Source: an uncultured bacterium (GTDB lineage Bacteria > Hinthialibacterota > Hinthialibacteria > OLB16). From it: DNA of 64,000 nucleotides. This document shows, piece after piece, positions 1-64,000 of the stretch. Numbering within the stretch: the stretch's first letter is position 1; every line of letters starts with the position of its first letter. The translations under genes and the position numbers were made by a program. The notes beneath the pieces were generated by a model. It did not search any database. It was not told the DNA's origin and was given only the letters and a program-made list of their open reading frames with translations. Location of the stretch: NCBI GenBank assembly GCA_964481775.1, contig CAYZUX010000001.1, forward strand, positions 16,840-80,839, in the 5' to 3' direction.

Positions 1-2454
1 CACAATCCCGCTTGGGTAACAAGCGACACCCGAACTCGTGAGTGCATATGGAATCACTGTATGAAGACCACTCCGTCTGCAATTCTCGATTGATTTGGCG
101 ATGGATTCCTCTTTCTTTTCCTGGGGATCATCCGCCTTGAATAGCGCATTTATATGGATCCACGCACCCAGAAAGGGCTGATCCTTGCTGGAATCTCCAT
201 ACTCCCTGGTGAGAAACTCATAGGCTTCCTTGAGTTGGGTTGCCTCAAATCCGTTAACATCGCTGGCATGAGCTCCCGCCCCCTGAACCACCTCGACCAT
301 GTTTCGAAGGTTTTCCGCATAAATCCTGGCTTTCGCAACCTCAATACGAGCCAGTTCAGGAACCTTCTGATGATGAAACATTGAGGCTCTGATCAGATGA
401 TTGAAAAGATGCATCATGGCCTCACCGTAGGCAAATCTTTTCTCATCCTCAATAAGGCGTTTACGTTCAATTGGATGAGCGCAATCCAGAAGAGCCTGGT
501 CGAGCGCATTCCTGGCAAGTTCGATCTCACTCATCATTTCAACTACATCAAGACCATCATCGGTGATGGGATGACTTTCTTCATATTGCAGGCTTTTCAG
601 GGGAAACAAATCGTTGCTTATCGCATTCAGCCTGTTGGAGAGTGAATAGGATTTTTCCTGGCCTTCAGGAAGCTCGACATAGTGCTTGAGAGCTTTAATG
701 TTGGACAACCCGCGTTCAAGATGCTCATAGAAGGTTCGTGTCTGCTGTGATGTGGTGGGATAAAACTTTTCAAAATAATCCGCGAGAAACGCATCCACAT
801 TCGTTGTCGGATTCCACAACAACTGAGCCATCAGCCTCTGGTTTATCGTCCATGTCCCCCAGTTCCTCGTGGGAGTATGCATGTACTGAAAATGACGTAC
901 ACCATAGCGATGGAACCAGGGAATATCCGCTGCCATGATGTGGGAATAGACCACGGGCAGAATACGTAGGCGGCTGACATTATAGTATTCTCCGATACAA
1001 ACATCTCCGTGGTAGTGTTTTCCCCTCATCCAGTCCAGAAAATGCTGTGCCATGGGCTGGTTAATTTCCGTGGATGCCGGATCACCAAAGGCATGAGTGT
1101 AGGTTCTGCCGATCGGGTAGAGGGTCACTGCTATGGTGTTGTAATCAAAATCAGGCGGGAGGGGACGATCCGGTGGATTCAGAGTTTCATGGTATGCGCA
1201 AGTATGAAGCAGAACCTGACGGGAAAGACGCCCTGCGGACTGAGCCTCTTTCATCACTTTTTGAACCTGGTGAACAAGAAGGAGCAGGCGGTTGGTTGGG
1301 CTGCCAATACGAGCACAGTGTTCACATTCGCACCAGGGACGTGCATCCAGTGCCCAAAAATTAACAATATCGACGTACTTCCAGTCTCCATCGATCAGGG
1401 ATTTGACGAAATTCCGGGCGAGGAAATCGGCTCCATCGGCATTTGATGTGCAGATGTTGCAGGCACCGAAATTCTCATCCATTTCACGCTGCCGTTCACC
1501 TTTCAGAAGACCATACCAATCCGGATGAGCCTCGAAGTTGCTCAGCTGGCCGTTTCCATCTGTATCGCCTTTATATTCACCAGTTGATGATGACACATAG
1601 GGGTCCTTGGGCTTTTCATCATCTCCATTGAATTTGGGATGATTAAAGGGATAGGGTCCATCCGGGTCGATAAACAACTTATAAGGAGCATGACCACCAA
1701 TGACCAGTTTCAGACCGATCTTCTTACAGAAATGGGGATTGTGTTGGGCAGCAGTCCAATAGTTCAAACGATTCCTTGCCATCCACAGGAGAAAGTCTTC
1801 ATCCCCACGATCCTCCCAGGCCCAGAAACCACGGCTTTGGAAAGCTGGTTTTGTGCGAATGTCCAGTTTTTCAGGCAGAACAACCGGCCTTGAAGGAAAA
1901 ACTGTTCCCTGTTCCCCCAGCCCGAAGAAGCGAAAACCCAGGTGCTCGAGATAATCGTAGACTCCATACAGACATCCAACCCGGTCATCCCCCTGGATTA
2001 TGGTGATGAACTGGCCGCCTTCCCGGGACGAATGGATCCGGTAGGATTCCGCACAGGTCTCGGTGGTTTGAGATTCTGTGCCTTGGGAAGCATACCGGCC
2101 CAGAAGTGCATTCGAAGACGGGGTTCCTATCAGAATCACTGAACCTGTAGAGGGGATTCCTTTTTCAATCGGCACCAGATTGATGGGCGTTTCAGGAGGT
2201 ATGCCACCTGACCTCAAGAATTTCTGAAGCTCCAATGCGGCGAATGATTCGGTACAGGCATCGTCATCAGACTTATCCTCATCCCACCAGTTCACTTTTT
2301 CTTCGGATATTCCGGCGGATTCTATCGAACCAAAAGGGCCGGGATTCGCAAGAATCGAGATCGAGTCCACCCCCCAGGCTGGGTGCAAAAACAGGAAACC
2401 AATCAGAATGGGCCAGTGAATTCCATACAAACCGCTGAAACGGTTGCTTTGCAT
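1..2454 (-). CDS. Secreted putative glycoside-hydrolase-like protein (DUF4838-like); the C-terminal part lies beyond the window edge
   Basis: The track omits this ORF because it has no stop inside the window. My own translation of the minus strand from the ATG at 2454..2452 (GGAGGG 7 nt upstream) stays open to position 1. The N-terminus looks like a signal peptide (MQSNRFSGLYGIHWPILIGFLFLHPAWG). Motifs include NPHFCKKIG, DARPWCECEHCARIG and WFHRYGVRHFQYMHTP. All plus-strand track ORFs across 150..2634 are short and mutually overlapping, as expected for antisense noise. Confidence 0.55.
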   Translation of the reverse strand, partial: MQSNRFSGLYGIHWPILIGFLFLHPAWGVDSISILANPGPFGSIESAGISEEKVNWWDEDKSDDDACTESFAALELQKFLRSGGIPPETPINLVPIEKGIPSTGSVILIGTPSSNALLGRYASQGTESQTTETCAESYRIHSSREGGQFITIIQGDDRVGCLYGVYDYLEHLGFRFFGLGEQGTVFPSRPVVLPEKLDIRTKPAFQSRGFWAWEDRGDEDFLLWMARNRLNYWTAAQHNPHFCKKIGLKLVIGGHAPYKLFIDPDGPYPFNHPKFNGDDEKPKDPYVSSSTGEYKGDTDGNGQLSNFEAHPDWYGLLKGERQREMDENFGACNICTSNADGADFLARNFVKSLIDGDWKYVDIVNFWALDARPWCECEHCARIGSPTNRLLLLVHQVQKVMKEAQSAGRLSRQVLLHTCAYHETLNPPDRPLPPDFDYNTIAVTLYPIGRTYTHAFGDPASTEINQPMAQHFLDWMRGKHYHGDVCIGEYYNVSRLRILPVVYSHIMAADIPWFHRYGVRHFQYMHTPTRNWGTWTINQRLMAQLLWNPTTNVDAFLADYFEKFYPTTSQQTRTFYEHLERGLSNIKALKHYVELPEGQEKSYSLSNRLNAISNDLFPLKSLQYEESHPITDDGLDVVEMMSEIELARNALDQALLDCAHPIERKRLIEDEKRFAYGEAMMHLFNHLIRASMFHHQKVPELARIEVAKARIYAENLRNMVEVVQGAGAHASDVNGFEATQLKEAYEFLTREYGDSSKDQPFLGAWIHINALFKADDPQEKKEESIAKSIENCRRSGLHTVIPYALTSSGVACYPSGIV

Positions 2455-2894
2455 TTCAGTTCCCTCCCTTTGGCATCTTTGGCCAAGTCATTTCTTTGGC
2501 CTGAACAAGTCAATCTGTCCCCTCCAGGAATTCCTGGTATGGAATATGCTAGACAGTATTCATTCATCCGTCATTCACAGGATGCAGTCCACCTCTTGTT
2601 CCGGGAAGAAATGGAAAATGAGTTCCGTATGTGAAACAACTTTTTCATACAAAGAGGCTTCCAGTCAAGGGGAATCAATTCACCAGGGGCCGTCCACCCG
2701 CCGGGCAAGGCGTTGCCGGTGTGGGAACCTCTCTGGGAATGAAAAAAATCTATCACCACAAGATCTGAATGGTAATTCCTTAAGTAAATTTCATGCCTTT
2801 GAGAGATTGGCAGGAACAGGCAAAAAAACGATTGACAGGGTCATGACAGGACATTACGATTCAACAAGTAAAATCATGAAGTAGGTTTTCACAT

Positions 2895-4327
2895 ATGAAA
2901 CTTATGGGCGTCAAAAGCTCAGCCAAGGAGTTACTCATGAAGCCAATCACCCTCCTTTCCAGTCCGGGAAATCCATTGACCCTCATTCTGCTCTTGGCTT
3001 TTTTCCCATTTCCTTTCGCCAATGCTGCCACTATCCACGTTGCCAAAAACACCCCTATTTCGTCAGTTCAGACGGCGGTCAATATGGCCACAGATGGAGA
3101 TGTAGTCCAGATTGACGACAGCGCTGTCTATAACGAGAGCGTAGCGGTCAACAAACCCATTACCCTCATGGCCGCTCCAGGTCAAACACCAACCCTACAG
3201 TACGACTCCACAAATCCGAATCCTGTTTCTTATATGATCTATTGCTCAGCCGCAGGTGCAAAATGTGGATCAAACGAAGGTGGTCAAATCACACTGGACG
3301 GGGCGTGCAATCCGAATATCACTGTCTTCCTCGGTACGAATGTCAACTCGGGTGAGGTGATCTTCGAAAACCTCAGGTGCATCAATGGTCAACCTCCTGA
3401 CCAGTTCATCTACCCTGATCCTGATCCACCCGGAGCTGGAGGAGGCGGGAACTCAGTCTTTACATTCAATAACATTGTCGGCGAAGCAGCTGGTTGTGAT
3501 CCCGGCACACGCTTTGATGACATGGATTTTCCGATCCGTCCAGATTTCCTCGAGGGATCCACTCTGAATCTGAACTTCTGCACGGTTACGAATGCAGACC
3601 GGATGTGCATTCTCCATGGAGGTCGGATATCCCACAAAGCTTTGGGACGGTGAACATCCATGGTTGCATCCTGACAGGACGTGAACTGGCGATTACGAAC
3701 GAGCCACCTTCCCGCCCGATCACCTGGACTGTGACTGACTCGGTTCTGGAAAGTACCATACCTCCTGCTGAAAGCCAGATTTTTGGTACTTTCTCAGCAT
3801 GGTGGGTGCGTTCCGCCGGCCAAGTCATTCACGCCACACGGACGGTCTTTATCGATAACGCACAGGGTGGGCGTGCCTTCTATCCGTGGTGGCCGGGAGA
3901 CACATCCATCATGACCTTTGACCATTGCGATTTCCTAAGCCGAAATGGAAATCCAGTCCATCTGGGTCCTCCGACACTTATCGGGGAACGCTACTTATCA
4001 ATCAGGAACTCCATCCTGCAGTCCAATGATCCCAATCGACCGGGTTTCCGGGATGATGGTGCAATCACTGATTCCGATGTGTTTGAAAATGATTACAATA
4101 ACCTGAATACAGGGTATGGTGGCATTGATGAATACTGGCCTCCCATCAAGGGTGTGCATGACATTATCCCGCCAGCTACAGCGGATTATGTTCATCCCTT
4201 TCTTCTGGAGTACAATTTTAGGTATACGATCCCCGTACTACTCACAGGAGATGAATCCGGCGGTCCTGTTGGAAGTTTCCTGAAATCCGGGGAGGTCACT
4301 GACATCACCAATTGGAACATGTACTGA
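2895..4327 (+). pseudogene. Secreted right-handed parallel beta-helix protein, disrupted by a frameshift (or sequence error); paralogue of the 5141..7951 protein
   Basis: Two track ORFs (2895..3653 frame 0; 3605..4327 frame 2, TTG/GTG start) overlap by ~50 nt. Together they align colinearly with one repeat of the 936-aa paralogue (TIHVAKNTPISSVQTAVN.. versus TIQAALNSVSPGG..; ..NFCTVTNADRMCI / FSMEVG / GTVNIHGCILTG versus ..NCVTLTNCVRECIFSANAATGVININ). This implies two 1-nt deletions between ~3610 and ~3645. The N-terminus has a signal peptide (LLSSPGNPLTLILLLAFFPFPFANA). Confidence 0.5.
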
Positions 4328-4410
4328 GGACTTTATGACAACGAGGGAATTTCGTTGGGAGAATCGGGAATAGGAATATTTCCTGTTCGCAGGTTATTAA
4401 GGAGTTTCCG

Positions 4411-5091
4411 ATGAAATCTTATAAACCAATTCAGTTTTTCAGCAGAGGATTTACTTTGATTGAGCTTCTCATCGTGATTGCAATCATCCTGATCCTGATT
4501 GCAATCGCACTTCCGAATTTTCTTGAAGCCCAGATCCGGGCCAAGGTCGCCAGTGCACGAGGAGGACTTCGTTCTATCCAGACGGGATATGAGGCTTATT
4601 ATGCAGACTATAAGCAATATGTTCCATCTCATCGTTTCAGCTTCCTCAACCGCGCAAGTCCTCCGAACATCGACGGATCAGACATGCGGCTCCTGACTAC
4701 ACCGATTCCATATATTAAAAATGCTTTACCACGCGATCCTTTCACGAATAGAGATCCCTATGCCGGACTCTCGTACAATACAGAGTCCTACTTCACAGCC
4801 TATGGCGCCTGGCGTGGTCCTGATGGGAGTACCAAGTATGCGAATGACGGACCAGGTCCTTTTGGCATGGTTCCCGTTCCTTTTGACAGTTGGATGGGAT
4901 GGAGCTCGGGGCCAGACAATCAGGCACAGACGGGTGGTTACCGTCCGGAACAGATCGTGATGAGAAATGAACAATTGGGATTGAGGAACTATTCTCCTTA
5001 CTACAACGGTGTCCGCTACTCTCCAACCAATGGGACTACAAGTCTCGGCGATATTTATGTATTCGGGCCTGGTGCAATCAGAAAGTATTGA
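4411..5091 (+). CDS. GspG-like pseudopilin / prepilin-type N-terminal cleavage-methylation domain protein (paralogue 1 of 3)
   Basis: AAGGAG RBS 7 nt upstream. The class III leader is MKSYKPIQFFSR|GFTLIELLIVIAIILILIAIALPNFLEAQIRAKV, with G-1/F+1/E+5. The C-terminus (SPTNGTTSLGDIYVFGPG) resembles the GspG calcium-binding loop. Confidence 0.85.
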   Translation: MKSYKPIQFFSRGFTLIELLIVIAIILILIAIALPNFLEAQIRAKVASARGGLRSIQTGYEAYYADYKQYVPSHRFSFLNRASPPNIDGSDMRLLTTPIPYIKNALPRDPFTNRDPYAGLSYNTESYFTAYGAWRGPDGSTKYANDGPGPFGMVPVPFDSWMGWSSGPDNQAQTGGYRPEQIVMRNEQLGLRNYSPYYNGVRYSPTNGTTSLGDIYVFGPGAIRKY

Positions 5092-5140
5092 TTGAGTTGT
5101 TTTTTTTGTTGTATCCACCCAAACAAGGAGGAAAGCCACA

Positions 5141-7951
5141 ATGACGGCAGCAAGTGTGTTTTACCGTTGGGTCGTTCCCGCAGTAATCTCATTTCTCACA
5201 GTTGTTTCCCTCCCAGCCTCTGCTTACACCCTTGAAAGAGTTCCGACAGACCATACTACAATCCAGGCTGCTCTCAACTCGGTTTCTCCTGGTGGTACTG
5301 TGCTCATTGAAAACAGCGCGGTTTATGATGAAGAACTCGTGATTCAGACTGCGAATATCCGCATTGTTGCGGCCTCCGGTGAAACCCCCACGATCCGCTA
5401 TGCGGGTGGCCAGAGCTACATCATTTTTGCTGACAAGCCTTGCAGAATCGGTTCCAACACTGGTGGGCGCATCACCATTGACGGAAACCGTGGTGGCCCG
5501 GGGACCCAGACTCATGTTTTTCGAACGGTTCATACCTCCGGGGAAGTGCGGATCGAGAACATTGACGTCACTAATGTACGCAATAACCAGGTGGTCTATC
5601 CAAGTGGCGGAACAGCAGATATCACACTCAACAATGTACATATCGATGGCGGAGGGATCCTTCAATTTGCCATCCGTGTTGATTTTTTGAACAGTGTACT
5701 GACTCTTAACTGTGTCACACTCACAAATTGTGTCCGTGAGTGTATATTTTCCGCCAATGCCGCAACTGGTGTGATCAATATCAACAATTCGGTCCTCTCC
5801 GCGGGATTCGATGTGGTCTTTTTTGATTTCGCGGCCGGTGGATTCACCCTGAATATCAATGATTCCCTCATCAATGAAACAGGTGGAGGTGGAGGTTTCA
5901 GCGCTTTGTATACCCGTGGTCCCATGACCATAAACATGGCGAATTCCGTGATTCGCACGGGTGACATCGATGGTTTTGGTTTCTACCATTTTGATGACCA
6001 GGCGGGAACGGGACCTGTGAATTTTAATGCTGATCATTGCGATTTTGTCGCTGACTTCCCCTTCCGCCTCCTCTCCAGCACGGCGGCCAATAATTACACC
6101 TTAACAAACTGCAACTTTGTTCATGGTCCCTCGGCTGGACGTGGACAGTTGCTTGGTGGAGCCGGTGGCGGCGATGACACCTTTGTTTGGGATTATAACA
6201 ATGTCCAGAGTAACAGCTATGATGCCTTTCCGGTCGGAGCGAATGATATTCACATCGATCCACTTTATACAAACGTCGCAAGCGGGGATTTTACATACTC
6301 TGATGCGACGGTCCTTGTATCGGATAGTGCCGGAGGACCAATCGGCGCCAACGCGGCCTTTCCTGCTAGTATCTGTGCGGAGGATTTTGTGATCCGTGTG
6401 CCCTCTGATTATCCGAGTATCCAGGCTGCAATTGATGCCTCAGTTCCATATGGCGTGGTTAGGATTGAGGACAGTGGAATTTACGAGGAATGTCTCTTGA
6501 TCAGCATACCGGGACTTACCATTGAGGCTGCTCCCTGCCAAAGCCCGGTGATCCGCTACAACGGTTCGCAGAGTTACCTGGTACGGATCACTGAACCATG
6601 CCAGTTCGGATCGAATTCAGGCGGCCGGATTTTGCTTGACTCGAACCTGGGTGGTCCGGGATCTTTATCACGTGTCCTGGATGCTCTGCATACATGGGGA
6701 ATGGTTGTCTTCGAAAATCTGAGTCTGGACAACATGCGCAACACTTACATGTTCAGACCGACTGCATCAACCAGCGATGTTACAATGAACAACGTGGATG
6801 CGGATGGACATGATCAGGGTCTCGGATTGGCAATAGTTCAATTCCCGATCAGGCTCGATACTCACAACAGTACCTTAACTCTCAACTATTGCAACTTCAG
6901 ACGGATGGCTCGCGATGCGATCTATTCAGCTGGATCAGCTTCCGGAGTGATCAACATCCTCAATTCCGTTGTCGAGGCGGGTTTTGATACCGTCTTCTTT
7001 GACTTTGCAGCCGGAGGATTTACAATCAACATTGATAATTCCTACATAAATGAGACAGGCGGAGGCGGAGCGTTTTCATGTTTTTATGTGCGTGGACCAA
7101 ACACCATCAACATGAAGAATTCCGTACTTCGTACCGCGGATTTTGATGGTTTTGGTTTCTATCATTTCGATGACCAGGCAGGGGCTGGACCTGTGATTGC
7201 GAATTTTGACCATTGTGATTTTGTTGCGGATTTCCCATTCAGATTGCTGAGTAGTTTTTCGGCGAATGTTTATACGGTGACTGAGTGCAATTTCGTTCAC
7301 GGCCCAACTGCATCTGGAAGGGGTCAGCTACTCGGTGGCCCGGCTGGAGGAGATGACACCATCATCTGGGACTACAACAATGTTGTCAGTAATTCCTATG
7401 GTTCCTTCCCGGTTGGTGACCACGACATTCATATTGATCCATCCTACACCTCAGTTACTAGTGGAAATTTCACCTATTCAGAACCAACGGTTTTGGTTTC
7501 GGATTCCTCAGGCGGACCCCTTGGAACCAACACGAACTTCGGACCTTCTGTCCATGTACCGACCCTCTCACTGGATTACACACAGGGTACTGGCTTTGAG
7601 GTGGATGTTCTGGCGCCAGATAACACCCCGGCAGCGCAACCGAAAAGTCAACCTGTCCATGTCTTCTCGCAGAATGTCGGTAATGTGCTTATTTCCACGC
7701 TGAATATAAAGGGAACAAATGCAGCGGATTGGAATATCTTGTGTGATCCACCGATTATTGTGAACAAGTCTTGCCCGGTCTCCATTAAGGTTGAGTTTGA
7801 TCCACAGGAAACCCAACCCACCTACGGCCTTATCGCTTCATTGGAAATAGGCACGAACGATCTTGCCAATGCTGTGGTAACAGTTGCCCTGGAAGGAGAT
7901 GCGGTTGGGGGTGTTCCATCGGCGGTTATCGACTGGAGTATCTACGAATAG
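5141..7951 (+). CDS. Large secreted beta-helix (pectin-lyase-fold) protein with an internal tandem duplication and a C-terminal choice-of-anchor-D/ASH-like beta-sandwich domain
   Basis: GGAGG RBS upstream. Signal peptide MTAASVFYRWVVPAVISFLTVVSLPASA. Two ~385-aa repeats (aa ~29-410 and ~413-800) share long identical blocks (GFGFYHFDDQAG.GPV, HCDFVADFPFRLLSS, GRGQLLGG.AGGDDT). The C-terminal ~130 aa follow the pattern F..NVG.....T..I.N.G...L.I........F...C.....P..SC....F.P.......A.L.I..N.....V.L.G. Confidence 0.85.
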   Translation: MTAASVFYRWVVPAVISFLTVVSLPASAYTLERVPTDHTTIQAALNSVSPGGTVLIENSAVYDEELVIQTANIRIVAASGETPTIRYAGGQSYIIFADKPCRIGSNTGGRITIDGNRGGPGTQTHVFRTVHTSGEVRIENIDVTNVRNNQVVYPSGGTADITLNNVHIDGGGILQFAIRVDFLNSVLTLNCVTLTNCVRECIFSANAATGVININNSVLSAGFDVVFFDFAAGGFTLNINDSLINETGGGGGFSALYTRGPMTINMANSVIRTGDIDGFGFYHFDDQAGTGPVNFNADHCDFVADFPFRLLSSTAANNYTLTNCNFVHGPSAGRGQLLGGAGGGDDTFVWDYNNVQSNSYDAFPVGANDIHIDPLYTNVASGDFTYSDATVLVSDSAGGPIGANAAFPASICAEDFVIRVPSDYPSIQAAIDASVPYGVVRIEDSGIYEECLLISIPGLTIEAAPCQSPVIRYNGSQSYLVRITEPCQFGSNSGGRILLDSNLGGPGSLSRVLDALHTWGMVVFENLSLDNMRNTYMFRPTASTSDVTMNNVDADGHDQGLGLAIVQFPIRLDTHNSTLTLNYCNFRRMARDAIYSAGSASGVINILNSVVEAGFDTVFFDFAAGGFTINIDNSYINETGGGGAFSCFYVRGPNTINMKNSVLRTADFDGFGFYHFDDQAGAGPVIANFDHCDFVADFPFRLLSSFSANVYTVTECNFVHGPTASGRGQLLGGPAGGDDTIIWDYNNVVSNSYGSFPVGDHDIHIDPSYTSVTSGNFTYSEPTVLVSDSSGGPLGTNTNFGPSVHVPTLSLDYTQGTGFEVDVLAPDNTPAAQPKSQPVHVFSQNVGNVLISTLNIKGTNAADWNILCDPPIIVNKSCPVSIKVEFDPQETQPTYGLIASLEIGTNDLANAVVTVALEGDAVGGVPSAVIDWSIYE
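5226..7541 (+). repeat. Intragenic tandem duplication, two units of ~1.15 kb (approx 5226..6366 and 6383..7541)
   Basis: The two units translate to ~40-75% identical protein blocks. The nucleotide copies differ at many third-codon positions, so the duplication is old and not an assembly artefact. Confidence 0.8.
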
Positions 7952-8006
7952 GTCTTTCACAAAGAAGGGTCTGGCTTGGTTCTGTGTATCCGGAATACTG
8001 AAGCAT

Positions 8007-8050
8007 CCGCCCGGTTTCACAGTAAGCGTGAAACCGGGCGGTGACTTTTC
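8007..8050 (+). terminator. Rho-independent terminator downstream of the beta-helix gene
   Basis: Perfect 14-bp stem ccgcccggtttcac / gtgaaaccgggcgg with a 7-nt loop, followed by tgacttttc. It starts 56 nt after the stop at 7951. Confidence 0.7.
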
Positions 8051-8421
8051 GTAAACCTAACCTGTTGCAGATTCTCAAAATGCACAGTGGTTCTGAAACG
8101 AAACCAATTCCCATCTGGTACCTGGGAAGGGGTCCAAATTCCTGGTCGCAAGGTTGCGGATAAGGTAAGTGCAGCAATGGTTGAAAACCTTGAACCCATC
8201 GAGCCATCGTTACTCTGTCAGTCGGTTGAAATGGTGTTCTCACTCGAGAATCCGTTGGGTGAAAAAGGGGATCAGGGGATGATCGAGCAATTGGATACCC
8301 ATAGCGAAAGCATGCCAGAGGTGCAGGTTGCATGGGCGAAAGGTATTGAGGAAAAAATTTCTTCGGCAATTTCCACGCTTATGTTTGAAGGCATTAACTG
8401 ATTTTGATTTGAACAGCCATA

Positions 8422-11400
8422 ATGCGATTGAATATTATTATCATTGCTGTTCTTGCTGGATTCCTGTGCCGTCCTTTATCTGTGACTCCCCAGTCGTTGG
8501 AGATGATTTCCTGCGAAATCCGCGATGATTTTGAAACCGGAGAGAAAAGTGCCTGGGAAACCTACCCATTTTTTCAGGACATGGGTTTCAATCCGACCTT
8601 ATCTTGCACCGGAGAGCCAGCGCGTCATGGAAGATTTTCCTTGTCGCAAACATTCCAACCGACTGATACAGATTACCCTACAGATCTCAACCGGGTCGGA
8701 GTTATAAAGAGGATCTGCATTACAACGTCGGATGTAACCAACATAAAGTTTTCTTTTTTTGTCCAATCTGACCGTCGCCCAAAATGTCTGGATGTTATTT
8801 TATGCTCGGATGAGGGGGATCGTTTTACAAAGAGCATCGCTAATCCTCTGGTTAATGAATGGATTGATATCGAAATACCGTTAAGAAATTTTCTTAATGG
8901 AAATATTGCATTAGGTCCCAATACTGGTATTGAAGCGATCGTGATCGTGGCTGAATTTGGAGTAGTATCACCTGACAAAAGCTACTCGTTGAACCTCGAT
9001 TCAATCAGTATGATAGGAAAGAGACAACGCCGATTAATCCCTGTTTTCCCGGAAGGAACCTGGCTTGAACATTTTCAACGCACCGTATTGCATCGGCATT
9101 TTCACCCAAGAGAGGAAATATCTGTCAGCACCCGTGCTGAGGAGATGGGGAACAATAATGCGCTGAAATCTGTTCACTGCATGGTGATCAATCCCGATGG
9201 AAATATCCCCGCCAGGGAAATTGAATGCTTTGACAACGGCACGCACGGCGATCAATCCGGCGGAGATGGAATCTGGTCTTGCCATGGAATCTATCGACTC
9301 GGAAAGACAGACCCTCCCGGCCGGTGGCAGATTCGCCTTGAAGGCAGAACGGCAGAAGACTTGATCATTGAAAGTACTTTTGATTTTCTCGTCCCATCAT
9401 GTACTTTTTCACCGGATCTCCATCCCAGGCTCCTTTTCACAAATGAGGATGTGAAGAAGAGAAAGGATTTACAACAAAATTATCAGCTCCTCAAACAGCT
9501 CTATGACGAAGCAGTCGATAAGACAAAAAAGGAACTCGAAGGAGAATCAATCAGTTACCATCCTGAGTACAGTGGTGTCAATTCAGAATATCTTGGCGGC
9601 GGTCTTTTTTCACCGAGTTGGGATCAATTTGAGCGATGGATCAATGGTCTGAATGCATCGATTCCCGCCATGGATTGTGCTTTACTGTACTCTCTCACTG
9701 GCGATCAAGCCATGGGGCAACGGGGAAAAGAATTCCTTTTGCATGTCTGCGGCTTCAGGACATGGAACCATCCATGGATGAAGTCACGTGGAATTCACAT
9801 GTATTACCCGGTTGGATATACCGCCTACCGTACAGCAGTTGCATATGATCTCCTTTACCCGTTGATGGATAATGAAGAGCGTCAGTTGGTAAGGGAGGCA
9901 CTCCTCAACAAGGTGATTATACCAGCCTACAAAGGAGAGGTTCTGGATAATCATATTCCTTCGAACATTTCCAATCACCTTGGTGTCAGCTGTACGGGCG
10001 TACTTTTGGCCCTGATTGCCTTGCTTGGTGAAGATCCGGAAAATCCTTATATGGAACCTTACCTCTCCGGCATCCTGAGTAAACTGGAAGCTCATATTGA
10101 TGCGGCATATCTCCCTGATGGAAGTTATGCTGAACCAAACTCCTATTTCCATATGGATGCCGAAATGACTGTCAAGGCCATGGCCTGTCTTCTGAAAAAC
10201 TTTTGCATCGATTGGACTGGTAAGAAGGGGATCGGTGATGCATGGCAATATTCGATTTATACCTCAACTCCCTCTGGAGAAGAGTGCCTCGATATGGGTG
10301 ATGGCTATGACTTCTGGAAAGATAACGGCATAAAACCACTCATCTGGGCCTCATGCCAGATGAATAATGGAATTGCTTGGGACCGGTACCTGTGGACCCG
10401 TGGACCTGACATCAATAAGAGGCTTGTAGCAGACTTCTTTGATTACCTGTGGGCGCCGCTCGACCTTGAGGCAGTTCCCGTGAACCACCTGCCACCCTCA
10501 AAATGGTTCTGGGCGAAAGGCTTCGCGTGCTTTCGTGGAGGATGGGGTTCTGATGACCTCCTTCTTCTATTCAAGGCGGGCCCCCATTCCAACCATCATC
10601 ATCTCGATCAGGGGAATTTCCTTCTGCGCTATGGAAATGAGAATTTACTGGTGGAGGGAGGATACGCTGACTACTACACCAATGGTTATTATCATTCTTT
10701 TTATGAACAAGCAGTGGCGCATAATACGGTCCTTGTCGGAAACTATCCGGAATCCCAAGGAGTCAGTGATCTTCGTAATCAGGTAAAAGCCCTTGACCGA
10801 TATCCCCAAATCCTGGATTGTTTCACGGGCTGCATTGTTGATGCCCTCGAATCGGAATTATCATCAGTATACAAAGGAAGAATGAACAAATTCAGACGAT
10901 CAATCATCTTCCTCAAACCAGATTATCTCGTCCTTTTCGATAATATCACTGCAAATCAACCTGAGTCCATCCAGTGGTTGTTTCATGCCGCGAATAAAGA
11001 TTACATTCATGCCGGATCAAAGACATGCCTGATACGTCAGCCACGAGCTTCCCTGCGCATGGAAATTTTGGAACCTGTAGGCTGTAAAGCAAGTGTCAAA
11101 GATCACCCGGATAGTGAGAAGGGGATATTGTGGTTGTCAACAACTGAATCAGTTGAGAGCACAAAATTTCTTTCCGCATTGATTCCCTCAAAAGAAAAAA
11201 ACTCAAAAGAACATGATAAATGGGTTGTCTCGAAAGTTAACTGTTCAGGCTGGTCGGGTATCCGGGTTCAAAGAGGGGACCTCCTGGATGAAGTTTACTT
11301 TAGAGAGGAGTGTAATCAGGGCGAAATGCTGCCAAACTACAAGACCGACTCTGACAGATATGTTATCACAGTGAATCCTCAAGGAACAATGACTCGTTTT

Positions 11401-11676
11401 TGGGCCAGGAATGTTACCTCCTTCTGCAAATATCAGGAAAATGGAGAAATTATATTCCAGGTCAATTCAGATAAGCCGGCCAGTATTGCACTCCATTGGA
11501 GGAGTTCTGTTCTCGAAATTGAATCGAATCTCGATGATGAGCTGAACCTTGTCATGAAGCCTGTTGAAAAACCATTGAGTGTGACTCTCAACGGAAGAGA
11601 TCACTCGTTTTATTTTAATTCTGAGCTAAACAGTCTGTCAGTCTATAAAGCAAAAAAGGGGAATCGAAATGACTAA
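8422..11676 (+). CDS. Secreted polysaccharide lyase, heparinase II/III-like (alginate-lyase superfamily), with an N-terminal CBM/CIA30-like module
   Basis: Signal peptide MRLNIIIIAVLAGFLCRPLSV. The N-terminal ~200 aa carry a DDFETGE.. beta-sandwich pattern. The C-terminal half has the heparinase II/III signature: GPHSNHHHLDQGNFLL..GNENLLVEGGYADYY...AVAHNTVLVGNYPESQG. Confidence 0.75.
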   Translation: MRLNIIIIAVLAGFLCRPLSVTPQSLEMISCEIRDDFETGEKSAWETYPFFQDMGFNPTLSCTGEPARHGRFSLSQTFQPTDTDYPTDLNRVGVIKRICITTSDVTNIKFSFFVQSDRRPKCLDVILCSDEGDRFTKSIANPLVNEWIDIEIPLRNFLNGNIALGPNTGIEAIVIVAEFGVVSPDKSYSLNLDSISMIGKRQRRLIPVFPEGTWLEHFQRTVLHRHFHPREEISVSTRAEEMGNNNALKSVHCMVINPDGNIPAREIECFDNGTHGDQSGGDGIWSCHGIYRLGKTDPPGRWQIRLEGRTAEDLIIESTFDFLVPSCTFSPDLHPRLLFTNEDVKKRKDLQQNYQLLKQLYDEAVDKTKKELEGESISYHPEYSGVNSEYLGGGLFSPSWDQFERWINGLNASIPAMDCALLYSLTGDQAMGQRGKEFLLHVCGFRTWNHPWMKSRGIHMYYPVGYTAYRTAVAYDLLYPLMDNEERQLVREALLNKVIIPAYKGEVLDNHIPSNISNHLGVSCTGVLLALIALLGEDPENPYMEPYLSGILSKLEAHIDAAYLPDGSYAEPNSYFHMDAEMTVKAMACLLKNFCIDWTGKKGIGDAWQYSIYTSTPSGEECLDMGDGYDFWKDNGIKPLIWASCQMNNGIAWDRYLWTRGPDINKRLVADFFDYLWAPLDLEAVPVNHLPPSKWFWAKGFACFRGGWGSDDLLLLFKAGPHSNHHHLDQGNFLLRYGNENLLVEGGYADYYTNGYYHSFYEQAVAHNTVLVGNYPESQGVSDLRNQVKALDRYPQILDCFTGCIVDALESELSSVYKGRMNKFRRSIIFLKPDYLVLFDNITANQPESIQWLFHAANKDYIHAGSKTCLIRQPRASLRMEILEPVGCKASVKDHPDSEKGILWLSTTESVESTKFLSALIPSKEKNSKEHDKWVVSKVNCSGWSGIRVQRGDLLDEVYFREECNQGEMLPNYKTDSDRYVITVNPQGTMTRFWARNVTSFCKYQENGEIIFQVNSDKPASIALHWRSSVLEIESNLDDELNLVMKPVEKPLSVTLNGRDHSFYFNSELNSLSVYKAKKGNRND

Positions 11677-13474
11677 GCCTCGTTTTTTCCTTAATACTGG
11701 AAGGGTCCGGAACATCACGGGGGTGATAGGATTTATTTGCAATCGGCCCTTACTGGTTTTCCAAATTATGCTCTGCGTGGTCGTACCAGGTGGTGCCTTC
11801 GAGACACCAGACTCAATGGGACAAAATACGGATTTACCAACTGGAATGATCGCCCATTGGGACTTTGATAGAGACTATAATGATTCATCGGGAAACAACC
11901 TCCATGCAATACCCCATGGAACAGAGATTGAAAATACCACCCCGCCTGGAACTGAGGGTGCATCTGTAGTTTTTGACGGGCGTATGGCATGGTTAGAGGT
12001 ACAGGATCACCCATTGTTGAACATGGGGACTGATGACTTCAGTATTGTGGGTTGGTACTTTGTCTCAAAACAGGGGAATGACTTGCCAGGTGATCTCATC
12101 AGCAAATATGATCCTGAGACCAGGACCGGTTTTCAGATAGGTATCCAACACTCACCGGGGATTACCACCTCTCAATCCAACACACGTAACCTGTTCTTTG
12201 GAATCAACTCGGGGAAGCCTGACCAAGGGTGGAAGGATTGTGGACGGCCAGGAAAAAATCTCCTCGTCTATGCGTTGTGTGTTTGGGAAGGAAATCTCTA
12301 TGCGGGAACATATGAGGAAGGAGAGAATGAAGCTGGAAGTGTCTACCGGTATGCCGACGATGGAAATTGGGTATTCTGTGGAAGTCCGGATATCTGCAAT
12401 TCTGTCACCTCTCTTTGTGTGTTCAACGGGGACCTTTATGCCGCTGTATCTGACTATGATGCATCTGGGTCAAAACTTGACAGGTCTCCTAACAGAAATC
12501 CTGGGGGAAAAGTTTACCGATATAAGGGTGGAACCGAGTGGATTGACTGTGGACGATTAGGAGATGCCCCCTATATTTTTGGGATGGTCGAATTTGAGGG
12601 GAGTCTCTATGCCACCCTCCTGCGTGCCCCCAATCCAACGGGGGAAATGAAGGACCTTGGGCTTTATCGTTACGAGGGTGAACAGAAGTGGATCTATTGT
12701 GGACATCCAGGTGGAAGGGTGTGCGCTCTCACACCGTTCAATGGCCATCTCTATGCGACTGGTTATGATGGGGGAAATCTGGGTGGCGTTTTCCGCTACG
12801 AGGGGGACCAGAGGTGGACGAATTGTGGTGTTCCGGGCAGGACTACACAAACTTATTCCTTTGCCTTTCTGGCTGGAAGAATGTATGTGGGGACATGGCC
12901 AGAGGGAAAGGTCTATCGGTATGAGCAGGATGGTGAATGGACTGATTGCGGACAGCTCGGTGAGGAACAGGAGGTCATGGGGATGTCCTTGTACAACGGT
13001 CATCTATATGCGGGAACCCTTCCACTGGCACAGGTATACCGATATATGGGAGGGACAACATGGGATCTGAGTGCGCGCCTTGATCTTACACCGGAGGTGA
13101 TGTACCGCCGGGCCTGGTCAATGGCTGTCTTTCAAGGGGAGCTCTTTTGTGGTGTCCTGCCGTCTGGCCATGTGCATTCGCTGGAATCCGGTAAAATGGT
13201 TACATACGATCGGGATCTTGGAACAGGTTGGAGACACATAGCCGCCATCAGAGAAGGAACACGACTCTCCCTCTTTGTGGATGGCAAAAGGGCTGTTGAG
13301 TCTACTTCCTTTCATCCATTGGATTTCGATTTGAGTAATAGGCAACCTCTGAAAATTGGTTTTGGCCGCAATGAATATTTTAATGGAAATATCGCCGATC
13401 TTCAGATCTATCGACACGCTCTTTGCGAAAAGGAGGTTGATGCCCTTTATCATCAAAAACCTGGAAGGCAATGA
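11669..13474 (+). CDS. LamG-like (concanavalin-A-like) jelly-roll protein with an inserted ~8-bladed repeat (putative beta-propeller) domain
   Basis: 8-nt overlap with the upstream gene, consistent with translational coupling. The N-terminal LamG half is HWDFDRDYNDSSGNNLHAIPHGTE...VVFDGRMAWLEVQDHP...DDFSIVGWYFVSK. The C-terminal LamG half is WRHIAAIREGTRLSLFVDGKRA...KIGFGRNEYFNGNIADLQIYRHALCEKEV. Between them lie >=7 repeats of ~45 aa of the form G.VYRY..g..W..CG.pG.......f.G.LYA. Confidence 0.7.
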   Translation: MTKPRFFLNTGRVRNITGVIGFICNRPLLVFQIMLCVVVPGGAFETPDSMGQNTDLPTGMIAHWDFDRDYNDSSGNNLHAIPHGTEIENTTPPGTEGASVVFDGRMAWLEVQDHPLLNMGTDDFSIVGWYFVSKQGNDLPGDLISKYDPETRTGFQIGIQHSPGITTSQSNTRNLFFGINSGKPDQGWKDCGRPGKNLLVYALCVWEGNLYAGTYEEGENEAGSVYRYADDGNWVFCGSPDICNSVTSLCVFNGDLYAAVSDYDASGSKLDRSPNRNPGGKVYRYKGGTEWIDCGRLGDAPYIFGMVEFEGSLYATLLRAPNPTGEMKDLGLYRYEGEQKWIYCGHPGGRVCALTPFNGHLYATGYDGGNLGGVFRYEGDQRWTNCGVPGRTTQTYSFAFLAGRMYVGTWPEGKVYRYEQDGEWTDCGQLGEEQEVMGMSLYNGHLYAGTLPLAQVYRYMGGTTWDLSARLDLTPEVMYRRAWSMAVFQGELFCGVLPSGHVHSLESGKMVTYDRDLGTGWRHIAAIREGTRLSLFVDGKRAVESTSFHPLDFDLSNRQPLKIGFGRNEYFNGNIADLQIYRHALCEKEVDALYHQKPGRQ

Positions 13475-13529
13475 AACCGCGATTGTGATCAGCTGATAGA
13501 CACAGGTGCTTCCAAAAAATAGAACTCAT

Positions 13530-14423
13530 TTATTTTCCGGATGGTGGCTTTCCGGATGAACTGGACTTGGACGCCTTATGGGATTCCTCGAACCCAAAAA
13601 ATCGTAACGAAATGGAGGTGGTAACTTCCATCAGGTCCACGGCGATTGCCTGGATGAGGCTGTAGGTCATGCGTGAGGTGGGACCTGTGACACTCAATGA
13701 AGCCATTGGTTCACCCTGACTTCCCCGGATTGCCGCAGCAACACAGCGAACACCAATAATGTTTTCCTCATCATCCACCGCATACCCGACTTCCTTAACA
13801 CGCTTAAGCTCATCGGTAAACCGCTTCTTGGGAACCAATGTATTTGGGGTCAACCTTCGAAAATTCAGCTTCGCAAGGATTTCCCGTTGCTGTTCATCAC
13901 TCAACAAGGCCAGGAAGGCCTTTCCGGCCGCGGAGCTATAAACCGCTTCCCTACGGTCAGTAAGATGAGAGACACGTAACGGATGAGTCCCCTCGAGAGT
14001 CTTGAGGGTCACATACTCACCACGATCCAGTCTGATGAGGTTCACATTCTCACCATACTTGTCTCGGAGCCGCTCCATTTCAGGTAGACAAAACCGGATG
14101 ATGTCCTGTCTTTTCTCGGTAATACGTCCAAGCTCAATGAACTTGGCGCCCAATTCATAACGATTTGTCAATTCGTCTTTACGTATGTATCCGAGATATT
14201 CAAGAGAAGACAGGATTCGGTAGATAGAAATGCGGGGGATGTCAGGATTCCGTTGAATCAGATCCGAGTATGTGACCCCTTCCGGCCATTCCCGGAATCC
14301 TTCAAGAATCTGGAATGTCTTCATGATCATCGGAACAATGTTTTTCCTCAGTGTCGCATCCTGTCCCATATGTGTATCCCTTCCCGCAACCTCTTGAACC
14401 ACACCAGTCCGTCCGATAATCAT
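13530..14423 (-). CDS. IclR-family transcriptional regulator
   Basis: The N-terminal HTH (FQILEGFREWPEGVTYSDLIQRNPDIPRISIYRILSSLEYLGYI) and the C-terminal IclR effector domain are both recognisable. It is divergent from the catabolic operon at 14619. The start codon is uncertain; an internal Met at aa 19 or 32 is possible. Confidence 0.85.
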   Translation of the reverse strand: MIIGRTGVVQEVAGRDTHMGQDATLRKNIVPMIMKTFQILEGFREWPEGVTYSDLIQRNPDIPRISIYRILSSLEYLGYIRKDELTNRYELGAKFIELGRITEKRQDIIRFCLPEMERLRDKYGENVNLIRLDRGEYVTLKTLEGTHPLRVSHLTDRREAVYSSAAGKAFLALLSDEQQREILAKLNFRRLTPNTLVPKKRFTDELKRVKEVGYAVDDEENIIGVRCVAAAIRGSQGEPMASLSVTGPTSRMTYSLIQAIAVDLMEVTTSISLRFFGFEESHKASKSSSSGKPPSGK

Positions 14424-14513
14424 GCTGATCTGAACGGAATGAAAGTGTTACTATGCTCCGAAGATTCCAGGGAATCAATCACGTTTATCGGTGTAGCGTG
14501 GATAGATTACTGC

Positions 14514-14542
14514 TTCATTATTGAAAAATGAAGTTTCATATG
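14514..14542. promoter_or_regulatory. Candidate IclR operator / divergent promoter region
   Basis: AT-rich inverted repeats ttcattattgaaaaatgaa and atgaagtttcat lie in the 195-bp gap between the divergent IclR gene and the operon. Confidence 0.3.
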
Positions 14543-14618
14543 CTAAAATAGCCTTCTTTAGTGCAGGATCTCCCGGGAATGGGAAAAGGATCCATGTGAA
14601 AGGAACCTGGCGATCTCC

Positions 14619-15617
14619 ATGAAAGTTGTTGTGACGGATTTTATCGAAACAGACCTGGAGTGGGAAGCAGAACGGTTCCGTCAGGAGAGTATCGAATTCA
14701 AGGCTTTTCAACTGAAGTACGCCTCCGAATTGGAACTGGCGGCGGCTGCAGAGGATGCCGATGTGGTGATCGTCAACATGGCTCCCATCACCAGCAGGGT
14801 CATTGATGGTTGGCAAAAATGCCGTCTGGTGATCCGTCACGGTATCGGATTTGACAATGTGGACATTGAGGCACTTGGGAGTCGTGGTATTCCCCTTGTG
14901 AATATGCCCGATTATTGCACCGAAGAAGTGGCGGAGCAGGCGATTGCCCTGATCCTTGCCTGCGGACGGAAGATTTTTTCAAGCCGGCGAATTCTCGATA
15001 GCTCAGTCAGTCAAGGTTGCTGGAATTTTAACCATATCCATCCAATTCACCGTTTATGTGGACAGACCCTTGGGATCATTGGATGCGGTCGAATTGGAAG
15101 CCGAGTGTACAGGAAACTCTCCTCCTTTGGATATGAATTCGCAATCTGCGATCCTTATCTGAGCTCCAGGCGGAAAGCCCATTTGGGTATAGAAACCGAA
15201 TCACTGGATTCAGTTCTGGCACGATCTGACTTTGTGACACTTCATACGCCTCTGAATCATGAAACTGAACACCTTATCAACGAACAAACTCTCTCACTGA
15301 TGAAACCCACGGCTTACCTGATCAACACAGCTCGTGCAGGCCTGGTGGACCAGAATGCATTGGTTTCAGCTCTAAGGAACAGGAGGATCGCTGGAGCCGG
15401 ACTGGATGTATTTCTTTCAGAACCACCCGATCCGGAAGATCCTCTCCTGAGCATGGATAATGTCGTTCTTACTCCTCATCTGTCCTGGTGCTCGCTTGAG
15501 GCCGAGAGACTGATCAGGGAGAAAATTGTAGCGCAAGTCCTCCGCTTCCGGGATGGAGAACCTCCTGAAAATGTGGTTAATGAAGATTACCTCAAAGCAA
15601 TTGAAGCATCCCTATGA
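14619..15617 (+). CDS. D-isomer-specific 2-hydroxyacid dehydrogenase family protein (NAD-binding)
   Basis: Rossmann motif GIIGCGRIGSRV. The overall architecture matches the PGDH/glyoxylate-reductase family, and the catalytic R..E..H arrangement is present in the C-terminal half. Confidence 0.85.
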   Translation: MKVVVTDFIETDLEWEAERFRQESIEFKAFQLKYASELELAAAAEDADVVIVNMAPITSRVIDGWQKCRLVIRHGIGFDNVDIEALGSRGIPLVNMPDYCTEEVAEQAIALILACGRKIFSSRRILDSSVSQGCWNFNHIHPIHRLCGQTLGIIGCGRIGSRVYRKLSSFGYEFAICDPYLSSRRKAHLGIETESLDSVLARSDFVTLHTPLNHETEHLINEQTLSLMKPTAYLINTARAGLVDQNALVSALRNRRIAGAGLDVFLSEPPDPEDPLLSMDNVVLTPHLSWCSLEAERLIREKIVAQVLRFRDGEPPENVVNEDYLKAIEASL

Positions 15618-16930
15618 CCACATTTCCCCCTGCCTTCCAGAGACTTGCCATACCCGGGCCAGAATCGGAGAAGCTCTTGCGTCTCTGGGAACGCTACGAA
15701 ACCCAGACCACCACATACCAGGCTCCGATTGTGTGGCAACGTGCCTCCGGGGTGACCGTCTGGGATGTTGATGGACGGGAGTACATCGACTGGACATCAG
15801 GAGTTCTTGTCACCAATGTGGGGCATTGCCATCCCAAGTTGGTCGATGCGGTTTGTCATGCTGTCGGCCAGTTGATGAACAGCTATGATTTTCCGACACC
15901 TGCTCGCATCGAGCTGGCTCGCCGAATGGTTGAGATTACTCCCCCGCACCTCGACCGTTGTTTTTTCCTGACCACTGGAAGCGAGGTGGTCGAGGCAGCC
16001 TTGAGAGTGGCCAAACGTTTTACGGACCGATTCGAGATCGTGTCATTCTATGGTGGTTTTCACGGACGAACCTATGGTGCCCTTTCGGCGGGTGGGCTTT
16101 CCGGTCCCAAGAAGCAATACGGCCCGATTGCTCCCGGGATAATTCATGTCCCCTTCCCTTATCTCTACAGGAGTGAGCTCGAACCTGAATCATGTGTCGA
16201 ATGGTGCCTTGAAATGTTGGAGCAACAGGTTCGTGCCGCAAGTACAGGTTCTCTGGCTGCCGTTCTGGTGGAGCCTTACCTCGGGGCTGCTGGATTCATC
16301 TTCCCTCCCAGGGGTTTTCTCAAACGGGTGGAGGAGTGGGCCCGGGAACGGAACATTCTTTTCATCCTTGATGAAGTCCAGTCTTCATTCGGAAGAACAG
16401 GGAAGATGTTTGCCCTGGAGTGGGATGATCTTCATCCGCATCTGCTCTGCCTGGCCAAGGGAATGGGAAGCGGCATTCCAACCTCCTGTCTCATGGCTGA
16501 GTCGAATGTCATGCGGAATATTGGGAAAGGGGAGATGAGCAGCACCTGTGGCGGCAATCCTGTCTCTTGTGCTGCAGCTCTGGCGGTTCTCCAGATCATC
16601 GAGGAGGAAAACCTGGTCGAAAACTCGCTTAAAATGGGTGAGAAGATGAAAGCACGTCTTCTTGAGATCCAGGCCAGGTCACCCTACCTGGGAGATGTAC
16701 GAGGAAGTGGTCTTGTCCTGGGCCTGGAGATTGTCTGTAACAGGAAAACCAAGGAACCTGCTCCCGATCTGACACGCCGGCTGATTCACCACGCCGCGGA
16801 ACGAGGTCTTCTAATTGGATCGGTTGGGATTTTTGGGAATGTCATCCGTGTCGCTCCTCCATTGGTGATCAGTGAAGCGGATGTTCACCGTTCGTTGGAC
16901 ATTTTCGAAAGTGCGCTTCTCTCACTTTGA
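15614..16930 (+). CDS. Class III (PLP-dependent) aminotransferase
   Basis: ATGA overlap with the upstream gene. Motifs: ILFILDEVQSSFGRTGKMFALEW (PLP-lysine region) and SYDFPT..GSEVVEAALRVAK. Confidence 0.85.
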   Translation: MTTFPPAFQRLAIPGPESEKLLRLWERYETQTTTYQAPIVWQRASGVTVWDVDGREYIDWTSGVLVTNVGHCHPKLVDAVCHAVGQLMNSYDFPTPARIELARRMVEITPPHLDRCFFLTTGSEVVEAALRVAKRFTDRFEIVSFYGGFHGRTYGALSAGGLSGPKKQYGPIAPGIIHVPFPYLYRSELEPESCVEWCLEMLEQQVRAASTGSLAAVLVEPYLGAAGFIFPPRGFLKRVEEWARERNILFILDEVQSSFGRTGKMFALEWDDLHPHLLCLAKGMGSGIPTSCLMAESNVMRNIGKGEMSSTCGGNPVSCAAALAVLQIIEEENLVENSLKMGEKMKARLLEIQARSPYLGDVRGSGLVLGLEIVCNRKTKEPAPDLTRRLIHHAAERGLLIGSVGIFGNVIRVAPPLVISEADVHRSLDIFESALLSL

Positions 16931-16946
16931 GGGACAGGGTGACCAG

Positions 16947-18194
16947 ATGATTTCAGACAAGGTTATTCGAACCATCGCCATCGAGGAAATGCCGCAAGCG
17001 ATGAATTTCCTTCTTAACCTTATCCGGTTCGAATCACTCTCCGGAAAAGAGCAGGAAGCGATTCGATATCTCGAAAGTGAGTTCTCTCCTCTCGTGGACC
17101 GGGTGGAACGAGTCGGATTCTCTTCCCATTTCCGTGATGATCCTGAATATTCTTCTCCACTGGATCATCTGGAGTATTCCGATCGATATAACCTTCGTTG
17201 TGTCTGGAATGACAAGGCGGCAGGGCCGACAGTCATCCTGAATGCGCATGTTGATGTGGTTCCCCCCAGCAAGGGACAGGCATCCCCATTCGCTCCCTAC
17301 GTCAGAAATGGAACGCTGTATGGAAGAGGTGCCTGTGATGATAAAGGTCAGATTGCCTGCCTGTGGATGCTGATGCGAATCCTGAACCGGCTTGGGGAAG
17401 TTCCCAACCTGCGCCTCGTTATCCACCTGGTTGTCGAAGAGGAGAATGGAGGTAATGGAACACTGGGGATGGTCCGAGCTGGCGACATGGCAAATGCCGC
17501 CATTGTTATGGAGCCTACTTCGGGGAGAATTGCCACCTCTGTACGCGGTGCAGTCTGGTTTCGCATTACGACACATGGAATCTCCGGTCACAGTGGGCAG
17601 GCAGGTCACGGTGTCAATGCGCTCGATCTGGCAATTGATGCCAGGCAACAGATCGTGGGATTCCACCAGAACCTTCTGAAGGAATCAGGGGGCATTCCTC
17701 TTTTCGACAGTTTTCAGAATCCCATGCCGTTGACATTCGGGAAGTTCCATGCAGGAACATGGCCATCAATGGTTCCCGACCTGGCCGTCCTGGAAGGTGT
17801 GATGGGATTCCTGCCCAATCGTAACCGGGATCAAGTCATGGCCGGGATCCGTTCCCTTCTGCAAAAGGAAGGAACACAGGCGCTTTCCAAGGGAGTGGAG
17901 ATCGAGTTCATGTACCGGCATGATGGCCATGTAACCGATCCACAAGGACCGTTGGCTTCATCTCTGGCATTGGGTATCCGTCATTCTGGCGGGTCACCCG
18001 AAATTGCGGCATTTCCCGCCTCTTGTGATTCTTGGTACTACAACAACCTCCTTCATATCCCAACGGTTGTATTCGGTGCCGGACATTTAGTTCATGCACA
18101 TTCGGCTGAGGAACAGATCCGGATGGATGAAATCGAACGAGTCAGCATTCAGCTGGTTCATTTTGCCCAGCTGTTTTCAACATTCTCTTCATGA
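16947..18194 (+). CDS. M20-family metallopeptidase / deacylase (ArgE/DapE-like)
   Basis: M20 motifs LNAHVDVVPP and GRGACDDKGQIA. The track ORF starts at 16872 inside the upstream gene. The ATG at 16947 has an AGGGT SD-like sequence 8 nt upstream and is the likelier start. Confidence 0.8.
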   Translation: MISDKVIRTIAIEEMPQAMNFLLNLIRFESLSGKEQEAIRYLESEFSPLVDRVERVGFSSHFRDDPEYSSPLDHLEYSDRYNLRCVWNDKAAGPTVILNAHVDVVPPSKGQASPFAPYVRNGTLYGRGACDDKGQIACLWMLMRILNRLGEVPNLRLVIHLVVEEENGGNGTLGMVRAGDMANAAIVMEPTSGRIATSVRGAVWFRITTHGISGHSGQAGHGVNALDLAIDARQQIVGFHQNLLKESGGIPLFDSFQNPMPLTFGKFHAGTWPSMVPDLAVLEGVMGFLPNRNRDQVMAGIRSLLQKEGTQALSKGVEIEFMYRHDGHVTDPQGPLASSLALGIRHSGGSPEIAAFPASCDSWYYNNLLHIPTVVFGAGHLVHAHSAEEQIRMDEIERVSIQLVHFAQLFSTFSS

Positions 18195-18318
18195 GCTTGG
18201 GGGTAATACAGAAAATAGATGCAATATGGGGTTGAAAAAGGGTCCTATTTTATAATATTATCATTTGCAATTTTAGTTTCATAAGAGAAACTACTTGTCT
18301 TTGGCAGGAGGTTCCAGG

Positions 18319-19005
18319 ATGGGATCGCTTCCAATGCGTGGCTCACCCGGAGAGCAGGCTCTCTTCGACACCATCAGCGCTTCATTGTATGCCGGTGCGC
18401 TTTCAGACATCCTGGATGAAATGGGATTTCGCAATCAGTCCATCCCTCCATGTTTACAGATTCGCCCGCTTCATCCCGCGTCCGTGGCCATGGGGCGTGC
18501 GCTCACGCTCCTGAATGCCCGTGATACCCGCGAGGAGGATCCCTATGAACTCGCTATCCGTGCGATGGATGGGATGAAACCAGGGGAGCTGCTCGTTGCC
18601 TCCGGGACAGAGCTTCTTGAGACCGGAATCTTTGGGGAGCTTTCGGCGACTCGTGTTTCCAGGGCGGGAGGACGCGGGGCTTTGATCAATGGCTACTCAA
18701 GAGATGGCCGTAAAATTCTTGAAATGGGATTCCCGCTTTTCTGCCGGGGAATCTCACCCATTGACACCACTGGCCGGGTGCGGGTTGTGGATATCAACTG
18801 TCCTGTCCAGATTGGTGGACTTACTGTTGTTCCTGGTCAGATTCTCTTCGCAGATTTGGATGGAACGATTCTGATCCCGCCCGAGGCTGAAGCCGAAGTT
18901 CTCAATAAGGCGCTCGAACGGGCGGCGACTGAGACCAAGGTTCGCATGGAGTTACGAGAGGGTGCCACCATGGAAGAAGTTTGGAAAAAGTATCATGTGC
19001 TGTGA
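18319..19005 (+). CDS. RraA-family protein (4-hydroxy-2-oxoacid / HMG-CHA aldolase-like)
   Basis: RraA fold motifs GELSATRVSRAGGRGALINGYSRD and GDILFADLDG. AGGAGG lies 8 nt before the ATG at 18319; the track ORF begins at an upstream TTG at 18295. Confidence 0.75.
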   Translation: MGSLPMRGSPGEQALFDTISASLYAGALSDILDEMGFRNQSIPPCLQIRPLHPASVAMGRALTLLNARDTREEDPYELAIRAMDGMKPGELLVASGTELLETGIFGELSATRVSRAGGRGALINGYSRDGRKILEMGFPLFCRGISPIDTTGRVRVVDINCPVQIGGLTVVPGQILFADLDGTILIPPEAEAEVLNKALERAATETKVRMELREGATMEEVWKKYHVL

Positions 19006-19063
19006 CACAAAATATGACCTGAATGAAAAAGGACTATTTGAAAAAGCAGAGGAGGAGACAAAG

Positions 19064-20218
19064 ATGATGAAACTATCATCTCTCAAGAAACTTTCATCGA
19101 ATGTGGTTATGGTATTGTTGCAGTTAACTCTGGTTCTTGTCTTTGTCTGCGATAAGGCTCATTCTGATTGCAGTCATCTTGTGGTAGCCGCCGTGGACTC
19201 TTCCGAAGCAGCCAGGAAATACGCTGACTTTGTAGCGGATGGCAACGGTGACCAGGAAGAAATTCATGCTGCCCTCAAAGCCCTTCCTGCGGCCGGAGGG
19301 ACAATTCAGTTGATGGCAGGGACATATGACATTCGCAGAGTCACAGGAACCCTTGGAGGGATCACCATCAACCGGTCGAATGTGACTCTTGCAGGTGAGG
19401 GTGAGTGCACTAAGCTCAGGCTTTCCGCAGGGCAGAATACAAATGTAATCCGCATCATTGGACCGGATGTGGGAAACATCACCATACGTGACCTTTCAGT
19501 GGACCAGAATCGGGATGAAAATCCGTTTGGCGAGGGAGACAGGAATGTCTCTCATGCGCGTTTTGAGTTCTGTGGGATCAAGGCCTTCTGCAGGGAACCT
19601 GGTGGATCAGGTACCGAGCCAACCCACGACATTACCATCGAAAACTGCCGTGTATCGAATTCCCGCAGGCTGGGAATCATGCTTGAAGGTCCAAACATGC
19701 GTGTGTTGAATAACCATTTGGGTAATGCTCTCTCGGATTCAGTCGAAATCCTGACCGGACCGGGATTCATCATGGGGAATTATGTCGAAATTACGGGGAA
19801 GACCCACGTGGGGATCGGTTCCGATCGTGGAAACTCGATCATCATGGCGAACAATATCATCCATGTCAGGGAAAGCGGTGACATCGACATTGGATTCCGT
19901 TCCTGGGCAAACTCCGAAAGGCATGTCATTTCAGGTAATATCATTCAAGTGGATGAAGGTGGAAAAATTGGAGCCGCGATGGAGGTGCGTGGTTTCGGTG
20001 CGGCGGTTACCGGAAACACGATTCAGTGGAATGATTCCGAAAATCGTTTGCCTCTCCTGCTCACCGGTGCTGGTACGGTTGTCTCCGGCAACTACTTTAA
20101 GAACCTCACTCTCGTGGTAAATGATGAGACGAAAACAGACAGGCCGACAATTATCACAAATAACCTGATGGAAAACTCGGTTATCGATCACCAGAAAGGA
20201 AATTTAAAACAAGAATGA
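19064..20218 (+). CDS. Secreted right-handed beta-helix protein (pectate-lyase/GH28-like fold)
   Basis: GAGGAGGAG RBS, then MMKLSSLKKLSSNVVMVLLQLTLVLVFVC as a signal peptide. Repetitive coils follow (ITIENCRVSNS.., VLNNHLGN.., IIMANNIIHV.., VISGNIIQV.., VTGNTIQW.., VVSGNYF). The track ORF starts earlier, at 18962, inside the previous gene. Confidence 0.75.
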   Translation: MMKLSSLKKLSSNVVMVLLQLTLVLVFVCDKAHSDCSHLVVAAVDSSEAARKYADFVADGNGDQEEIHAALKALPAAGGTIQLMAGTYDIRRVTGTLGGITINRSNVTLAGEGECTKLRLSAGQNTNVIRIIGPDVGNITIRDLSVDQNRDENPFGEGDRNVSHARFEFCGIKAFCREPGGSGTEPTHDITIENCRVSNSRRLGIMLEGPNMRVLNNHLGNALSDSVEILTGPGFIMGNYVEITGKTHVGIGSDRGNSIIMANNIIHVRESGDIDIGFRSWANSERHVISGNIIQVDEGGKIGAAMEVRGFGAAVTGNTIQWNDSENRLPLLLTGAGTVVSGNYFKNLTLVVNDETKTDRPTIITNNLMENSVIDHQKGNLKQE

Positions 20219-20289
20219 TTTGCGCAGGGGTATTACATCCGAGGATTGCCAGCTGCCTTTGAAAACGAATTCCCGGAGGATTACCTGAG

Positions 20290-21570
20290 ATGAAAGCCGG
20301 AGTGGGTAAAGTACTCATAACACCTGAAACGAGTATGTGGCTGGCTGGATACGCACACCGTGATCGTCCCTCCCAGGGAGTACTATGTGAGCTTTATGCA
20401 AAGGCTTTATCATTCGAGGATGAAGCTGGTTCACAGTTTGTCCTTGTAACAACAGACATTCTGGGATTCACAAGGAATGTGGCCGCACAGATCGCTGACA
20501 GGGTAAAGGAAGAATGTGGCATTCCCCGGGAACAGTTGATGTTGACCTCCTCCCATACTCACAGCGGGCCAGTGATAGGGGATTGCCTGATCGATATGTA
20601 TCATCTGAATCCTGAACAAATGGACTTGGTTAAGAAATACACTGTTGCCCTGGTAGATCATGTCCTTCAGGCGGTGAAACAGGCAATCAGGAATCTTGAA
20701 CCTTGTTCATTATCCTGGTCAGTTGGCAATGCGGCGTTTGCCCACAATCGGCGGGAGTATACGGAGGAGGGGGTTATCATCGGTTGTAACCCCGAGGGCC
20801 CGACAGACCATGACGTCCCAGTTCTGCGTGTAAATCGCAAAGATGGTTCTGTCAAAGCAGTTCTGTTTGGTTATGCCTGTCATAATACTGTCCTGGATCT
20901 TTGCGAGTTCAGCGGCGATTATGCCGGTTATGCACAGTTGACTTTGGAAGACAGTATCCCAGGAATGGTGAGTCTTTTCGTCAGCGGATGTGGTGGCGAT
21001 CAGAATCCATTGCCACGCAGAAGCATAGAATTGGCCAGGAAGCATGGACAGGACCTTGCCACCTCAGTGCTTGAGACATTCCATAGACAAGCCGCTGATG
21101 TTCATGGCCCCATCCATGCCGTATTTGAGGAAGTTCCTCTCAAATTCCGGTATCAGGATTATCGCAAAGAACTGGACGACCAGATTAAAGGAGGGAATGA
21201 ATACCTCCGCAACACAGCCGCACGTTTACTCGCACGGCTCAGAGACAATGGGGAGCAACCAGCATTCTATCCCTACCCCGTTCAGATCTGGTGTTTCTCG
21301 AACACACTCCAGCTAATCGCCTTGGGTGGGGAGGTGGTGGTTGACTATTCGCTTCGATTGAAACAGGAACTTGGACGGGAAAGGAATTTTATTTTGGCAT
21401 ACGCCAATGATGTGATGGGATATATTCCAAGCCTTCGGGTTTTGAACGAAGGTGGCTACGAAGCGGACTTCTCGATGGTTTATTATGGATTTTCCGGAAC
21501 TTGGGATGATCAGATTGAAACAACAATTATCGAAGCGGTTCACCGCTTGACAAATGAAGCCAAGGTTTGA
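20290..21570 (+). CDS. Neutral/alkaline ceramidase N-terminal-domain-like hydrolase
   Basis: N-terminal pattern MKAGVGKVLITPETSMWLAGYA.R.....GV.CELYAKAL.FED..G...VLVTTD..G..........LMLTSSHTHSGP matches the ceramidase N-terminal domain signature. Confidence 0.55.
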   Translation: MKAGVGKVLITPETSMWLAGYAHRDRPSQGVLCELYAKALSFEDEAGSQFVLVTTDILGFTRNVAAQIADRVKEECGIPREQLMLTSSHTHSGPVIGDCLIDMYHLNPEQMDLVKKYTVALVDHVLQAVKQAIRNLEPCSLSWSVGNAAFAHNRREYTEEGVIIGCNPEGPTDHDVPVLRVNRKDGSVKAVLFGYACHNTVLDLCEFSGDYAGYAQLTLEDSIPGMVSLFVSGCGGDQNPLPRRSIELARKHGQDLATSVLETFHRQAADVHGPIHAVFEEVPLKFRYQDYRKELDDQIKGGNEYLRNTAARLLARLRDNGEQPAFYPYPVQIWCFSNTLQLIALGGEVVVDYSLRLKQELGRERNFILAYANDVMGYIPSLRVLNEGGYEADFSMVYYGFSGTWDDQIETTIIEAVHRLTNEAKV

Positions 21571-21829
21571 TTGGCATCATCATCTCCATCGGTTGATGTT
21601 GCAAGCCTCGGCGGAGTCAACAAAGCAGAATAATCTGTAAAACCGCCAGAAATATACCAGCCCCCTGTCGTCCTTTCTGGTGCCCTCCACCTCAATCTAT
21701 ATGTTGTATCTGACATAAATAATATAATGTAGATAAATAACACCTTTTCCCTCAAAAGAATTGTTGTCTATTGACAAGAAAGAGAACACAAAAAAAAAGA
21801 ATCGAATGACGCTTGACATCCTGTAATGA

Positions 21830-22345
21830 AGATCTAGATTACTGTGGTGGTCTGGAGCCAATCATTAAGGCACCAGTAGCACCGACCCCTCCTTGGAAGG
21901 AACGGATGGCCTGAGCGGTCAAGCTTTTTCCGTCCCTTTAAAGATCGTGCCGGAGTTCTTGGTTTTTTCTGTTGAATGCGCGAAGGAGTGCCATATCTAC
22001 GATCCACGAACGCGCAGGTCGGCGGGAGACACTCCTCCGAAAAACGGCCTCTCAAGCCGTCGGAGGTGAGATGGGCAGGGACAGAGCACATTCGTGTTTT
22101 TTTGGACAGCTTCGCTTGGATGACAACGATTCCACCTACCTGGCATCCTCGAAACCGAGTGCAGGATATGCGGTGGCGTTCCCAAGCGTATCGTTTCCGG
22201 CCCACCAGTGTCACACACCGGATACGACTGAAGCTCGAATTGAACCTGTCGGTGATGCCTTACCAATAGAGACACGGCTTCAATCGAGAGGCCCACCCTT
22301 TCGAGAACACCCATGCAATCTGTTGTTGAATGATGTGGTCTTTCA
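21830..22345. other. GC-rich ~0.5-kb non-coding stretch lacking any coherent ORF; possible structured RNA or decayed gene
   Basis: Only short, mutually overlapping, Arg-rich ORFs occur on both strands. An AT-rich promoter-like region (21700..21830) lies upstream. I could not find RNase P, tmRNA or SRP consensus blocks. Confidence 0.25.
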
Positions 22346-22369
22346 ATGCAATTCCCATGGAAGGAGAGA

Positions 22370-23764
22370 ATGATGAAAAGACTTTCTGTAACATGCTTAA
22401 TCGTGATTTTCCTGGTTCCACTTTGGGTGTCACCTGCTTTCTCGTTTTGGGATGAGCAACAGCTCACCTTTGATACGAATAGAAATCACTCTCTTGACAA
22501 CAACCTCAACTGGTCTCCTGACTGCAAATGGATTGCTTATGACACAAGGGCTTTGTCAGGTGGAATTGGTAATACGTTGACACTTGAGAAGGTGAACATC
22601 GAAACAAAAAGTATCGTCGTCATGTACACTGCCCCGAATGCACTTCCTCTTGATGGATTTGGCCCGGGCACTGCGGCGGTGAGTTTTTTTCCTGCCGGGG
22701 ACAGAGTTATTGCCATTCGTGGGATCAACGGTGTGCAATACGCGGGTACAGCACGTTTCGGGGCGATGATCAGCCCTACCGATGGAAGTGTGGGAAGTGA
22801 GGGTTATGTCATAGCCGATGCCCGGGATGTAACGCCACCATTCACACCCGGCGCATTGCGTGGGGGGACACATCGGCACGAACCAACTGGGGATGGGGTA
22901 TTGGTGGGCTTCACCTACAATGACCAGATCATGAAAGATCTTGGGAAAGACCTCAGAACCATCGGTGTCACCAAACTGGGTACGCCGGTGGACGTAGATG
23001 AGGCACTTGGAAATCTGGATGGCACAGGTTTCACAGTGCTGGTTGTAAAAGTAAAGCCCCAATCGGAGATCACACCAGGTAGTGATGACATCTTCCAGGG
23101 TTCTGATGATGCCTGGGTTGGTGAAAAGGGCTATCAGAAACCGGACCAGACCTGGCAACGTGCGCGTGCTTTCATCGGCAAGACTGTCACAAGTACTGGC
23201 GGGGTTCGCAACGAGGTGTATATTGTTGATATCCCTGAAGACATCACAGTGGCCGGACCCGATGGGCCGCTTGAGGGAACTGAAACAACCTTCCCGATGC
23301 CTCCCGCGGGGACGGTTCAACGCAGGCTGACCAATAGTGAGTCAGACTGTGGTGGAATCATCCGCTGTAGTCTGGATGGCTCCAGGATCGCCTTCACTAG
23401 AGGTGGTCAGATCTGGCTGATTTCACCACTTGGTGGTACCGCTGTTCAGGCTACCTCAATTCCCACAGGAGTCTCCAAACCCTGGTGGGATCCAAGTGGC
23501 GACTACATATATTGCATCTCAGACAACTCGATTTGGGTGACCAATGTCAGGGAGGGTGATTCCAATTTTGGTGAATCCGAGAGAATCACCGATCCAAATT
23601 TATTCCCCGGTCGTGCACCGGATGCATTGTGTGTCTCGCCCGATGGCAAATGGATTGCTTTCAACCGGAAGCTTGATGGTGATGGAGGAACACAAATCAA
23701 TCAAATCTTTGTGGTGTCGATCCCGGCACCATCAAGGGTCGACAACTGGAGTCTTTTTGAGTAA
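22370..23764 (+). CDS. Secreted TolB-like (PD40 repeat) beta-propeller protein, DUF3748-like
   Basis: AAGGAGAG RBS, then MMKRLSVTCLIVIFLVPLWVSPAFS as a signal peptide. TolB-like blades are recognisable: NWSPDCKWIAYDTR, CSLDGSRIAFTRGGQIWL and VSPDGKWIAFNRK. Confidence 0.65.
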   Translation: MMKRLSVTCLIVIFLVPLWVSPAFSFWDEQQLTFDTNRNHSLDNNLNWSPDCKWIAYDTRALSGGIGNTLTLEKVNIETKSIVVMYTAPNALPLDGFGPGTAAVSFFPAGDRVIAIRGINGVQYAGTARFGAMISPTDGSVGSEGYVIADARDVTPPFTPGALRGGTHRHEPTGDGVLVGFTYNDQIMKDLGKDLRTIGVTKLGTPVDVDEALGNLDGTGFTVLVVKVKPQSEITPGSDDIFQGSDDAWVGEKGYQKPDQTWQRARAFIGKTVTSTGGVRNEVYIVDIPEDITVAGPDGPLEGTETTFPMPPAGTVQRRLTNSESDCGGIIRCSLDGSRIAFTRGGQIWLISPLGGTAVQATSIPTGVSKPWWDPSGDYIYCISDNSIWVTNVREGDSNFGESERITDPNLFPGRAPDALCVSPDGKWIAFNRKLDGDGGTQINQIFVVSIPAPSRVDNWSLFE

Positions 23765-23796
23765 AAGTCTTCGCTCGGAAGTTGTTGATATTTGGA

Positions 23797-23829
23797 GGGG
23801 AGTGATGTCAAGTAGTTGACTCACTCCCC
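23797..23829. terminator. Candidate bidirectional terminator hairpin between convergent genes
   Basis: 9-bp stem ggggagtga / tcactcccc with a 15-nt loop, in the 226-bp gap between the convergent stops at 23764 and 23991. Confidence 0.4.
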
Positions 23830-23990
23830 CACACATATCCGGTATTAAATTAAGCGGTCAACAAACCTGTTGTATCGATTGTAAGAAGCCTCCAGGAATC
23901 AATCCTCGACTCGCAAAGCATTTACAGGAAAACAGCAACTGTTCTTGTTGCAGTTGTCACAAATGACTGTCTTGATAATTCTTGAAGGCC

Positions 23991-25979
23991 TCACGGCTTT
24001 TCTCTTTCCTCAGGAAAGTCCAACCCCTGTGTCAGCCATGACAATGAAAAACGCACAAAACGAATCCATTCACGGCGGTGCTTTTCACCCCCTTCAAAGA
24101 GCAGACCGATATCACCATCAGGCAAACGGACCATGGATGAATACGATGAAGGGCCATGATGGATGAGCCTCTTGACAGGCCATGTCTGACCTTCATCATA
24201 ACTCACCCTGACTGTCATCCGGGTCCGCTCCACTACGTTGAATTTTTCACCGGAATTGTCTGGATTTGAGAACAGGATACGCCCTTTCTCATCCGGGCCG
24301 GGAAGGCTGTACCTCGCAAGACTTGCCTGGCAGGGACATTCATTCAGCGTGCGGTCCCAGCGAAAGTTGGACCAAGTCCGTCCACCATCCTCGCTGATGG
24401 CGACCCCCCGGCAACTCATCCCCATGTCGCCGCGCATGTTGAGCATCAGTTTCCCATCTGCCAGTTCAACTGCCTGACATTCATCAGACAGAACAGATAC
24501 CGCATCTCCCAATGTCCAGGTCTTGCCATGATCATCGCTGTAAAGAACTCGCGAATGGAATTCTTCCTCGCATTCTTCGTTGGGCTCTCCTGTATAACCC
24601 GGGATGACTAACCTTCCGTTTTTCATCTGAAGTCCCACACCTGGGCCGGGATTGAAGGTATCGTCATAATTGGTGATGAACGGACCGATGTCCACCGGCT
24701 CGGACCAGGTCTGTCCGTTATCCCGGCTGATCAGCTGGAAATGCTGGTGATGGTTTGTGCTGACTTTATTGGCATTGTCGCATATCAGGATGATCGTGTT
24801 GTTGATGTAGTCAATCACCGGGCATGGATTCATGAGTGCCTCGATTCCCTGACCCTGGACAAGAGTCTGCATGGGCAACCAGGTGCGTCCACCATCCAGG
24901 CTTCGCCTGAGGACCATATCAGATGGACTCATATCCTCCTGTGAAATTTTACGGGCTTCACAGAAAGCCAGGAGAGAACCATCTGGCGCGATGAGCAGCC
25001 CGGGGATCCGGTATGTATGAACTCCCTCTGCCCCGGCGGTGAACACATTCACGAATTCCGGAGTACCGGGTTGTGGCTTCGGAAGTTTTGCCAGCACCAC
25101 ACGGAATCCGATGTCGCTCTTGATGATCGATGGAGTCTCATGATGACGTCGTGAGGACCGGCAATGGCCACCAATACAAAGCCAACTGCCTCCCCGCAGC
25201 ACACGGTGTTCGGCGGTTGCGGGTCCCACGGGATCAACCGCAATTCCGTCATAATAATAGCCATGCCAGTCCTGGCACCATTCTGAGACATTACCGCTCA
25301 TATCGTACAATCCCCAGGGATTTGGAGGTAACATTCCTACTGGATGGGCGTATTTTTCCATCGTGATCAGTGTGTTTCCCAGCCACCACGCCTTCTGGTT
25401 AATTTCGTCGTAGGCTGGATCATCTCCCCAATAAAATCTTGTCGTGGTTCCCGCACGGCAGGCATACTCCCACTCCGCCTCGGTTGGGAGACGGAAATCC
25501 CTTCCTGTGATTGTTGCCAGCCTGGTTGTGAAGGTATGAGCATCTTCCCAGCTGATGTAAACTGCTGGGCTGCGTGGATTTTCACTGACATATCTGTGTC
25601 CTTTCCACGGCTCATTCCCCATGACAGCCTGCCACTGCTCCTTGGTCACCTCGTACTTTCCGATCCAGAACCCGTTGGACAGTGTCACTGGGTGTGCCGG
25701 TGTTTCTTTGTTGGGATAGGCATCCTGTTCCTTTTTCCTTTGACCCATCATGAATGAACCACCGGGAATCCAGACCAGATCGAGTTGAACTTCCCCAGGA
25801 AGAATGATGGTTTCGTTTGCTTTACTCTGGAATCCCAGGTTCGCTTCTGTTGCATTTCCATCAGCAAATGCGGCCAGGGAAATTTCAAACAAGAGAGTAA
25901 CCATGACCTTGATTATTGTGCTGGCCACACATTCTGTTTTTCGAGGTATCATGTTTGTCTTCATTCCCATTTCACTCAC
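23991..25979 (-). CDS. Secreted fusion protein: N-terminal FGE-sulfatase (SUMF1-like) domain plus C-terminal GH33 exo-alpha-sialidase (BNR repeats)
   Basis: FGE-domain motifs: WIPGGSFMMG, VSWEDA, RLPTEAEWEYACRAGT and RVLRGGSWL. Sialidase motifs: YRIPGLLIAPDGSLLAF (RIP/arginine triad) and the Asp-boxes SLDGGRTW, SRDNGQTW, SDDHGKTW, SEDGGRTW and SYDEGQTW. Confidence 0.85.
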   Translation of the reverse strand: MSEMGMKTNMIPRKTECVASTIIKVMVTLLFEISLAAFADGNATEANLGFQSKANETIILPGEVQLDLVWIPGGSFMMGQRKKEQDAYPNKETPAHPVTLSNGFWIGKYEVTKEQWQAVMGNEPWKGHRYVSENPRSPAVYISWEDAHTFTTRLATITGRDFRLPTEAEWEYACRAGTTTRFYWGDDPAYDEINQKAWWLGNTLITMEKYAHPVGMLPPNPWGLYDMSGNVSEWCQDWHGYYYDGIAVDPVGPATAEHRVLRGGSWLCIGGHCRSSRRHHETPSIIKSDIGFRVVLAKLPKPQPGTPEFVNVFTAGAEGVHTYRIPGLLIAPDGSLLAFCEARKISQEDMSPSDMVLRRSLDGGRTWLPMQTLVQGQGIEALMNPCPVIDYINNTIILICDNANKVSTNHHQHFQLISRDNGQTWSEPVDIGPFITNYDDTFNPGPGVGLQMKNGRLVIPGYTGEPNEECEEEFHSRVLYSDDHGKTWTLGDAVSVLSDECQAVELADGKLMLNMRGDMGMSCRGVAISEDGGRTWSNFRWDRTLNECPCQASLARYSLPGPDEKGRILFSNPDNSGEKFNVVERTRMTVRVSYDEGQTWPVKRLIHHGPSSYSSMVRLPDGDIGLLFEGGEKHRREWIRFVRFSLSWLTQGLDFPEEREKP

Positions 25980-26420
25980 CCTCCATTAACCCCGTTATCA
26001 ATCCCATGATGGACGAGAACCTGGTATCTGTGAAATCATAGGACTATTGTCCATATTCCCCGGTAAATTGACACCCCCGGCTCTGATGATGCAGTCCATT
26101 AGTGGAAGACAGCCTGATATCTCCGGATAACACAATCCTGATTGACTAACAACATGTGTGATCCACAAGAGTCTGACGAGAGCATCGATATAATGGTTTA
26201 CGTATTCAGTGGTTCTATGGTAGATTGTCCATGTGGAGTTGGAGAGACTATTTTCATGCGTGTCTCGATATCGGTGTGAAAATAATTTATTTATGAGATG
26301 AATACAGAATCACCGCTTTCAAGGCGTGTCTCCTTTCTGATTGATTGTTGATCGGTGTACTATGAGGAATGAGGTCCCATTGCAAAATAAGTAAATGCAT
26401 CTCGCTGAGGAGGTTATTCC

Positions 26421-29183
26421 ATGTGGTGCATTCCATTATTATTGGCTGGTGTGGTGACAAGTACGACCATTGAGGTGGACAATGTCTTTCCCGGGAAGTC
26501 ATGGGAACAACGCAGTCCTGAATCACTGGGTATGAACGCAAACCTGCTTGATCAGCTGGCTGAACACCTGGGTGGAAGAGGCTGTGTCATCAAAAACGGC
26601 TATATCGTGAAGACATGGGGAGATCAAACCCAGATTGGTGACTGGGCTTCTTCGGCGAAACCTGTCTTAAGCACGCTCCTCTTCTTTGCTCTTCAGGAGG
26701 GTTTAATTAAGAGTGTAGACCAACCTATTGCAGATTTCGGTTGGAAACTCCAAAAGAAAGACCAGGGAATCACCTTTCGTCATCTTGGAAGTATGAGTAG
26801 TGGCTATGCCCGGCCTGAAGGACCTGGGGAGGCATGGGCATACAACGATTACGCGATTCAACTTTACCAGATGACTCTTTTTGATAAGGTCTTCAAAGAG
26901 GATGCAAGGAATGTGGCAGAGCACTCCAATCGATTGGGTGTGCTCAAATTCCAGGATGGCTTGACCTTCAGTAAAAAACGCCGCCTGTCCACATCGGTGC
27001 GAGATTTCTCACGTATCGTTTGGCTGTGGCTGAACAAGGGACGCTGGGGTGACAAGCAGCTCCTGCCTGCTGAATATTTCAACGAGTATATGAAACCACA
27101 AACACCCAAGGACCTGCCCCAGACCCGGAAAGCTGATACGGAAGATTACCTCGAAATCGGTTCATACGGCGGCGATTCTGACCATTTCAGTGATGATGGA
27201 CCTGGCACGTATGGTTTTAACTGGTGGTTTAATGACACAGGACGAACTCATCCCGACCGCCTCACCTGGCCCAGCGCCCCCCCTGATACGATCATGTCGA
27301 TAGGAGCAAGAGGAAATAGCAGCGCATTTATTCCGAGTATGAATGCGGCTCTGATTTGTGCGGATGGAAGCTGGAATAATGAAAACACAGATGAAACTCT
27401 CCGGTTATTTTCTTTAGCCTGCCGATCAGATCAACCTAAAGTGCAAATTAAGGGCGATCGAGTAAAATGGCAGCCGATCAAATTGCTTTTTGAAGGACCA
27501 ATGACCGCAGAGAGGGCTGAACCAAACCCCTTCATGAACTATCGATTGACGGTACGATTCACCCGGGATGGCCGTACTGTCGATGTTCCCGGGTATTACG
27601 CCGCGGATGGTAATGCGGCAGAAACGGGGGCGAATAGCGGCTCAATATGGAGTGTTAATTTCACCCCCGATGAAGAGGGGATTTGGAACTACGAAACAGA
27701 ATTCGTAACCGGCATGAAGATAGCCATTTCAGAAAAGACAACCACCGGTGTACCAGTAAGTTTTGATGGAGCTTCGGGATGCTTTGAGGTAAAACCAATC
27801 GATTCCAGTGCTCCCGGTTTTTACTCTAAGGGTATGTTGCGTGCGCAGGGTCATCGCTATCTCCAGTTCGCTGAGACTGGTGAGTATTTCCTAAAAGGTG
27901 GCACGGACAGCCCGGAAAACCTGTTGGCCTATTCTGATTTTGATGGAACCAAGCCCACTCACAAATATGGACCTCACGCGGCTGATTGGCGTCAGGGTGA
28001 TCCTCAATGGCAAAATGGCAAAGGTAAGAATCTGGTTGGCGCTCTTAATTATCTGGCGTCAAAAGGCATGAATTCGGTCTATTTCCTGACCATGAATGTG
28101 GGTGGTGATGGAAAGGATGTGTGGCCATGGATTGATACTGACGAAAAGGGCCGTTTTGATTGCAGTAAACTGGACCAGTGGGATATCATCTTTACACATA
28201 TGGATAAGCTGGGACTGCTAATGCATGTCGTGACTCAGGAACAGGAAAACGACCAACTACTAGATGATGGAAACCTTGGCGATGAAAGGAAACTATACTA
28301 CCGCGAGCTTGTTGCAAGATTTGCTCATCACCCGGCTGTTGTCTGGAATCTTGGGGAAGAGAATACCAATACAGACGAACAGCGTAAATCCTTTGCAGCC
28401 TATATCCGTATGTTGGATCCCTATCGTCATCCAATCGTGGTCCATACATTTCCTAGTCAATATAACAAGGTCTATGATCCTCTCCTTGGTTTCCCTCATT
28501 TCGATGGACCATCACTGCAGATGGGAGATATGAGGAAAACCCACGAGGAGACCCTCAAGTGGGTGATTCTCTCCGGGAAAGCCGGAAAGCAGTGGTTTGT
28601 CTGCCAGGATGAAATTGGGCCACCCAGTGTTGGAGTAAAGCCTGACAATGAGGATCCGGACCATTCTGATGTGTTGCGTCATGCGTTGTGGGGTAACCTG
28701 ATGGCGGGTGGTGCCGGGGCGGAATGGTTTTTCCAGAGCGATCTCCATACTGAAGACTGGAGAACAAGGGACAGGCTCTGGGAGAAGACCTTTTTCGCTC
28801 TCAACTTCTTCCAAAAACATCTCCCCTTTGCAGAGATGCAACCCCGTGACGACCTGGTGGCGGGAGAGGGTTCCTGGTGTTTGGCAAACGCTGGCGAGAT
28901 TTATGCAATCTACACCTCTTCTCCGGATAATTGCCAAATGCTGCTGGGTGAAGGGAATTACCGTGTTGACTGGTACAACCCAGTGAATGGTGGAGACCTG
29001 ATTCCAGGTGGTTCAATTGTGGGTGGAGGAGAACGCACATTTGGTCATCCGCCACATAATAGGTCTGAAACTTGGGTGATCCTGTTGCGGAAATTACGAG
29101 CTGGACAAATGGAAAACGAAAAGGGTATTGTTGATCTTTCTACCGAATACCCTGACCTGAATGTACATCCTGAAAAGCCTTGA
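26421..29183 (+). CDS. Secreted multidomain protein: beta-lactamase-fold serine-hydrolase domain plus GH140-like module (DUF5060, DUF4038 TIM-barrel, collagen-binding-like beta-sandwich)
   Basis: The N-terminal ~320 aa carry an S-x-x-K motif (WASSAKPVL) within a beta-lactamase-like context. Then comes a DUF5060-like segment (KWQPIKLLFEGP..NPFMNYRLTVRF..WSVNFTPDEEGIWNYE). Next is a clan GH-A TIM-barrel with an NE motif (VVWNLGEENT). The C-terminus has YRVDWYNPVNGG. Confidence 0.65.
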   Translation: MWCIPLLLAGVVTSTTIEVDNVFPGKSWEQRSPESLGMNANLLDQLAEHLGGRGCVIKNGYIVKTWGDQTQIGDWASSAKPVLSTLLFFALQEGLIKSVDQPIADFGWKLQKKDQGITFRHLGSMSSGYARPEGPGEAWAYNDYAIQLYQMTLFDKVFKEDARNVAEHSNRLGVLKFQDGLTFSKKRRLSTSVRDFSRIVWLWLNKGRWGDKQLLPAEYFNEYMKPQTPKDLPQTRKADTEDYLEIGSYGGDSDHFSDDGPGTYGFNWWFNDTGRTHPDRLTWPSAPPDTIMSIGARGNSSAFIPSMNAALICADGSWNNENTDETLRLFSLACRSDQPKVQIKGDRVKWQPIKLLFEGPMTAERAEPNPFMNYRLTVRFTRDGRTVDVPGYYAADGNAAETGANSGSIWSVNFTPDEEGIWNYETEFVTGMKIAISEKTTTGVPVSFDGASGCFEVKPIDSSAPGFYSKGMLRAQGHRYLQFAETGEYFLKGGTDSPENLLAYSDFDGTKPTHKYGPHAADWRQGDPQWQNGKGKNLVGALNYLASKGMNSVYFLTMNVGGDGKDVWPWIDTDEKGRFDCSKLDQWDIIFTHMDKLGLLMHVVTQEQENDQLLDDGNLGDERKLYYRELVARFAHHPAVVWNLGEENTNTDEQRKSFAAYIRMLDPYRHPIVVHTFPSQYNKVYDPLLGFPHFDGPSLQMGDMRKTHEETLKWVILSGKAGKQWFVCQDEIGPPSVGVKPDNEDPDHSDVLRHALWGNLMAGGAGAEWFFQSDLHTEDWRTRDRLWEKTFFALNFFQKHLPFAEMQPRDDLVAGEGSWCLANAGEIYAIYTSSPDNCQMLLGEGNYRVDWYNPVNGGDLIPGGSIVGGGERTFGHPPHNRSETWVILLRKLRAGQMENEKGIVDLSTEYPDLNVHPEKP

Positions 29184-29422
29184 CTTTTTTTTTAATCCTT
29201 ACAGATGGCATATATTTACTATTGACCTTTGCTTAGCTAACAGCCTGTTGAAAATGGGTGTAACCATGGATTTCCGGGAAAACGGAAATCCACAACCTCA
29301 TAGCAAGAGCGAGTTTTTCGACAAGCTGTTAGCTGTGAAAGGGTCAATAATAGAATAATTCCACCAATCCGCATCCATGCCATAAATTGGGTTCGATTTT
29401 GTGAGTTTGGGAAAAGAAAACC

Positions 29423-31861
29423 CTATCGATAATAAGAGCAAGTTGTGATGGCGGATTTTATTTCTTGACGATATTGGTCGCCAATCTCTTCGGCTGATAA
29501 GTCTCTCGCGAAAAACTTGAACTCGTCCATCTGTCCGGAAAAGTATTGGCTTTTCAGAAAGTGAGGATTATAGCCGATACTGATTTCCTTGGCATTTGTT
29601 TCCAAAAGGGGATGAATTGAGATTTGTTCAATTGCCGAACCGTTCAGGTATAGTTTGAATGAATTATTATCCTTGACTACAGAAATATGATACCAGCAAC
29701 TGTTTTTCAGTTCATAACCTGATGTCAAGCAGGTTGTGTCTTGAATAATGCCAGCGTAGAGAATATTCCCGGTGATGAAAATTGTCAGAGGATCGTCATT
29801 CAGAGCACTGCGCGCTGAGACGATCGGCAAGCGGAAACCATCGGAAACAACCTCAGGATCCATTTCCTTAAGGCGAATCCATACGATAAATGTATAGTTT
29901 TCAATCGGGAAGTATGGAAGTCCATAACGAAGCCGGGAGGATTGACCATCAAATAGGATCGCACTGTCTTCGTTTCCGTTCCGATCGACCGCGGGTAAAG
30001 TTCCTGACTCTTCGAGAAGTTGACCTGTCTCAGGTGTTCCATCTCCATCAAGTGGTGATGCCAGAGCTAGTGCTTCTTCTCCCAACGACTTAATCCAAAG
30101 TTGACGGCGTGCACTGTTGATTTCCTGAAAGAAGGGAAGGGTGGATCCCATCTGGTCCATGGCAATAAGTGAGTCCCCTTTCCACATCATGTCTATTTTC
30201 CGGCCATTGAGGATTTCGCTTGTTTCGTATACCGGGAGAGGAAATCCGATCGAAATCACCTTGTTCAAGGGAGGATTCGATACCTTAAGATAATAGTCCA
30301 ATAGGGTCGTTGAGAGTAGGACGCCTTCGGAATGGACAGTGATTGTGTCACGATCTACCCAATCTGAAAGGCGTACATATAAATGACCAGGGGATTTGAC
30401 AACAATATTGAAATTATTTCCGTTTGGATATGGCGAGGTTACGGCTATGTCGTCATTCTCGAAACCGAAAAGAAGGTTCACATAATGATCTCCATTGATC
30501 CTCCTACAGCAATTCAATTTTATTTCCGCAACCTGAGCGATTCCTCCTGCCACGATGTCGAAAAAGAAGGCTCCATTGAAATAAGGATTCCTGGTTGCAA
30601 GATGCCCGTAGGGAGCGGGGAAACCATAGGCTCCCTTGCTGCGTCCCTTGACATTATAATAAGCATCGGGAGTTGGCGGATTTACATTATCGGGAACAAA
30701 ACTGTTATCAAGGAGCTGGGTTGGCAGGAGGTGGGCTCGCGTATATCGTTCAGCATCCTGATAGTATTGGGGAAATCCCCAATCTCCAAGGTGGAGTGCG
30801 GTGTGAATGATTTCACAGGTGTTATTGATTTCTCCGACATCGCTATTCATGCTTAAACGTTCTGGGTACCACCCTGTCTGGCTTGAATGTTCCTTCAGCC
30901 CATTATCGTAGAAGGCGCGGACACGTTCTTTCATAATGGGATCGTTTGTCACGGTTGCAACCTGTGCCAAAGCGCTCATCCTGCCGACGATCTCAAATCC
31001 ATGGTCTCCTCCTGAAATACTTCCATCGGCAGGGAAATCATAGGCCATGTGAATCCCTCCAAAGATTGAGGAAATTTCATAGGCCAGAGAGGAACCGGTC
31101 ACTTGCTGGTAACGGGATATTGACCAGGTTGCGAAAGGAAAGGAACGGACATTGGATGAACTTGGGCCAGGCCATGCAGGAGAACCTCCTGTGCCTCCAC
31201 CGATTAATCCGAATTTCTGTTGGAAAGCAAGCCAACTGAACCCGGGATTTACAAAATAGGAATTATAATTCGACAGAGATTCATTAAAGTACTCGATTGC
31301 TGTCGAATCATTCCGAAACTGAACAAGGCCCAGTAACCCTCGCATCCCTGCGCCATTATTGAAGATCCAACAGGTGTTGAAGGGCCCACCAATCGTGGAG
31401 GGATCCGCGGGGATTCCACGCACGAGGTTATATGAATCAAGTAAAACAGTTCGGTATTTTTCAAAGACAACGGGATCAAGAGGTTGTCCAAGTGCCTTTT
31501 CAGCCATGAGGAGAGCATATAAGGCTCTGCCTGTTACATTTCCTACGCTCAATTGGGAATGGAACTTCATTTGTGGCCGGGAAAGGACCCAGCATTCGAA
31601 GTAAGGTATGTTCCGATCCTGGGGATTCAAGATGTTCGACATACAGTGTATTCCCCATTTGAGCGCCAGATCCAGGTCCGTAGTATTAACTTCCAGTGGT
31701 TCGCTTCCTAATGATCCAGTTGACGGGAAAGACAATACCAGAAGAAAACATCCGTATAAAAGAACTGCATTCAAAAGCTGCTGACTGGTTTTGGGATAAT
31801 GGCCTGCAGGTGCTGTGAAAGCCGTTACAAGTGATATTCTTTTCATCGTTCTCCTGCTCAT
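29423..31861 (-). CDS. Secreted member of an uncharacterised putative glycoside-hydrolase family (paralogue a) with a C-terminal LamG domain
   Basis: Signal peptide present. Family blocks shared with the 543-aa and 630-aa paralogues: WGIHCMSNILNPQDRNIPYFECWVL, DVGEINNTCEIIHTALHLGDWGFPQYYQDAERYTRAHLLPTQLLDNSFVP and KGAYGFPAPYGHLA. The C-terminal ~170 aa form a LamG (DSAILFDGQSSRL...FSGQMDEFKFFARDLSAEEI). Confidence 0.6.
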   Translation of the reverse strand: MSRRTMKRISLVTAFTAPAGHYPKTSQQLLNAVLLYGCFLLVLSFPSTGSLGSEPLEVNTTDLDLALKWGIHCMSNILNPQDRNIPYFECWVLSRPQMKFHSQLSVGNVTGRALYALLMAEKALGQPLDPVVFEKYRTVLLDSYNLVRGIPADPSTIGGPFNTCWIFNNGAGMRGLLGLVQFRNDSTAIEYFNESLSNYNSYFVNPGFSWLAFQQKFGLIGGGTGGSPAWPGPSSSNVRSFPFATWSISRYQQVTGSSLAYEISSIFGGIHMAYDFPADGSISGGDHGFEIVGRMSALAQVATVTNDPIMKERVRAFYDNGLKEHSSQTGWYPERLSMNSDVGEINNTCEIIHTALHLGDWGFPQYYQDAERYTRAHLLPTQLLDNSFVPDNVNPPTPDAYYNVKGRSKGAYGFPAPYGHLATRNPYFNGAFFFDIVAGGIAQVAEIKLNCCRRINGDHYVNLLFGFENDDIAVTSPYPNGNNFNIVVKSPGHLYVRLSDWVDRDTITVHSEGVLLSTTLLDYYLKVSNPPLNKVISIGFPLPVYETSEILNGRKIDMMWKGDSLIAMDQMGSTLPFFQEINSARRQLWIKSLGEEALALASPLDGDGTPETGQLLEESGTLPAVDRNGNEDSAILFDGQSSRLRYGLPYFPIENYTFIVWIRLKEMDPEVVSDGFRLPIVSARSALNDDPLTIFITGNILYAGIIQDTTCLTSGYELKNSCWYHISVVKDNNSFKLYLNGSAIEQISIHPLLETNAKEISIGYNPHFLKSQYFSGQMDEFKFFARDLSAEEIGDQYRQEIKSAITTCSYYR

Positions 31862-31879
31862 TTACTGATTCGACGAAAC

Positions 31880-32758
31880 CTAACCTTTCAGGCCGCTCAT
31901 CACCATTCCCTGGATGAAATAGGTCTGAAAGACGAAAAAAACGATAAGGCAGGGAAGAAGAACCATAGCTGAGGCCGCCATCAGGGTGTGGAGATAAACA
32001 CCACCGTAAAAGTAATTCTGGTAGAAGCTGAGTGCCAGTGCAAGGGTACGTTTATTTTCGCTGGAAACATAAATCAGTGGACCCATGAAATCATTCCAGG
32101 CTCCCATGAAAGAGAAAATCGTGACTGTGATCAGGGCTGGCCTGGAAAGTGGCAATGCGATATGACGGAAAGTTGCAAAGAACCCGCATCCATCAATTCG
32201 TGCGGCATCCTCAAGTGCGCTTGGGAGTCCCTTGAAGAATTGCCGGAAAAGAAAGATAAAGAAAGCATTCCCGAAAAAGGCTGGAATGTAGAGTGGCAGG
32301 AGAGTATCGATCCATCCAAGATACACGAACAGAGTGAATGTCGGGATCATGGTCACTTGTACGGGTAACATCAGGGTGGCAAGGGACAAGAGGAAAAATG
32401 TATCACGTCCTTTCCAACGGAGCCTGGCGAAGCTGTAGCCAGCCAGCGAGCAAGAAAAAAGGCTGCCGGTAATTGTCAGTGCAGTCACCCAGATCGTGTT
32501 CCAGAGATATTGGAGGAAAGGCCACTCGACAATCACATCCCGGTAGTTCTCCCAACGTGGATGGTCCGGGATCCATTTGGGAGGATAAATAAAAACTTCT
32601 CCAGCATCTTTGATTGATGTACTGAGCATCCAGACAAAGGGCATGAGAAAGGTTGCTGCCCCGAGAATGAGGAGGAGATAGGCAACCCAGTCTCCAAAGG
32701 TGCGGAGTGGTCCTGTTGATGGAGCAGGTTCGTTTGGGGAATAGTCCTTAGTCCTCAT
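31880..32758 (-). CDS. Carbohydrate ABC transporter permease (MalG/UgpE-type)
   Basis: EAA-loop LEDAARIDGCGFFATFRHIALPLSRP with 6 TM segments. The track ORF extends to 32779; the Met at 32758 avoids overlap with the upstream stop. Confidence 0.85.
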   Translation of the reverse strand: MRTKDYSPNEPAPSTGPLRTFGDWVAYLLLILGAATFLMPFVWMLSTSIKDAGEVFIYPPKWIPDHPRWENYRDVIVEWPFLQYLWNTIWVTALTITGSLFSCSLAGYSFARLRWKGRDTFFLLSLATLMLPVQVTMIPTFTLFVYLGWIDTLLPLYIPAFFGNAFFIFLFRQFFKGLPSALEDAARIDGCGFFATFRHIALPLSRPALITVTIFSFMGAWNDFMGPLIYVSSENKRTLALALSFYQNYFYGGVYLHTLMAASAMVLLPCLIVFFVFQTYFIQGMVMSGLKG

Positions 32759-33635
32759 AATATACCCAGTGTTTTGCAAGTAAGAAATTCAGGAGAGTCA
32801 GGCCAAACACGACCAGAAAGAAAAGCCATGCCAGCGCCGAGGCATATCCCATCTGGAGCCACTCAAAGGCATTCCTGTAGACATACAGAACAAACATCAG
32901 AGTGGCATTGGCCGGGCCACCATTGGTCATGATGGCAGCCTGAGTGAAAACCTGGAAGGAACCGATAACTCCCATGATGATGGTGAAAAAAAGAACTGGA
33001 GAGAGCATCGGAAGTGTCACATGCCGGAAAAGGTTCCATCGTCCTGCACCATCGATCAAAGCCGCTTCGTAGAGATAAGGAGGGATCGTCTGCAGACCGG
33101 CCAGGTAGATGACCATCGCCCCACCGATCCCCCAAAGGCTCATCAGGATGAGGGCGGGAAGTGCCCAGACTTCACTGGTCAGCCAGCCAGGTGTTGGCAA
33201 GGAAAAAAACCTGAGAATTGTATTGGCAAGACCAAACTCTGGATTGTAAATCCACTGCCAGAGCATCGCGACAGCGACGCCGGAAATGACAGATGGGAGA
33301 TAGTAAATGGTCCTGAGAATATATCGCCCAGGACAAGGACGATTCAAGCCAACAGCGATCAGCAGAGCCAGGGACAGACCCAGAGGGACACTGACAATGG
33401 TATAGAGAGATGAGACCATCAGTGATTTTCGAACAAGGGGGTCATCAAAAATCAGCTTGGTGTAGTTTCCAAGACCTACCCACTCAGGAGGTGAAAGCAG
33501 GTTCCAGTCAGTCAGGCTGATAAAGAAGGATGCCACTACAGATCCTCCAACAAAAAGGAGAAGTCCCAGGATCCATGGCAAGACAAACAGGATACCGGCG
33601 ACTTGTTCTTTCGTCCTGAGCTTTTGCAATGTCAA
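32748..33635 (-). CDS. Carbohydrate ABC transporter permease (MalF/UgpA-type)
   Basis: EAA-loop YEAALIDGAGRWNLFRHVTLPMLSP; polytopic membrane protein. Confidence 0.85.
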   Translation of the reverse strand: MTLQKLRTKEQVAGILFVLPWILGLLLFVGGSVVASFFISLTDWNLLSPPEWVGLGNYTKLIFDDPLVRKSLMVSSLYTIVSVPLGLSLALLIAVGLNRPCPGRYILRTIYYLPSVISGVAVAMLWQWIYNPEFGLANTILRFFSLPTPGWLTSEVWALPALILMSLWGIGGAMVIYLAGLQTIPPYLYEAALIDGAGRWNLFRHVTLPMLSPVLFFTIIMGVIGSFQVFTQAAIMTNGGPANATLMFVLYVYRNAFEWLQMGYASALAWLFFLVVFGLTLLNFLLAKHWVYYED

Positions 33636-34987
33636 TTGACTCCTCCACGTTGAAGGATTTCATCCACCTTGGGGACGATCACATTGACACACTCGGTTGC
33701 GGATTTCTGGCCCAGCCAGAAGAGGTCCAATTCGACAGGTAACAATGTCTCACATATTTTTTGTGCCTCCAGATGTAACACATCTCCAGGACGAGCTTTC
33801 TTGATGTCCGCGATACGGCATTCCGCATGGTTTTCAGGTACACCCTGTGGATGCCAGAAACCGGGATCGCGAGCCAGTCCTTCGCGTGATGGAATCCACA
33901 ACGCGAAATCACCGAGCATCCTTTGAGCTTCCGGGCTTTGGTAATATTTTACCAGCTCCCAGGATTCCTCCGGGTGTTTAGTGTCCGCCTTGATCCCATG
34001 CCCACAGATCCTGACTGCAACCGCGAATTTCTTTCCCCGGGGTACCGGGGCCATTCCCCAGGAGAAACTTTTGATGCTGCGGAATTGTTCGATCATCCAG
34101 CTGCCTTCGATTTCCATCGCGATCTTTCCGGTCATGAAATCTCCACCCAGTGCACCTGCCTGAACCGGGTTTGGACTGGCATGATCCTTGTGGATCAGAT
34201 CCTGGAGGAAGGTAAGAGCCTCGAGTGCCTGAGAGGTTCCCAGGAGGCATCTGGTGGGTGTAACCATCCGATCAAACAGTTCTCCTCCATTCTGCCAGAC
34301 GAAATTCAGCCAGAATCCCCACCAGGGGGAAAGATTCGTTCCAAACTGGAGTGGCCTTTCCCCCTCAAACAGTGTCAGCTGTATGGCTGCTCTTCTGAAA
34401 GTTTCCCAATCCCAGTTCTCATCGGGATAGGCGATCCCGGCTTTATCAAAGATGTCCTTGTTGTAGTAAAGGTGAAAAGTGACCGGGCCAAGGGGGCAGA
34501 TCAGTGTTTCCCCATGATAGGAATATGACTCCTCACAGTACTTGATTAAAGAATCGTCTTCTCGCAGAAAGTCCTTTCTGGTTTGTCTCTCACTCTCGAT
34601 AAAGGGACGTAGACTGAGAAGGCGTTTGTTTTCATACAAAGCAACAGCTTGCCATGCAGTGAGCCACATCACATCCGGAGCCACCCCGGCCGCGTTCAGG
34701 ATCTGAAGCTTTGTGTTGTACTGAGCACCCGGGATATGCATGATCTCGACATTAATATCCGGGTGCGACTCCATGAAAGCTGCGACAATCCGCCTGTTTA
34801 TGGTCATCTCCTCTGGGCTTCCCCAGGTGGAGAACTTGATGGTCACGCTCCTTGGATGAGAGAGAAGATCAATGGAATCTCGTGAACACGAGCTCAAGCA
34901 TGCCGCCAGGATGACAATAACTGGAATACCAGTCTGTGTTGCAGCAGACTGGCCTGACCTTCCCATATCCGCTACGAGCCCTCTCAT
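33632..34987 (-). CDS. ABC transporter extracellular solute-binding lipoprotein (family 1, sugar)
   Basis: Lipobox VILAAC|LSSC. The architecture and size match the SBP_bac_1 family. There is a 4-nt overlap with the downstream permease. Confidence 0.8.
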   Translation of the reverse strand: MRGLVADMGRSGQSAATQTGIPVIVILAACLSSCSRDSIDLLSHPRSVTIKFSTWGSPEEMTINRRIVAAFMESHPDINVEIMHIPGAQYNTKLQILNAAGVAPDVMWLTAWQAVALYENKRLLSLRPFIESERQTRKDFLREDDSLIKYCEESYSYHGETLICPLGPVTFHLYYNKDIFDKAGIAYPDENWDWETFRRAAIQLTLFEGERPLQFGTNLSPWWGFWLNFVWQNGGELFDRMVTPTRCLLGTSQALEALTFLQDLIHKDHASPNPVQAGALGGDFMTGKIAMEIEGSWMIEQFRSIKSFSWGMAPVPRGKKFAVAVRICGHGIKADTKHPEESWELVKYYQSPEAQRMLGDFALWIPSREGLARDPGFWHPQGVPENHAECRIADIKKARPGDVLHLEAQKICETLLPVELDLFWLGQKSATECVNVIVPKVDEILQRGGVN

Positions 34988-34996
34988 GACCCAATT

Positions 34997-36628
34997 CTAG
35001 TATTGTTTTCCTTGGCATACAGCCTCTCGCACATGAGCATGGCCAAAGAATGGCAGGAAAATCCCTGTGGGATCCATGGCGATAACCTGGTTTCCCTTCC
35101 AGTTGACCCGATAGGATCGACCATTGATCCACTCCTCGGACCACCTGTGACTGGAATGAAAGTCTACGTGAAAAACCGCTGGGCCTTTTCCAAGCAGAAG
35201 GTAACCATTATCGAAGCGTGACGGAATCGGTTTTTCAAGTTGACTTGCCTTGATGCTCCGATGGTCGACCCAGTTTGGAATTCGAATCTTGCAGAACTGG
35301 TTAGTGAGTACCTCAATGGTGATTCGATCACCAGCTGGAAATAGCGATCGAACAATGATTTCGGGTGAGGTATGATCAACGAGCAGATTAACGGTCAGGT
35401 CCAAACTCTTGTCGATTACCTTGTTGGCAACCATGCACAAAGCCTGCACTCCTCCACAGGTGATGTCGAAGTTAAAATTGAGGAAATCTGTACCAAGTGC
35501 CTGATGTCCATAGGGGGCTGGAAATCCAAATGCACCGCGTACCCTTGAGGGAATATCTTTTTCGAAATCACCCGCCGGGTCGCTGACTTGTTGAATCCAG
35601 TCCGTATCCAGTAATTGTGAGGGAATCACATGCGAGCGGAGCATCAGTTCCACATCCTCATAATAGTGAGGAGACTCCCAGCAAGCCAGATGAAGTCCTG
35701 TCTGCATGATATCGCCTGTGTTGTTGATTTCGCCCACATCAAGATCGTTTTCCAGATTCTCCTTGGACCAGCCCAGTGTAGACATGATCTTTCCATCAAA
35801 AGTCCCCTTATAAAGAACACTGACCTGTGTTTTCAGGTTCGTTTCATCGAGAACCTCCGCCAGGAGGGCAAGTGAACTGATGGTTGAAGTGATGGAGTGA
35901 ACATGCCATCCAGCCTTTTCATTGGCCCGGCCTTCCTTGTCGAAGCACTCACGCAGCACGGCAAAACGGAACCTTTGTGCCAGGTCCAACGCCTGCTCGT
36001 TTCCCGTTGTTGTGTAGTATTTGACGAGTGACCCGATCAGTCTTCCTGATGTGGAGGTCAGGTACCTGTCATGCCGGACTACATCACCGAGTGGAAGATA
36101 CTCCTCGTAGGTTGACCATCTCCCGCGATTCCAGGAGCCATCGGGATCCACAAGGCCAGAGAGACGCTGTATCATCCTGTCACCAAAAGCGCGTGCCTGT
36201 TGGTCATCACGGAACCGGACCAGCGCATTTAATCCCTGCAAGCCTTCACGCAGATTGTGGAAAGCCACCCGTTTCTGGTGCAGTTTTTCATCATAATATC
36301 CATTCAGCCCATCCTCACCGGCAAATGAAGTCAGCAGAGCGGATCGATAATCTTCTACAACAGTTTCATCAATTTCGATGGGAAAAGTATTCTCAGCAAG
36401 CAGCAGCGCATCCAGAGCACGGCCCGGCATGTGGGATATATCAAAGAAGGGGATATGGTAGAAATGAGGGCGTGAAGCCAGGAGCGCAACCCCAAAGTAG
36501 GGAATCCTGCCCTTGTCAGGATCAAAAACCTGGGATATGTTGCCAACTGCAGCCTTTACGGTTTCCGAAAGATGGACGATTGCCATACCGGTCATCCTGT
36601 TATTGGAATGAGCGAGCTTCTTGCTCAC
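34997..36628 (-). CDS. Cytoplasmic paralogue (b) of the uncharacterised putative glycoside-hydrolase family
   Basis: No signal peptide. It shares LDVGEINNTGDIMQTGLHLACWESPHYYEDVELMLRSHVIPSQLLD and RGAFGFPAPYGHQA with the flanking paralogues. Confidence 0.6.
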   Translation of the reverse strand: MSKKLAHSNNRMTGMAIVHLSETVKAAVGNISQVFDPDKGRIPYFGVALLASRPHFYHIPFFDISHMPGRALDALLLAENTFPIEIDETVVEDYRSALLTSFAGEDGLNGYYDEKLHQKRVAFHNLREGLQGLNALVRFRDDQQARAFGDRMIQRLSGLVDPDGSWNRGRWSTYEEYLPLGDVVRHDRYLTSTSGRLIGSLVKYYTTTGNEQALDLAQRFRFAVLRECFDKEGRANEKAGWHVHSITSTISSLALLAEVLDETNLKTQVSVLYKGTFDGKIMSTLGWSKENLENDLDVGEINNTGDIMQTGLHLACWESPHYYEDVELMLRSHVIPSQLLDTDWIQQVSDPAGDFEKDIPSRVRGAFGFPAPYGHQALGTDFLNFNFDITCGGVQALCMVANKVIDKSLDLTVNLLVDHTSPEIIVRSLFPAGDRITIEVLTNQFCKIRIPNWVDHRSIKASQLEKPIPSRFDNGYLLLGKGPAVFHVDFHSSHRWSEEWINGRSYRVNWKGNQVIAMDPTGIFLPFFGHAHVREAVCQGKQY

Positions 36629-36654
36629 TTGTGACTGTCATCTCAAAAAAATAC

Positions 36655-38442
36655 TCACTGATATGTTTTCCATGTATCGACGATGGATGGAATGAAGATC
36701 TCCTTGAAGAAGGGGAGAGGACAAGCCATCTGATTCATCGCCGCGACAGAATCCCCACGCCAGAGAATTGTAATCTGCCTGTCATTGATCGTTTCTGTTT
36801 CGAGCCTGAAGGGAATGTCCATCTGGATCGTGAATGTATCTCCAACAGGCAGGTCAGACAGGATCAGGAAAAGACCCTCAAACTGTTTCTCGGGCGTATT
36901 TTCGAGGCCGGTAACTTTCAGAGTATCCCGGTTAACCCAGGAGGGTAGTCTCACATGCAGGTCACCGCCCACCCGGAGCGTGACCTCAACTGCATTTCCA
37001 TTGGGGTAGGGGCCTTTTACCAGGATCTGGCTATTATCCTGATCAAAAAGCATGAGCAGGTAATGGTTCCCATCCTGAAACTTGTAGGAATGCTTAATAA
37101 CTTCTGAAAGCGAAAGTGCCCCTCCAGCCACGATATCCATGTGAAAGGCACCCTGATGCCTGGAGTTCTTGGTTGCGATGTGACCATAGGGCGCGGGAAA
37201 ACCGAATGCTCCCTTGGTCCGCTCCTTGATGTTATCTTTTGAATCATTCAGGTCGGAGTGTGCGGCCACGAAGGAATTGTCCAACAGCTGGGATGGAAGC
37301 AGGTGAGCACGAGTGTACCGTTCGGCATCTTCATAATATTCAGTCCATCCCCGGTCGCCAAGAATCATGGCGGCTTCGGCGAGTTCTCCAGTTGTGTTTA
37401 CCTCTCCGGTGTCACTCTGGCTGCGAGTATTTTCTGGCACCCATCCGGTTGAGCTGCGAACAACTCGAAGTCCATTATCGTACCGGGCCCGGGCCCGGTT
37501 CATCATGGTCGCATCCCCTATCTCAAGCGCAACTCTGGCAAGCGCATTCATCTCGCGGGTTGGGCCTAACATGAAAAATGTATTGGCGGGTAAAGAACCA
37601 TCCTCCGGGAATTTCAGTGACATGAGGTTATTCGCATAGATCTGGCACATTTCGAGAGATGGGGCGTATCCAGTTGCCTGATAGTATTCCAGGAAGGCGA
37701 GAACACAGGTGGAGTCAGTTCCATAGCCGGGACTACCCTGTGGCCAGCCCTGTCCCAGTATGCCTCCTGTAGTGGGAAGATTGAAATGTTCCCGGAAGGC
37801 AGCCCAACTATAGCCGGCGTCAACAAAATAAGTTTTGAGATTCGCGATTCCTTCCTCCATCAGGTCCCCGGCGGCTGTGTCGTTACGGTATTTGACGAGG
37901 GCAGCCAGGGCGCGCATGGCATGGCCATTGATTGCCCAGTAGGTGTTATAGGGTGCACCCACTGCATCGGGAGCCGCGCAGACACCCGGTACGGGGCTGA
38001 ACGAATCAAAGACCACCTGCCGGTAACGTTCGATTACCAATGGATCGACTGGCAGGCCTGTGGCAGCTTCTGTAATCAAGAGGGCCTGTAATATCTTTGC
38101 CGCGTTGACCGGCACACTGTAATAGGCGTTGTATAGCATGTAGGGAGGGTTCTGAAGCACATAACAGTCGAAATATGGAATGTAGCGGTCCTGAGGATTC
38201 TGAACATTAGACATGCAATGAATGCTCCATTGCAAAGCGAGACGAAGATCATGATCGTTTATTTGTACTGGATCGACAGCATGTGCGCCCATTGGAAATC
38301 CGGCAGCACTGATGACAATCAGCCACTTCACGCATCCTGCAGGGTTGTCCCCCCATGAGAAAATCCCCCACTCCAAATGAAGACCTTTTCCCCGGGTGGA
38401 GAGAGCGGATCCTTGGTCAATGACTTGCGAGGCCTTTCTCAT
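36655..38442 (-). CDS. Secreted paralogue (c) of the uncharacterised putative glycoside-hydrolase family
   Basis: Shares WSIHCMSNVQNPQDRYIPYFDCYVL, SDTGEVNTTGELAEAAMILGDRGWTEYYEDAERYTRAHLLPSQLLDNSFV and KGAFGFPAPYGHIA. The track ORF runs to 38547 and overlaps the pseudopilin gene. The Met at ~38442 precedes a signal peptide (KWLIVISAAGFPMGAHA) and is the likelier start. Confidence 0.6.
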   Translation of the reverse strand: MRKASQVIDQGSALSTRGKGLHLEWGIFSWGDNPAGCVKWLIVISAAGFPMGAHAVDPVQINDHDLRLALQWSIHCMSNVQNPQDRYIPYFDCYVLQNPPYMLYNAYYSVPVNAAKILQALLITEAATGLPVDPLVIERYRQVVFDSFSPVPGVCAAPDAVGAPYNTYWAINGHAMRALAALVKYRNDTAAGDLMEEGIANLKTYFVDAGYSWAAFREHFNLPTTGGILGQGWPQGSPGYGTDSTCVLAFLEYYQATGYAPSLEMCQIYANNLMSLKFPEDGSLPANTFFMLGPTREMNALARVALEIGDATMMNRARARYDNGLRVVRSSTGWVPENTRSQSDTGEVNTTGELAEAAMILGDRGWTEYYEDAERYTRAHLLPSQLLDNSFVAAHSDLNDSKDNIKERTKGAFGFPAPYGHIATKNSRHQGAFHMDIVAGGALSLSEVIKHSYKFQDGNHYLLMLFDQDNSQILVKGPYPNGNAVEVTLRVGGDLHVRLPSWVNRDTLKVTGLENTPEKQFEGLFLILSDLPVGDTFTIQMDIPFRLETETINDRQITILWRGDSVAAMNQMACPLPFFKEIFIPSIVDTWKTYQ

Positions 38443-38521
38443 CCCGGTGTACCCGAATTCCTTTAAGACTGGGGCGGCATCAATCGTGTGGCTCACGCTT
38501 GATGCCCAAACCAAAACTGGT

Positions 38522-39124
38522 TCAGAACTGATAACCTCTCCCTCCAAAGTATTTCAGGTCGCCATTACTGTCCGTTCCATTGGTTGGATTATATGGGATA
38601 GGTCCTTGAGGTGGACTCAAACGGGCTCCACTGAAACGATCATTATCACGGTCAGGTCCCCAGCCACGCATCTGGTAAGGTGCGCGAATCATTCTTCCCT
38701 GTATATCGTAAAACTCGATGAGTGCTCCTTGGGCCAGGTCATCATAAAGGAAGTAATCAAAGGTTCTGAACTCATTGTATGGCGGCTGTTCGCCATTGCC
38801 ATTAAAGATGTCATCGGGGACGATAGACATGTACTTCACTGGTGTAGTCAAAGGGACAAGTCGTTGGAGGTAGCTTTTGAAATTTCCCGGTGTCTTGTTG
38901 ATGACTCCGGAGATGTACTGCTGGTAATCACCGCGATAAGCCTCGAGTGCTGTCGCCACTGACCTCATATCAGCATAATTGCGTGTTATTTTGGCGCGTA
39001 CTTGAGCTGAAAGAAAGTTGGGAAGCGCAATCGCGATCAGTATGAGAATAATGGCGATGACGATCAGCAACTCGATCAGGGTAAAACCACGGCGGGACAA
39101 CACGATTAGAACCTCCTTCTGCAT
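38522..39124 (-). CDS. GspG-like pseudopilin / prepilin-type N-terminal cleavage-methylation domain protein (paralogue 2 of 3)
   Basis: MQKEVLIVLSRR|GFTLIELLIVIAIILILIAIALPNFLSAQVRAKITRNYADMRSVATALEAY with C-terminus NPTNGTDSNGDLKYFGGRG. The track ORF begins 17 codons upstream at 39175. A start at 39124 would give a 12-aa leader like that of paralogue 1. Confidence 0.85.
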   Translation of the reverse strand: MQKEVLIVLSRRGFTLIELLIVIAIILILIAIALPNFLSAQVRAKITRNYADMRSVATALEAYRGDYQQYISGVINKTPGNFKSYLQRLVPLTTPVKYMSIVPDDIFNGNGEQPPYNEFRTFDYFLYDDLAQGALIEFYDIQGRMIRAPYQMRGWGPDRDNDRFSGARLSPPQGPIPYNPTNGTDSNGDLKYFGGRGYQF

Positions 39125-39202
39125 ACAACTCTTTGACTTGGGAAAAAACTGGCTGGAAGTGGGGAGGGTGATCAAACCGGCCCACTTCCAGCCAGCAAAA
39201 GT

Positions 39203-40696
39203 TCAATAAAGTGACCAGTTACCAACCGAGGATGCCGGACTTGATTTTTGGTATGCACCGATGTCCGGAGTTGTGCCGCGTGGATTTCCCTCCACATCAG
39301 TGGCGATCCCCAGGTTCAAACCAGCAGCGATTGCGGGTGACCCCTCCTGTAGATGCAGGTCACCAGTTGCCTCGGGGTCGACAAACAATGGGTAGTTTAC
39401 CTGCGCGGTGTTGTATGTGTAATGGGCGCCGCGGGTGACATTGAGAATGCTTGTCGAGAAATCCCTCGCATTAGCCGAGTTGAAGATGGAATAGTCAACA
39501 TCGTAGGAAATCGATGTGGCCGAGCCGTATGTCGGCGAGACCTCCCAGGAGAATCCATTCGGTGTCCGCAAGATTGAGTTCCGGATTGTGGCGGTTGGAT
39601 TGTGGATTGTCAAACGTTGAGCCATCACCGAGTCGTTAATATTATTCACGCTGCAATGGTGCATGGTGATATTTCCACACGGCTCATGGATGTAAACACC
39701 CTCATTCGCGAAAACTGCAATGGCAACGTTCTCAAGAAGAATATTGGAGTTGTAGCCGAGGAACAGGCCAGTCCCCGCCCGATAGGCAGTCAGATCGTTG
39801 ATCATCTCACAACGGCGAATAATGAGGTTGGCTGGGCCTGTATTCGAATCCGGATAGGCATTGGTGAAAATACCATGTCCCGTCCAGTCGTTGAAGGTGC
39901 AATCCTCAAAGAGTACCGTGCTGTTGGGTGCCCAGTTGGGGGAATCAAAACGCAGAGCGATGCCGTATTCACCACCAAAGTGTGTGAAGGTGCAGTGCTG
40001 AACGGTCAGGTTGCCCATGCGATTCTGCGCGGCGCTGGGAGTTCCAGTTTCATTAGCCATGAGACGGATCGGATGACCGATATTCGAGAAGTTGCAATTC
40101 TGAATGGTCACGCCCGCATATCCGAATGTGCTGGTTACGCCACCTATCTCCACACCTGATGAAGCGTTTCCATTACCGAAATCACGCGGTGTTGCATCAT
40201 GCAGGTTACAGTTCGTGAGGGTGGGTTTGCCACCGTTATAGACGTCGATGATCCTCCCGGCGCCAAAAAGGTCAAGGTGATCCATAACAACCGTGGCTCC
40301 CTCGTAGACGGAGACACAGGCACGGTATTCGATGCCGTTATTGGCACTCATATCCACGGAGAGATTTTTAAGAGTGATATTCGAGGATTGATTGGCAATG
40401 TAGATGCCCTGATTCACCGCATTGGAGGCGGAAATCTTGACCACCGCGGGGGTTCCCGCGGCTGGTCCTTGCAGAGTCAGATTGCTTCTGCCAATGATCC
40501 CAACCCAATTGTCGTAATCACCAGCGGCGATATCGATTGTATCACCGTTGTTCGCGGCAGCTACCGCATCTGAAATAAGTGCAAAGTCATAGGTGGGTGG
40601 CCCGGCTGGCCCCACCGTCACTGTCGCTGCGAATCCGGGAGCAGCTCCAAACGCCAACACCAATGCCCCTATCCAAACACCTCTTCGACCGATCAT
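39203..40696 (-). CDS. Secreted right-handed parallel beta-helix protein
   Basis: Signal peptide MIGRRGVWIGALVLAFGAAPGFA. Coils include NITLKNLSV, TLTNCNLHD, TIQNCNFSN, TVQHCTFTH, LFEDCTFND, IIRRCEMIN and TMHHCSVNN. The C-terminus has GNPRGTTPDIGAYQ, typical of beta-helix proteins. Confidence 0.8.
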   Translation of the reverse strand: MIGRRGVWIGALVLAFGAAPGFAATVTVGPAGPPTYDFALISDAVAAANNGDTIDIAAGDYDNWVGIIGRSNLTLQGPAAGTPAVVKISASNAVNQGIYIANQSSNITLKNLSVDMSANNGIEYRACVSVYEGATVVMDHLDLFGAGRIIDVYNGGKPTLTNCNLHDATPRDFGNGNASSGVEIGGVTSTFGYAGVTIQNCNFSNIGHPIRLMANETGTPSAAQNRMGNLTVQHCTFTHFGGEYGIALRFDSPNWAPNSTVLFEDCTFNDWTGHGIFTNAYPDSNTGPANLIIRRCEMINDLTAYRAGTGLFLGYNSNILLENVAIAVFANEGVYIHEPCGNITMHHCSVNNINDSVMAQRLTIHNPTATIRNSILRTPNGFSWEVSPTYGSATSISYDVDYSIFNSANARDFSTSILNVTRGAHYTYNTAQVNYPLFVDPEATGDLHLQEGSPAIAAGLNLGIATDVEGNPRGTTPDIGAYQKSSPASSVGNWSLY

Positions 40697-41260
40697 TATT
40701 CGTACTCCTTAGCCAAGGGTTTTCTCCCGTCGTGCGGGATACGGTCCACCTCTGATGGACAACTCTACCAGGCACCTCGCATGCAAAACGTGAACGTTAA
40801 TGTTCTGGAATTATGTTTATCGTTCCTGTTTTGGATGTCAAGAAGAAATCCCGAAAATCTTCGAAATCAACCTTGAAAAGTTTCATAACCATCGTAAAAT
40901 GAATAGGATAATGATTAGTCCCAACTGGATGAGGGCTTTCTTTCAAAAGGTGGATACTCATGGGAATCGACCTACTGAGGCTTGGATAAAACCTTGGAAA
41001 AAGTCAAAAAGAGAATTAACGTTTAGCACATTCTCATAGGTTTTTTCCATATTACCCATCTGAGAGAGGCTGTTTCCAATAATCCGTGGAGAAAGGTATT
41101 TCGTTGATATCAACAATCAGGAGGGATTTTAGGAGGATTATTTGACTCGATGGTTTTTCTCCCTGTGTTGACAACGTTAATCTCCCTTAAGTAATGTATT
41201 CCCCACACACATCAGGAAGAGCTGTTCCGAGGACCACGGGAAACGTTTTTTTGGAAAGTC

Positions 41261-42301
41261 ATGCGTAGGACCCTTAAAGATATTGCCAATGAAGTGAATC
41301 TCTCGGTAAACACCGTTTCTCGAGCCTTACGGGGTTTTCCGGGAGTCAGTGAGGAAAACCGGCGTCGTATCCAGCAACTGGCAAAGACATATAACTATGT
41401 TCCTTCCAGGGATGCCCGGAACCTCGTTCTTCAGAGTTCTCAATCCATTGGAGTTCTTGTTCCTGACTTGAGGATCCCTTACCTGGGAGAGATCACCTCT
41501 TTTCTTCAGCAAGCCCTCCAGGAAAAAGGCTACTTCAGTTACGTTCTGACCACATCCGACAACACCGAGCAGTCAAGTAAATGCGCCGAATCCCTCGTGG
41601 AGCGACGGGTGGATGGATTGATTTCCATGACCGTTCTGACTCCCCAAACCATCGAAATGCTTCGATATCACCGAATCCCCCTGTTGTATCTGGTGGTTTA
41701 TGGGGGAGAGCTCCCATTGCACTTTGTTGGGTATGATGATGAAGTTGGGGGATGCCTCGCCGCCAAGCACCTGATCGATATTGGGCACAAGAGGATCGCC
41801 TATTTCACAGGGAACTGGGAGACTGATTCGTTTCGTACACCACGCTGCCAGGGATTCCTGAGAGCCATCAGGGAATCGAATGGGGCAGTCCAGCCTCTGC
41901 TGTTTCCCCATGTCTATGCGGACACTGCCAAAGCGGGATACGCCTGCTCACGCGAGATCGTAGAACGGATTCGTAGCAAAGAGGTTCAGGCTGTCTTTTG
42001 TGTCTGTGATGCAGTGGCACTCGGACTCATGCACAGGCTCTATGAAGAAAAGATCCGGGTGCCTGAAGATGTTTCGATCATCGGCTATGACAACATCGAG
42101 ATGGCCGAGTTTTCCACCCCACCTCTAACCACAATCTGGCAAGATGCCGAGCGGATAGCACGTCTTGGAACTATGTTGATTCTCCAGATGCTCGGTTCAG
42201 AAGAAGACTGGGACAAAGTGCGTCAGCAGGTTTTCCTTGAACCCACGCTGATTCTGCGCAAATCCACCCAATACACATCGTCTTCATCCCCAACAGTATA
42301 A
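41261..42301 (+). CDS. LacI-family transcriptional regulator
   Basis: N-terminal HTH (LKDIANEVNLSVNTVSRALRG) plus a periplasmic-binding-fold effector domain. It is divergent from the beta-helix/pseudopilin operon and convergent with the ABC permease operon. Confidence 0.85.
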   Translation: MRRTLKDIANEVNLSVNTVSRALRGFPGVSEENRRRIQQLAKTYNYVPSRDARNLVLQSSQSIGVLVPDLRIPYLGEITSFLQQALQEKGYFSYVLTTSDNTEQSSKCAESLVERRVDGLISMTVLTPQTIEMLRYHRIPLLYLVVYGGELPLHFVGYDDEVGGCLAAKHLIDIGHKRIAYFTGNWETDSFRTPRCQGFLRAIRESNGAVQPLLFPHVYADTAKAGYACSREIVERIRSKEVQAVFCVCDAVALGLMHRLYEEKIRVPEDVSIIGYDNIEMAEFSTPPLTTIWQDAERIARLGTMLILQMLGSEEDWDKVRQQVFLEPTLILRKSTQYTSSSSPTV

Positions 42302-42415
42302 TCCCCCTGTTCGCCAACTTGACAGGTTTTTCCTTCTTGGCTCATCAACCGATAACCTGCACCCTGTTCGGCCTTGATATAGCAGTGCTTCACCGCCTTT
42401 TCTTCGAGTCCGTTT

Positions 42416-42520
42416 GTGGATTCCCGCTTTCGCGGAGTTGACGAGACAAGCAAATTTCCTCGTAAATCGTCTTTCCCGCGAAAGCGGGAATCCACGGTTG
42501 CCACTCTTTTCAACAGGCTG
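42416..42520 (+). repeat. Palindromic intergenic repeat element, copy 1 (long hairpin)
   Basis: Arms gtggattcccgctttcgcggagttgacgaga and tcgtctttcccgcgaaagcgggaatccac are inverted repeats around a ~20-nt loop. The tail ggttgccactcttttcaacaggctgc follows. A near-identical element is at 63837..63945. It sits exactly between convergent stops (42301 and 42521). Confidence 0.8.
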
Positions 42521-43423
42521 CTATCCCTTGATCGCTCCAGACGCAAGGCCGCTGATAAATTCTTTTTGAAGAAGGAAGAAAAGAAAGATAACAGGCAGCA
42601 CGGATAAAAGGGTTCCTGCCATGAGCGTGCCATATTCCTGTGAATAAACGCCCACCATCTGGTTGAGACCGATGGGGAGAGTGAAACGATCCTGAGAGTG
42701 AAGAATGATCTGGGGCCATAGAAAACTGTTCCATGCTCCCATGAACGAAATCAGTGAGAAAGCCCCGATCATGGGACGTGAGACAGGGAGTGCGATGTCC
42801 CAGTAAAGGCGGAATTCACTACAGCCATCAATACGTCCGGCGAACAACAGGTCATCAGGTATGTTCATCATGGATTGACGGAACAGGAACATTCCGAACA
42901 CACTCACACCACCTGGCACAATGAGCCCCATGTAGGTGTCCACAAGACCCATGTTGAAAATCAGCTCATACAAAGGTGCCATGAGGACCTGCGAGGGTAT
43001 CATCATGGTGCCCAGCATCAGCCCCATCACGAAACGTTTTCCCTTGAAATCATATTTGGCGAGCGCAAATCCACCAAGTGATGAAAAGAAGAGTTGGATG
43101 GTCACAGTAGTTCCTGCAACGAAGCAGCTATTCATGAAAAAGCGTAGGAAACGAACATCCTCAAAGAGCTGCCTGAAATTATGGAAGTCGATTTTTGGAA
43201 TTAAGGTGAGAAGCCAGATCCCGATGGAAGTGATCCCTCCCCCTGGCCCCATTATTTTCTGGATAGCTTCATCATCCATGAGGGGGGCAAAGAACACATA
43301 GTGAAAAAGATCGTCAGGTCCCTTGAAACTGGCCGCAACCAGCCACAAGAGGGGAGTCAGCATGATGACAGCGCTGAAGATCAGGGCGGAATAGAGCAGG
43401 ACCAGAAAAAAGGCCTTCTTCAT
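42521..43423 (-). CDS. Carbohydrate ABC transporter permease (MalG-type)
   Basis: EAA-loop DDLLFAGRIDGCSEFRLYWDIALPVSRP with 6 TM segments. Confidence 0.85.
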   Translation of the reverse strand: MKKAFFLVLLYSALIFSAVIMLTPLLWLVAASFKGPDDLFHYVFFAPLMDDEAIQKIMGPGGGITSIGIWLLTLIPKIDFHNFRQLFEDVRFLRFFMNSCFVAGTTVTIQLFFSSLGGFALAKYDFKGKRFVMGLMLGTMMIPSQVLMAPLYELIFNMGLVDTYMGLIVPGGVSVFGMFLFRQSMMNIPDDLLFAGRIDGCSEFRLYWDIALPVSRPMIGAFSLISFMGAWNSFLWPQIILHSQDRFTLPIGLNQMVGVYSQEYGTLMAGTLLSVLPVIFLFFLLQKEFISGLASGAIKG

Positions 43424-43424
43424 G

Positions 43425-44330
43425 CTAATCCTGCCTTTTCCACATGCCAGTCAGGTGGATTTGAAGCATGGAAATCAGAAATACGAGGATAGCGAGAGTC
43501 CATCCGATGGTTGAGGCAAAACCGAGGTCTCCGTTTACGAAACCATTCATATAAAGATACATCACGATGGTCAGACCGGCTCCATCAGGACCTGCGCCGT
43601 TGCCAAGCATGACAAAGGGTAATTCAAAAAGCTGAAAGGATCCAATCGTGGCCAGGATCATGACAAATACGGTCACCTCGCGAATGCCTGGCAAGGTGAT
43701 ATGCAGAAAACGCTGAAATGGATTGGCCCCATCAACGTAGGCCGCATCGTAGAGATCGAGATCGACATTCTGTAGCGCAGCCAGGAAATAAATCATGTTG
43801 AATCCGACATACATCCAAAGTGAAGTCAGGATCAGGGCTGGCATGACAAGGGAGGAGTTTCCCAGCCATTTGGTATCAAGATCGAGCCCAATCAGAAAAT
43901 GCAATGCCCGGTTCAACAGGCCGAAGTGAGGGACAAAAATAACAGAAAAAAGGACTCCCACGAAAACTTGTCCAACCAGGTGGGGAGAAAAAAAAGCAAA
44001 CCGGAAGAAATGACGTCCACGAACTCCACCCTGGTTCAGAAGCAGGGCAAGTCCCAGGCTCATGGGAAGTTGAACCAAAACGGAAAAGAAGGTAAAGATC
44101 GAAGTGTTGAAGACAGCCTTGTGGAAGTCAGGATCGGAAAGAAGGAGACGGAAATTTTCAAGACCCACAAAAACATGCGACTTGGGACCATCCGTGATAT
44201 AAAAAGCCAGGATGAGACTTTTTACAAGAGGATAAAGTCCAAAAGTCAAAAAGAGAATCAGGAAAGGGGAAATGAAAAGATAAGGGGCATACTTCTTCCG
44301 GCTGGCATTGGAGATCAATTCAATCTTCAT
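43425..44330 (-). CDS. Carbohydrate ABC transporter permease (MalF-type)
   Basis: EAA-loop YDAAYVDGANPFQRFLHITLP; polytopic. Confidence 0.85.
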   Translation of the reverse strand: MKIELISNASRKKYAPYLFISPFLILFLTFGLYPLVKSLILAFYITDGPKSHVFVGLENFRLLLSDPDFHKAVFNTSIFTFFSVLVQLPMSLGLALLLNQGGVRGRHFFRFAFFSPHLVGQVFVGVLFSVIFVPHFGLLNRALHFLIGLDLDTKWLGNSSLVMPALILTSLWMYVGFNMIYFLAALQNVDLDLYDAAYVDGANPFQRFLHITLPGIREVTVFVMILATIGSFQLFELPFVMLGNGAGPDGAGLTIVMYLYMNGFVNGDLGFASTIGWTLAILVFLISMLQIHLTGMWKRQD

Positions 44331-44335
44331 TGTGG

Positions 44336-45718
44336 TTAAAATCGATTCCGAGCCATGAAAAATCGTACTGAATCGGCAGCCTCTCTGAGAGTCCTTTCGG
44401 CAAAACCTTCAAAACCCGTGGGTCCATATGAACGATAATAGGCGGCGCAGGAAGACACAGCCTCACCCAGTTTCTGTTTTGCCGTGCTGACATACGGACT
44501 TGTATACTGGGGAGGGACTTCCTCGGCAAGGTTGACATACATGCGTCCAACCGGCTGACCAGACCAATAAGGATCAGGACGGTCAAACGAGGAATGGGTC
44601 CAGGCATCTTTCAATGGAGGTATGATGTTGGTCTCCTGGAATCGCTGCGCAAGTTCATCCGGCTGAAGGTATAACTGCTCGGCGGCCTGCAAGGCCAGAT
44701 CCCTGTGGGGAGATTTCTTGCTGATCGCAAGCATGGTTCCCCCTTGGGTGCTGGTTCTCCTTCCACCTGGAAACGCAACGGGCAGGGGACGGAGAGCCAT
44801 TTTTCCGGCTACCCGGGGGACATATATCTCCGTGGTTTTGCTTCTCCAGTCCGGGCAGAGAAATGTGAGAAAGTAACCTTTTTCCAATGCCTGTGTAAAC
44901 ACGCGTCCCGCGGCCAGGTCGGTCCCGATACGGTCTGGTCCAGCCACCAATGGAATATACCATTTCAGTGTCTCCAAGCCGATCTCATTGTCGAAGATGA
45001 GTTCGCCATCCTCGTTGAAATAACCTCCTCCGCGTTGAAAGAGGAACATCTCCAACTGCGATGAATTGCTGTCAGAAAGCTCAATGGCATACCTCTGATC
45101 AGGAACTGTCAGTTGCCTTCCCAGCGCAATGAATTCCTCCCAGGTGTTAATTTCTGTCAGGTCCACTCCCATCTCTTCAAATAAGTCTTTGCGATAGGCC
45201 AGCATGACAGGGCAAACAGCCTTGGGGAGACCATAAATGCACCCCCGGTTGCTGTATGGTGCCAGACGGGAATGGAGAATCCGCTGGTAGTAACCGCTTG
45301 ATATGAGCCATGGTTTCAGATCGAGGAATCCAACCTCCTCGAGTGGTCCTCTGAAGAAAGTTCCTGCGGAGCTGATCTCCACCTCGGCAAGGTCAGGAAC
45401 ATCCAGGTCTGCCCAGAAGGCCGCTCGGAGGCGGTGGGTCACTGCATCCGGGTGAACAAGCTGCAGGTCAACGCTTACCCCGGGATGGGCAGACTCAAAT
45501 GCTGAGATCACCTTTTTATACGAGTTCAGGTGGGTCAGGGCGAAACTCCAGAGATGCAGGGTTGCCAACTTGTCACCAGGAGGGTTAAACAAGAGCCACC
45601 CGCCAGAGATCATTGCCAGAAACAGCAGGACAGTAGGTCCTTTCCCAAAGGGGAAGCTGTTCACCAGGTATTCGGCTCCATTACCATGTGATGCACAATA
45701 CGCAATTCGACTGCACAT
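44336..45718 (-). CDS. ABC transporter extracellular solute-binding protein (family 1, sugar)
   Basis: N-terminal membrane anchor/signal (VLLFLAMISGGWLLF) and SBP_bac_1-like length and composition. It is first in an SBP-permease-permease set. Confidence 0.75.
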   Translation of the reverse strand: MCSRIAYCASHGNGAEYLVNSFPFGKGPTVLLFLAMISGGWLLFNPPGDKLATLHLWSFALTHLNSYKKVISAFESAHPGVSVDLQLVHPDAVTHRLRAAFWADLDVPDLAEVEISSAGTFFRGPLEEVGFLDLKPWLISSGYYQRILHSRLAPYSNRGCIYGLPKAVCPVMLAYRKDLFEEMGVDLTEINTWEEFIALGRQLTVPDQRYAIELSDSNSSQLEMFLFQRGGGYFNEDGELIFDNEIGLETLKWYIPLVAGPDRIGTDLAAGRVFTQALEKGYFLTFLCPDWRSKTTEIYVPRVAGKMALRPLPVAFPGGRRTSTQGGTMLAISKKSPHRDLALQAAEQLYLQPDELAQRFQETNIIPPLKDAWTHSSFDRPDPYWSGQPVGRMYVNLAEEVPPQYTSPYVSTAKQKLGEAVSSCAAYYRSYGPTGFEGFAERTLREAADSVRFFMARNRF

Positions 45719-45788
45719 CCTATCAGGAATGAGTCAGGAAAGGAATTCTCCAGTATGTGGGCCTTCACGATTGGATTTCTCAGTTCGA

Positions 45789-47768
45789 TCAATACAACGG
45801 CCAGTTCATCATGCCTGACTGCCTTGGAGCTGAAAACTTGACGTTGTCGATAACAAGACCGAAACCCTCCCCCGGATGAGACTCGGTTGGAACCCAAACA
45901 ATATTGGAAACTTCACTGAGGTTCACTCCATCAGAGCCTGTAGTAAATGATAATAAGGGGATGTGGATAAGTTTTGGTTGATCGATGTCTTCAAGCAGGA
46001 CATGAGGTTGAAGATAACCTTTGAATCCAGCGGCGACATGACTCCGGTCTTCCAGGCGAACGCTATACGAAGATCCTTCAGTTTTGAGAATGTTAAATTC
46101 CAGAGCTTCATATCCATTGAGATCCATTGTAACAGTCATGGAAGGACCGAAACGAGTTACAACCCCCGCGAAAGAATATCCTCCTTCGGCAGGGGGGATG
46201 GAACCGGTGGCTGAAAAAGCAGAATTGCTGTTACCCAATCCCGGATGGACGATTGACTTTGAAAGAGCACCACAGGGATTGCAGATTCCATTCCCGTCAA
46301 AGACCTCCCAATTTCCACCTATGTGGTTGCTAAAATCGTTATCCTCCAGGTCGTCAATAAGAATATCATTGATGATAATGGGTGTCGGCGTTGGTGTCGG
46401 TTGAATTTCCGACTTCTTTGTAAATTGAATATTGTCTACGGTTATGCCAAAAGGAGACCCTGAAGAATCTGTCTGTAATGTCCAGACAATCTTTTGGATT
46501 GCTCTGAGATCAACTGGATTGGGTCCATTAGCGAATAATGAGAGGGGAAAGGAAATTCGTTCTGTCTCGCCTGGATGAGTCGTGATAGGTATATTTGTTG
46601 AATTATAGGTTTGATGCTTGTCTTCAAGACGGACCTGGTAGGGACCACCCATGCTTACCGAAAAATCAAATTCAAGCAGGTGGAAGCGGGAAGCATCGAA
46701 CTGATTGTTTTGAATATCCTTGGAGAGTTCTGTGACGAGTCCTCCATAATTGAAGGATGGAGCAAATCCCGGAAGGGCCCCTGATGCCTGAAAAGCATGG
46801 GAACTGTTCCCAAGGCCGGGGACCTGCAATTGACCAATTATGGTTGAGGAAGGTCCTGTATCGTTTCCGGAAAAAGTGGTCCAGATCCCTTGAAGATTAT
46901 TTATATTATTCCCATCTTCAAAATGATCCACAACCAACGAATTGGGTGGAGATGTGGGAGGAAAGTGGAAAAAGTCTGTCACCAGGAACTCATCACCAAA
47001 GCCAGATTGGGGGGAATTGCCATCAATAAGCCAGAAATTGAATCGGAAATTTTCCTGACCGGCTGGAGGAACATCCGGGCCGTTGTTGGCCCAGTTATAG
47101 ATGAGATCTTCTGGCGGGGCGGTGCCAGGAAAATGGTGACCATGGTAGGTCGAAAACTCGACACGACCGGTCGTCCAGTTCATTATCAAAGTGAGCTCCT
47201 GGCTTGCTGATGATAGTTCGACTGCATATCGAACAAGATTTCCAGGAGTATCATAGGGTTGAACAACGAACTGTGCGTTAGTGGGATCCAGCGGATTCCC
47301 CCACCTGGAGAATTCAAAGTCCAACTCCCGATAATGATATTGGGGAGCTCCTCCATCCCATGTGAATAGTCCGGCAACCATATTGGGATCAATCCTATCC
47401 AATCGGCTGCGTGTTTGTATGACGTAGGTTCCATATCCAAGGTTTTCCTGCAGAACACATTCCGTGCAATACCATTTTCCTGACTGTTGGCTGATGGTTA
47501 GATGGAGTCCGTCACTGTCTGTCCAGATATCCGAGGCTGATCCGGAAAAATAATTTGGTCCCGGCCCCACACGAGACTCACTCTCTTTAACAAGCCATGT
47601 CCGTCCGGCGAATTCGAGGAATCTGGCTCCATAAACAGGCCCGGAAAAAAGTCCAATCAATTCCCATCCCACAATCATAATAGGATAGAGTCTTGATCGA
47701 TTCAAACTCAATATCAAATCCAGGTGCATTGTGAAAAAAGGTGCCCGTGCCCCGGAGAGGTGAGGCAC
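45789..47768 (-). CDS. Secreted GH16-like beta-jelly-roll glycanase (ExDxE motif) followed by two CBM11/CIA30-like beta-sandwich modules
   Basis: The N-terminal domain has YGTYVIQTRSRLDRIDPNMVAGLFTWDGG...YRELDFEFSRWGNP, where ELDFE matches the GH16/GH7-type E-x-D-x-E. Two C-terminal modules (VDHFEDGNNINNLQGIWTTF..ITVDNIQF and IDDLEDNDFSNHIGGNWEVF..LVIDNVKF) are separated by a PTPTPTP linker. Confidence 0.6.
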   Translation of the reverse strand: MPHLSGARAPFFTMHLDLILSLNRSRLYPIMIVGWELIGLFSGPVYGARFLEFAGRTWLVKESESRVGPGPNYFSGSASDIWTDSDGLHLTISQQSGKWYCTECVLQENLGYGTYVIQTRSRLDRIDPNMVAGLFTWDGGAPQYHYRELDFEFSRWGNPLDPTNAQFVVQPYDTPGNLVRYAVELSSASQELTLIMNWTTGRVEFSTYHGHHFPGTAPPEDLIYNWANNGPDVPPAGQENFRFNFWLIDGNSPQSGFGDEFLVTDFFHFPPTSPPNSLVVDHFEDGNNINNLQGIWTTFSGNDTGPSSTIIGQLQVPGLGNSSHAFQASGALPGFAPSFNYGGLVTELSKDIQNNQFDASRFHLLEFDFSVSMGGPYQVRLEDKHQTYNSTNIPITTHPGETERISFPLSLFANGPNPVDLRAIQKIVWTLQTDSSGSPFGITVDNIQFTKKSEIQPTPTPTPIIINDILIDDLEDNDFSNHIGGNWEVFDGNGICNPCGALSKSIVHPGLGNSNSAFSATGSIPPAEGGYSFAGVVTRFGPSMTVTMDLNGYEALEFNILKTEGSSYSVRLEDRSHVAAGFKGYLQPHVLLEDIDQPKLIHIPLLSFTTGSDGVNLSEVSNIVWVPTESHPGEGFGLVIDNVKFSAPRQSGMMNWPLY

Positions 47769-47838
47769 GGGCGATAAATCGTATCATCCCAACTGGTGGA
47801 GAGGTTGAATGGATGAATCCCGCTTTTGAGCATACAAC

Positions 47839-49596
47839 TTATTCATGAAGGTACCATTGCTCAACTGCGCTAGCGGGTTCTGTGCCAATAAAGAGCACGT
47901 TGTCAATGGTTAGCACGAATGGATCATCCCCCATATCGGTTTGGGGGACCCAAACGATTGTGGCGACTTTGGTTAGGTCAAGAGCTTCAGGACCAGTCGT
48001 GAATGAACTCAGGGGTATCTTTACTGTTGTGGTGGTATTTGGAGGAACATCAAAGTTGACATGGGGTTGCAGATACCCAAGGTACCCGGCAGCAATGTGA
48101 GGTGCATCTTCAATTCTCACGCGATAGGGACCTCCCTGGGAAACCTTGATGTCAAACTGGAGGTAGAGATGATTCGCGATATTGATGGAGGAGGTGGGTG
48201 TGGGTCCTACACGGACATTGACTCCACCGTATACGTAACCATCCAAGGGAGGCATTTGGCCCGTAACACAGAATGAGTATGCCCCAGAGAGCGGGACGCA
48301 ATCCGTGGCAATATGGATGGTTCCACAGGGGGATGGGCATGAAGCATTTCCGCTGAAGGTTTCCCAAAGTCCACCCAGTTCACAAATAAAGTTTCCATCC
48401 TCCAAGTCGTCGACAAGAACATTTTTGTCCGCTGGTAACGGCGGGATAGGAGTTGGAGTGGGTATAGGCGTCCCCTGGCCGGTAAAATAAACATTATCAA
48501 TGATCAAGCCGAAGGGTGAACTGTCACCCGGTGTCTGTAAATCCCAGATAATCTGACGGGCATCTCTCAGGTCAATCAGGTTTCCGCCATCTGGAGTACC
48601 GCCAGTGGTCAGATCCGCGAGGGGTATAATAACATGGGTTTCCACATTTGGGGGAAGATTCAGATTGATGAACGCTGAATTGTATGTGTTCAACGAATCC
48701 TCTACTCGGACTTTATAGGGGCCCCCATCGGTGACCAATGCATTGAACTCAAGGTTGATCGCCCCCGAAATATCCAAGGTCCCGAGTGGGCAACCTACCC
48801 CGCCAAAATTGTAACCCCCTTCGAGTGGAGGAAGTGTCCCGGATACCGCAACTCCCACTTCCGTAGAACCGAGTCCTGGTGTGGTAGGAGCAATGTTCAA
48901 GTGACCATAGGAGGGATTTGAAACACCATTGCCTTCGAAAACAAACCAGACCCCTGAAAGTTCATTTGTAAGATCCGCATCCTCGGCATCCTCCACCAAA
49001 ATCGGATCGATAAATTTTACGTTGTCGATTGTGATACCGAAGGGGACGCTGTCACCCGATGCTTGAAGGTCCCAGACAATGTTGGTGGCTGCTGAAAAGT
49101 TGATAGGATTTCCACCATCTGGTGCCGTAGCGAGTTTAGACAGGGGGATGATCACATGAGTGGTCAGTCCCTCAGTTAAACTCAGGTTCACAAATGCCGA
49201 ATTGAAAGTTTGAACTCCATCTTCCACCCTTACCTTGTAGGGTCCGCCGGCGGTGACCAGGATGTCGAATTCCAGGATGGTTGTGCCAGAAATATCTCGT
49301 GTTCCAAGGGGACACTGAACACCACCGTAGTTGAAACCACCTACAACGGGTGGTAATTGTCCGCTGACAACAATCGCGGTGCTGCTTCCTCCAAGTCCCG
49401 CCCCTGTCGTGAGGATCAAGTTGCCACCAGTGGATCCACTTCCATTTCCTTCAAAAACCGACCATGTTCCCCCAAGTTCATTCGATAAATTGGCATCCTC
49501 AACCGTATCCACAACGATATCTTGCGACAGGCAAGGTGTTGCCAGCAAGAGCAGCAGCAAAAAGAATGTGAAACCGAATTGTAACTGACTTTTCAT
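47839..49596 (-). CDS. Secreted protein made of four tandem CBM11/CIA30-like carbohydrate-binding-type modules
   Basis: Signal peptide MKSQLQFGFTFFLLLLLLATPCLS. Four ~140-aa repeats each begin (V/I/L)(V/I)(D/E)(T/D/A/L)(V/A/L)ED.. and end ..(T/I)IDNV.F. The last two are joined by a TPIPTPTPIPP linker. The same module type occurs in the neighbouring GH16-like gene. Confidence 0.7.
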   Translation of the reverse strand: MKSQLQFGFTFFLLLLLLATPCLSQDIVVDTVEDANLSNELGGTWSVFEGNGSGSTGGNLILTTGAGLGGSSTAIVVSGQLPPVVGGFNYGGVQCPLGTRDISGTTILEFDILVTAGGPYKVRVEDGVQTFNSAFVNLSLTEGLTTHVIIPLSKLATAPDGGNPINFSAATNIVWDLQASGDSVPFGITIDNVKFIDPILVEDAEDADLTNELSGVWFVFEGNGVSNPSYGHLNIAPTTPGLGSTEVGVAVSGTLPPLEGGYNFGGVGCPLGTLDISGAINLEFNALVTDGGPYKVRVEDSLNTYNSAFINLNLPPNVETHVIIPLADLTTGGTPDGGNLIDLRDARQIIWDLQTPGDSSPFGLIIDNVYFTGQGTPIPTPTPIPPLPADKNVLVDDLEDGNFICELGGLWETFSGNASCPSPCGTIHIATDCVPLSGAYSFCVTGQMPPLDGYVYGGVNVRVGPTPTSSINIANHLYLQFDIKVSQGGPYRVRIEDAPHIAAGYLGYLQPHVNFDVPPNTTTTVKIPLSSFTTGPEALDLTKVATIVWVPQTDMGDDPFVLTIDNVLFIGTEPASAVEQWYLHE

Positions 49597-49656
49597 GATT
49601 AATCCTCCATTCGACCATTTTACTATCCATCTGCTCATTTCCATGAGTCATCTCAG

Positions 49657-50231
49657 CTAAAATGGACCCACGCGAAGTATGTCACCATTGCTCTGAGTGC
49701 CATTGGTGGGGGAGTAAAAGATCTCACGTATATTCTTTACACGGTAAGGATCCATGACGATATCAATATCTCTGTCGGGACCTTGAGATGCGATGTACCA
49801 TTCCGATTTTCTCCCCAGGATGGTGGTCAGGATCTGCTTGAAGAAAACTTCACCCTCCCATGTATTCTTCAATGGAACAATAAAATCAAAGACCCTGTAT
49901 TGCTTGGGATTTGTGTTCCAATCACTCAGGATGACATCATCCCCAAACTGGTCGATGGGAAATCCCGCGATATATTTCACGGGTGTTGTCAAATGAACCC
50001 ATCTTTGCTCGATATAGCGGGTATTTGCAGCGGCTGGATATTTCTTGAAGTCAAGATGATATGCCTCAAGGGCAATACCATACGAGCGAATTTCCGCCGT
50101 CACTTTCGTAACCTTCGCCCGAAGCTGGGCTTCGAGGAAGTTGGGTAATGCAATAGCGATAAGAATCAGAATGATTGCAATGACTATCAGCAGTTCAATT
50201 AAGGTGAATCCCTGTCTTGATATTGTCCGCA
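49657..50231 (-). CDS. GspG-like pseudopilin / prepilin-type N-terminal cleavage-methylation domain protein (paralogue 3 of 3)
   Basis: MRTISRQ|GFTLIELLIVIAIILILIAIALPNFLEAQLRAKVTKVTAEIRSYGIALEAY with C-terminus SPTNGTQSNGDILRVGPF. AAAGAGGA lies 8 nt upstream of the ATG at 50231; the track ORF starts 12 codons earlier at 50268. Confidence 0.85.
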
Positions 50232-50271
50232 TCTGGTTATCCTCTTTTTCCATCTGTTTGTCTGGCACGGA

Positions 50272-53200
50272 TTATTTCGTTTCAAGCCAGACTTTAAGTG
50301 TGTCACATTTTCGGTCCCGGATTCGTTCGACCTCAGATACGGCAAGATTTGAGATCTGAACAGGTTCTTCATCATCTATCGATATCAGGCCTGGACGAAC
50401 GGCATTAGTCCCATAAGTATTGCTGCGAGCCGGATTGATATAGATGAGCAGGATCTTGCCCAGAAAAACACAGGTGAATGTGTTACCTGGAATTGGAACT
50501 TCTTTGCCGTTCCATTGAAGTGTGGTTTCATCTGGATGAAACCAGGTTCCGGGCAGGACCGGTGATAGTGAAAGACGTAAAAGCCCATTCTGCGTGTAAA
50601 ATGGGCGCTCTCCCACGGTCAAAATGAGCCAGATATGAATGAACTCCGCTGTTGCACCGGATAACCTTGCAACAAATCCCTGGCCACGAACCTTTGGATC
50701 GGGGCAAACACTCGAGGCAATGAAAGAGCTATTTTCCAGGATGCTCCTGCCATAGATGGCGGGATCCATGAATGGAACAAGCATCGTCTCGGAATCTCTG
50801 AAGAACTGGTCAATCAATCCTGCTCGGAGGATTTCAAGGAGATACTTGTAACTCATGTGCGGCCAGACAGATTCATTCTCGAACCAGCCACGTGTAAAGG
50901 TACGCGCGCGCCCGATAGTTGCAGGCCAACTTCTCAGGGAATCGTTCAGCTTGTACATGCATAATGCGTGGTCAAAAAGAGGGCTATTACGGACGCTCCG
51001 GTATATCTGGAGGGCTTTCCCGGGATCCTCCATATTCCTGAGCAAATGTACCTGCCCTTCCAGAAAAAGGGGAAGGCTTTCATGGTGAAAGTTCGTTATG
51101 CTTACACCGGTGATGTCTTGCCCGATACGGGAAGGATCGGTAACGTCCACAGCTGAGAAATTTCCGGGTTTCCCGATGTAGTAAGTATGAACCAAGCCTG
51201 TTTCAGGGTCTTTGGCGGCCTCAAGACCCTTGCTAGCTTTACACTCCACAGCCTGTAGCAAAGTCTCGAGGTGATTTCCTTCAATCGACTTCGTCAAGCC
51301 GGTTGTCGTCTGGTAAACCCGGTGGCGGAAGTCTTCCCTGAGATGGGTCGCTGAATCCCAATTGGCATCCTGCTCCCGAAGAAGCGTTATGGCTGATTCC
51401 AGGAACTCAGCCACTTCCAGGGGAAATGTTGTTGTGGGAGGCTGGGGCAAGTTTTTCCGGAGCCAACGCGCCAGACGCGCCAGCTCGGCAGTCTCACAAG
51501 TTGAGGATCCAAAGAGAGCAGGGAGCCCATTAAGCGAGTCATTCCAGCCGGGACGCCCTGCCTCCATCTCGATACCGATGCCTTGGGAATCAAACGAAAG
51601 GGCTTTGACTGCACAGAGGGTACAAAGCTTGGCAAATGGTGTGACAGGTGGAAGGCCCTGATGGATTGGAGGACCATCCTGGACAGCATGGAGTTGCAGA
51701 GGGCCTTGTGGACGAAGCTGGTACTTTTCGCTGCGATCCTTCACCCTGGCTCCATTCCAGAACCAACCAATATCCGCAGTTTCTGTCAGCATCGATTGCA
51801 GCTCATCAGGCCAAATTGCGGCAAAGGATTCCAGCAGATCTGTGACATAGGTCCAGTGATCGATCCAATAACCACCCTCATGACCCGATGCGGCCAGCGT
51901 GGTGTCGCAATGCTGCAGGATTCTGAATGCCCAACTCCAAACACGAGTAGCAGGTATTTCGTGCCGCATGGCCCATGCAACCAGGGACCCCGGAGAGAAA
52001 GGATGCTCAAGTATCCGCTTAAGACTCTCCAGCGAGGACCCTGAAACATCGGACAACAACTCCTCAAGACAGAGATTCCTGGGGAAAATCCAGCGATACC
52101 CATCGATCGCCAGAGGATTATACCCATCCGCCTGGATCAGAGAGAGAAACAAGCGGATCTCGGTATCTTTCAGTTCCGGGTGAAACCACACATTATGCCG
52201 CCGATTCTGCAGGATATCCCGGAAATTTCCGGGACCGCTGGAGAGTGGTTCATCGGGAACGACAAAATCGTTGTAATCCCTTTCAAGATCTCCATGCCTG
52301 CGTCCATAAAGATAGACTGGACGGTCCCCCTCACGACTGGGAAGAAACTCCGGTATCCCTCCTCGCAGAAGGTTGTCAAGGTAATTTTGACGGCAATAAG
52401 CGTCGAACTCAGGCCGGCTGGAACGGGTGAAAGCGGGAAGCGTGACAGAATGAATCAGGTCTTTGCTGGCTTGGCTGAAACGCTGAATGTCATCCTGATG
52501 CCGGACTTGCTGGAGGAAATGATTAGCCATTGATTCATGATGAGCATGGCCAAACATCTCAATGAGTCTGATGGATTTCCCCGCCTCCAGGATGGTTTCC
52601 ACCCCCGCAAATGCGCAGGGCATCCGGTTCTCCCATACCTGGCCGTTACGATCCAGATGGTCCTCTTCAATGAAAATTCTCGGTATCACCAGGTCATTAC
52701 CGATTCCAAATACAATGCCTGGATCCACCACGGGTTCAATGGGGTGAAGCTTGTCTCCATCCATTAACCAGGCGGCAAAGAAGTTTCCTTCCTCAACTTC
52801 CCCCACCTCGGCTTCGTCATGGACTCGGACACGTGATGAATAGAATGCCGTTGAACCACCAATGAGACGTACCGAAGCGTAGGCCTCGTGAATCCGTCTC
52901 ATCTTCTTGATTCCAAAATCGGTGAATCCCGCAGGCAGAATGAGTGGCAATCCATCCAGGACGGAGACCTTGACCTGCCCTGTACTTCTGTTGGTTATCT
53001 TCACAACCCTGATCAAGGCGGCCACGGGCTGGTCGACTACACTGAGATACTGCATTTCAAATTGGAGTGGATAACTGCTGGGGACTTCACTGATTTTTAT
53101 ACGGTCTGATTCGATCGTCAGTAAGCGCCGGCTCCTGGTGCTTTCCCGCGAAAGATTGTTCTGGAAAGGTTCATAATAAGTGTTTCCCGTCTTACAAAAA

Positions 53201-53556
53201 GTCCTGAAACCCTGGAGTCCCACCATCTGATAGGCCCAGGTTGCCGGCAAAAACTCGGCGATGGCATGATCTTTGTCTCTGACACCAAATGAGACGACAC
53301 ACTGTGCACGGTTGACATACAGACACCACAGTGGAATTCCTTGTCGACCGGCAATTCCCGGCAGGAAACTCGAGAAGGGCGGTCCTTGATCGTATTGAAA
53401 GATCTGAAAAGAGCCATCCGGAGTTAGCTGATAAAGGGGCTTCCGGGGCTTGCGCCTGGACTTATCAACCTTGCCAGCGGGTTCCTTATCTGGAGAACAC
53501 TCCATGAGTTGGGAGGCTGGATCGCTGATCAGAGACTCAAGGGACATGGCACACAT
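50272..53556 (-). CDS. Large, apparently cytoplasmic (alpha/alpha)6-type glycoside phosphorylase/hydrolase-like protein (GH94-like WND motif)
   Basis: No signal peptide. An N-terminal beta-sandwich-like region (GIPLWCLYVNRAQCVVSFGVRDKDHAIAEF) is followed by a large helical domain containing GRPGWNDSLNGLP, which resembles the GH94 catalytic-acid region (DWND). The first ~88 codons of the track ORF (to 53820) look non-coding, so the start is placed at an internal Met (~53556) and is uncertain. Confidence 0.5.
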   Translation of the reverse strand: MCAMSLESLISDPASQLMECSPDKEPAGKVDKSRRKPRKPLYQLTPDGSFQIFQYDQGPPFSSFLPGIAGRQGIPLWCLYVNRAQCVVSFGVRDKDHAIAEFLPATWAYQMVGLQGFRTFCKTGNTYYEPFQNNLSRESTRSRRLLTIESDRIKISEVPSSYPLQFEMQYLSVVDQPVAALIRVVKITNRSTGQVKVSVLDGLPLILPAGFTDFGIKKMRRIHEAYASVRLIGGSTAFYSSRVRVHDEAEVGEVEEGNFFAAWLMDGDKLHPIEPVVDPGIVFGIGNDLVIPRIFIEEDHLDRNGQVWENRMPCAFAGVETILEAGKSIRLIEMFGHAHHESMANHFLQQVRHQDDIQRFSQASKDLIHSVTLPAFTRSSRPEFDAYCRQNYLDNLLRGGIPEFLPSREGDRPVYLYGRRHGDLERDYNDFVVPDEPLSSGPGNFRDILQNRRHNVWFHPELKDTEIRLFLSLIQADGYNPLAIDGYRWIFPRNLCLEELLSDVSGSSLESLKRILEHPFSPGSLVAWAMRHEIPATRVWSWAFRILQHCDTTLAASGHEGGYWIDHWTYVTDLLESFAAIWPDELQSMLTETADIGWFWNGARVKDRSEKYQLRPQGPLQLHAVQDGPPIHQGLPPVTPFAKLCTLCAVKALSFDSQGIGIEMEAGRPGWNDSLNGLPALFGSSTCETAELARLARWLRKNLPQPPTTTFPLEVAEFLESAITLLREQDANWDSATHLREDFRHRVYQTTTGLTKSIEGNHLETLLQAVECKASKGLEAAKDPETGLVHTYYIGKPGNFSAVDVTDPSRIGQDITGVSITNFHHESLPLFLEGQVHLLRNMEDPGKALQIYRSVRNSPLFDHALCMYKLNDSLRSWPATIGRARTFTRGWFENESVWPHMSYKYLLEILRAGLIDQFFRDSETMLVPFMDPAIYGRSILENSSFIASSVCPDPKVRGQGFVARLSGATAEFIHIWLILTVGERPFYTQNGLLRLSLSPVLPGTWFHPDETTLQWNGKEVPIPGNTFTCVFLGKILLIYINPARSNTYGTNAVRPGLISIDDEEPVQISNLAVSEVERIRDRKCDTLKVWLETK

Positions 53557-53844
53557 GATGGTCACGTTAACAACGATAGGTCCAAAAAAGTCTCTTGTCA
53601 AGCGAGTATTGTGTAAAACGTATACAGGATAATCCCGGTTGGGTTTCGTAAGTCTAATAAAATCAATATAAAAAAGTAATTTTACTGGGTTTCTTCTGGC
53701 TTGGTACTTGTCCCTCTCGAAGCTTTGGAGAACTGTATTTGCCAGATACCAGCCATCCGGAATCCCGTTTTTATATTGGCTTGACAAGCCAATATACGAC
53801 AAGTATGTTATGGATAACATAAGTCAGTTCAGGCACTTTTTTCT

Positions 53845-54972
53845 ATGCAACGAACCAAAAAGCAACCTGCGATCAATAAGAGGAAGCCGCTTTACAAATC
53901 CGGACGAGAAGCATCCCGGCAGCGAGGCACCGCCTCGAAAGCCTCCGAAGTAGCCAAACGTGCCCGGGTCTCCTTGATGACAGTTTCCCGGGTGTTCAGT
54001 AATCCCGGGGTAGTCTCTTCCGAAACAAGACAGAGGGTTCTTGCCGCGGCCACTGAGCTCGGCTATGAGTCCAACCATGCAGCCCGGGTTCTCCGGACTG
54101 GTCAATCCAATGCGGTTGGTTTGCTGATGGCTTCCCATATGTCCTTGCGAGGGGGATTCCATTCTGAATTCCTTGCGGCCTTTGAATCGCAGGCTTCCAA
54201 GGGAGGTCTGGAAGTCATTATCTCTGCCTCCAATTCCGATGAACCTCTCTGGAAACGTGCCCAACGCCTGGTGGCATCACGGACTTGTGGTGGCCTGGTT
54301 GTCCGGTATGACCTCCTCTCCGAAAAAGAAGTCGGTGAGCTTTCCAAGGTAGATGCACCGTTGGTTCTGGCCAACTATCACAGGGATCTCCCTCTTGTAA
54401 AAATGGGCCTACATTCGGTTGGTTTTGATAACAAGGAGGGAACCCGCAGCGCGGTTCGTCATCTTGTCGCCTTGGGCCATAAACGGATTGCTTATCTGGG
54501 TGGTACGCCGGGATGGATGGATTCCGTGGATCGTGAGGAAGGTTTCCGTGCGGGAATGCACGAGGCGGAACTGGAGGTGGAAGAAAGCTGGATTGAACCC
54601 TGTAATTTCTCCGAAGGTTTTGATGCCGCTTTTGAGAGGACAGCACAAATTCTGAGCCGGAAAGTGGAAGGTCCCACCGCGCTTGTTTGTGCTTCCGATG
54701 AAATCGCCGCGGGCGCAATGGCTTGTCTTCGTCGTTGGGGAAAAAAGGTTCCCAAGGACTTCTCTGTGACTGGGTTCGATGACAACCGCTGGTGTGCTTA
54801 CCTTTCCACCCCACTCACCACGATTCGCCATAGTGGTTGGGCCTTGGGTGAGGCAGTAGGGACACTCCTCATCGATCTGATGAAAAGCGACAGTTTCATC
54901 CCGGTCCGGGAGGTAGTCCTGGAGCTACAACTGATTGTCCGTGAATCGACCGGACCTGCTCCAGGCAACTGA
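53845..54972 (+). CDS. LacI-family transcriptional regulator
   Basis: HTH ASEVAKRARVSLMTVSRVFSN plus a sugar-binding-fold effector domain. It is divergent from the GH94-like/pseudopilin/CBM/GH16 operon and leads the downstream ABC/GH16 operon. Confidence 0.85.
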   Translation: MQRTKKQPAINKRKPLYKSGREASRQRGTASKASEVAKRARVSLMTVSRVFSNPGVVSSETRQRVLAAATELGYESNHAARVLRTGQSNAVGLLMASHMSLRGGFHSEFLAAFESQASKGGLEVIISASNSDEPLWKRAQRLVASRTCGGLVVRYDLLSEKEVGELSKVDAPLVLANYHRDLPLVKMGLHSVGFDNKEGTRSAVRHLVALGHKRIAYLGGTPGWMDSVDREEGFRAGMHEAELEVEESWIEPCNFSEGFDAAFERTAQILSRKVEGPTALVCASDEIAAGAMACLRRWGKKVPKDFSVTGFDDNRWCAYLSTPLTTIRHSGWALGEAVGTLLIDLMKSDSFIPVREVVLELQLIVRESTGPAPGN

Positions 54973-54979
54973 TTCAATC

Positions 54980-56350
54980 ATGTTCCACGCCACATCGGAT
55001 ACAATGCATCACCCATGGCGGTCTATCGGCCTGATCGTTTTCATGTCCGGTGTGTGGATTTCCTGCCAATACCCTATGGAAAATGAATCCAGTGGCCGGG
55101 TAATCTTGAAGTACTGGGAGAAATGGACAGGATCTGAAGGCCAGGCTATGCGGGAAATTGTGGATGCCTTCAATGCCTCCCAGGACCGGTACTTTGTCAA
55201 CTACATGGAGGTGGGAGGCAGTCAGATTGACCGCAAACTGGTGGTGGCAATCGCTGGGGGAAACCCACCAGACATTGCAGGTTTCTGGAACGACCGTGTG
55301 GCTGACTATGTTCAGAATGGAGCACTGACTCCGATTGACAATCGGATGGCTAAGGCCGGCCTCCGGGTGGAGGATTACCTCCCGGCGGTGATGAACTGCT
55401 GCCGTTATGAAGGACATACTTGGGGGCTCCCTTTGACTCCAGCCACCCTTGCCCTTTTCTATAACAGGAAACTTTTCCGGGAAGCTGGCTTGGATCCGGA
55501 TCGTCCACCTGAAACGATTGGGGAGTTGGATGCCTACGCTGAAAAACTGACTCAACGTGACCCCCAAGGAAAAATCCTCACTCTCGGTTTTTCTCCCGAT
55601 ATTCCTGGTTGGTGGAATCACCTCTGGGGATTCTGGTTTGAAGGGAACCTTTGGGATGCGGATTCAGGTATCACTGTCTCGACCCACTCTCAGCTTGCTG
55701 CTTTGCAGTGGGCCCAGGCATACTTCAAGAAATACGGGGTACGTGAACTCGACCGTTTCAAAGCAGCGGCGGAAAATTTTGATTCCCCCCAGTGGCCTTT
55801 TTTCAGCGAACACCTCGCCATGGTCATTCAGGGCGTCTGGACCTCCAACTTTATTGGACGTCATGCACCCCATCTGGACTGGGGCGTGGCCCCTTTTCCC
55901 TCCGCTTCGACCGGAACCGGTACGGTTACTTTTCTTCAGTGTGACTTGCTGGTAATTCCCAAAGGCTGCCTGCATCCTGATGGGGCCTGGGAATTTGTCA
56001 GGTTTACTCAAAAACCTGAGAATCTGGAGAAACTGAATACTCTGCACCATAAATTCTCACCCCTGGCAGATGTTTCCGCGAAATTCTACCGTGAGCATCC
56101 GAATCCTCATATCCGGCTTTTCCGGGAGTTGGCCACCACGGGCCAGATTCATGTGGCGCCACCGATACCCAGATTCAGCGAGTTACAGAGGTGGATGATC
56201 CACTCCTTCAACCAGGTCTGCAAATCTGGAAGTGACCCGGTCGAAGTGCTCCAGGAGGCCCAGGCCGAGGTTCAGAAAGGCTACAACCGGGCTCTCCAAC
56301 AGTGGAATCGTGTGGCGGAGAATCGACGGAAACAATGGATGGAACCATGA
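54980..56350 (+). CDS. ABC transporter extracellular solute-binding protein (family 1, sugar)
   Basis: N-terminal anchor IGLIVFMSGVWISC and an SBP_bac_1-like sequence (KYWEKWTGSEGQAMREIVDAFNASQDRYFVNYMEVGG). Confidence 0.8.
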   Translation: MFHATSDTMHHPWRSIGLIVFMSGVWISCQYPMENESSGRVILKYWEKWTGSEGQAMREIVDAFNASQDRYFVNYMEVGGSQIDRKLVVAIAGGNPPDIAGFWNDRVADYVQNGALTPIDNRMAKAGLRVEDYLPAVMNCCRYEGHTWGLPLTPATLALFYNRKLFREAGLDPDRPPETIGELDAYAEKLTQRDPQGKILTLGFSPDIPGWWNHLWGFWFEGNLWDADSGITVSTHSQLAALQWAQAYFKKYGVRELDRFKAAAENFDSPQWPFFSEHLAMVIQGVWTSNFIGRHAPHLDWGVAPFPSASTGTGTVTFLQCDLLVIPKGCLHPDGAWEFVRFTQKPENLEKLNTLHHKFSPLADVSAKFYREHPNPHIRLFRELATTGQIHVAPPIPRFSELQRWMIHSFNQVCKSGSDPVEVLQEAQAEVQKGYNRALQQWNRVAENRRKQWMEP

Positions 56351-57234
56351 GGTTGCGATATTCAAGGAATCTTCGGAATGGCCTTCTCTTCGTTTCACCC
56401 TGGCTGGTGGGATTGACTGTTTTCAACCTGTGGCCCCTGGCTCGTTCGCTTTATTTCAGCTTTTGTGATTATTCAGTCTTAAATCCCCCCATCTTTATTG
56501 GGTTGGGAAATTACAGCGATCTCTGGGATGATCCGCTTCTGATGGTATCACTCAAAAACACAATCCTTTATGCAGCAGTGGCGGTGCCCATCGGTATGCT
56601 GGTTTCCATGGCCCTGGCGTTGCTGCTCAATGGGCCGATTATGGGACGTTCTTTCTTCAGGGCTGTGGTGTTTCTCCCTTCGCTGATTCCTCTTGTGGCA
56701 ATGGCGGTTCTCTGGCGGGGAATGTTCAATGGGGAATATGGCATCATTAACTTCTTCCTCTCCAGGGTGGGCATTGATGGTCCGAACTGGCTGGGCGATA
56801 GCAAGTGGATGAAACCGGCCTTACTGCTGATGGGATTGTGGGGAACAGGAAACTCGGTGGTGCTGTACCTGGCCGGGCTCCAGGAAGTGCCACGGAACCT
56901 TTATGAGGCCGCGCAGATTGATGGATCGAACTGGCTCCAAACCACCCTTCATGTCACCCTTCCTTCCATCTCTCCCGTCATCTATTTCAACCTCATGATC
57001 AGTATCATCTTCGTCCTCCAGTTTTTTGTCACACCCTATGTCGTTTTTGATCCCGATGGAGGGACTGGTCGGTCCGCCCTTTTTTACAGCATGCATCTCA
57101 TCAATGAAGGCTTCGTCTCTCTCCGTATGGGATATGCCTGTGCTATGGCCTGGGTCCTGTTTGTCATGATCGCGGCGCTGACGGCACTCATGCATGGCCT
57201 GACTCGTTCCAGAATCTATTATGGAGGTTTGTGA
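56347..57234 (+). CDS. Carbohydrate ABC transporter permease (MalF-type)
   Basis: ATGA overlap with the SBP gene. EAA-loop YEAAQIDGSNWLQTTLHVTLPSISP. Confidence 0.85.
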   Translation: MRLRYSRNLRNGLLFVSPWLVGLTVFNLWPLARSLYFSFCDYSVLNPPIFIGLGNYSDLWDDPLLMVSLKNTILYAAVAVPIGMLVSMALALLLNGPIMGRSFFRAVVFLPSLIPLVAMAVLWRGMFNGEYGIINFFLSRVGIDGPNWLGDSKWMKPALLLMGLWGTGNSVVLYLAGLQEVPRNLYEAAQIDGSNWLQTTLHVTLPSISPVIYFNLMISIIFVLQFFVTPYVVFDPDGGTGRSALFYSMHLINEGFVSLRMGYACAMAWVLFVMIAALTALMHGLTRSRIYYGGL

Positions 57235-58133
57235 GAATGAACAGTTTCTCACCTGAAAAAGAGCCTCCAGTAGGCAGTCTCCACCGTAAATGGTTCCTCA
57301 ATCATCCGTATTTGATAAAGAGCATCCTGATCCATTCTGCTCTGATTGTCATAGCTGTTCTCTTCCTCTTCCCACTGGTGTGGATGGTGACCACCTCTTT
57401 GAAGCATTTTCACCAGGCTGTTCAGATACCTCCGGCGTGGATTCCCTCACCAGTTGTCTGGTCAAATTATGTGGATGCCACGACAGGCAACAACCGCTTC
57501 TGGACATACTTTGGAAACACACTCTTTCTCTGCGTGCTCAACATTGTCGGTACAGTGGGCTCCTGTTCACTTGTGGCTTATGGATTCTCCAGGATTGAGT
57601 GGCCGGGAAGAGATCTGCTATTCATGATCACTTTGGCGACCATGATGATTCCACAACCGGTACTTCTGGTCCCGCTTTACCAGCTGTTCCGTGACCTTGG
57701 TTGGATCGGGAGTCTAAAACCATTATGGGCTCCAGCCTTTTTTGCTTCAGCCTATAACATTTTTCTTATCCGCCAGTTTTTCCTGACCCTGCCCAAGGAA
57801 CTCAGCGAAGCGGCCTGGGTGGATGGATGCAGTGAATGGAGAATTTTCTGGCAAATCATCTTGCCCCTTTCCAAGCCGGTTCTGATGGTGGTAGGCCTTT
57901 TCAGCTTCATGTTCATCTGGAATGATTTCATGGGACCACTCATTTATCTGACAGACCCAGATCACTTCACACTTGCTTTGGGTTTACAGGCTTACCAGAG
58001 CCAGCTTGGGGGAACTGAAGTCCATCTCCTCATGGCAGCAGCAGTTCTCATGGTACTTCCTGTTGTGATCCTCTTCTTTTTCACACAGAAGACCTTTATA
58101 GAAGGGATCTCCCTGACTGGTTTGAAGGGTTGA
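57231..58133 (+). CDS. Carbohydrate ABC transporter permease (MalG-type)
   Basis: ATGA overlap with the upstream gene. EAA-loop SEAAWVDGCSEWRIFWQIILPLSKP. Confidence 0.85.
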   Translation: MRMNSFSPEKEPPVGSLHRKWFLNHPYLIKSILIHSALIVIAVLFLFPLVWMVTTSLKHFHQAVQIPPAWIPSPVVWSNYVDATTGNNRFWTYFGNTLFLCVLNIVGTVGSCSLVAYGFSRIEWPGRDLLFMITLATMMIPQPVLLVPLYQLFRDLGWIGSLKPLWAPAFFASAYNIFLIRQFFLTLPKELSEAAWVDGCSEWRIFWQIILPLSKPVLMVVGLFSFMFIWNDFMGPLIYLTDPDHFTLALGLQAYQSQLGGTEVHLLMAAAVLMVLPVVILFFFTQKTFIEGISLTGLKG

Positions 58134-58137
58134 TACG

Positions 58138-59727
58138 ATGTTCAATTGTTTTTATTGGGGCATTCTCGAAACCATTTTCCTGGTATTATGCACGTGGCTT
58201 TCATGCTTTCCTTTGCTGGCATCGACAGAGGCTGAATCCTTGGATAGATTGCCATACCGACTAGTCTGGGAGGATGCTTTTGAAGGTGAGGAAATTGATC
58301 CGGCAGACTGGGAGCATGAGGAATTTCCCGGGGTCGCGAGTGGAAATAACGAACTTCAGTATTATACCAAAAGGAAGGAAAATTGTTTTATCCGGAATGG
58401 CTGTCTGGTCATTCAGGCCATCAGGGAGAGGTACCTGGAGCATGACTACACTTCGGCAAGGATAAAGACAGCCAACAAACATGATTTCAGGTTCGGGAAG
58501 ATCGAGGCCCGTATCAAGCTTCCGTCATCAAGAGGTGTATGGCCTGCATTCTGGATGCTTCCGTCTGAATCAATCTATGGTCCCTGGCCACTCAGTGGTG
58601 AAATTGATATCGTTGAATCTGTGAATGATGCTCAACAGGTTCATGGGACCATCCATTATGGAACTCCTGCTCATGTGTACCGTGGGGCGGCATTCCCGGC
58701 AAAGAAGGGAGATCCCCATGTTGATTTTTCAAATGATTTCCATGTTTATACCGTCCTATGGGAGCCTGACTCTATCCGCTGGTTAATCGATGGGCAGGAA
58801 TACGGGTGTCAGACTGAATGGTCATCCGCGGTTGAACCTTTTCCTGCACCCTTTGATCAGAAGTTCCATTTGATACTCAATTTGGCGGTCGGAGGTTACT
58901 GGCCGGGGCCTCCCGACACAACCAGCGTATTCCCGCAGGAACTGGTGGTGGATTGGGTTCGTGTTTACCAGGTGGAGCACAGTGATCCAGAGATCCGAAT
59001 TATCACCCCTGAACCGGATGCCCATATTCAGGCAGGAACTGTGGTGTCCATTTCAGCGGAGGCCTCAGATCCGGATGGAAAAGTCGAGCGAGTCCTTTTT
59101 TATATGGGAAAAGATTTGGTGGCTGAGTGCCTGGAACCCCCGTATCAAGTTAACCTGAAGAATCTTAAAGATGGTTGCTACCAGCTCACAAGTGTGGCTC
59201 TGGATGGACTCGGGGGTGTTGCCAAAGATTCAGTGCGGTTCACTTTAGGAGCAGGTTGCCCCCCTCGCCCTTTCCACGGCAACCCCCTGGAAGTTCCCGG
59301 ACGTATTGAAGCGGAATGGTTTGATGAAGGAATTGACGGGCAGGCTTATCACGACACGGATAATTACAACCGGGGTGGCGCATTCCGTCCCCAATCGGGT
59401 GTTGATATCGAACGGTGTAACGATGGAGATCATGGCTTGGCCTGGCTGGAAGCAGGAGAATGGACCGATTATTCCATCACTGTCAGGGAAGCTGGTCTCT
59501 ATCGGATTACCGCGAAGATTGCTGCTCCCGAATCAGGAGGAAAGTTTCACATCGAATTCGGAAAGAATCAGAAGGACATTTCAGCTCAGGTTCCCGGGAC
59601 AGGTGGCTGGCAGATCTATAAGGAATTTCCAGTCGGGGAAATTCATCTCGTTCCGGGCGAACAGAAAATGAGATTGGCAGTCGATCATCCGGGCTTCAAC
59701 CTGTCTTGCATCGAGATCATCAAGTAA
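58138..59727 (+). CDS. Secreted GH16 endo-beta-1,3-glucanase (laminarinase-type) with an Ig-like spacer and a C-terminal CBM6
   Basis: Classic GH16 catalytic motif WPAFWMLPS...GEIDIVESV (E-I-D-I-V-E) preceded by NELQYYT. The C-terminal ~130 aa resemble CBM6 (RIEAEWFDEGIDGQAYHDTDNYNRGG...GEWTDYSITV..). Confidence 0.85.
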   Translation: MFNCFYWGILETIFLVLCTWLSCFPLLASTEAESLDRLPYRLVWEDAFEGEEIDPADWEHEEFPGVASGNNELQYYTKRKENCFIRNGCLVIQAIRERYLEHDYTSARIKTANKHDFRFGKIEARIKLPSSRGVWPAFWMLPSESIYGPWPLSGEIDIVESVNDAQQVHGTIHYGTPAHVYRGAAFPAKKGDPHVDFSNDFHVYTVLWEPDSIRWLIDGQEYGCQTEWSSAVEPFPAPFDQKFHLILNLAVGGYWPGPPDTTSVFPQELVVDWVRVYQVEHSDPEIRIITPEPDAHIQAGTVVSISAEASDPDGKVERVLFYMGKDLVAECLEPPYQVNLKNLKDGCYQLTSVALDGLGGVAKDSVRFTLGAGCPPRPFHGNPLEVPGRIEAEWFDEGIDGQAYHDTDNYNRGGAFRPQSGVDIERCNDGDHGLAWLEAGEWTDYSITVREAGLYRITAKIAAPESGGKFHIEFGKNQKDISAQVPGTGGWQIYKEFPVGEIHLVPGEQKMRLAVDHPGFNLSCIEIIK

Positions 59728-59794
59728 CACCCAAGCCAGTCAATTGAGGTACGTTCGGATAGACTTCGACCCATCAGTGAGTAACACATCATCA

Positions 59795-60616
59795 TCAAGG
59801 ATCAAATTTGGGTATCTCTGTGTAGTTGGTTTTTCCACCTGTCAGATCTTTCCCCCGAACAAGAAAAACCTTGTGTGAATCTCTCTCACTGAGGGGAGTA
59901 AAGATCACCGAGGAAGGCATGTATCGCATGGTGTAACCACAACGCCGCTGAGTCGATCGATTTGGTAAGGAACCATGAATTAACCAGGCATCATGGAAGG
60001 AACACTCACCCTCCTCAAGTTCAATATCGACAACCTTTGATTCATCAATCTCATGATCCTCCAGTGTGCTTTTGAACACATTGGTACCCGGTGGCAGGTC
60101 ACGGTAACGGCGTTCGCGACGTTCCAGGTGCGTGCGCGGGATCACCCTCATGCAACCATTTTCGCGTGTTGAACGATCCACGGCGAGCCAGACAGTCACT
60201 ACCTCAATGGGGGTGATTCTTCCTTTCCAATAATCAGCATCTGTATGCCAGGAGACTGGCAAACCATCCCCACCCGGTTTGGAGATAAAATGGGAAGACC
60301 ATAAGGTGATATTGGGCCCGATCAGTGTTTCTACAGCATTCAGAACACTTGGGTGAGTCAGAAATTTCATCAGGTAAGGGTGTTCGAAGTGAGGGACATC
60401 GAGATGTTCAGGTCGTTTTCCTTTGGGAAGCGTATCAATCAGGAATTCGATATATCGGCGCAGGTCGCCGAGTACATCCGGACTGAACAGCTGACCGAAA
60501 CGGAGAAAGCCTTCTCTACGGTAGACTTCAACCTGATCCGGTGTGGGTATCGGGGAACTTGGTGCCATGTTGCTTACAGACTCTCCTTGCTTTATGACTT
60601 GAAGAATAACAACCAC
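59795..60616 (-). CDS. Phytanoyl-CoA dioxygenase (PhyH) family Fe(II)/2-oxoglutarate oxygenase
   Basis: PhyH-like length and motifs: LPVSWHTDADYW (H-x-D), a later His in MRVIPRTH, and the N-terminal segment YRREGFLRFGQLFSPDVLGDLRRYIE. Confidence 0.65.
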   Translation of the reverse strand: MVVILQVIKQGESVSNMAPSSPIPTPDQVEVYRREGFLRFGQLFSPDVLGDLRRYIEFLIDTLPKGKRPEHLDVPHFEHPYLMKFLTHPSVLNAVETLIGPNITLWSSHFISKPGGDGLPVSWHTDADYWKGRITPIEVVTVWLAVDRSTRENGCMRVIPRTHLERRERRYRDLPPGTNVFKSTLEDHEIDESKVVDIELEEGECSFHDAWLIHGSLPNRSTQRRCGYTMRYMPSSVIFTPLSERDSHKVFLVRGKDLTGGKTNYTEIPKFDP

Positions 60617-60805
60617 TTAAAAAATCCGTGAGGGAAGTCTCAACGGAATCCCTCAGTCGAGATCGATTGGGATTGTAACTCTCCAGTAATGCAGCATCAA
60701 TGGAGTCTGAAACATCCCCTTGGCAATGGTCGCAAAGCATTACCAGTCTTCGAAAATAAGAACCGAATCCTTACACCATGTTCATCAACAGTGAACACGG
60801 TGCGG

Positions 60806-61924
60806 TTATCCATTTCCAGCAAGGTTCATGTAATCAGAAAAGGCAGGGGTCTGACAGGCTATAAAATGATTGGAATCCTTGCGGATGAGCAGATATACAG
60901 CGAGATGATGATCCAGTGAAAATTGATATCCTTTCTCAGGTCCCATCACCATGATGGCTGTCGCATAAGCATCCGCCCAAGCGCACGATGGATGAATGAC
61001 GCTTGCTGAAGCAAGCTGATGAGTAGCTGGCCATCCTGTCCCTGGATCGATCACATGTGAGAAACGTTTTCCATTTTCAATACGAAAGATCCGATAATCA
61101 CCTGAAGTTGCCAAAGCGACACCGGAAAGCCCCACCACCATCTGGGAAACATGATCTTCGTCGATCGGTCTTTCAATCGCCAATCGCCAGATTGTCCCCT
61201 CCGGATTGATTCCGTTTGTACGCACCTCCCCACCCACCTCAATCAGGTAATTGGTGATTCCCAACCTGTCAAACTCTTCCGCCACCTTGTCGACACCATA
61301 TCCCTTTGCCACCGCCGATAGGTCGCACCAGACTGAAGGATGTGTTTTGACAATCATGGTGTTGTTGCGGATCTCGATTTTATGGTGACCCGTGTATTCG
61401 AGTAACTTGGCGATTCTTGTCTCATCTGGATTACCAGTGACTCTTTGTGGACCGAATCCCCACTCGTTGACAAGTGGTCCCATGGTGATATCAAAGGCAC
61501 CCTCAGTCTCTGCGCTTATCTGCTGTGAAATCTGGAACACTTCGATGGTCTCTGGACTCATGACAAATGGGGTTGTAGAAGAATGGTCGTTGAACTGACT
61601 CAATTCGGATTCTTTCCGATAGATCGACATCTTTTCTTCGACCATGCTCAGTTTCTTGTGGGCAGCACTTGATAAAACATCCGGATCCATTTCATCTGAA
61701 AAACTGGCCACTGTAATATGATATGTGGTGCCCATAATCTCACCAGCAAAACGGATTGCACCGGATAGTCCGCTTTTCTTCCATTTGCCGATATAGGTCC
61801 GCAGGGCCTTTCGAAGTCTTTTGGTGAGTATTGAAATTCTTCCAGGGAACACACCCTTTTGGGTGGATTCTTCATGGCTGACACAAATCTGTCTGGTGGA
61901 GAGTCGAGGGGTGTCCGGGGTCAA
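60806..61924 (-). CDS. apbE: FAD:protein FMN transferase (ApbE family)
   Basis: ApbE signatures: SRFNDHS, FDITMGPLVNEWGFGP, SHVIDPGTGWPA and the C-terminal AWADAYATAIMVMG. Confidence 0.8.
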   Translation of the reverse strand: MTPDTPRLSTRQICVSHEESTQKGVFPGRISILTKRLRKALRTYIGKWKKSGLSGAIRFAGEIMGTTYHITVASFSDEMDPDVLSSAAHKKLSMVEEKMSIYRKESELSQFNDHSSTTPFVMSPETIEVFQISQQISAETEGAFDITMGPLVNEWGFGPQRVTGNPDETRIAKLLEYTGHHKIEIRNNTMIVKTHPSVWCDLSAVAKGYGVDKVAEEFDRLGITNYLIEVGGEVRTNGINPEGTIWRLAIERPIDEDHVSQMVVGLSGVALATSGDYRIFRIENGKRFSHVIDPGTGWPATHQLASASVIHPSCAWADAYATAIMVMGPEKGYQFSLDHHLAVYLLIRKDSNHFIACQTPAFSDYMNLAGNG

Positions 61925-62252
61925 TGGCGTGTCACTGTCTGTGATGGCTCTATCACCGTGGATGACCAGATGCCTGGATTGAACGCTGATCGGGAATATG
62001 ATTGACAGCCTGGTATTCCTGTCAAGATCGGAGTGAATGGAATGAATAGCGAACTCTGTCCGGCTGATGTCCCCATGAAACCCAATATTCTCTTTACAGG
62101 AGACAAGAGCGAGAGCACAATGGTTTTTACCGTTACTGCCAGTCTTACACGTGACAGAAAGTGCAAAGGCAATATTGATTGCCTTTCTGGCATTTGGGGG
62201 TAGGGAGATTTTTTGGAAGCTTATCTCTTAATCCCTGAAAGGAACACGCCCC

Positions 62253-63782
62253 ATGGTTACCGGTTCAGAGGAAAAACGATCAAGCTGGGAAAAGGTGGCA
62301 GTCACGCTCCTTCGTTGTGCGATCGGCTGGCATTTCCTGTATGAGGGTGTTACCAAACTGGTCGCCAACCAATGGACAGCCAGGGAGTTCCTCGCCAATG
62401 CGGGAGGCCCTTTTTCGGGATTCTATCGATGGATGGCTTCCTCCGAATCAATGATGGCGGTAGTGGATCCATTGAATATGTATGGTTTGACACTGATCGG
62501 CTTGGCACTGTTCACCGGGATTGCCATTCGGTTAGCCTCGGTTTCGGGAATCATCCTTCTGATGCTTTATTATTGTGCTTATCCACCATTCGGCGGAGCC
62601 TCTTTGGGATATTCCGAAGGTGTCGTCTACCTCGTTAACAGGAATGTCGTTGAGGCGCTTGCGCTTGCGGTCTTTGCCTTGGTACGGGAAAAGGGATATG
62701 GCCTTTATGAACTCATCGATATGTTCAAAAAGGGGATGGCTGTCTCTACGGAATCTGTGCAGGTTAGTTCTCGACGGGAAGCATTAAAGAATCTATCCAC
62801 ACTCCCCATGCTGGGGATTATGGGGGTCGGAGCAGCCAGAGAAATTCAGAAAGTGGGAGTGGATGGTTTTTCCGGAGCGACAAGGAAATTGACCATTCCC
62901 TCCCTTACGGACCTGGCTGGGGAGCTGCCCAAAGGGAGAATTGGAAAATTTGAGATCAGCCGGTTGGTTTTGGGTGGGAATATGATCGGTGGCTGGGCCC
63001 ATTCGCGTGACTTGATTTATGTGCCCGCGCTCTCCATGGCCTACAACACGGAAAAGAAAATCTTTGAGACACTGATGCTGGCGGAGAAAGCGGGTATCAA
63101 TGCCATCAACATCGGTTTTCCCACCAACCCGGTCCTTCAAAAATATAAACAGGTCACAGGGGGAAAAATCCTTGTGATATCCCAGGTAGGGGCTGACAGG
63201 AAGGAGAATGATTACTTCAAGGAAATCAACCAGGCAATCGATTCCGGGGCGGATATCCTTCAGATCCATGGCAATCTTTCAGACTCACTGGTGAAGGATA
63301 AACAGTTTGAAATCATCGCCCGGATGATGGATAAAATCAGGAGCCAGGGATATGTTGCCGGCCTGGGTGCCCACGCCGTTGAGACCCTGGTGGCCTGCCA
63401 GGAGCAGGGGATCATCCCTGATTACTACATGAAAACTCTGCACCATGACCGGTATTGGTCAGCCCATCCCCTGGAAAACCGCGTCCCCTTTGAGGTTACC
63501 GGTGAGAATTCCCCTGACCACAACAAATTCCACGACAACATGTTCTGTCTTTTCCCTGAGGAGGATGTGGCATTCGTGGAGCACACGAAAGTTCCTGTGA
63601 TGGCTTACAAGATACTTGCCGCCGGTGCGATCACTCCCGAGGATGGTTTCAACTGGGCATTTCAAAATGGAGCTGATTTTATCTGTGTTGGCATGTTCGA
63701 TTTCCAGGTTGTTCACAACGTCAATACCACCATCAAGGTTCTGGCCGGTATCAATGAACGTAAACGTGAATGGTTTGCTTAA
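62253..63782 (+). CDS. DoxX-family membrane domain fused to an extracytoplasmic domain bearing a candidate FMN-flavinylation site
   Basis: The N-terminal ~150 aa are DoxX-like (LLRCAIGWHFLYEGVTKL; 3-4 TM helices). Next comes a Tat-like segment SSRREALKNLSTLPMLGIMGVGAA. Immediately after is DGFSGAT (nt ~62862..62882), which matches the Dxx(S/T)GA(T/S) ApbE target motif. The ~300-aa C-terminal domain has unknown fold. Confidence 0.65.
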   Translation: MVTGSEEKRSSWEKVAVTLLRCAIGWHFLYEGVTKLVANQWTAREFLANAGGPFSGFYRWMASSESMMAVVDPLNMYGLTLIGLALFTGIAIRLASVSGIILLMLYYCAYPPFGGASLGYSEGVVYLVNRNVVEALALAVFALVREKGYGLYELIDMFKKGMAVSTESVQVSSRREALKNLSTLPMLGIMGVGAAREIQKVGVDGFSGATRKLTIPSLTDLAGELPKGRIGKFEISRLVLGGNMIGGWAHSRDLIYVPALSMAYNTEKKIFETLMLAEKAGINAINIGFPTNPVLQKYKQVTGGKILVISQVGADRKENDYFKEINQAIDSGADILQIHGNLSDSLVKDKQFEIIARMMDKIRSQGYVAGLGAHAVETLVACQEQGIIPDYYMKTLHHDRYWSAHPLENRVPFEVTGENSPDHNKFHDNMFCLFPEEDVAFVEHTKVPVMAYKILAAGAITPEDGFNWAFQNGADFICVGMFDFQVVHNVNTTIKVLAGINERKREWFA

Positions 63783-63836
63783 TCGGAAGATTCACCGACA
63801 GCCGCTTGTTGAAACCTCATTCTTGCGAAGAGACTG

Positions 63837-63945
63837 TGGATTCCCGCTTTCGCGGGAATGACGAGACCAGCAAAATATTTCGAAAATCGTCATTCCCGCG
63901 AAAGCGGGAATCCACGGTTACCCTTCATTTTCAACAGGCTGCCAG
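63837..63945 (+). repeat. Palindromic intergenic repeat element, copy 2
   Basis: Arms gtggattcccgctttcgcgggaatgacgaga and tcgtcattcccgcgaaagcgggaatccac form a perfect ~29-bp inverted repeat. The tail ggttacccttcattttcaacaggctgc follows. It lies 55 nt after the stop at 63782. Confidence 0.8.
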
Positions 63946-64000
63946 CGCTTTTCTCATCAGGCTGCTAATACTTCGGCACGGCGGGATCAACCTGTTCTGA

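Follow-up and report, generated by a model that had tools for sequence, protein, structure and literature searches.

Prepilin-type protein families such as DUF1559/H-X9-DG and the Verru_Chthon cassette are massively expanded and dispersed in Planctomycetota, Verrucomicrobiota and Lentisphaerota. In type IVb pilus-dependent secretion, a terminal peptide of TcpF or CofJ docks on a minor pilin. Type IV pilus genes are encoded by all Sumerlaeota MAGs. In Verruconatronum alginivorum, duplication and transfer gave rise to 67 paralogues of a pulG-like pseudopilin whose gene sits in a cluster induced by alginate; this cluster and one further pseudopilin are over-expressed on polymer, and the T2SS, encoded elsewhere, was proposed to export enzymes (PMC13274419). 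The presence of a pseudopilin in a polysaccharide cluster has therefore already been published and the phenomenon is not new, which makes the claim of the original prediction that such an association had not been established outdated.

Three genes of the window (the whole stretch of 64 kb that was analysed) encode pilins or pseudopilins with a GspG-like fold:

4411..5091, plus strand: pilin-like gene A, 226 aa, class III signal peptide and GspG-like globular part
38522..39124, minus strand: pilin-like gene B, 200 aa
49657..50232, minus strand: pilin-like gene C, 191 aa from the ATG at 50232

As had been predicted, the three proteins have in common a class III signal peptide and N-terminal helix (R/Q-GFTLIELLIVIAIILILIAIALPNFL), and no other protein of the window has a class III signal peptide. 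For pilin C, the start at 50231 given previously is out of frame and the ATG is at 50232, while the public gene call (P0001) uses an upstream ATG at 50253, giving 198 aa. Profile searches with the prepilin families gave a divided outcome: pilin A passes PF07963 (29.9 bits versus a cut-off of 21.2) and TIGR02532 (31.1 versus 16.3), while its score of 45.9 with the GspG model TIGR01710 lies under the cut-off of 88.85. As a group, the pilins pass the models for class III signal peptides and score 46-53 with TIGR01710; PF08334 is also under its curated cut-off, and neither DUF1559 nor H-X9-DG matches at E<=1. The Verru_Chthon cassette proteins C and D match the pilins N-terminally only, far under cut-off. 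The best fold matches are EpsG and PulG, which bears out the assignment as GspG-like. The window pilins are 50-90 residues longer than GspG because of insertions, the longest being that of pilin A, and no lectin or CBM domain was detected in them by profile searches. The family signature consists of LTTPxxY, PxDxF, GPD and YxPTNGTxSxGD; the C-terminal block first read as (S/N)PTNGT.SNGD is here corrected to PTNGT.S.GD, given that copy A reads SLGD and not SNGD.

The overall identity among the three pilins is 40-46%, and the 26 residues of the N-terminal helix are identical, with saturated synonymous sites. Given that only 7-9 of the 26 third codon positions agree across these identical residues, it is clear that the copies are old and held by purifying selection, as originally proposed. 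Inside each genome sampled, one helix variant is common to the paralogues.

The pilin genes are surrounded by the following features, where "tailed" refers to the C-terminal motif described below:

Locus A
2936..4327, plus strand: exported beta-helix-like protein, tailed, ends ...ITNWNMY
5141..7951, plus strand: exported 936-aa protein, two similar repeats, tailed, ends ...VIDWSIYE
8007..8041, plus strand: strong terminator-like hairpin (14 pairs, 10 G-C), 3' of the 936-aa gene

Locus B
31880..34987, minus strand: sugar ABC importer, binding protein (SBP_bac_1, 5e-31) and two permeases
36655..38442 (ORF up to 38547), minus strand: exported ~595-aa protein, tailed, ends ...IVDTWKTYQ
39203..40696, minus strand: exported 497-aa beta-helix protein, choice-of-anchor Q domain at residues 444-483, tail ...SSVGNWSLY
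41261..42301, plus strand: LacI-family regulator, divergent from locus B

Locus C
42521..45718, minus strand: sugar ABC importer, binding protein (44336-45718) and two permeases
45789..47678, minus strand: exported 629-aa protein, two CBM11-like modules, tailed, ends ...MMNWPLY
47743..47772, minus strand: strong terminator- or attenuator-like hairpin (11 pairs, 9 G-C, then a T-run)
47839..49644, minus strand: exported 601-aa protein, three CBM11/CBM30-like modules, tailed, ends ...AVEQWYLHE
50272..53547, minus strand: relative of GH149-like beta-1,3-glucan phosphorylase (weak match, E 1.7e-18, sub-cut-off), first gene of the locus
53845..54972, plus strand: LacI-family regulator, divergent from locus C

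In locus A, a 1-nt deletion near 3623 interrupts the first gene in the window; on the JGI contig L001 this gene is intact and encodes 463 aa. The repeats of the 936-aa protein look beta-helix-like from sequence, a Pfam search giving no significant match, and the hairpin closes the unit formed by the two beta-helix genes with pilin A between them. In locus B, the choice-of-anchor Q domain of the 497-aa protein is followed by the tail, and the orthologue P0263 ends ...SSVNNWSLY. The ~595-aa protein is unclassified; it is a paralogue of a 543-aa and an 812-aa protein of the same operon, one of which matches GH127 weakly, and its orthologue in L102 ends ...EVDSWRNYQ. The importer comprises a lipoprotein-type binding protein (33632-34987) and the permeases 32748-33635 and 31880-32779. 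Upstream of the beta-helix gene, a palindrome centred on AACGTT (40784-40807) is a candidate operator. In locus C, the GH149-like protein, 1073 aa in the L097 orthologue, has no recognisable signal peptide; the 601-aa protein is a predicted non-catalytic glycan binder, and the N-terminal part of the 629-aa protein is very weakly beta-glucanase-like (E about 0.02-0.04). The hairpin of this locus lies between the 601-aa gene and the next one, whose public call starts at 47678. Around pilins A and C, terminator-like hairpins come no earlier than the end of the next gene. The divergent regulator heads a pilin-less locus with an importer and GH16/CBM6 (54935-59727).

Intergenic gaps of 12-84 nt confirm that the pilins are part of tightly spaced carbohydrate operons. 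Their position between secreted beta-helix or CBM proteins holds mostly, the exceptions being the GH149-like protein upstream of pilin C and the unclassified one downstream of pilin B. An importer had been expected in every pilin locus: loci B and C carry the binding protein-permease-permease set, but locus A has none within the window. Of the 33 window proteins scanned, none matched a Pfam family for a secretion ATPase, platform protein, secretin or prepilin peptidase, in agreement with the claim that no assembly genes lie beside the pilins. For the six ABC permeases, both LacI regulators and two binding proteins out of three, it is the exact copies on public contigs that were consulted, and these have precomputed BPD_transp_1, LacI and SBP_bac_1 matches.

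The tail is a stretch of about 12 residues (consensus ~P-S-S-V-D-N-W-x-L-Y-E) at the extreme C-terminus of Sec-exported proteins. Loosely defined, it occurs in 7 of about 46 window genes, all 7 encoding exported proteins, and the strict C-terminal pattern W-x-x-[Y/F]-[E/Q] is found in 6 window genes versus 0.08 expected by chance. Tailed proteins occupy five of the six gene slots flanking the pilins (p=1.3e-4); this adjacency is non-random, and it is the tailed exported neighbours, not the importer as first proposed, that give the sharper association. Only one tailed protein of the window has no pilin neighbour:

22346..23764, plus strand: exported DUF3748/PD40 protein, ends ...RVDNWSLFE

Orthologues of this protein (58-79% identical) carry PEP-CTERM or T9SS signals at the tail position; the tail occupies the position of sorting signals. 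It is disordered in the AF2 model, the modules beside it are CBM-like and no NCBIfam or Pfam model matches it, and it may be a new element. The tail recurs next to pilin homologues of other lineages: tailed proteins adjoin them in L088 and L016, are separated from them by one gene in L096, and are also beside or near them in L098 and L102. In loci with this pilin family, 11 of 521 ORFs are tailed, versus 2 of 1940 in loci with other pilins. Among 7 independent cases, a small sample of loci, 3 have the tailed protein within 1 kb of a pilin (p=0.026). This suggests that the pilins could help to export or display tailed proteins. Nonetheless, the tails are too alike across loci to point to pilin-specific pairing, so that a different, common receptor is equally possible.

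Tentatively, and with confidence that stops short of even, we favour the reading that each pilin is a filament subunit specific to its locus, serving to export or display tailed proteins. Pilins A-C would be type IV filament subunits (pilins or pseudopilins), cut after the glycine by prepilin peptidase and assembled by an ATPase/platform machine encoded elsewhere in the genome. Thanks to the invariant N-terminal helix, a single machine could serve all paralogues, which would probably enter the same filament. Each copy would be co-transcribed with its sugar-regulated operon and cooperate with the flanking Sec-exported tailed proteins, namely the beta-helix proteins, the triple CBM11-like binder and the protein combining a very weakly beta-glucanase-like part with CBM modules. 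The pilin would then be the locus-specific subunit through which a shared machine carries tailed proteins past the outer layers, keeps them on the cell surface, or does both. In that position these proteins would bind and cleave the polymer, whose fragments would be imported by the ABC system encoded downstream. Filament assembly, tail-pilin contact and the choice between secretion and display are inferred. The uptake and piston roles first suggested stand beside display as candidates. Counting against the favoured reading are the absence of assembly genes from the 64 kb, the many family members remote from glycan genes and tailed proteins, and the tailed protein of the window that has no pilin beside it.

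The distribution of the family bears on whether the pilins have a locus-specific role at all. The family is very large, multi-copy and dispersed, with 3,696 50%-identity clusters at E<=1e-10, and its members are found in glycan loci, tandem arrays and housekeeping contexts. Some homologues are flanked by ETF and GidA; others neighbour alanine dehydrogenase, form tandem triplets beside a kinase, or have an ECF sigma factor on one side and an ABC-2 exporter on the other; the idea of a component dedicated to glycan loci does not survive this. Many members are far from glycan genes and from tailed proteins. These observations, the duplication and transfer seen in Verruconatronum and tail sequences that are not pilin-specific would fit interchangeable major (pseudo)pilin isoforms of one general T2SS or type IV pilus, placed in operons by duplication and hitch-hiking, with the tail belonging to an unrelated sorting pathway. 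We consider this unlikely, though a serious contender. Against it, gene order around the pilins is kept in GCA_964581845.1 and in SRR8490538 contigs. The pilin C orthologue of a related genome (76% identity) and the pilin B orthologue in L102 (94%) have unchanged operon positions, and the latter is more conserved than its beta-helix neighbour (85%). The five flanking slots of six and the independent adjacency or near-adjacency in L088, L016 and L096 also count against it. The glycan link holds in the window and in two related genomes with conserved order, and is not general.

It is rather doubtful that the pilins act as substrate-induced adhesive pili or short fibres, binding the polymer directly while their tailed neighbours work independently. 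Polysaccharides are bound by type IV pilins of Caldicellulosiruptor, Ruminococcus albus and Fibrobacter, and planctomycete fibres are linked to dextran uptake. In Streptococcus sanguinis, a glycan-binding minor-pilin complex has been described (PMC9934059). The variable globular parts on an invariant assembly helix, and pilin genes that appear to belong to glycan operons, would suit such a fibre. However, dedicated CBM proteins are encoded directly beside pilins in which no such domain or lectin was detected, many homologues lie outside glycan loci, and the non-random adjacency to tailed proteins is left unexplained. A non-polymerising, membrane-anchored pilin-like protein, cleaved or not, whose domain scaffolds the importer or its binding protein in a bindosome-like manner, is improbable: the binding proteins of loci B and C are membrane-anchored (by a lipobox or transmembrane segment) and an archaeal precedent ties class III signal peptides to sugar ABC uptake (PMC3047682), but locus A lacks an importer, the importer locus at 54935-59727 lacks a pilin, the window binding proteins lack class III signal peptides, and in loci A and C terminator-like hairpins stand between the pilin units and the genes that come after them.

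Locus-specific subunits serving tailed proteins can be set against the known systems. With the T2SS major pseudopilin GspG/PulG/EpsG (PDB 4lw9, 5wda), the window pilins share the class III signal peptide with G-1, F+1 and E+5, the long N-terminal helix and a conserved Gly/Asp-rich C-terminal loop where GspG binds calcium; they differ in their sub-cut-off TIGR01710 and PF08334 scores and in their setting, since no gsp operon surrounds them and the 64 kb contain three diverged copies, every one placed in a catabolic operon. V. alginivorum likewise has its gene within a polysaccharide depolymerisation and import cluster and dozens of paralogues per genome, but it belongs to another phylum, is likened by gene context and not by sequence, uses a Na+ symporter and TonB systems with no ABC importer, and has no C-terminal tail reported on neighbouring proteins (PMC13274419). 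The DUF1559/H-X9-DG and Verru_Chthon families share the N-terminal cleavage/methylation domain, expansion and dispersal, whereas the window family has its own signature. The Sulfolobus Bas bindosome also ties pilin-type signal peptides and filament-type assembly to surface sugar ABC uptake (PMC3047682), but there the sugar-binding proteins carry the class III signal peptide and here a separate small GspG-like protein does. Like PEP-CTERM/exosortase, T9SS C-terminal and choice-of-anchor signals, the tail sits at the extreme C-terminus of Sec-exported proteins; in contrast, it is ~12 residues long and has no transmembrane helix, basic cluster or 80-residue beta-sandwich. With TcpF/CofJ, the likeness would be that an exported protein engages a pilin through a short, flexible peptide at one end and is then delivered by the filament machine; there, however, an N-terminal peptide docks on a minor pilin located at the tip, and the genes are inside the pilus operon.

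Exactly three proteins of the window carry a class III (prepilin) signal peptide, and these are the three pilin-like proteins singled out in the original prediction:

4411-5091, + strand: pilin A, class III signal peptide
38522-39124, - strand: pilin B, class III signal peptide
49657-50232, - strand: pilin C, class III signal peptide

All of them score above the curated cut-off of PF07963 (28.7-31.4 bits versus 21.2) and above that of TIGR02532 (31.1-33.1 bits versus 16.3), confirming that the paralogues are real, with minor errors in their first description: the coordinate 50231 assigned to pilin C was one base out of frame, 50232 being correct, and the C-terminal SNGD ascribed to every copy reads SLGD in pilin A. 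The sequence R/Q-G followed by FTLIELLIVIAIILILIAIALP is found in all three, so that each has the Gly (-1), Phe (+1) and Glu (+5) residues together with a hydrophobic helix some 20 residues long. Overall identity among the pilins is 40-46%, and the motifs R/Q-GFTLIELLIVIAIILILIAIALPNFL, LTTP, P.D.F, GPD and Y.PTNGT.S.GD are common to them. Where the 26 N-terminal residues are identical, third codon positions coincide at only 7-9 of 26. This makes the copies old and places their helix under strong purifying selection, as had been proposed, and recent gene conversion is excluded as the source of the identical helix because synonymous sites are saturated.

The pilins have the fold of GspG, with insertions in which residues 125-139 form a helix and residues 160-180 are of low confidence, and PTNGTxSxGD lies at the position equivalent to the GspG C-terminal calcium-binding loop, its N, G, S and G being invariant and its D nearly so. 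Their scores with the GspG equivalog model TIGR01710 (45.9, 46.1 and 52.6 bits) are all below the cut-off of 88.85, and PF08334 (cut-off 21 bits) gives 16.0 for pilin A, no match for pilin B and 16.9 for pilin C. The three are GspG-like in fold and are not GspG orthologues. Membership in DUF1559 or H-X9-DG, which had been put forward as a check, is rejected for all three, neither Pfam nor NCBIfam giving such a match at E<=1. The pilins do not lie in a gsp operon (gspC-M) and adjoin beta-helix, CBM, phosphorylase-like and ABC importer genes. Among the 33 window proteins scanned, there is no family match to a secretion ATPase, platform protein, secretin or prepilin peptidase, in agreement with the predicted lack of T2SS or type IV pilus machinery nearby. 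Beyond these 33, the exact copies of the permeases, LacI regulators and two binding proteins on public contigs have the expected precomputed Pfam matches. Type IV pilus genes are encoded by Sumerlaeota MAGs in general.

The intergenic spacing at the pilin loci is 12-84 nt, and strong terminator-like hairpins are found only 3' of the gene after pilin A (8007-8041) and of the gene after pilin C (47743-47772). Together, the tight spacing and the hairpin positions suggest transcription units composed of a protein, a pilin and an exported protein. Loci B and C, the operons of pilins B and C, contain LacI and ABC importer genes together with CBM, beta-glucanase-like or GH127-like genes; the importer expected in each operon is thus present in these two, and locus A is without one. 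The expectation that secreted beta-helix or CBM proteins flank every pilin likewise holds in part, given that pilin C is preceded by a GH149-like phosphorylase without signal peptide, the other flanking proteins being exported. No TonB-dependent receptor or SusD match, as would mark the SusC/SusD pair of a Bacteroidota-type PUL, is found in the window, where import is by ABC systems.

These arrangements are retained elsewhere. P0002, a pilin C orthologue with 76% identity, has the same arrangement in contigs from SRR8490538 and SRR24881069, with GH16/CBM6, two permease, binding protein and LacI genes on one side and, reading in the opposite direction, genes for a phosphorylase-like protein, the pilin and a CBM protein with the C-terminal tail described below. 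In GCA_964581845.1, the pilin B orthologue (94% identical) follows LacI and a beta-helix protein that is 85% identical to its counterpart in the window, and precedes a 603-aa protein, a GH127-like protein, an importer and LamG proteins. The phosphorylase-like protein of locus C is a distant GH149-like beta-1,3-glucan phosphorylase relative (50272-53820, - strand) and stands back to back with a LacI-regulated importer and GH16/CBM6 locus (54935-59727, + strand). Taken with locus C, this looks like a two-operon beta-glucan/laminarin regulon, and the pair is retained in L097, a relative with the locus C arrangement. Upstream of locus B, an imperfect palindrome with an AACGTT centre (40784-40807) lies about 90 nt from the first gene and adjoins the divergent LacI gene. 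This weak palindrome may be an operator and is not relied on here.

The pilin family is large. Scanned in full with HMMER, 1.84 billion representatives yielded 3,696 clusters at E<=1e-10; at E<=1e-3 the number rises to 52,391, N-terminal-only matches included. A word-indexed search returned more than 6,000 pilin matches; they come from Sumerlaeota- or Omnitrophota-labelled MAGs and bear the name 'type II secretion system protein G' or 'prepilin-type N-terminal cleavage/methylation domain-containing protein'. A contig profile search with the three-paralogue alignment gave mostly N-terminal-only matches to unrelated pilins, with full-length relatives at at least six loci and the genome of the window itself absent from the matches listed, and a narrower alignment of the C-terminal half found four loci. 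A subgroup of pilins (P0037, P0058, P0093 and P0099) has a C-terminal extension of about 50 residues ending in ...LVVNGE.YLHRLPPKL. The family is multi-copy within genomes: GCA_002428325.1 and GCA_964420455.1 each have a tandem set of three members, and GCA_020632575.1 has at least four members. In a survey of about 20 loci, members lie between ETF and GidA, beside alanine dehydrogenase, between an ECF sigma factor and an ABC-2 exporter, beside DUF1501 and a ceramidase-like gene or beside LacI, and upstream of GH26 and GH94. Contexts thus mix housekeeping genes, tandem arrays and a sigma factor with an exporter, and, contrary to what had been proposed, glycan loci are not the dedicated setting of the whole family.

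When the C-termini of all genes were read, seven Sec-exported proteins of the window were found to share a tail of about 12 residues (P-S-S-V-D-N-W-x-L-Y-E; consensus P-[SA]-[SA]-x-V-[DE]-[ND]-W-x-[LI]-[YF]-[EQ]):

4292-4327, + strand: tail ITNWNMY
7919-7951, + strand: tail VIDWSIYE
23729-23764, + strand: tail VDNWSLFE
36655-36690, - strand: tail VDTWKTYQ
39203-39241, - strand: tail VGNWSLY
45789-45824, - strand: tail MMNWPLY
47839-47877, - strand: tail VEQWYLHE

The strict C-terminal motif W-x-x-[Y/F]-[E/Q] fits six of the seven, with a chance expectation of 0.08 in 46 genes (P about 3e-10), and a tailed protein occupies five of the six gene slots that flank the pilins (hypergeometric p=1.3e-4). 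Among ORFs of at least 150 aa, 11 of 521 end in the strict motif in fetched loci that contain this pilin family, versus 2 of 1940 in those with other pilin families (Fisher p=1.8e-6; p=0.004 with the window excluded). The first tail of the list belongs to a 463-aa beta-helix gene (2936-4327), which is split into two overlapping ORFs by a 1-nt deletion near 3623 relative to JGI contig Ga0247854_1002245; the cause is an assembly error or else a strain-level frameshift. Beyond the window, the following contig loci have tailed proteins close to pilin homologues:

L098: 591-aa tailed protein near a pilin; orthologue of a window locus
L102 (GCA_964581845.1): tailed proteins on both sides of the pilin; orthologue of a window locus
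L088: 559-aa tailed protein, then pilin, then LacI
L016: 299-aa tailed protein flanked by two pilins
L096: 2238-aa tailed protein, one gene away from a pilin

In L090, L101 and L008 the tailed protein is 4-9 kb from the pilin, and several pilin loci among those fetched have no tailed protein. L008 is from a long-read MAG (2.56-Mb contig CAXXIH010000008.1) that contains a pilin family member and an orthologue of the exported DUF3748 protein of the window (22346-23764, + strand) that ends in ...DNWSQLK. The order 2-hydroxyacid dehydrogenase, class III aminotransferase and M20 peptidase, seen in the window at 14619-18194, is the same at 2426-6029 of L008.

Two independent observations place the tail in the position of a sorting signal. 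In the 497-aa beta-helix protein upstream of pilin B (39203-40696, - strand), it comes directly after a choice-of-anchor Q domain (NF041518, 34.9 bits versus a cut-off of 25), and domains of the choice-of-anchor class are defined by their position just before alternative C-terminal anchors. A homologue search with this protein gave one true relative, and the conservation of the tail was mapped through the DUF3748 protein instead. Its orthologues (58-79% identity) continue in five ways after the shared last strand QIF[VI]..: by an immediate stop, by a PEP-CTERM signal (at least 12 cases), by a T9SS sorting domain (P0289 and P0294), by an extra domain of 145 residues, or by the tail (P0268-P0270, with variants ...DWSQLK in P0273, P0281 and P0282). 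Modelled with the last CBM module, the tail is disordered, and no Pfam or NCBIfam model matches it. It is not PEP-CTERM, given that it ends 8-9 residues past P-x-S without a hydrophobic stretch, and the true PEP-CTERM orthologues of the DUF3748 protein are clearly unlike it; a type I secretion signal is rejected on the ground that each tailed protein begins with a Sec signal peptide. The tail is thus a candidate new C-terminal sorting tag.

Another DUF3748 branch (P0305, P0309, P0316, P0318, P0320, P0324, P0328, P0344 and P0365) has a short ending of its own, ...(M/K/R/S/E/I/V/Y)-(F/Y)-W-(K/Q/R/E)-(K/Q/E/N), which may be a second lineage-specific terminal motif. The window also encodes a 662-aa exported protein (23991-25979, - strand) in which a SUMF1 (formylglycine-generating-enzyme) domain is fused to a BNR/sialidase-like beta-propeller, an unusual combination, and a 920-aa protein (26421-29183, + strand) with a beta-lactamase-like N-terminal part, DUF5060 and an apiosidase-like catalytic domain whose match is weak and below cut-off.

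We tentatively favor a reading in which the pilins would be locus-specific GspG-like filament subunits running on a common machine encoded elsewhere, and in which the filament would export and/or display the adjoining tailed glycan-binding and glycan-cleaving proteins, a step that would precede ABC import. That the pilins are interchangeable isoforms with no locus-specific role, a reading favored by the mixed contexts of the family and disfavored by the tailed neighbors of the pilins, is possible but rather improbable. An adhesive glycan-binding fiber made by the pilins has a precedent in the polysaccharide-binding type IV pili of cellulolytic Firmicutes, and is unlikely here. A non-polymerizing membrane scaffold of pilin-like proteins is very unlikely. 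Within the favored reading of export or display, a stronger form would join the PTNGTxSxGD subfamily and the tail into one undescribed sorting system, a type IV filament exporting or tethering glycan-binding and glycan-cleaving proteins whose tails dock on locus-specific pilins, and we regard this form as doubtful. TcpF and CofJ, in which a terminal peptide docks on a minor pilin, show how such a tail could work. Adjacency is what suggests that the pilins may recognize the tail, and the pilin-tail pairing, drawn from a small sample, is the part that deserves pursuit.

How bacteria lacking SusC/SusD or cellulosomes retain glycan-binding proteins and enzymes at their surface is one puzzle on which these loci may bear. 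A second is presented by the huge prepilin-type paralogue families, which in several poorly cultured phyla rank with the largest gene families still unexplained. If the pilins partner a short C-terminal sorting tail, both puzzles would receive one testable answer, and surface proteomes could be predicted from metagenomes with the tail as a simple marker; the sorting system would then be, in Sumerlaeota-like bacteria, the functional counterpart of the lipoprotein-anchored surface glycan-binding proteins of Bacteroidota. If they do not, the locus is a further example of a reported, unexplained association.

Searches of the literature on Sumerlaeota pilins, Kiritimatiella pseudopilins, DUF1559 prepilins and pseudopilins in polysaccharide utilization found nothing specific. 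The archaeal bindosome (PMC3047682) is a functional analogue. Its defining feature, a class III signal peptide on the sugar-binding proteins themselves, is absent here: the binding proteins of the window have a lipobox or a transmembrane anchor, and the class III motif is limited to the three small pilins. The closest published case is Verruconatronum alginivorum, where the pulG-like pseudopilin pgaptmp_000050 lies within an alginate depolymerization and import cluster that is over-expressed on alginate. That genome encodes 67 or more homologues of it, and the over-expressed genes include a further pseudopilin; export of the lyases is proposed by the authors to be by a T2SS encoded elsewhere (PMC13274419). 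Contrary to what had been supposed, the association of pilins with glycan loci is thus not new, and the interpretation first offered is supported in part. The window has the same feature, a multi-copy family with members inside polysaccharide operons, here with three copies in 64 kb, and differs in lineage and pilin subfamily. Given the Verruconatronum alginivorum precedent, the core finding adds a new instance to an association that has been reported and is as yet unexplained.

Follow-up and report, generated by a model that had tools for sequence, protein, structure and literature searches.

What is the protein that is encoded directly downstream of a heparinase II/III-like lyase gene in the 64,000-nucleotide stretch of DNA analyzed here (the window), and why does it seem to contain only half a LamG domain? 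Using the native sequence of 601 aa, a match to the Pfam family Laminin_G_3 (PF13385) was found for aa 519-590 only, corresponding to profile positions 79-150 of 151. With 43.2 bits the match lies above the gathering cutoff of 27.6 and the protein belongs to the family, while the N-terminal LamG part alone gave no significant Pfam match. The initial annotation had proposed that two distant halves form one complete LamG domain, that tandem repeats are inserted between them rather than simply fused to them, and that a structure prediction would provide the check. The features of the gene and its surroundings are summarized in Table 1. A second open reading frame of 601 aa in the window (47839..49644, minus strand) was considered as a paralog and rejected on comparison. 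An Rfam search across the 64-kb window gave no match.

Table 1. Features of the nested LamG-propeller gene, its product and the upstream lyase gene, in window coordinates
Feature	Residues	Position	Strand	Basis
Nested LamG::propeller gene, complete ORF	601 aa	11669..13474	+	ORF list
N-terminal basic stretch and hydrophobic segment (aa ~28-40)	1-45	11669..11803	+	Hydrophobicity, model pLDDT
LamG/ConA-like jelly-roll, N-part, nine strands (beta1-beta9)	58-184	11840..12220	+	DSSP of model
Seven-bladed Kelch-like beta-propeller	186-506	12224..13186	+	DSSP, blade alignment, fold and profile matches
First strand of the insert, QGWKDCGRPG, W..CG-type outer strand	186-195	12224..12253	+	Motif order; DSSP strand 189-190
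Propeller blades 1-4	196-241, 242-298, 299-347, 348-390		+	Blade alignment
Propeller blades 5-7	391-431, 432-476, 477-505		+	Blade alignment
LamG/ConA-like jelly-roll, C-part, six strands (beta10-beta15) and helix 587-595	507-598	13187..13462	+	DSSP, Pfam
Heparinase II/III-like polysaccharide lyase, exported, superfamily-level call	1084 aa	8422..11676	+	Pfam
Overlap of lyase stop and nested-gene start, 8 nt, ATGACTAA		11669..11676	+	Sequence
Shine-Dalgarno-like AAGGGG, 7 nt 5' of the ATG, within the lyase coding sequence		11656..11661	+	Sequence; function inferred

After in-silico deletion of aa 186-505 the Laminin_G_3 match widened to profile positions 8-150 (51.3 bits), the N-part now supplying positions 8-78; coverage of the whole profile was thus lacking in the contiguous native sequence and reached after the splice. 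A profile of spliced family members, when aligned with solved LamG domains that are uninterrupted, ran from end to end through the splice site (E-values of 1.1e-11 for 4qvs, 1.4e-9 for pappalysin-2 and 2.6e-8 for PMP1 Hc), whereas the intact family profile covered only their C-terminal part. The full-length AlphaFold2 model was confident (pLDDT 91.4, pTM 0.89), with a pLDDT >90 at almost all positions of the two LamG parts and of the propeller. A second model, built from the spliced query aligned with intact homologs, was predicted as one folded domain (pLDDT 92.5, pTM 0.90) with the strand pattern of the full-length model. Superposition of this spliced model, not of the native full-length model, on solved jelly-rolls gave TMq values of 0.69-0.76, with 0.76 for 6hox and 0.69 for 5hon (TMt 0.75), the latter being the carbohydrate-binding domain 4 of the arabinanase AbnA. 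Furthermore, some relatives carry nested and uninterrupted LamG domains within the same chain. Based on the model, the splice match, the spliced profile, the spliced fold and these relatives, we put at roughly 90% the probability that the protein is a single jelly-roll of the Laminin_G_3 type, predicted to hold a seven-bladed propeller in its beta9-beta10 hairpin (aa ~184 to ~507). This position of the propeller explains why standard domain tools report the C-terminal LamG half only. The proposed domain insertion and the completeness of the combined LamG were thereby borne out; the boundaries had to be moved, as the N-part extends to residue ~184 instead of 170 and the C-part begins at ~507 instead of 520.

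The half match in the native sequence and the silent N-part would also be expected if two partial or degenerate LamG remnants flanked a propeller after fusion or decay, or if the gene model or the assembly were faulty. The splice match, the model, the spliced profile and the spliced fold all contradict this explanation. Moreover, hundreds of full-length homologs, drawn from independent assemblies, show the same half-LamG Pfam pattern, and 100% identical copies of the protein are found on 4 independent public metagenome contigs. At the DNA level only short traces of 60-80% identity are left between the repeats, which are therefore old and no product of an assembly or amplification artefact. The absence of a true insertion is thus effectively refuted and extremely improbable.

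The insert itself was resolved into seven blades of 41-57 aa each (aa 196-505 plus strand 186-195, which would close blade 7). At least seven tandem repeats of ~45 aa had been annotated; the repeats are real and their number is exactly seven. LYA-type, VYRY-type and W..CG strands occur in seven copies each, the first W..CG-type strand preceding blade 1, and a combined VYRY..G.W..CG regular expression gave 5 matches compared to 0 in 2000 shuffled sequences. In line with this count, DSSP assigned 28 strands to the insert in the model, i.e., 7 groups of 4. Judged from the motif order, strand 186-195 would pair with strand 502-505 and complete blade 7 in a 'velcro' closure. Such a closure of the last blade by the first strand would place both ends of the insert side by side and allow the sandwich to close.

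Seven-bladed propellers appeared as PDB fold matches, with the highest TMt for the lyase Vgb (0.75) and values of 0.59-0.68 for RACK1-type and LGI1-EPTP propellers. At the sequence level the family profile matched solved Kelch propellers (KLHL20, Keap1 and the designed SAKe and Scone) with E-values of 1e-10 to 1e-5. With these it shares four-stranded blades of ~45 aa and the order of a hydrophobic strand, G.LYA(G), (V)YRY and a strand containing Trp. The query differs from them by seven blades instead of the six of BTB-Kelch proteins, by a conserved Cys-Gly after the Trp, by its bacterial origin, by its nesting in another domain and by a glycan-metabolism instead of a ubiquitin-adaptor context. 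Pfam Kelch_1-6 did not match the query or the isolated insert at E<=1, all Kelch matches of the homolog P0111 were below threshold, and the single blade recognized by the NCBIfam model GloVer (TIGR03803) scored 26.5 bits, below its cutoff of 44.

Both folds have known counterparts, the arrangement differs. Laminin_G_3 relatives (AbnA domain 4 in 5hon, the S-layer-domain protein 4qvs, pappalysin LamG modules, HCN domains of clostridial toxins) share the whole profile (8-150 of 151), the fold and the signature FDG...W...G...lyvDG...F.G.iddvriY; they are uninterrupted, whereas the query carries ~320 residues of propeller in the beta9-beta10 hairpin. Sialidases and trans-sialidases, among the top PDB matches by E-value, also combine a beta-propeller and a ConA/LamG-like sandwich in one glycan-active chain. 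In contrast to the query, their domains are consecutive and their propeller is six-bladed and catalytic; superposition was poor (rmsd 22-25 Å, TMq ~0.25). A textbook case of a nested architecture is the integrin alpha I-domain, where a seven-bladed propeller is the host and a vWA domain the guest. The polarity is reversed in the query, with the propeller as guest and LamG as host. Literature searches found the nested LamG-propeller arrangement described nowhere, and no solved structure with such an arrangement was found.

The family alignment contains 19 near-invariant polar residues (>=90% conserved). Fifteen of them are loop residues of the propeller: 14 belong to D-A or B-C loops and hence to one face as assigned from the strand order, the remaining one to the other face. 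Additional invariant residues are found at the starts of inner strands (Q394, Y396, E435, R480, R481). A candidate pocket would be lined by the near-invariant residues R193, E216, D241, N244, N275, R350, Q394, Y396, E433, E435, D472, R480 and R481. According to propeller topology, the connections to LamG via strands 7C and 7D would lie on the side opposite to the conserved face. The 19 residues probably mark one functional site, with nearly all of the loop residues on the face predicted to point away from LamG. The enzyme-fused members P0121, P0129, P0125, P0131 and P0133 retain the 19 residues, none of these proteins having more than one substitution, and the set is lost in divergent nested modules. 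Several conserved Asp residues of the LamG parts (D72, D138, D142, D148, D180, D514) are compatible with a putative Ca2+ or carbohydrate site on the rim of the sandwich.

About 1,000 sequence clusters or more make up the family. Full-length relatives at ~50% identity were found in at least 588 species-level genomes of at least 8 phyla. Most members are stand-alone proteins, and paralogs occur within one genome. Other members carry the nested module in fusion with GDSL and CE15-like glucuronoyl-esterase-like domains, with GDPD, with a sulfatase or with DUF4838/GH67N/GH20b-like domains; it also occurs in proteins with T9SS tails. Like a carbohydrate-binding module (CBM), it is hence appended to carbohydrate-active catalytic domains. 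Some relatives contain a tandem duplication of the module, and a single giant relative has its LamG split by ~1,700 residues of blades. The N-terminal 45 residues of the query, unstructured in the full-length model (pLDDT <50) and containing a hydrophobic 11-mer with a score of 2.96, are probably a Sec signal peptide or anchor. A similar hydrophobic N-terminus was found in 78 of 116 homologs. A signal peptide was absent in 33 of 80 genome loci; by phylum, signal-peptide-like N-termini were found for Planctomycetota in 30/31, Hydrogenedentota in 1/5, Chloroflexota in 0/17, Latescibacterota in 0/3, Acidobacteriota in 0/3 and Gemmatimonadota in 0/2.

The upstream lyase was identified by Hepar_II_III_C (2.5e-16) and a weak DUF4962 match in Pfam; the NCBIfam model HepB remained far below its cutoff. 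Translational coupling of both genes, as annotated initially, is plausible from the 8-nt overlap in the window. However, the sister locus L004 (72% identity) has a gap of 42 nt between both genes and no overlap, and no other locus of the family has the lyase. Adjacency was restricted to the window's own contigs and L004, and the lyase was absent from 79 of the 80 related genome loci. Co-occurrence with the lyase as a family-wide trait was consequently rejected. The partnership is lineage-specific and has little bearing on the function of the whole family. A survey of the 80 loci revealed no dominant conserved partner; neighbors included sulfatases (8 loci), GFO/IDH/MocA proteins, sugar-binding proteins, SDR and Amidohydro_2 proteins. 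The window itself encodes, besides the lyase, an FGE-sulfatase/BNR fusion, an apiosidase-like protein and another LamG protein. A prepilin-type N_methyl protein is also encoded nearby and is at most a hint of a PVC-type host. Some recurrent neighbors in Chloroflexota look like housekeeping proteins by their sequence motifs (QueF-like, YhhQ-like).

What might such a protein do? Fusion partners, neighbors and window genes, the AbnA-like LamG, lectin precedents and the hydrophobic N-termini point to a glycan-recognition component in polysaccharide catabolism, a proposal to which we give slightly less than even odds. Binding is the minimal putative function to which we commit, with the same reserve. 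As a precedent, the lectin modules of the Streptomyces umbrella toxin protein UmbA include seven-bladed propellers and the Laminin_G_3 family as glycopolymer-recognizing modules, alongside GDSL and GDPD (PMC13274773). They are separate, alternative C-terminal domains without nesting. The working site would be one asymmetric pocket in the center of the LamG-distal propeller face. Rich in Arg and acidic residues, it would probably accommodate an anionic sugar (uronate or sulfated), possibly bound with a metal. In the host, the protein would probably be exported and produced together with the lyase, and might hold or present the substrate or the products of this neighbor. No relative of the propeller with known sugar specificity was found in Pfam, NCBIfam or the PDB. 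Several observations argue against glycan recognition. The nearest sequence relatives, the Kelch propellers, bind proteins and not sugars, a cytoplasmic non-catalytic lectin, as implied by the signal-less loci, would be unusual, and 540 aa are unusually large for a CBM. The ~50% identity across phyla and the 19-residue set also look more enzyme-like than typical for a CBM.

These latter features would be explained if the propeller pocket were catalytic, acting as a lyase, hydrolase or esterase on uronate-containing or sulfated oligosaccharides such as the products of the neighboring lyase, with LamG as binding or scaffold domain of an undescribed carbohydrate-active family. The conserved set includes Tyr, Arg, Glu, Asp, Gln and Asn, gathered on one face and asymmetric between the blades. 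The signal-less, presumably cytoplasmic forms of about five phyla lie beside sugar-oxidation and transport genes. The mostly stand-alone occurrence with paralogs in one genome and the lyase Vgb as highest-TMt match fit an enzyme as well. Seven-bladed propeller polysaccharide lyases do exist (CAZy PL22, PL24, PL25 and PL42). However, neither these nor other catalytic propellers appeared in Pfam, NCBIfam or PDB sequence matches or in the 50 best PDB fold matches, generic propellers aside, and no sequence or fold match to a known catalytic propeller family went beyond generic propeller similarity. The propeller also lacks a conserved His, the module occupies the usual CBM position in multi-domain enzymes, and binding is the classical role of the two parent folds. 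An enzymatic function consequently is a possibility that we regard with some doubt. Slightly more doubtful is its extension to the main family as new carbohydrate-active enzymes, with a catalytic propeller inside a LamG binding domain, acting on such oligosaccharides periplasmically in PVC bacteria and cytoplasmically in Chloroflexota and Acidobacteriota, among others.

The kinship with protein-binding Kelch propellers, the nearest solved sequence relatives, the overlap with the lyase gene and the preservation of the gene pair in L004 would also suit an adaptor comparable to eukaryotic Kelch substrate adaptors, with a propeller that would bind to the co-expressed lyase, or to some other protein, and a LamG that would anchor the complex. 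Yet the pocket residues are invariant throughout the family, while the lyase is missing at almost all related loci, and the fusion partners are diverse enzymes and not one fixed partner. We therefore consider a role in protein-protein interaction improbable, and retain glycan recognition as the working proposal.

In hundreds of species, proteins of this type are labelled 'LamG domain-containing' or 'hypothetical', with a propeller of ~320 residues that is invisible to Pfam and a LamG domain that is reported halved. Recognizing the nested module corrects the domain model for some 1,000 sequence clusters or more. It also provides a clean, recurrent case of a propeller as guest inside a beta-sandwich hairpin, which duplicates as a unit, expands to ~1,700 inserted residues and is of use to studies of domain insertion and to design. 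The nested design is real and little described, and it defines a large, widespread bacterial family tied to polysaccharide breakdown. Its strictly conserved pocket and its links to lyase-, esterase-, sulfatase- and glycosidase-like proteins in polysaccharide-degrading phyla make it a defined candidate for a novel activity towards glycans, be it binding or cleavage.

The reading frame coding for the LamG::propeller protein is real, and the coordinates of the gene, its domains and its neighbours are compiled in the table. In the Pfam search only aa 519-590 matched Laminin_G_3, corresponding to profile positions 79-150 of 151, and this half-domain pattern was common to every homolog checked. The LamG N-part alone gave just a weak match, to another ConA-like family. 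After in-silico removal of aa 186-505 the Laminin_G_3 match grew to profile positions 8-150 (from 43.2 to 51.3 bits), and with the insert accounted for the host domain passes the membership tests of this family. A profile built from 24 family members with the insert removed was compared to uninterrupted solved LamG domains. It aligned end to end, across its own splice point, with 4qvs (residues 36-221, 1.1e-11), and likewise with pappalysin-2 (1.4e-9) and PMP1 Hc (2.6e-8), while the intact family profile, used as control, covered only residues 123-221 of 4qvs (3.2e-7).

Using a 116-sequence alignment, AlphaFold2 modelled the full-length protein with a mean pLDDT of 91.4 and a pTM of 0.89, disorder being confined to aa 1-45. 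The spliced query, modelled with an alignment of intact homologs, was predicted to fold as one domain (pLDDT 92.5, pTM 0.90) agreeing strand for strand with the full-length model. Over its whole length it matched solved jelly-rolls, namely 6hox (TMq 0.76), clostridial toxin HCN domains (TMq 0.72-0.75) and carbohydrate-binding domain 4 of the arabinanase AbnA (TMq 0.69, TMt 0.75). In two related proteins, P0177 and P0194, nested and uninterrupted LamG domains occur within the same chain, each matched in order by the N-half and C-half sub-profiles. The insert was located to the hairpin between beta9 and beta10, near position 78 of the Pfam profile. The proposal of the initial annotation, a LamG domain interrupted by an inserted repeat domain, to be checked by structure prediction, is therefore supported by five indirect lines, the splice match, the spliced profile, the spliced model, its PDB matches and the mixed relatives. 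At the level of sequence and model the nested architecture is established, and the absence of a true insertion is effectively excluded.

Three motif elements were found between the LamG parts in 7 copies each, bearing out the tandem repeats read there earlier: G.LYA preceded by a hydrophobic strand, a strand of the (V)YRY type and one of the W..CG type. The combined motif occurred 5 times in the target versus 0 in 2000 shuffles. At the DNA level only short traces of 60-80% identity were visible, so the repeats are ancient and no artefact of amplification or assembly. By profile similarity the guest domain is Kelch-like, but it differs from Kelch propellers in its seven blades and falls short of the Pfam Kelch thresholds.

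Features of the target protein, its genomic neighbourhood and related proteins
Feature	Position	Strand	Details
LamG::propeller gene	window 11669..13474	+	601 aa
LamG N-part	aa 60-181		nine strands (AlphaFold2 strand map)
Propeller	aa 189-505		28 strands, seven four-stranded blades (AlphaFold2 strand map)
LamG C-part	aa 509-595		six strands and a helix (AlphaFold2 strand map)
Prepilin-type N_methyl protein (226 aa), then 936-aa protein	window 4411..7951; L004 1491..5008	+ (window)	
104-aa ORF between 936-aa gene and lyase	window 8087..8401	+	called as gene on public contigs
Heparinase-like lyase	window 8422..11676	+	1084 aa
Ceramidase_alk-like protein	window 20290..21570	+	PF04734, 1.3e-19
DUF3748/PD40 propeller protein	window 22346..23764	+	472 aa
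FGE-sulfatase (sulfatase-modifying-factor-like) and BNR/sialidase-like propeller fusion	window 23991..25979	-	661 aa
DUF5060 protein	window 26421..29183	+	920 aa; apiosidase-like and beta-lactamase-like regions weak, sub-threshold
Conventional LamG protein	window 29423..31861	-	811 aa; uninterrupted Laminin_G_3 aa 648-792, profile 12-150
Related proteins P0121, P0129			full N-half/propeller/C-half module after GDSL and CE15-like esterase domains
Related protein P0222			full module after DUF4838/GH67N/GH20b-like domains
Related proteins P0125, P0131, P0133			full module after other N-terminal regions
Related protein P0267			module before GH20b-like domain
Related proteins P0060, P0076, P0123			module before GDPD domains
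Related protein P0070			module with sulfatase fragment
Related proteins P0234, P0247			module with T9SS sorting tails or Ig-like domains

The family is demonstrably broad. A word-index protein search yielded 2194 significant matches, the best 120 of which shared about 47-72% identity over 82-98% of the length. Scanning species-representative genomes, at least 588 loci were found. The best 80 were all full length, with two copies per genome in some, and came from Planctomycetota, Chloroflexota, Verrucomicrobiota, Hydrogenedentota, Latescibacterota, Armatimonadota, Acidobacteriota, Gemmatimonadota and others. When 1.8 billion cluster representatives were searched with the propeller only, 1034 clusters reached E<=1e-3 and 164 reached E<=1e-30. 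The majority are proteins of 530-600 aa in which the propeller occupies about aa 130-470, corresponding to the same nested design. Public names are limited to "LamG domain-containing protein" or "hypothetical".

Sub-profiles and Pfam scans placed the module firmly next to diverse fusion partners (see table). P0184 carries two nested modules in tandem, the first of which, spliced, matched Laminin_G_3 1-149 with 94.1 bits. In P0146 (2446 aa) about 1,700 residues of blades separate the LamG N-part (about aa 330-392) from the C-part (about 2092-2200); splicing gave a full Laminin_G_3 match (1-151, 65.5 bits), the separate parts scoring 16.5 and 50.1 bits. These varied contexts, the tandem copies and an insert of this size indicate that the nested module is a mobile evolutionary unit with variable insert size. 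The P0146 insert consists of several propellers' worth of the same blade repeat and a non-repeat middle at about aa 1040-1330. P0177 apparently contains two nested modules, the N-half of the first being missed by the sub-profile, besides its uninterrupted LamG, and P0194 contains one. DUF2341-type regions were observed in P0194 and P0146, and a pilin-like N-terminus in P0194. The large proteins P0184, P0177 and P0194 consist of a highly regular repeat, VYRYDGGTTWTSVG, and do not share the conserved pocket of the main family.

This pocket was delineated from polar propeller residues with a conservation of 90% or more across 116 sequences, blade-specific and outside the repeated blade motif. Their conservation is clearly one-sided: 15 of the 19 residues are in loops, 14 in D-A or B-C loops on one shared face and 1 on the opposite face, and the remaining ones, including Q394, Y396, E435, R480 and R481, are at inner-strand entrances on the same side. 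Judged by the strand order of the model, LamG joins the propeller via strands 7C and 7D, opposite to the conserved face. As the conserved residues vary from blade to blade, they point to a single central pocket and not to multivalent inter-blade lectin sites. Five enzyme-fused members kept the set with at most 1 substitution per protein, but P0222 and the divergent tandem-module proteins have lost it. The pocket thus marks the main family, and the nested architecture extends beyond it.

We propose that the pocket, lying on the propeller's free face, would recognise a glycan, and give this minimal function a probability of about 0.45. The ligand would probably be anionic because of an Arg-rich constellation and the recurring uronate/sulfate theme (heparinase-like lyase, CE15-like esterases, sulfatases). 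A close but somewhat less probable reading is that this pocket is catalytic, and a role as protein adaptor is unlikely. A signal-peptide-like N-terminus was found in the target and 78 of 116 homologs. Among the 80 loci it was present in Planctomycetota (30/31), Verrucomicrobiota (5/6) and Armatimonadota (3/3), and absent from Chloroflexota (0/17), Latescibacterota (0/3), Acidobacteriota (0/3) and Gemmatimonadota (0/2), with 1/5 in Hydrogenedentota. This phylum dependence, observed despite family identity of about 50% throughout, is the main point left unexplained, and signal-less members in several phyla weigh against a pure surface lectin.

The target gene overlaps the upstream lyase gene by 8 nt (ATGACTAA), its ATG falling within the final lyase codons, and an AAGGGG run stands 7 nt ahead of this ATG. 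The upstream product, translationally coupled and heparinase-like according to the initial annotation, matched Hepar_II_III_C (2.5e-16) and weakly DUF4962, and scored well under the cutoffs that NCBIfam sets for specific heparinases, so that "heparinase-like lyase" holds at superfamily level only. The target, probably exported, may work together with this presumably co-expressed lyase in the source organism. Apart from the contigs of the window itself, the lyase gene adjoins the target gene at just one of the 80 loci, the 72%-identical sister locus L004, where the two genes are 42 nt apart without overlap. Comparing the window with L004, the N_methyl and 936-aa flanking genes were 85-91% identical. 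Identity was 72% for the LamG::propeller gene and 63% for the lyase; judged by sequence, these two have diverged much faster. The 936-aa protein has clear internal duplications and no Pfam match. The 104-aa ORF, which has no family match, is kept in L004 with 56% identity across 84 aa.

The window is a glycan-degradation neighbourhood, containing besides the lyase the FGE-sulfatase/BNR fusion, the apiosidase-like DUF5060 protein, an IclR regulator and the second LamG protein, which is uninterrupted. The DUF5060 and DUF3748/PD40 proteins are further genes of this type close to the target. Outside the window contigs and L004 no dominant neighbour was found among the 80 loci; recurrent ones were sulfatase (8 loci), Amidohydro_2, GFO/IDH/MocA, sugar-binding and SDR proteins. 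A ceramidase_alk-like protein is also encoded in the window, and proteins distantly similar to it recurred at most 3 genes from a family member at 6 of the 80 unrelated loci.

In the integrin I-domain, the classic nested propeller case, host-guest polarity is opposite to that of LamG::propeller. In sialidases propeller and lectin are consecutive, whereas here they are nested. Seven-bladed propellers and Laminin_G_3 domains of umbrella toxins act as glycopolymer lectins (PMC13274773). Two familiar folds are here combined in a recurrent nested arrangement, of which no description was found in the literature searched, within a large uncharacterised family. The significance is tempered by how common domain insertions are and by the function of LamG::propeller being putative. 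Nevertheless, family size, invariant pocket and expandable insert make it a worthwhile target for direct testing.

Follow-up and report, generated by a model that had tools for sequence, protein, structure and literature searches.

Substrate targeting in bacterial sialidases usually comes from appended lectin modules. CBM40 is the lectin-type module of the sialidases of Vibrio cholerae, Clostridium perfringens (NanJ) and the pneumococcus (NanA), and N-terminal β-sandwich domains are found in those of Bacteroides, Tannerella and Porphyromonas. In the large form of the Micromonospora viridifaciens sialidase (1EUT), a C-terminal galactose-binding domain is attached via an Ig-like linker. To our knowledge, no described bacterial sialidase has a targeting module with the fold of the formylglycine-generating enzyme (FGE), and we know of no FGE-fold member that is established as a carbohydrate-binding module (CBM). 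No paper linking an FGE-like domain to a sialidase was found in the literature searched.

In FGE itself, both Cys residues of the active site bind Cu(I), turnover needs Trp228 and Ser266, and the natural ligand is a peptide (PMC6676471). The fold also occurs without this chemistry. TvpA of Treponema denticola is a DGR variable protein that has the FGE fold but lacks FGE activity, and ligand binding is its presumed role (PMC5758913). PorK uses the fold for docking, as a protein-protein interface (PMC12421860), and the same use is documented in T6SS immunity proteins (bioRxiv 10.1101/2021.05.21.445229).

Results

Organisation of the fusion gene

The window, that is the whole 64-kb stretch of DNA analysed, includes an ORF that was initially annotated as a secreted protein coupling an FGE-like domain to a sialidase. 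The features assigned to it are listed in Table 1. The ORF is uninterrupted, with neither an internal stop nor a frameshift, and the break between the two halves that had been raised as a possibility is not present. From residue 4 on, its translation is 100% identical to the database protein P0001. The ATG at 25970 is likely the start codon of the gene, and translation from this position gives a 659-aa product that is the same as the database gene call for P0001 (659 aa).

Table 1. Positions in the window of the fusion gene and of the features assigned to its product.
Feature	Coordinates	Strand	Evidence or remarks
Whole ORF as listed	23991..25979	-	GTG start; 662 codons; stop codon 23991-23993; no internal stops
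Likely true start	25968..25984	-	GGAGG 25984-25980, 9-nt spacer, ATG 25970-25968
Signal peptide or membrane-anchor helix, P0001 aa 1-37	25860..25970	-	AFA|DG after hydrophobic stretch; AF2 helix
FGE-sulfatase (FGE-type C-type-lectin-like) domain, ORF aa 67-295	25095..25781	-	PF03781, E 6.6e-54
Loop S-W-L-C-I-G-G-H-C (P0001 S262...C265...C270)	25161..25187	-	aligns on FGE Ser/Cys/Cys active-site motif; C265 codon TGT 25176-25178
Pro-rich short interdomain linker, P0001 aa 296-309	25044..25085	-	pLDDT ~94; low conservation
GH33 six-bladed β-propeller sialidase domain, P0001 aa 310-650	24021..25043	-	RIP; five Asp-boxes; catalytic R321, D346, E497, R513, R582, Y610

The Pfam match to PF03781 bears out the description of the N-terminal half as FGE-like, and BNR_2 (PF13088) matched ORF aa 334-625 with an E value of 9.3e-35. 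The full-length AF2 model of P0001 (pLDDT 87.4, pTM 0.84) has a helix at residues 14-37 followed by a disordered stretch. As judged by pTM alone, the FGE-like domain is modelled as packed rigidly on the propeller, with the short ordered linker between them. When modelled alone from a shallower alignment, the N-terminal domain gave a poor and ambiguous model (pLDDT 57.9, with residues 127-235 below 50), and this model was left out of the fold search. Mean pairwise identity reaches 62.5% in the FGE-like domain and 67.5% in the sialidase, but falls to 34% in the linker and 18% in the signal region. Conservation nearly equal to that of the sialidase, together with the quality of the full-length model, suggests that the FGE-like domain is functional and integrated with the sialidase.

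The N-terminus is hydrophobic in 45 of 52 orthologues, and a lipobox ending in Cys is found in many of them. An exported, cell-envelope-associated protein is the best reading of these signals, in keeping with the secretion that was first proposed.

Distribution and authenticity of the fusion

Both Pfam domains occur together in ~58 protein clusters (90% identity clustering), at 58-77% identity. A search of other genomes, as recommended in the initial annotation, recovered the same fusion at 23 loci in ~22 GTDB species-representative genomes, with the carriers mostly labelled Hydrogenedentota and many of them uncultured bacteria. Clustering at 50% reduced the whole fusion family to one representative, P0049. 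Because the architecture recurs across these clusters and loci, the junction is not an assembly or frameshift artefact of the window, and the coupling of the two domains in one protein is real. The idea that two adjacent genes were fused by a sequencing or assembly error was rejected and can be disregarded for practical purposes, given the continuous frame, the same architecture in independent NCBI, ENA, JGI and Logan assemblies and on multi-megabase contigs, and the ordered linker in the AF2 model. Nor were split FGE-like/sialidase neighbours seen at 54 sialidase-only loci, where the sialidase orthologue has no FGE-like gene closer than 6 kb. Two candidates for such a split ('Rosetta stone') arrangement, L031 and L033, in which the match began inside the FGE tail, proved to be plain sialidases with signal peptides of their own.

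In a neighbour-joining tree without support values, two sialidase-only pairs (68-69% identity) nest inside the fused clade, which suggests that the FGE-like domain is accessory rather than essential. The fusion would have had a single origin, in a lineage of mostly Hydrogenedentota-labelled genomes.

The predicted sialidase

Among solved structures, the C-terminal half (aa 312-649) is closest to the GH33 sialidase of M. viridifaciens (1EUR, E 1.6e-45; also 1EUS), with ~33% identity over ~340 residues and the same six-bladed propeller, catalytic residues and Asp-boxes. A Foldseek search with the AF2 model gave target-normalised TM scores of 0.82-0.85 to 1EUR, 1EUS and 4J9T (E ~1e-29). The arginine triad formed by R321 (in R-I-P), R513 and R582 aligns with the M. 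viridifaciens arginines. HMMER placed E345 opposite the M. viridifaciens Asp, leaving the neighbouring D346 offset by one residue. All six catalytic residues (R321, D346, E497, R513, R582 and Y610) are invariant, being present in 52/52 orthologues. Exactly five Asp-boxes of the form S-x-D-x-G-x-x-W were found, at P0001 positions 357, 415, 478, 526 and 590, and among the orthologues their number is five in 31, four in 19 and three in 2. Every GH33 sequence hallmark is present, including the RIP motif and the five Asp-boxes pointed out in the initial annotation, and the C-terminal half is best read as a GH33 exo-α-sialidase.

As judged by homology and the invariant residues, the propeller would follow the standard retaining mechanism in cleaving off terminal sialic (or related nonulosonic) acids. 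The carboxylate would be held by the arginine triad R321/R513/R582, Y610 would be the nucleophile, activated by E497, and D346 would act as the acid/base.

The large M. viridifaciens form resembles the window protein in bearing an accessory module, there a sugar-binding one, but its module is C-terminal, whereas the FGE-fold domain is N-terminal and joined by a short linker. The lectin-module sialidases likewise combine a GH33 catalytic propeller, which matches structurally in Foldseek, with a non-catalytic N-terminal module; in the window protein, however, the added module has another fold. A Pfam scan of the window protein detected no CBM40, CBM32 or any other known CBM family.

Comparison of the N-terminal domain with FGE

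In a PDB profile search, the N-terminal domain matched TvpA at 2.4e-36, true FGEs at ~1e-32, PvdO at 5e-32 and PorK at 2e-25. The single-sequence match to TvpA was 6e-32, and over both kinds of search true FGEs matched at ~1e-27 to 1e-32. The domain shares its Pfam family, fold, conserved Ser and second Cys with bona fide aerobic FGEs (human SUMF1, S. coelicolor, T. curvata and M. tuberculosis), and in the alignment the window copy has a Cys at the first position as well. In the HMMER alignment, S262-x-x-C265-x4-C270 falls residue for residue on human FGE S333/C336/C341 and on the S. coelicolor motif, with a 3-residue deletion relative to the FGEs just after it. P0002, the closest relative of the window protein, also has S-x-x-C-x4-C in the exact FGE register.

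Unlike these enzymes, the fusion family does not conserve the Cys pair. Position 265 is Cys in 2 of the 52 orthologues, Thr in 21, Ser in 18, Ala in 4, Asp in 4, Gly in 2 and Asn in 1, and the TGT codon of C265 is a single base change away from a Ser codon. Position 270 is Cys in 48/52, and S262, the equivalent of T. curvata S266 and human S333, is kept in 42/52. The O2-pocket Trp (human W299, T. curvata W228) is replaced, by S229 in the window copy and across the family by Ser (38), Phe (7), Ala (3) or Lys (3). G260, G261, W263, G268, R271 and R275 do not vary at all, while H277 and C270 are almost as constant. Among the 152 closest FGE-like domain copies, CxxxxC occurs in only 2, and the loop lacks Cys altogether in 71.

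Sulfatase clients of an FGE were also not seen nearby: a scan of 40 neighbouring ORFs of at least 200 aa in the window detected no sulfatase domain, and no sulfatase genes are listed beside four orthologues. Near the orthologue P0025 there are an arylsulfotransferase-like gene and an FGE-like gene distinct from the fusion.

Assignment as a true FGE, which looked positive on the single-sequence alignment, was dropped at the family level after comparison with the 52 orthologues and the 152 related repeat domains. At that level, Cys oxidation by the N-terminal domain is unlikely and the domain is probably non-catalytic, which agrees with the original doubt about such an activity. The proposed check for the Cys pair had a divided outcome, in that both residues align in the window copy but the orthologues do not conserve the first; without the orthologues, the check would return a 'yes' that misleads. 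As the window copy and P0002 bear the motif in the FGE register, the window protein itself may have kept, or regained, some ability to bind metal.

Relatives of the FGE-like domain

TvpA (PDB 2Y3C), the best solved match, has the FGE-type C-type-lectin fold and, as in most orthologues, only the second Cys of the pair. It differs in that a retroelement diversifies the loop that is strongly conserved in the fusion family, and in having no attached enzyme. A DGR template repeat was not found for the fusion gene, which is touched by none of the direct or inverted repeats of the window, and no reverse-transcriptase domain was detected in the window ORFs scanned. With the loop also conserved, the possibility that the gene is a DGR target was rejected.

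Significant matches were also obtained to PorK/GldK of the T9SS ring, PvdO, pFGE/SUMF2 and the FGE-like T6SS immunity proteins, all of which lack the FGE catalytic apparatus and reuse the fold for binding or docking. Unlike the window protein, none of them is known to be fused to a glycoside hydrolase. Since its NCBIfam scores are far under the cut-offs (118 vs 500 for PvdO and 104 vs 350 for GldK), the window protein does not belong to the PvdO or GldK families.

The nearest sequence relatives of the domain (35-54% identity) are found in Planctomycetota, Verrucomicrobiota and Hydrogenedentota, in multi-repeat proteins named 'formylglycine-generating enzyme family'. These proteins are giant and extracellular; each has 3-11 copies of the domain in tandem, an arrangement typical of binding modules, and often PKD, DUF1566, BACON, LamG, Ig-like or kinase modules as well. 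The initial generalisation that such domains mostly occur alone or in fusion with kinases is too narrow. The signature RGGSW-x6-CRSAxR is common to the multi-repeat proteins and the N-terminal domain, but the former have tandem copies without a sialidase and are themselves uncharacterised; they are automatically annotated as 'formylglycine-generating enzyme' or 'nonheme iron enzyme'. A two-domain profile search at E <= 0.001 gave 243,442 matching cluster representatives, and the best 149 single-architecture matches are tandem FGE-like arrays.

Genetic context

No homologues of the 14 window neighbours were found within 6-8 kb of the fusion gene in 26 other loci, and all-against-all clustering of the flanking ORFs of the 26 loci revealed no recurrent partner. 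The only large cluster consisted of antisense ORFs of the fusion gene itself. A Gfo/Idh/MocA-type oxidoreductase occurs among the flanking ORFs of 5 loci. No sialic-acid catabolism genes were found linked to the fusion gene. A ceramidase-like ORF two genes away, considered as a hint of glycosphingolipid use, was dropped because it is not syntenic in other loci. The fusion gene is solitary, outside any conserved operon, and no conserved neighbourhood points to a substrate.

Discussion

The reading that we favour, as somewhat more likely than not, is an exported GH33 exo-α-sialidase with a conserved non-catalytic FGE-fold module that putatively binds a ligand and would target or position the sialidase. 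A conserved non-catalytic module contiguous with a glycoside hydrolase is the architecture expected of a CBM on a CAZyme. The N-terminal domain would bind something via the conserved loop GGSW-x3-GG-x-CRSSRR-x-H, which is predicted to take the position of the active site in FGE and, in TvpA-type DGR proteins, of the variable region that binds ligands. Candidate ligands are a part of the sialoglycoconjugate substrate or a cell-surface partner. Recognition of glycans or sulfated sugars, as first proposed for the domain, would be a candidate role; the fusion gene is linked to neither sulfatase genes nor genes of sialic-acid catabolism. By analogy with the lectin/CBM domains of other bacterial sialidases, the domain may target or position the enzyme. 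A bolder and less probable proposal is that the FGE-type C-type-lectin domain represents a new carbohydrate-binding (or substrate-selecting) family, rigidly joined to GH33, through which these uncultured bacteria would single out one kind of sialo- or nonulosonic-acid glycoconjugate. A variant in which the window copy, having regained S-x-x-C-x4-C, is a Cu(I)-binding oxidase as well as a sialidase is much less likely.

Instead of recognising a glycan, the FGE-like domain might bind a protein partner or envelope component, as PorK does PorN and Tli3-type immunity proteins do effectors, and so keep the sialidase on the cell surface or within a complex. The documented interfaces of PorK (a significant PDB match) and of the T6SS immunity proteins speak for docking or anchoring of this kind, as do the lipoprotein signals in many orthologues and the peptide nature of the FGE ligand. 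It is nevertheless rather unlikely, as the 26 loci offer no conserved neighbour gene as a candidate partner, tethering is already supplied by the lipoprotein or anchor signals, and sialidase-only relatives without the FGE-like domain exist. A second catalytic activity on the substrate, unrelated to FGE chemistry, such as stripping of a sialic-acid modification, would fit the strong conservation of the loop that matches the FGE active site, and EgtB, OvoA and PvdO of the same family take part in different chemistry. However, a recognisable catalytic constellation is absent, EgtB and OvoA require an extra DinB iron-binding domain that the window protein lacks, and the closest relatives form long tandem arrays, which are unusual for enzymes; this reading is improbable.

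Lower still is the chance that the window copy is a Cu-dependent FGE or other thiol oxidase, maturing exported sulfatases that join the sialidase in acting on sulfated sialoglycans. The register of S262, C265 and C270 in the window protein and P0002, and the strength of the matches to true FGEs (~1e-27 to 1e-32), would be in its favour, but 50/52 orthologues that otherwise conserve the domain lack the first Cys, and CxxxxC is sporadic among the related repeat domains (2/152). The Ser in place of the O2-pocket Trp, the deletion right after the second Cys, the single base that separates TGT from a Ser codon and the lack of a sulfatase gene among the window ORFs scanned or beside four orthologues count against it as well, and make it very improbable.

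The exported sialidase with a putative binding or targeting module that we prefer is of modest interest as a variation on a known theme, that of a sialidase with an accessory module, and if the FGE-like domain is only a docking piece it would be an ordinary domain fusion. The case also calls for caution in annotation: judged from its own sequence, the window protein seems to have the cysteine pair of FGE, but its orthologues do not conserve that pair. Glycan binding by the N-terminal domain would, if confirmed, mean a new CBM family, and would provide a functional handle on, and a first function for, a very large uncharacterised clade of tandem FGE-like repeats.

Features of the fused gene

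The fused gene is a single ORF without stops or frameshifts, and translation from the ATG, 9 nt 3' of GGAGG, gives a 659-aa product that exactly matches the database protein P0001 (P0001 residue numbers are those of the ORF minus 3). The N-terminus of P0001 includes a hydrophobic helix (residues 14-37 in the AF2 model) followed by AFA|DG, suggesting that the protein is exported or membrane-anchored. A hydrophobic N-terminus was found in 45/52 orthologues, many with a lipobox Cys at its end, in keeping with the secreted protein predicted in the initial annotation; in the remaining 7 the gene call seems to be truncated at its 5' end. Signal peptides of the lipoprotein type, with (A/G)C at the end, were seen in P0003, P0006, P0009, P0010, P0013, P0015-17, P0024, P0026, P0032, P0043, P0045, P0048, P0049, P0052 and P0054, and the window copy has a plain signal/anchor helix without a lipobox.

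Positions of features in the window, and in the fused-gene loci (L) of other genomes
Feature	Position	Strand	Remarks
Fused gene	23991-25979	-	662 codons counted from GTG
ATG start	25970	-
Signal/anchor helix	25860-25970	-
FGE-sulfatase (PF03781)	ORF residues 67-295	-	Pfam, E 6.6e-54
BNR_2 (PF13088)	ORF residues 334-625	-	Pfam, E 9.3e-35
P0001 residues 174-282	about 25125-25451	-
Ceramidase-like ORF	20290-21570		426 aa; neutral/alkaline ceramidase, N-terminal part only (PF04734, E 1.3e-19)
N_methyl genes	4411-5091; 38522-39175; 49657-50268	+; -; -	prepilin-type
Adjoining large ORFs	5141-7951; 36655-38547; 50272-53820		no Pfam match
Direct repeat	5768-6064; 6944-7240		297 nt, 73% identity
Intergenic element D2	42415-42510; 63835-63930		96 nt, 85% identical
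Stand-alone FGE-sulfatase-domain genes, L001	3388-4524; 4675-6150
Stand-alone FGE-sulfatase-domain gene, L002	1226-2359
Fused gene, L011	contig JBAOIL010000037.1		70% identity to query
Fused gene, L025	contig JBAOIL010000005.1		66% identity to query

Among solved structures, the C-terminal half comes closest to that of Micromonospora viridifaciens sialidase (E 1.6e-45, residues 312-649), and the full-length AlphaFold model (52-sequence alignment; pLDDT 87.4, pTM 0.84) gave target-normalised TM values of 0.82-0.85 against 1EUR/1EUS/4J9T. The RIP motif and five exact Asp-boxes are present, as are the catalytic residues R321, D346, E497, R513, R582 and Y610, each invariant in 52/52 orthologues. 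Motifs, residues and fold thus bear out the initial identification of a BNR-repeat exo-sialidase, and the C-terminal half is, as judged by sequence and modelled fold, a bona fide GH33 exo-sialidase with predicted activity.

Averaged over pairs of orthologues, the FGE-like domain is 62.5% identical, nearly as conserved as the sialidase (67.5%) and much more so than the linker (34%) or the signal region (18%), which speaks for a role of the domain in the protein. The linker has a pLDDT of about 94, and a pTM of 0.84 would be hard to reach for domains of ~250 and ~350 residues without confident relative placement, which hints that the FGE-like domain is packed rigidly on the sialidase. When the N-terminal domain was modelled alone from a shallower 20-sequence alignment, its second half was poor, with residues 174-282 at pLDDT <50 as compared with 81-97 in the full-length run; this could be due to the shallow alignment or to the absent sialidase/interdomain context. 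No solved structure spanning both halves was found, the best query-normalised TM being 0.47.

Distribution of the fusion

A search of 5.8 billion proteins identified both domains together in ~58 clusters (90% identity), 58-77% identical to the query and drawn from NCBI, ENA, JGI and Logan assemblies; at 50%, the entire family clusters to one representative among 1.84 billion. Among GTDB species representatives, the full-length fusion occurs at 23 loci in about 22 genomes. The fusion recognised in the initial annotation, with no break between its halves, is therefore real and recurrent, but narrow in distribution. Most carriers are labelled Hydrogenedentota, with some MAGs labelled Prolixibacteraceae, Marinilabiliales, Verrucomicrobiota and even Bifidobacterium; the labels Bifidobacterium, Prolixibacteraceae and Nitrospiraceae look at odds with the majority. 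P0002, the closest relative of the window protein, is encoded on a p_OLB16-labelled contig. Two copies of the fused gene, on separate contigs (L011 and L025), occur in the MAG AS_Ams2_Bin42, which is labelled Verrucomicrobiota.

Orthologues consisting of the sialidase alone, at 57-64% identity, occur widely across Planctomycetota, Verrucomicrobiota, Lentisphaerota and Acidobacteriota. A neighbour-joining tree built from the sialidase domain puts the fused proteins in a single clade. Nested within it are two pairs of sialidase-only proteins (P0065/P0067 and P0066/P0068; 68-69% identity), each protein having a signal peptide of its own. This tree, which carries no support values, suggests one origin of the fusion with later losses.

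Nature of the FGE-like domain

When the window protein on its own is aligned to solved FGEs, it resembles an FGE: S262-W-L-C265-I-G-G-H-C270 lies exactly on the Ser/Cys/Cys of the human and S. coelicolor enzymes. In FGE, Cu(I) is bound by both cysteines, and turnover requires the neighbouring Ser and Trp (PMC6676471). However, this resemblance is not borne out by the orthologues. Position 265 is Cys in 2/52, the window protein and P0002 only (Thr 21, Ser 18, Ala 4, Asp 4, Gly 2, Asn 1), and the window codon, TGT, is a single change away from a Ser codon; C270 is retained in 48/52. The O2-pocket Trp position is Ser in the window protein (family: Ser 38, Phe 7, Ala 3, Lys 3), and three residues are deleted just after the second Cys. 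The 152 closest FGE-like copies in other proteins have the signature RGGSW-x6-CRSAxR, with any CxxxxC in two and no Cys in the loop in 71. No sulfatase domain was found in 40 neighbouring ORFs scanned within the window, and no sulfatase is listed beside four orthologues. Taken together, these sequence features indicate that the family is not a conserved FGE, and a residual or regained metal site in the window protein alone is unlikely. The initial proposal of a function other than Cys oxidase is thus supported at the family level, though the window copy itself carries two cysteines that align on the FGE pair. Stand-alone FGE-sulfatase-domain genes lie a few kb from the fused gene at L001 and L002, adjoined in one of these genomes by an arylsulfotransferase-like gene, and are not conserved across loci.

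By sequence, the domain is closest (35-54% identity) to giant extracellular proteins that carry it in 3-11 tandem copies, often alongside PKD, DUF1566, BACON, LamG, Ig-like or kinase modules. Such tandem arrays are typical for binding modules, not enzymes. Proteins P0121-P0256, of up to 4,448 aa and with 3-11 copies of the same domain type, rank above almost all else when 1.84 billion cluster representatives are searched with a profile; this clade is auto-annotated as FGE and appears uncharacterised.

Among solved structures, the family profile matched TvpA, a Treponema denticola DGR variable protein, best (2.4e-36), followed by true FGEs (~1e-32), PvdO (5e-32), the T9SS ring protein PorK (2e-25), and then ToxD, CalU17, pFGE and EgtB. 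TvpA does not act as an FGE and is believed to bind ligands via its C-terminal loop (PMC5758913), and in PorK the former substrate groove serves as a protein-docking surface (PMC12421860). The TvpA loop corresponds to the conserved, Cys-pair loop of the fused protein. Whereas DGRs diversify this loop in their targets, the fused family keeps G260, G261, W263, G268, R271 and R275 invariant, and such conservation suggests one fixed ligand. With no repeat touching the window gene and no reverse transcriptase seen among the ORFs scanned, a DGR target was rejected.

Genomic context

The fused gene is monocistronic and flanked by + strand genes. Cassettes for polysaccharide utilisation abound in the window, with LacI regulators, ABC sugar transporters, a GH16, a heparinase II/III-like protein, LamG proteins and prepilin-type N_methyl proteins. 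Genes for sialic-acid catabolism are absent. The 14 window neighbours show no synteny in 26 other loci, no recurrent partner family adjoins the fusion gene, and no FGE-like gene lies beside sialidase-only orthologues at 54 loci. Hence, the functional link between the domains is drawn solely from the fusion and its conservation. A ceramidase-like ORF two genes away makes a pairing for glycosphingolipid breakdown tempting, and this was rejected for lack of synteny in the 26 loci.

The three N_methyl genes, all small, each adjoin a large ORF and have LacI regulators and sets of ABC sugar transporters close by, so that the cassette recurs in the window. At their 5' ends, two of the N_methyl genes form a 101-nt inverted match (I1), and the direct repeat lies inside the 936-aa large ORF at 5141-7951. 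The element present in two intergenic copies contains inverted arms, TGTGGATTCCCGCTTTCGCGG ... CCGCGAAAGCGGGAATCCACG, and resembles a palindromic repeat of the REP or MITE type.

Proposed role

The fused protein would be an exported or envelope-tethered retaining exo-sialidase, a prediction well supported by residue conservation. Its FGE-fold module is probably non-catalytic and may bind, via the conserved loop 260-280, either part of a sialoglycoconjugate (a CBM-like role) or an envelope/protein partner (a docking role). We give this reading, in which a functional sialidase bears an accessory module for binding or docking, a probability of about 0.6; within it, glycan binding specifically is possible though doubtful. 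Genuine FGE chemistry in the window copy, for which the aligned S262/C265/C270 speak, is very improbable given the rarity of the first Cys, the replaced Trp, the deletion and the lack of a nearby sulfatase, and a second activity of another kind is unlikely. An artefactual fusion can be virtually discounted, as the window ORF is uninterrupted and the same architecture recurs in independent assemblies from NCBI, ENA, JGI and Logan.

A full-text literature search found no paper linking an FGE-like domain to a sialidase. Public databases already contain the fused proteins, misleadingly auto-named 'SUMF1/EgtB/PvdO family nonheme iron enzyme' or 'sialidase-1'. The protein is a GH33 sialidase whose accessory module is unusual, not a new system, and would be of moderate interest for CAZyme specialists; it offers a tractable way to learn what a very large and uncharacterised clade of domains does.
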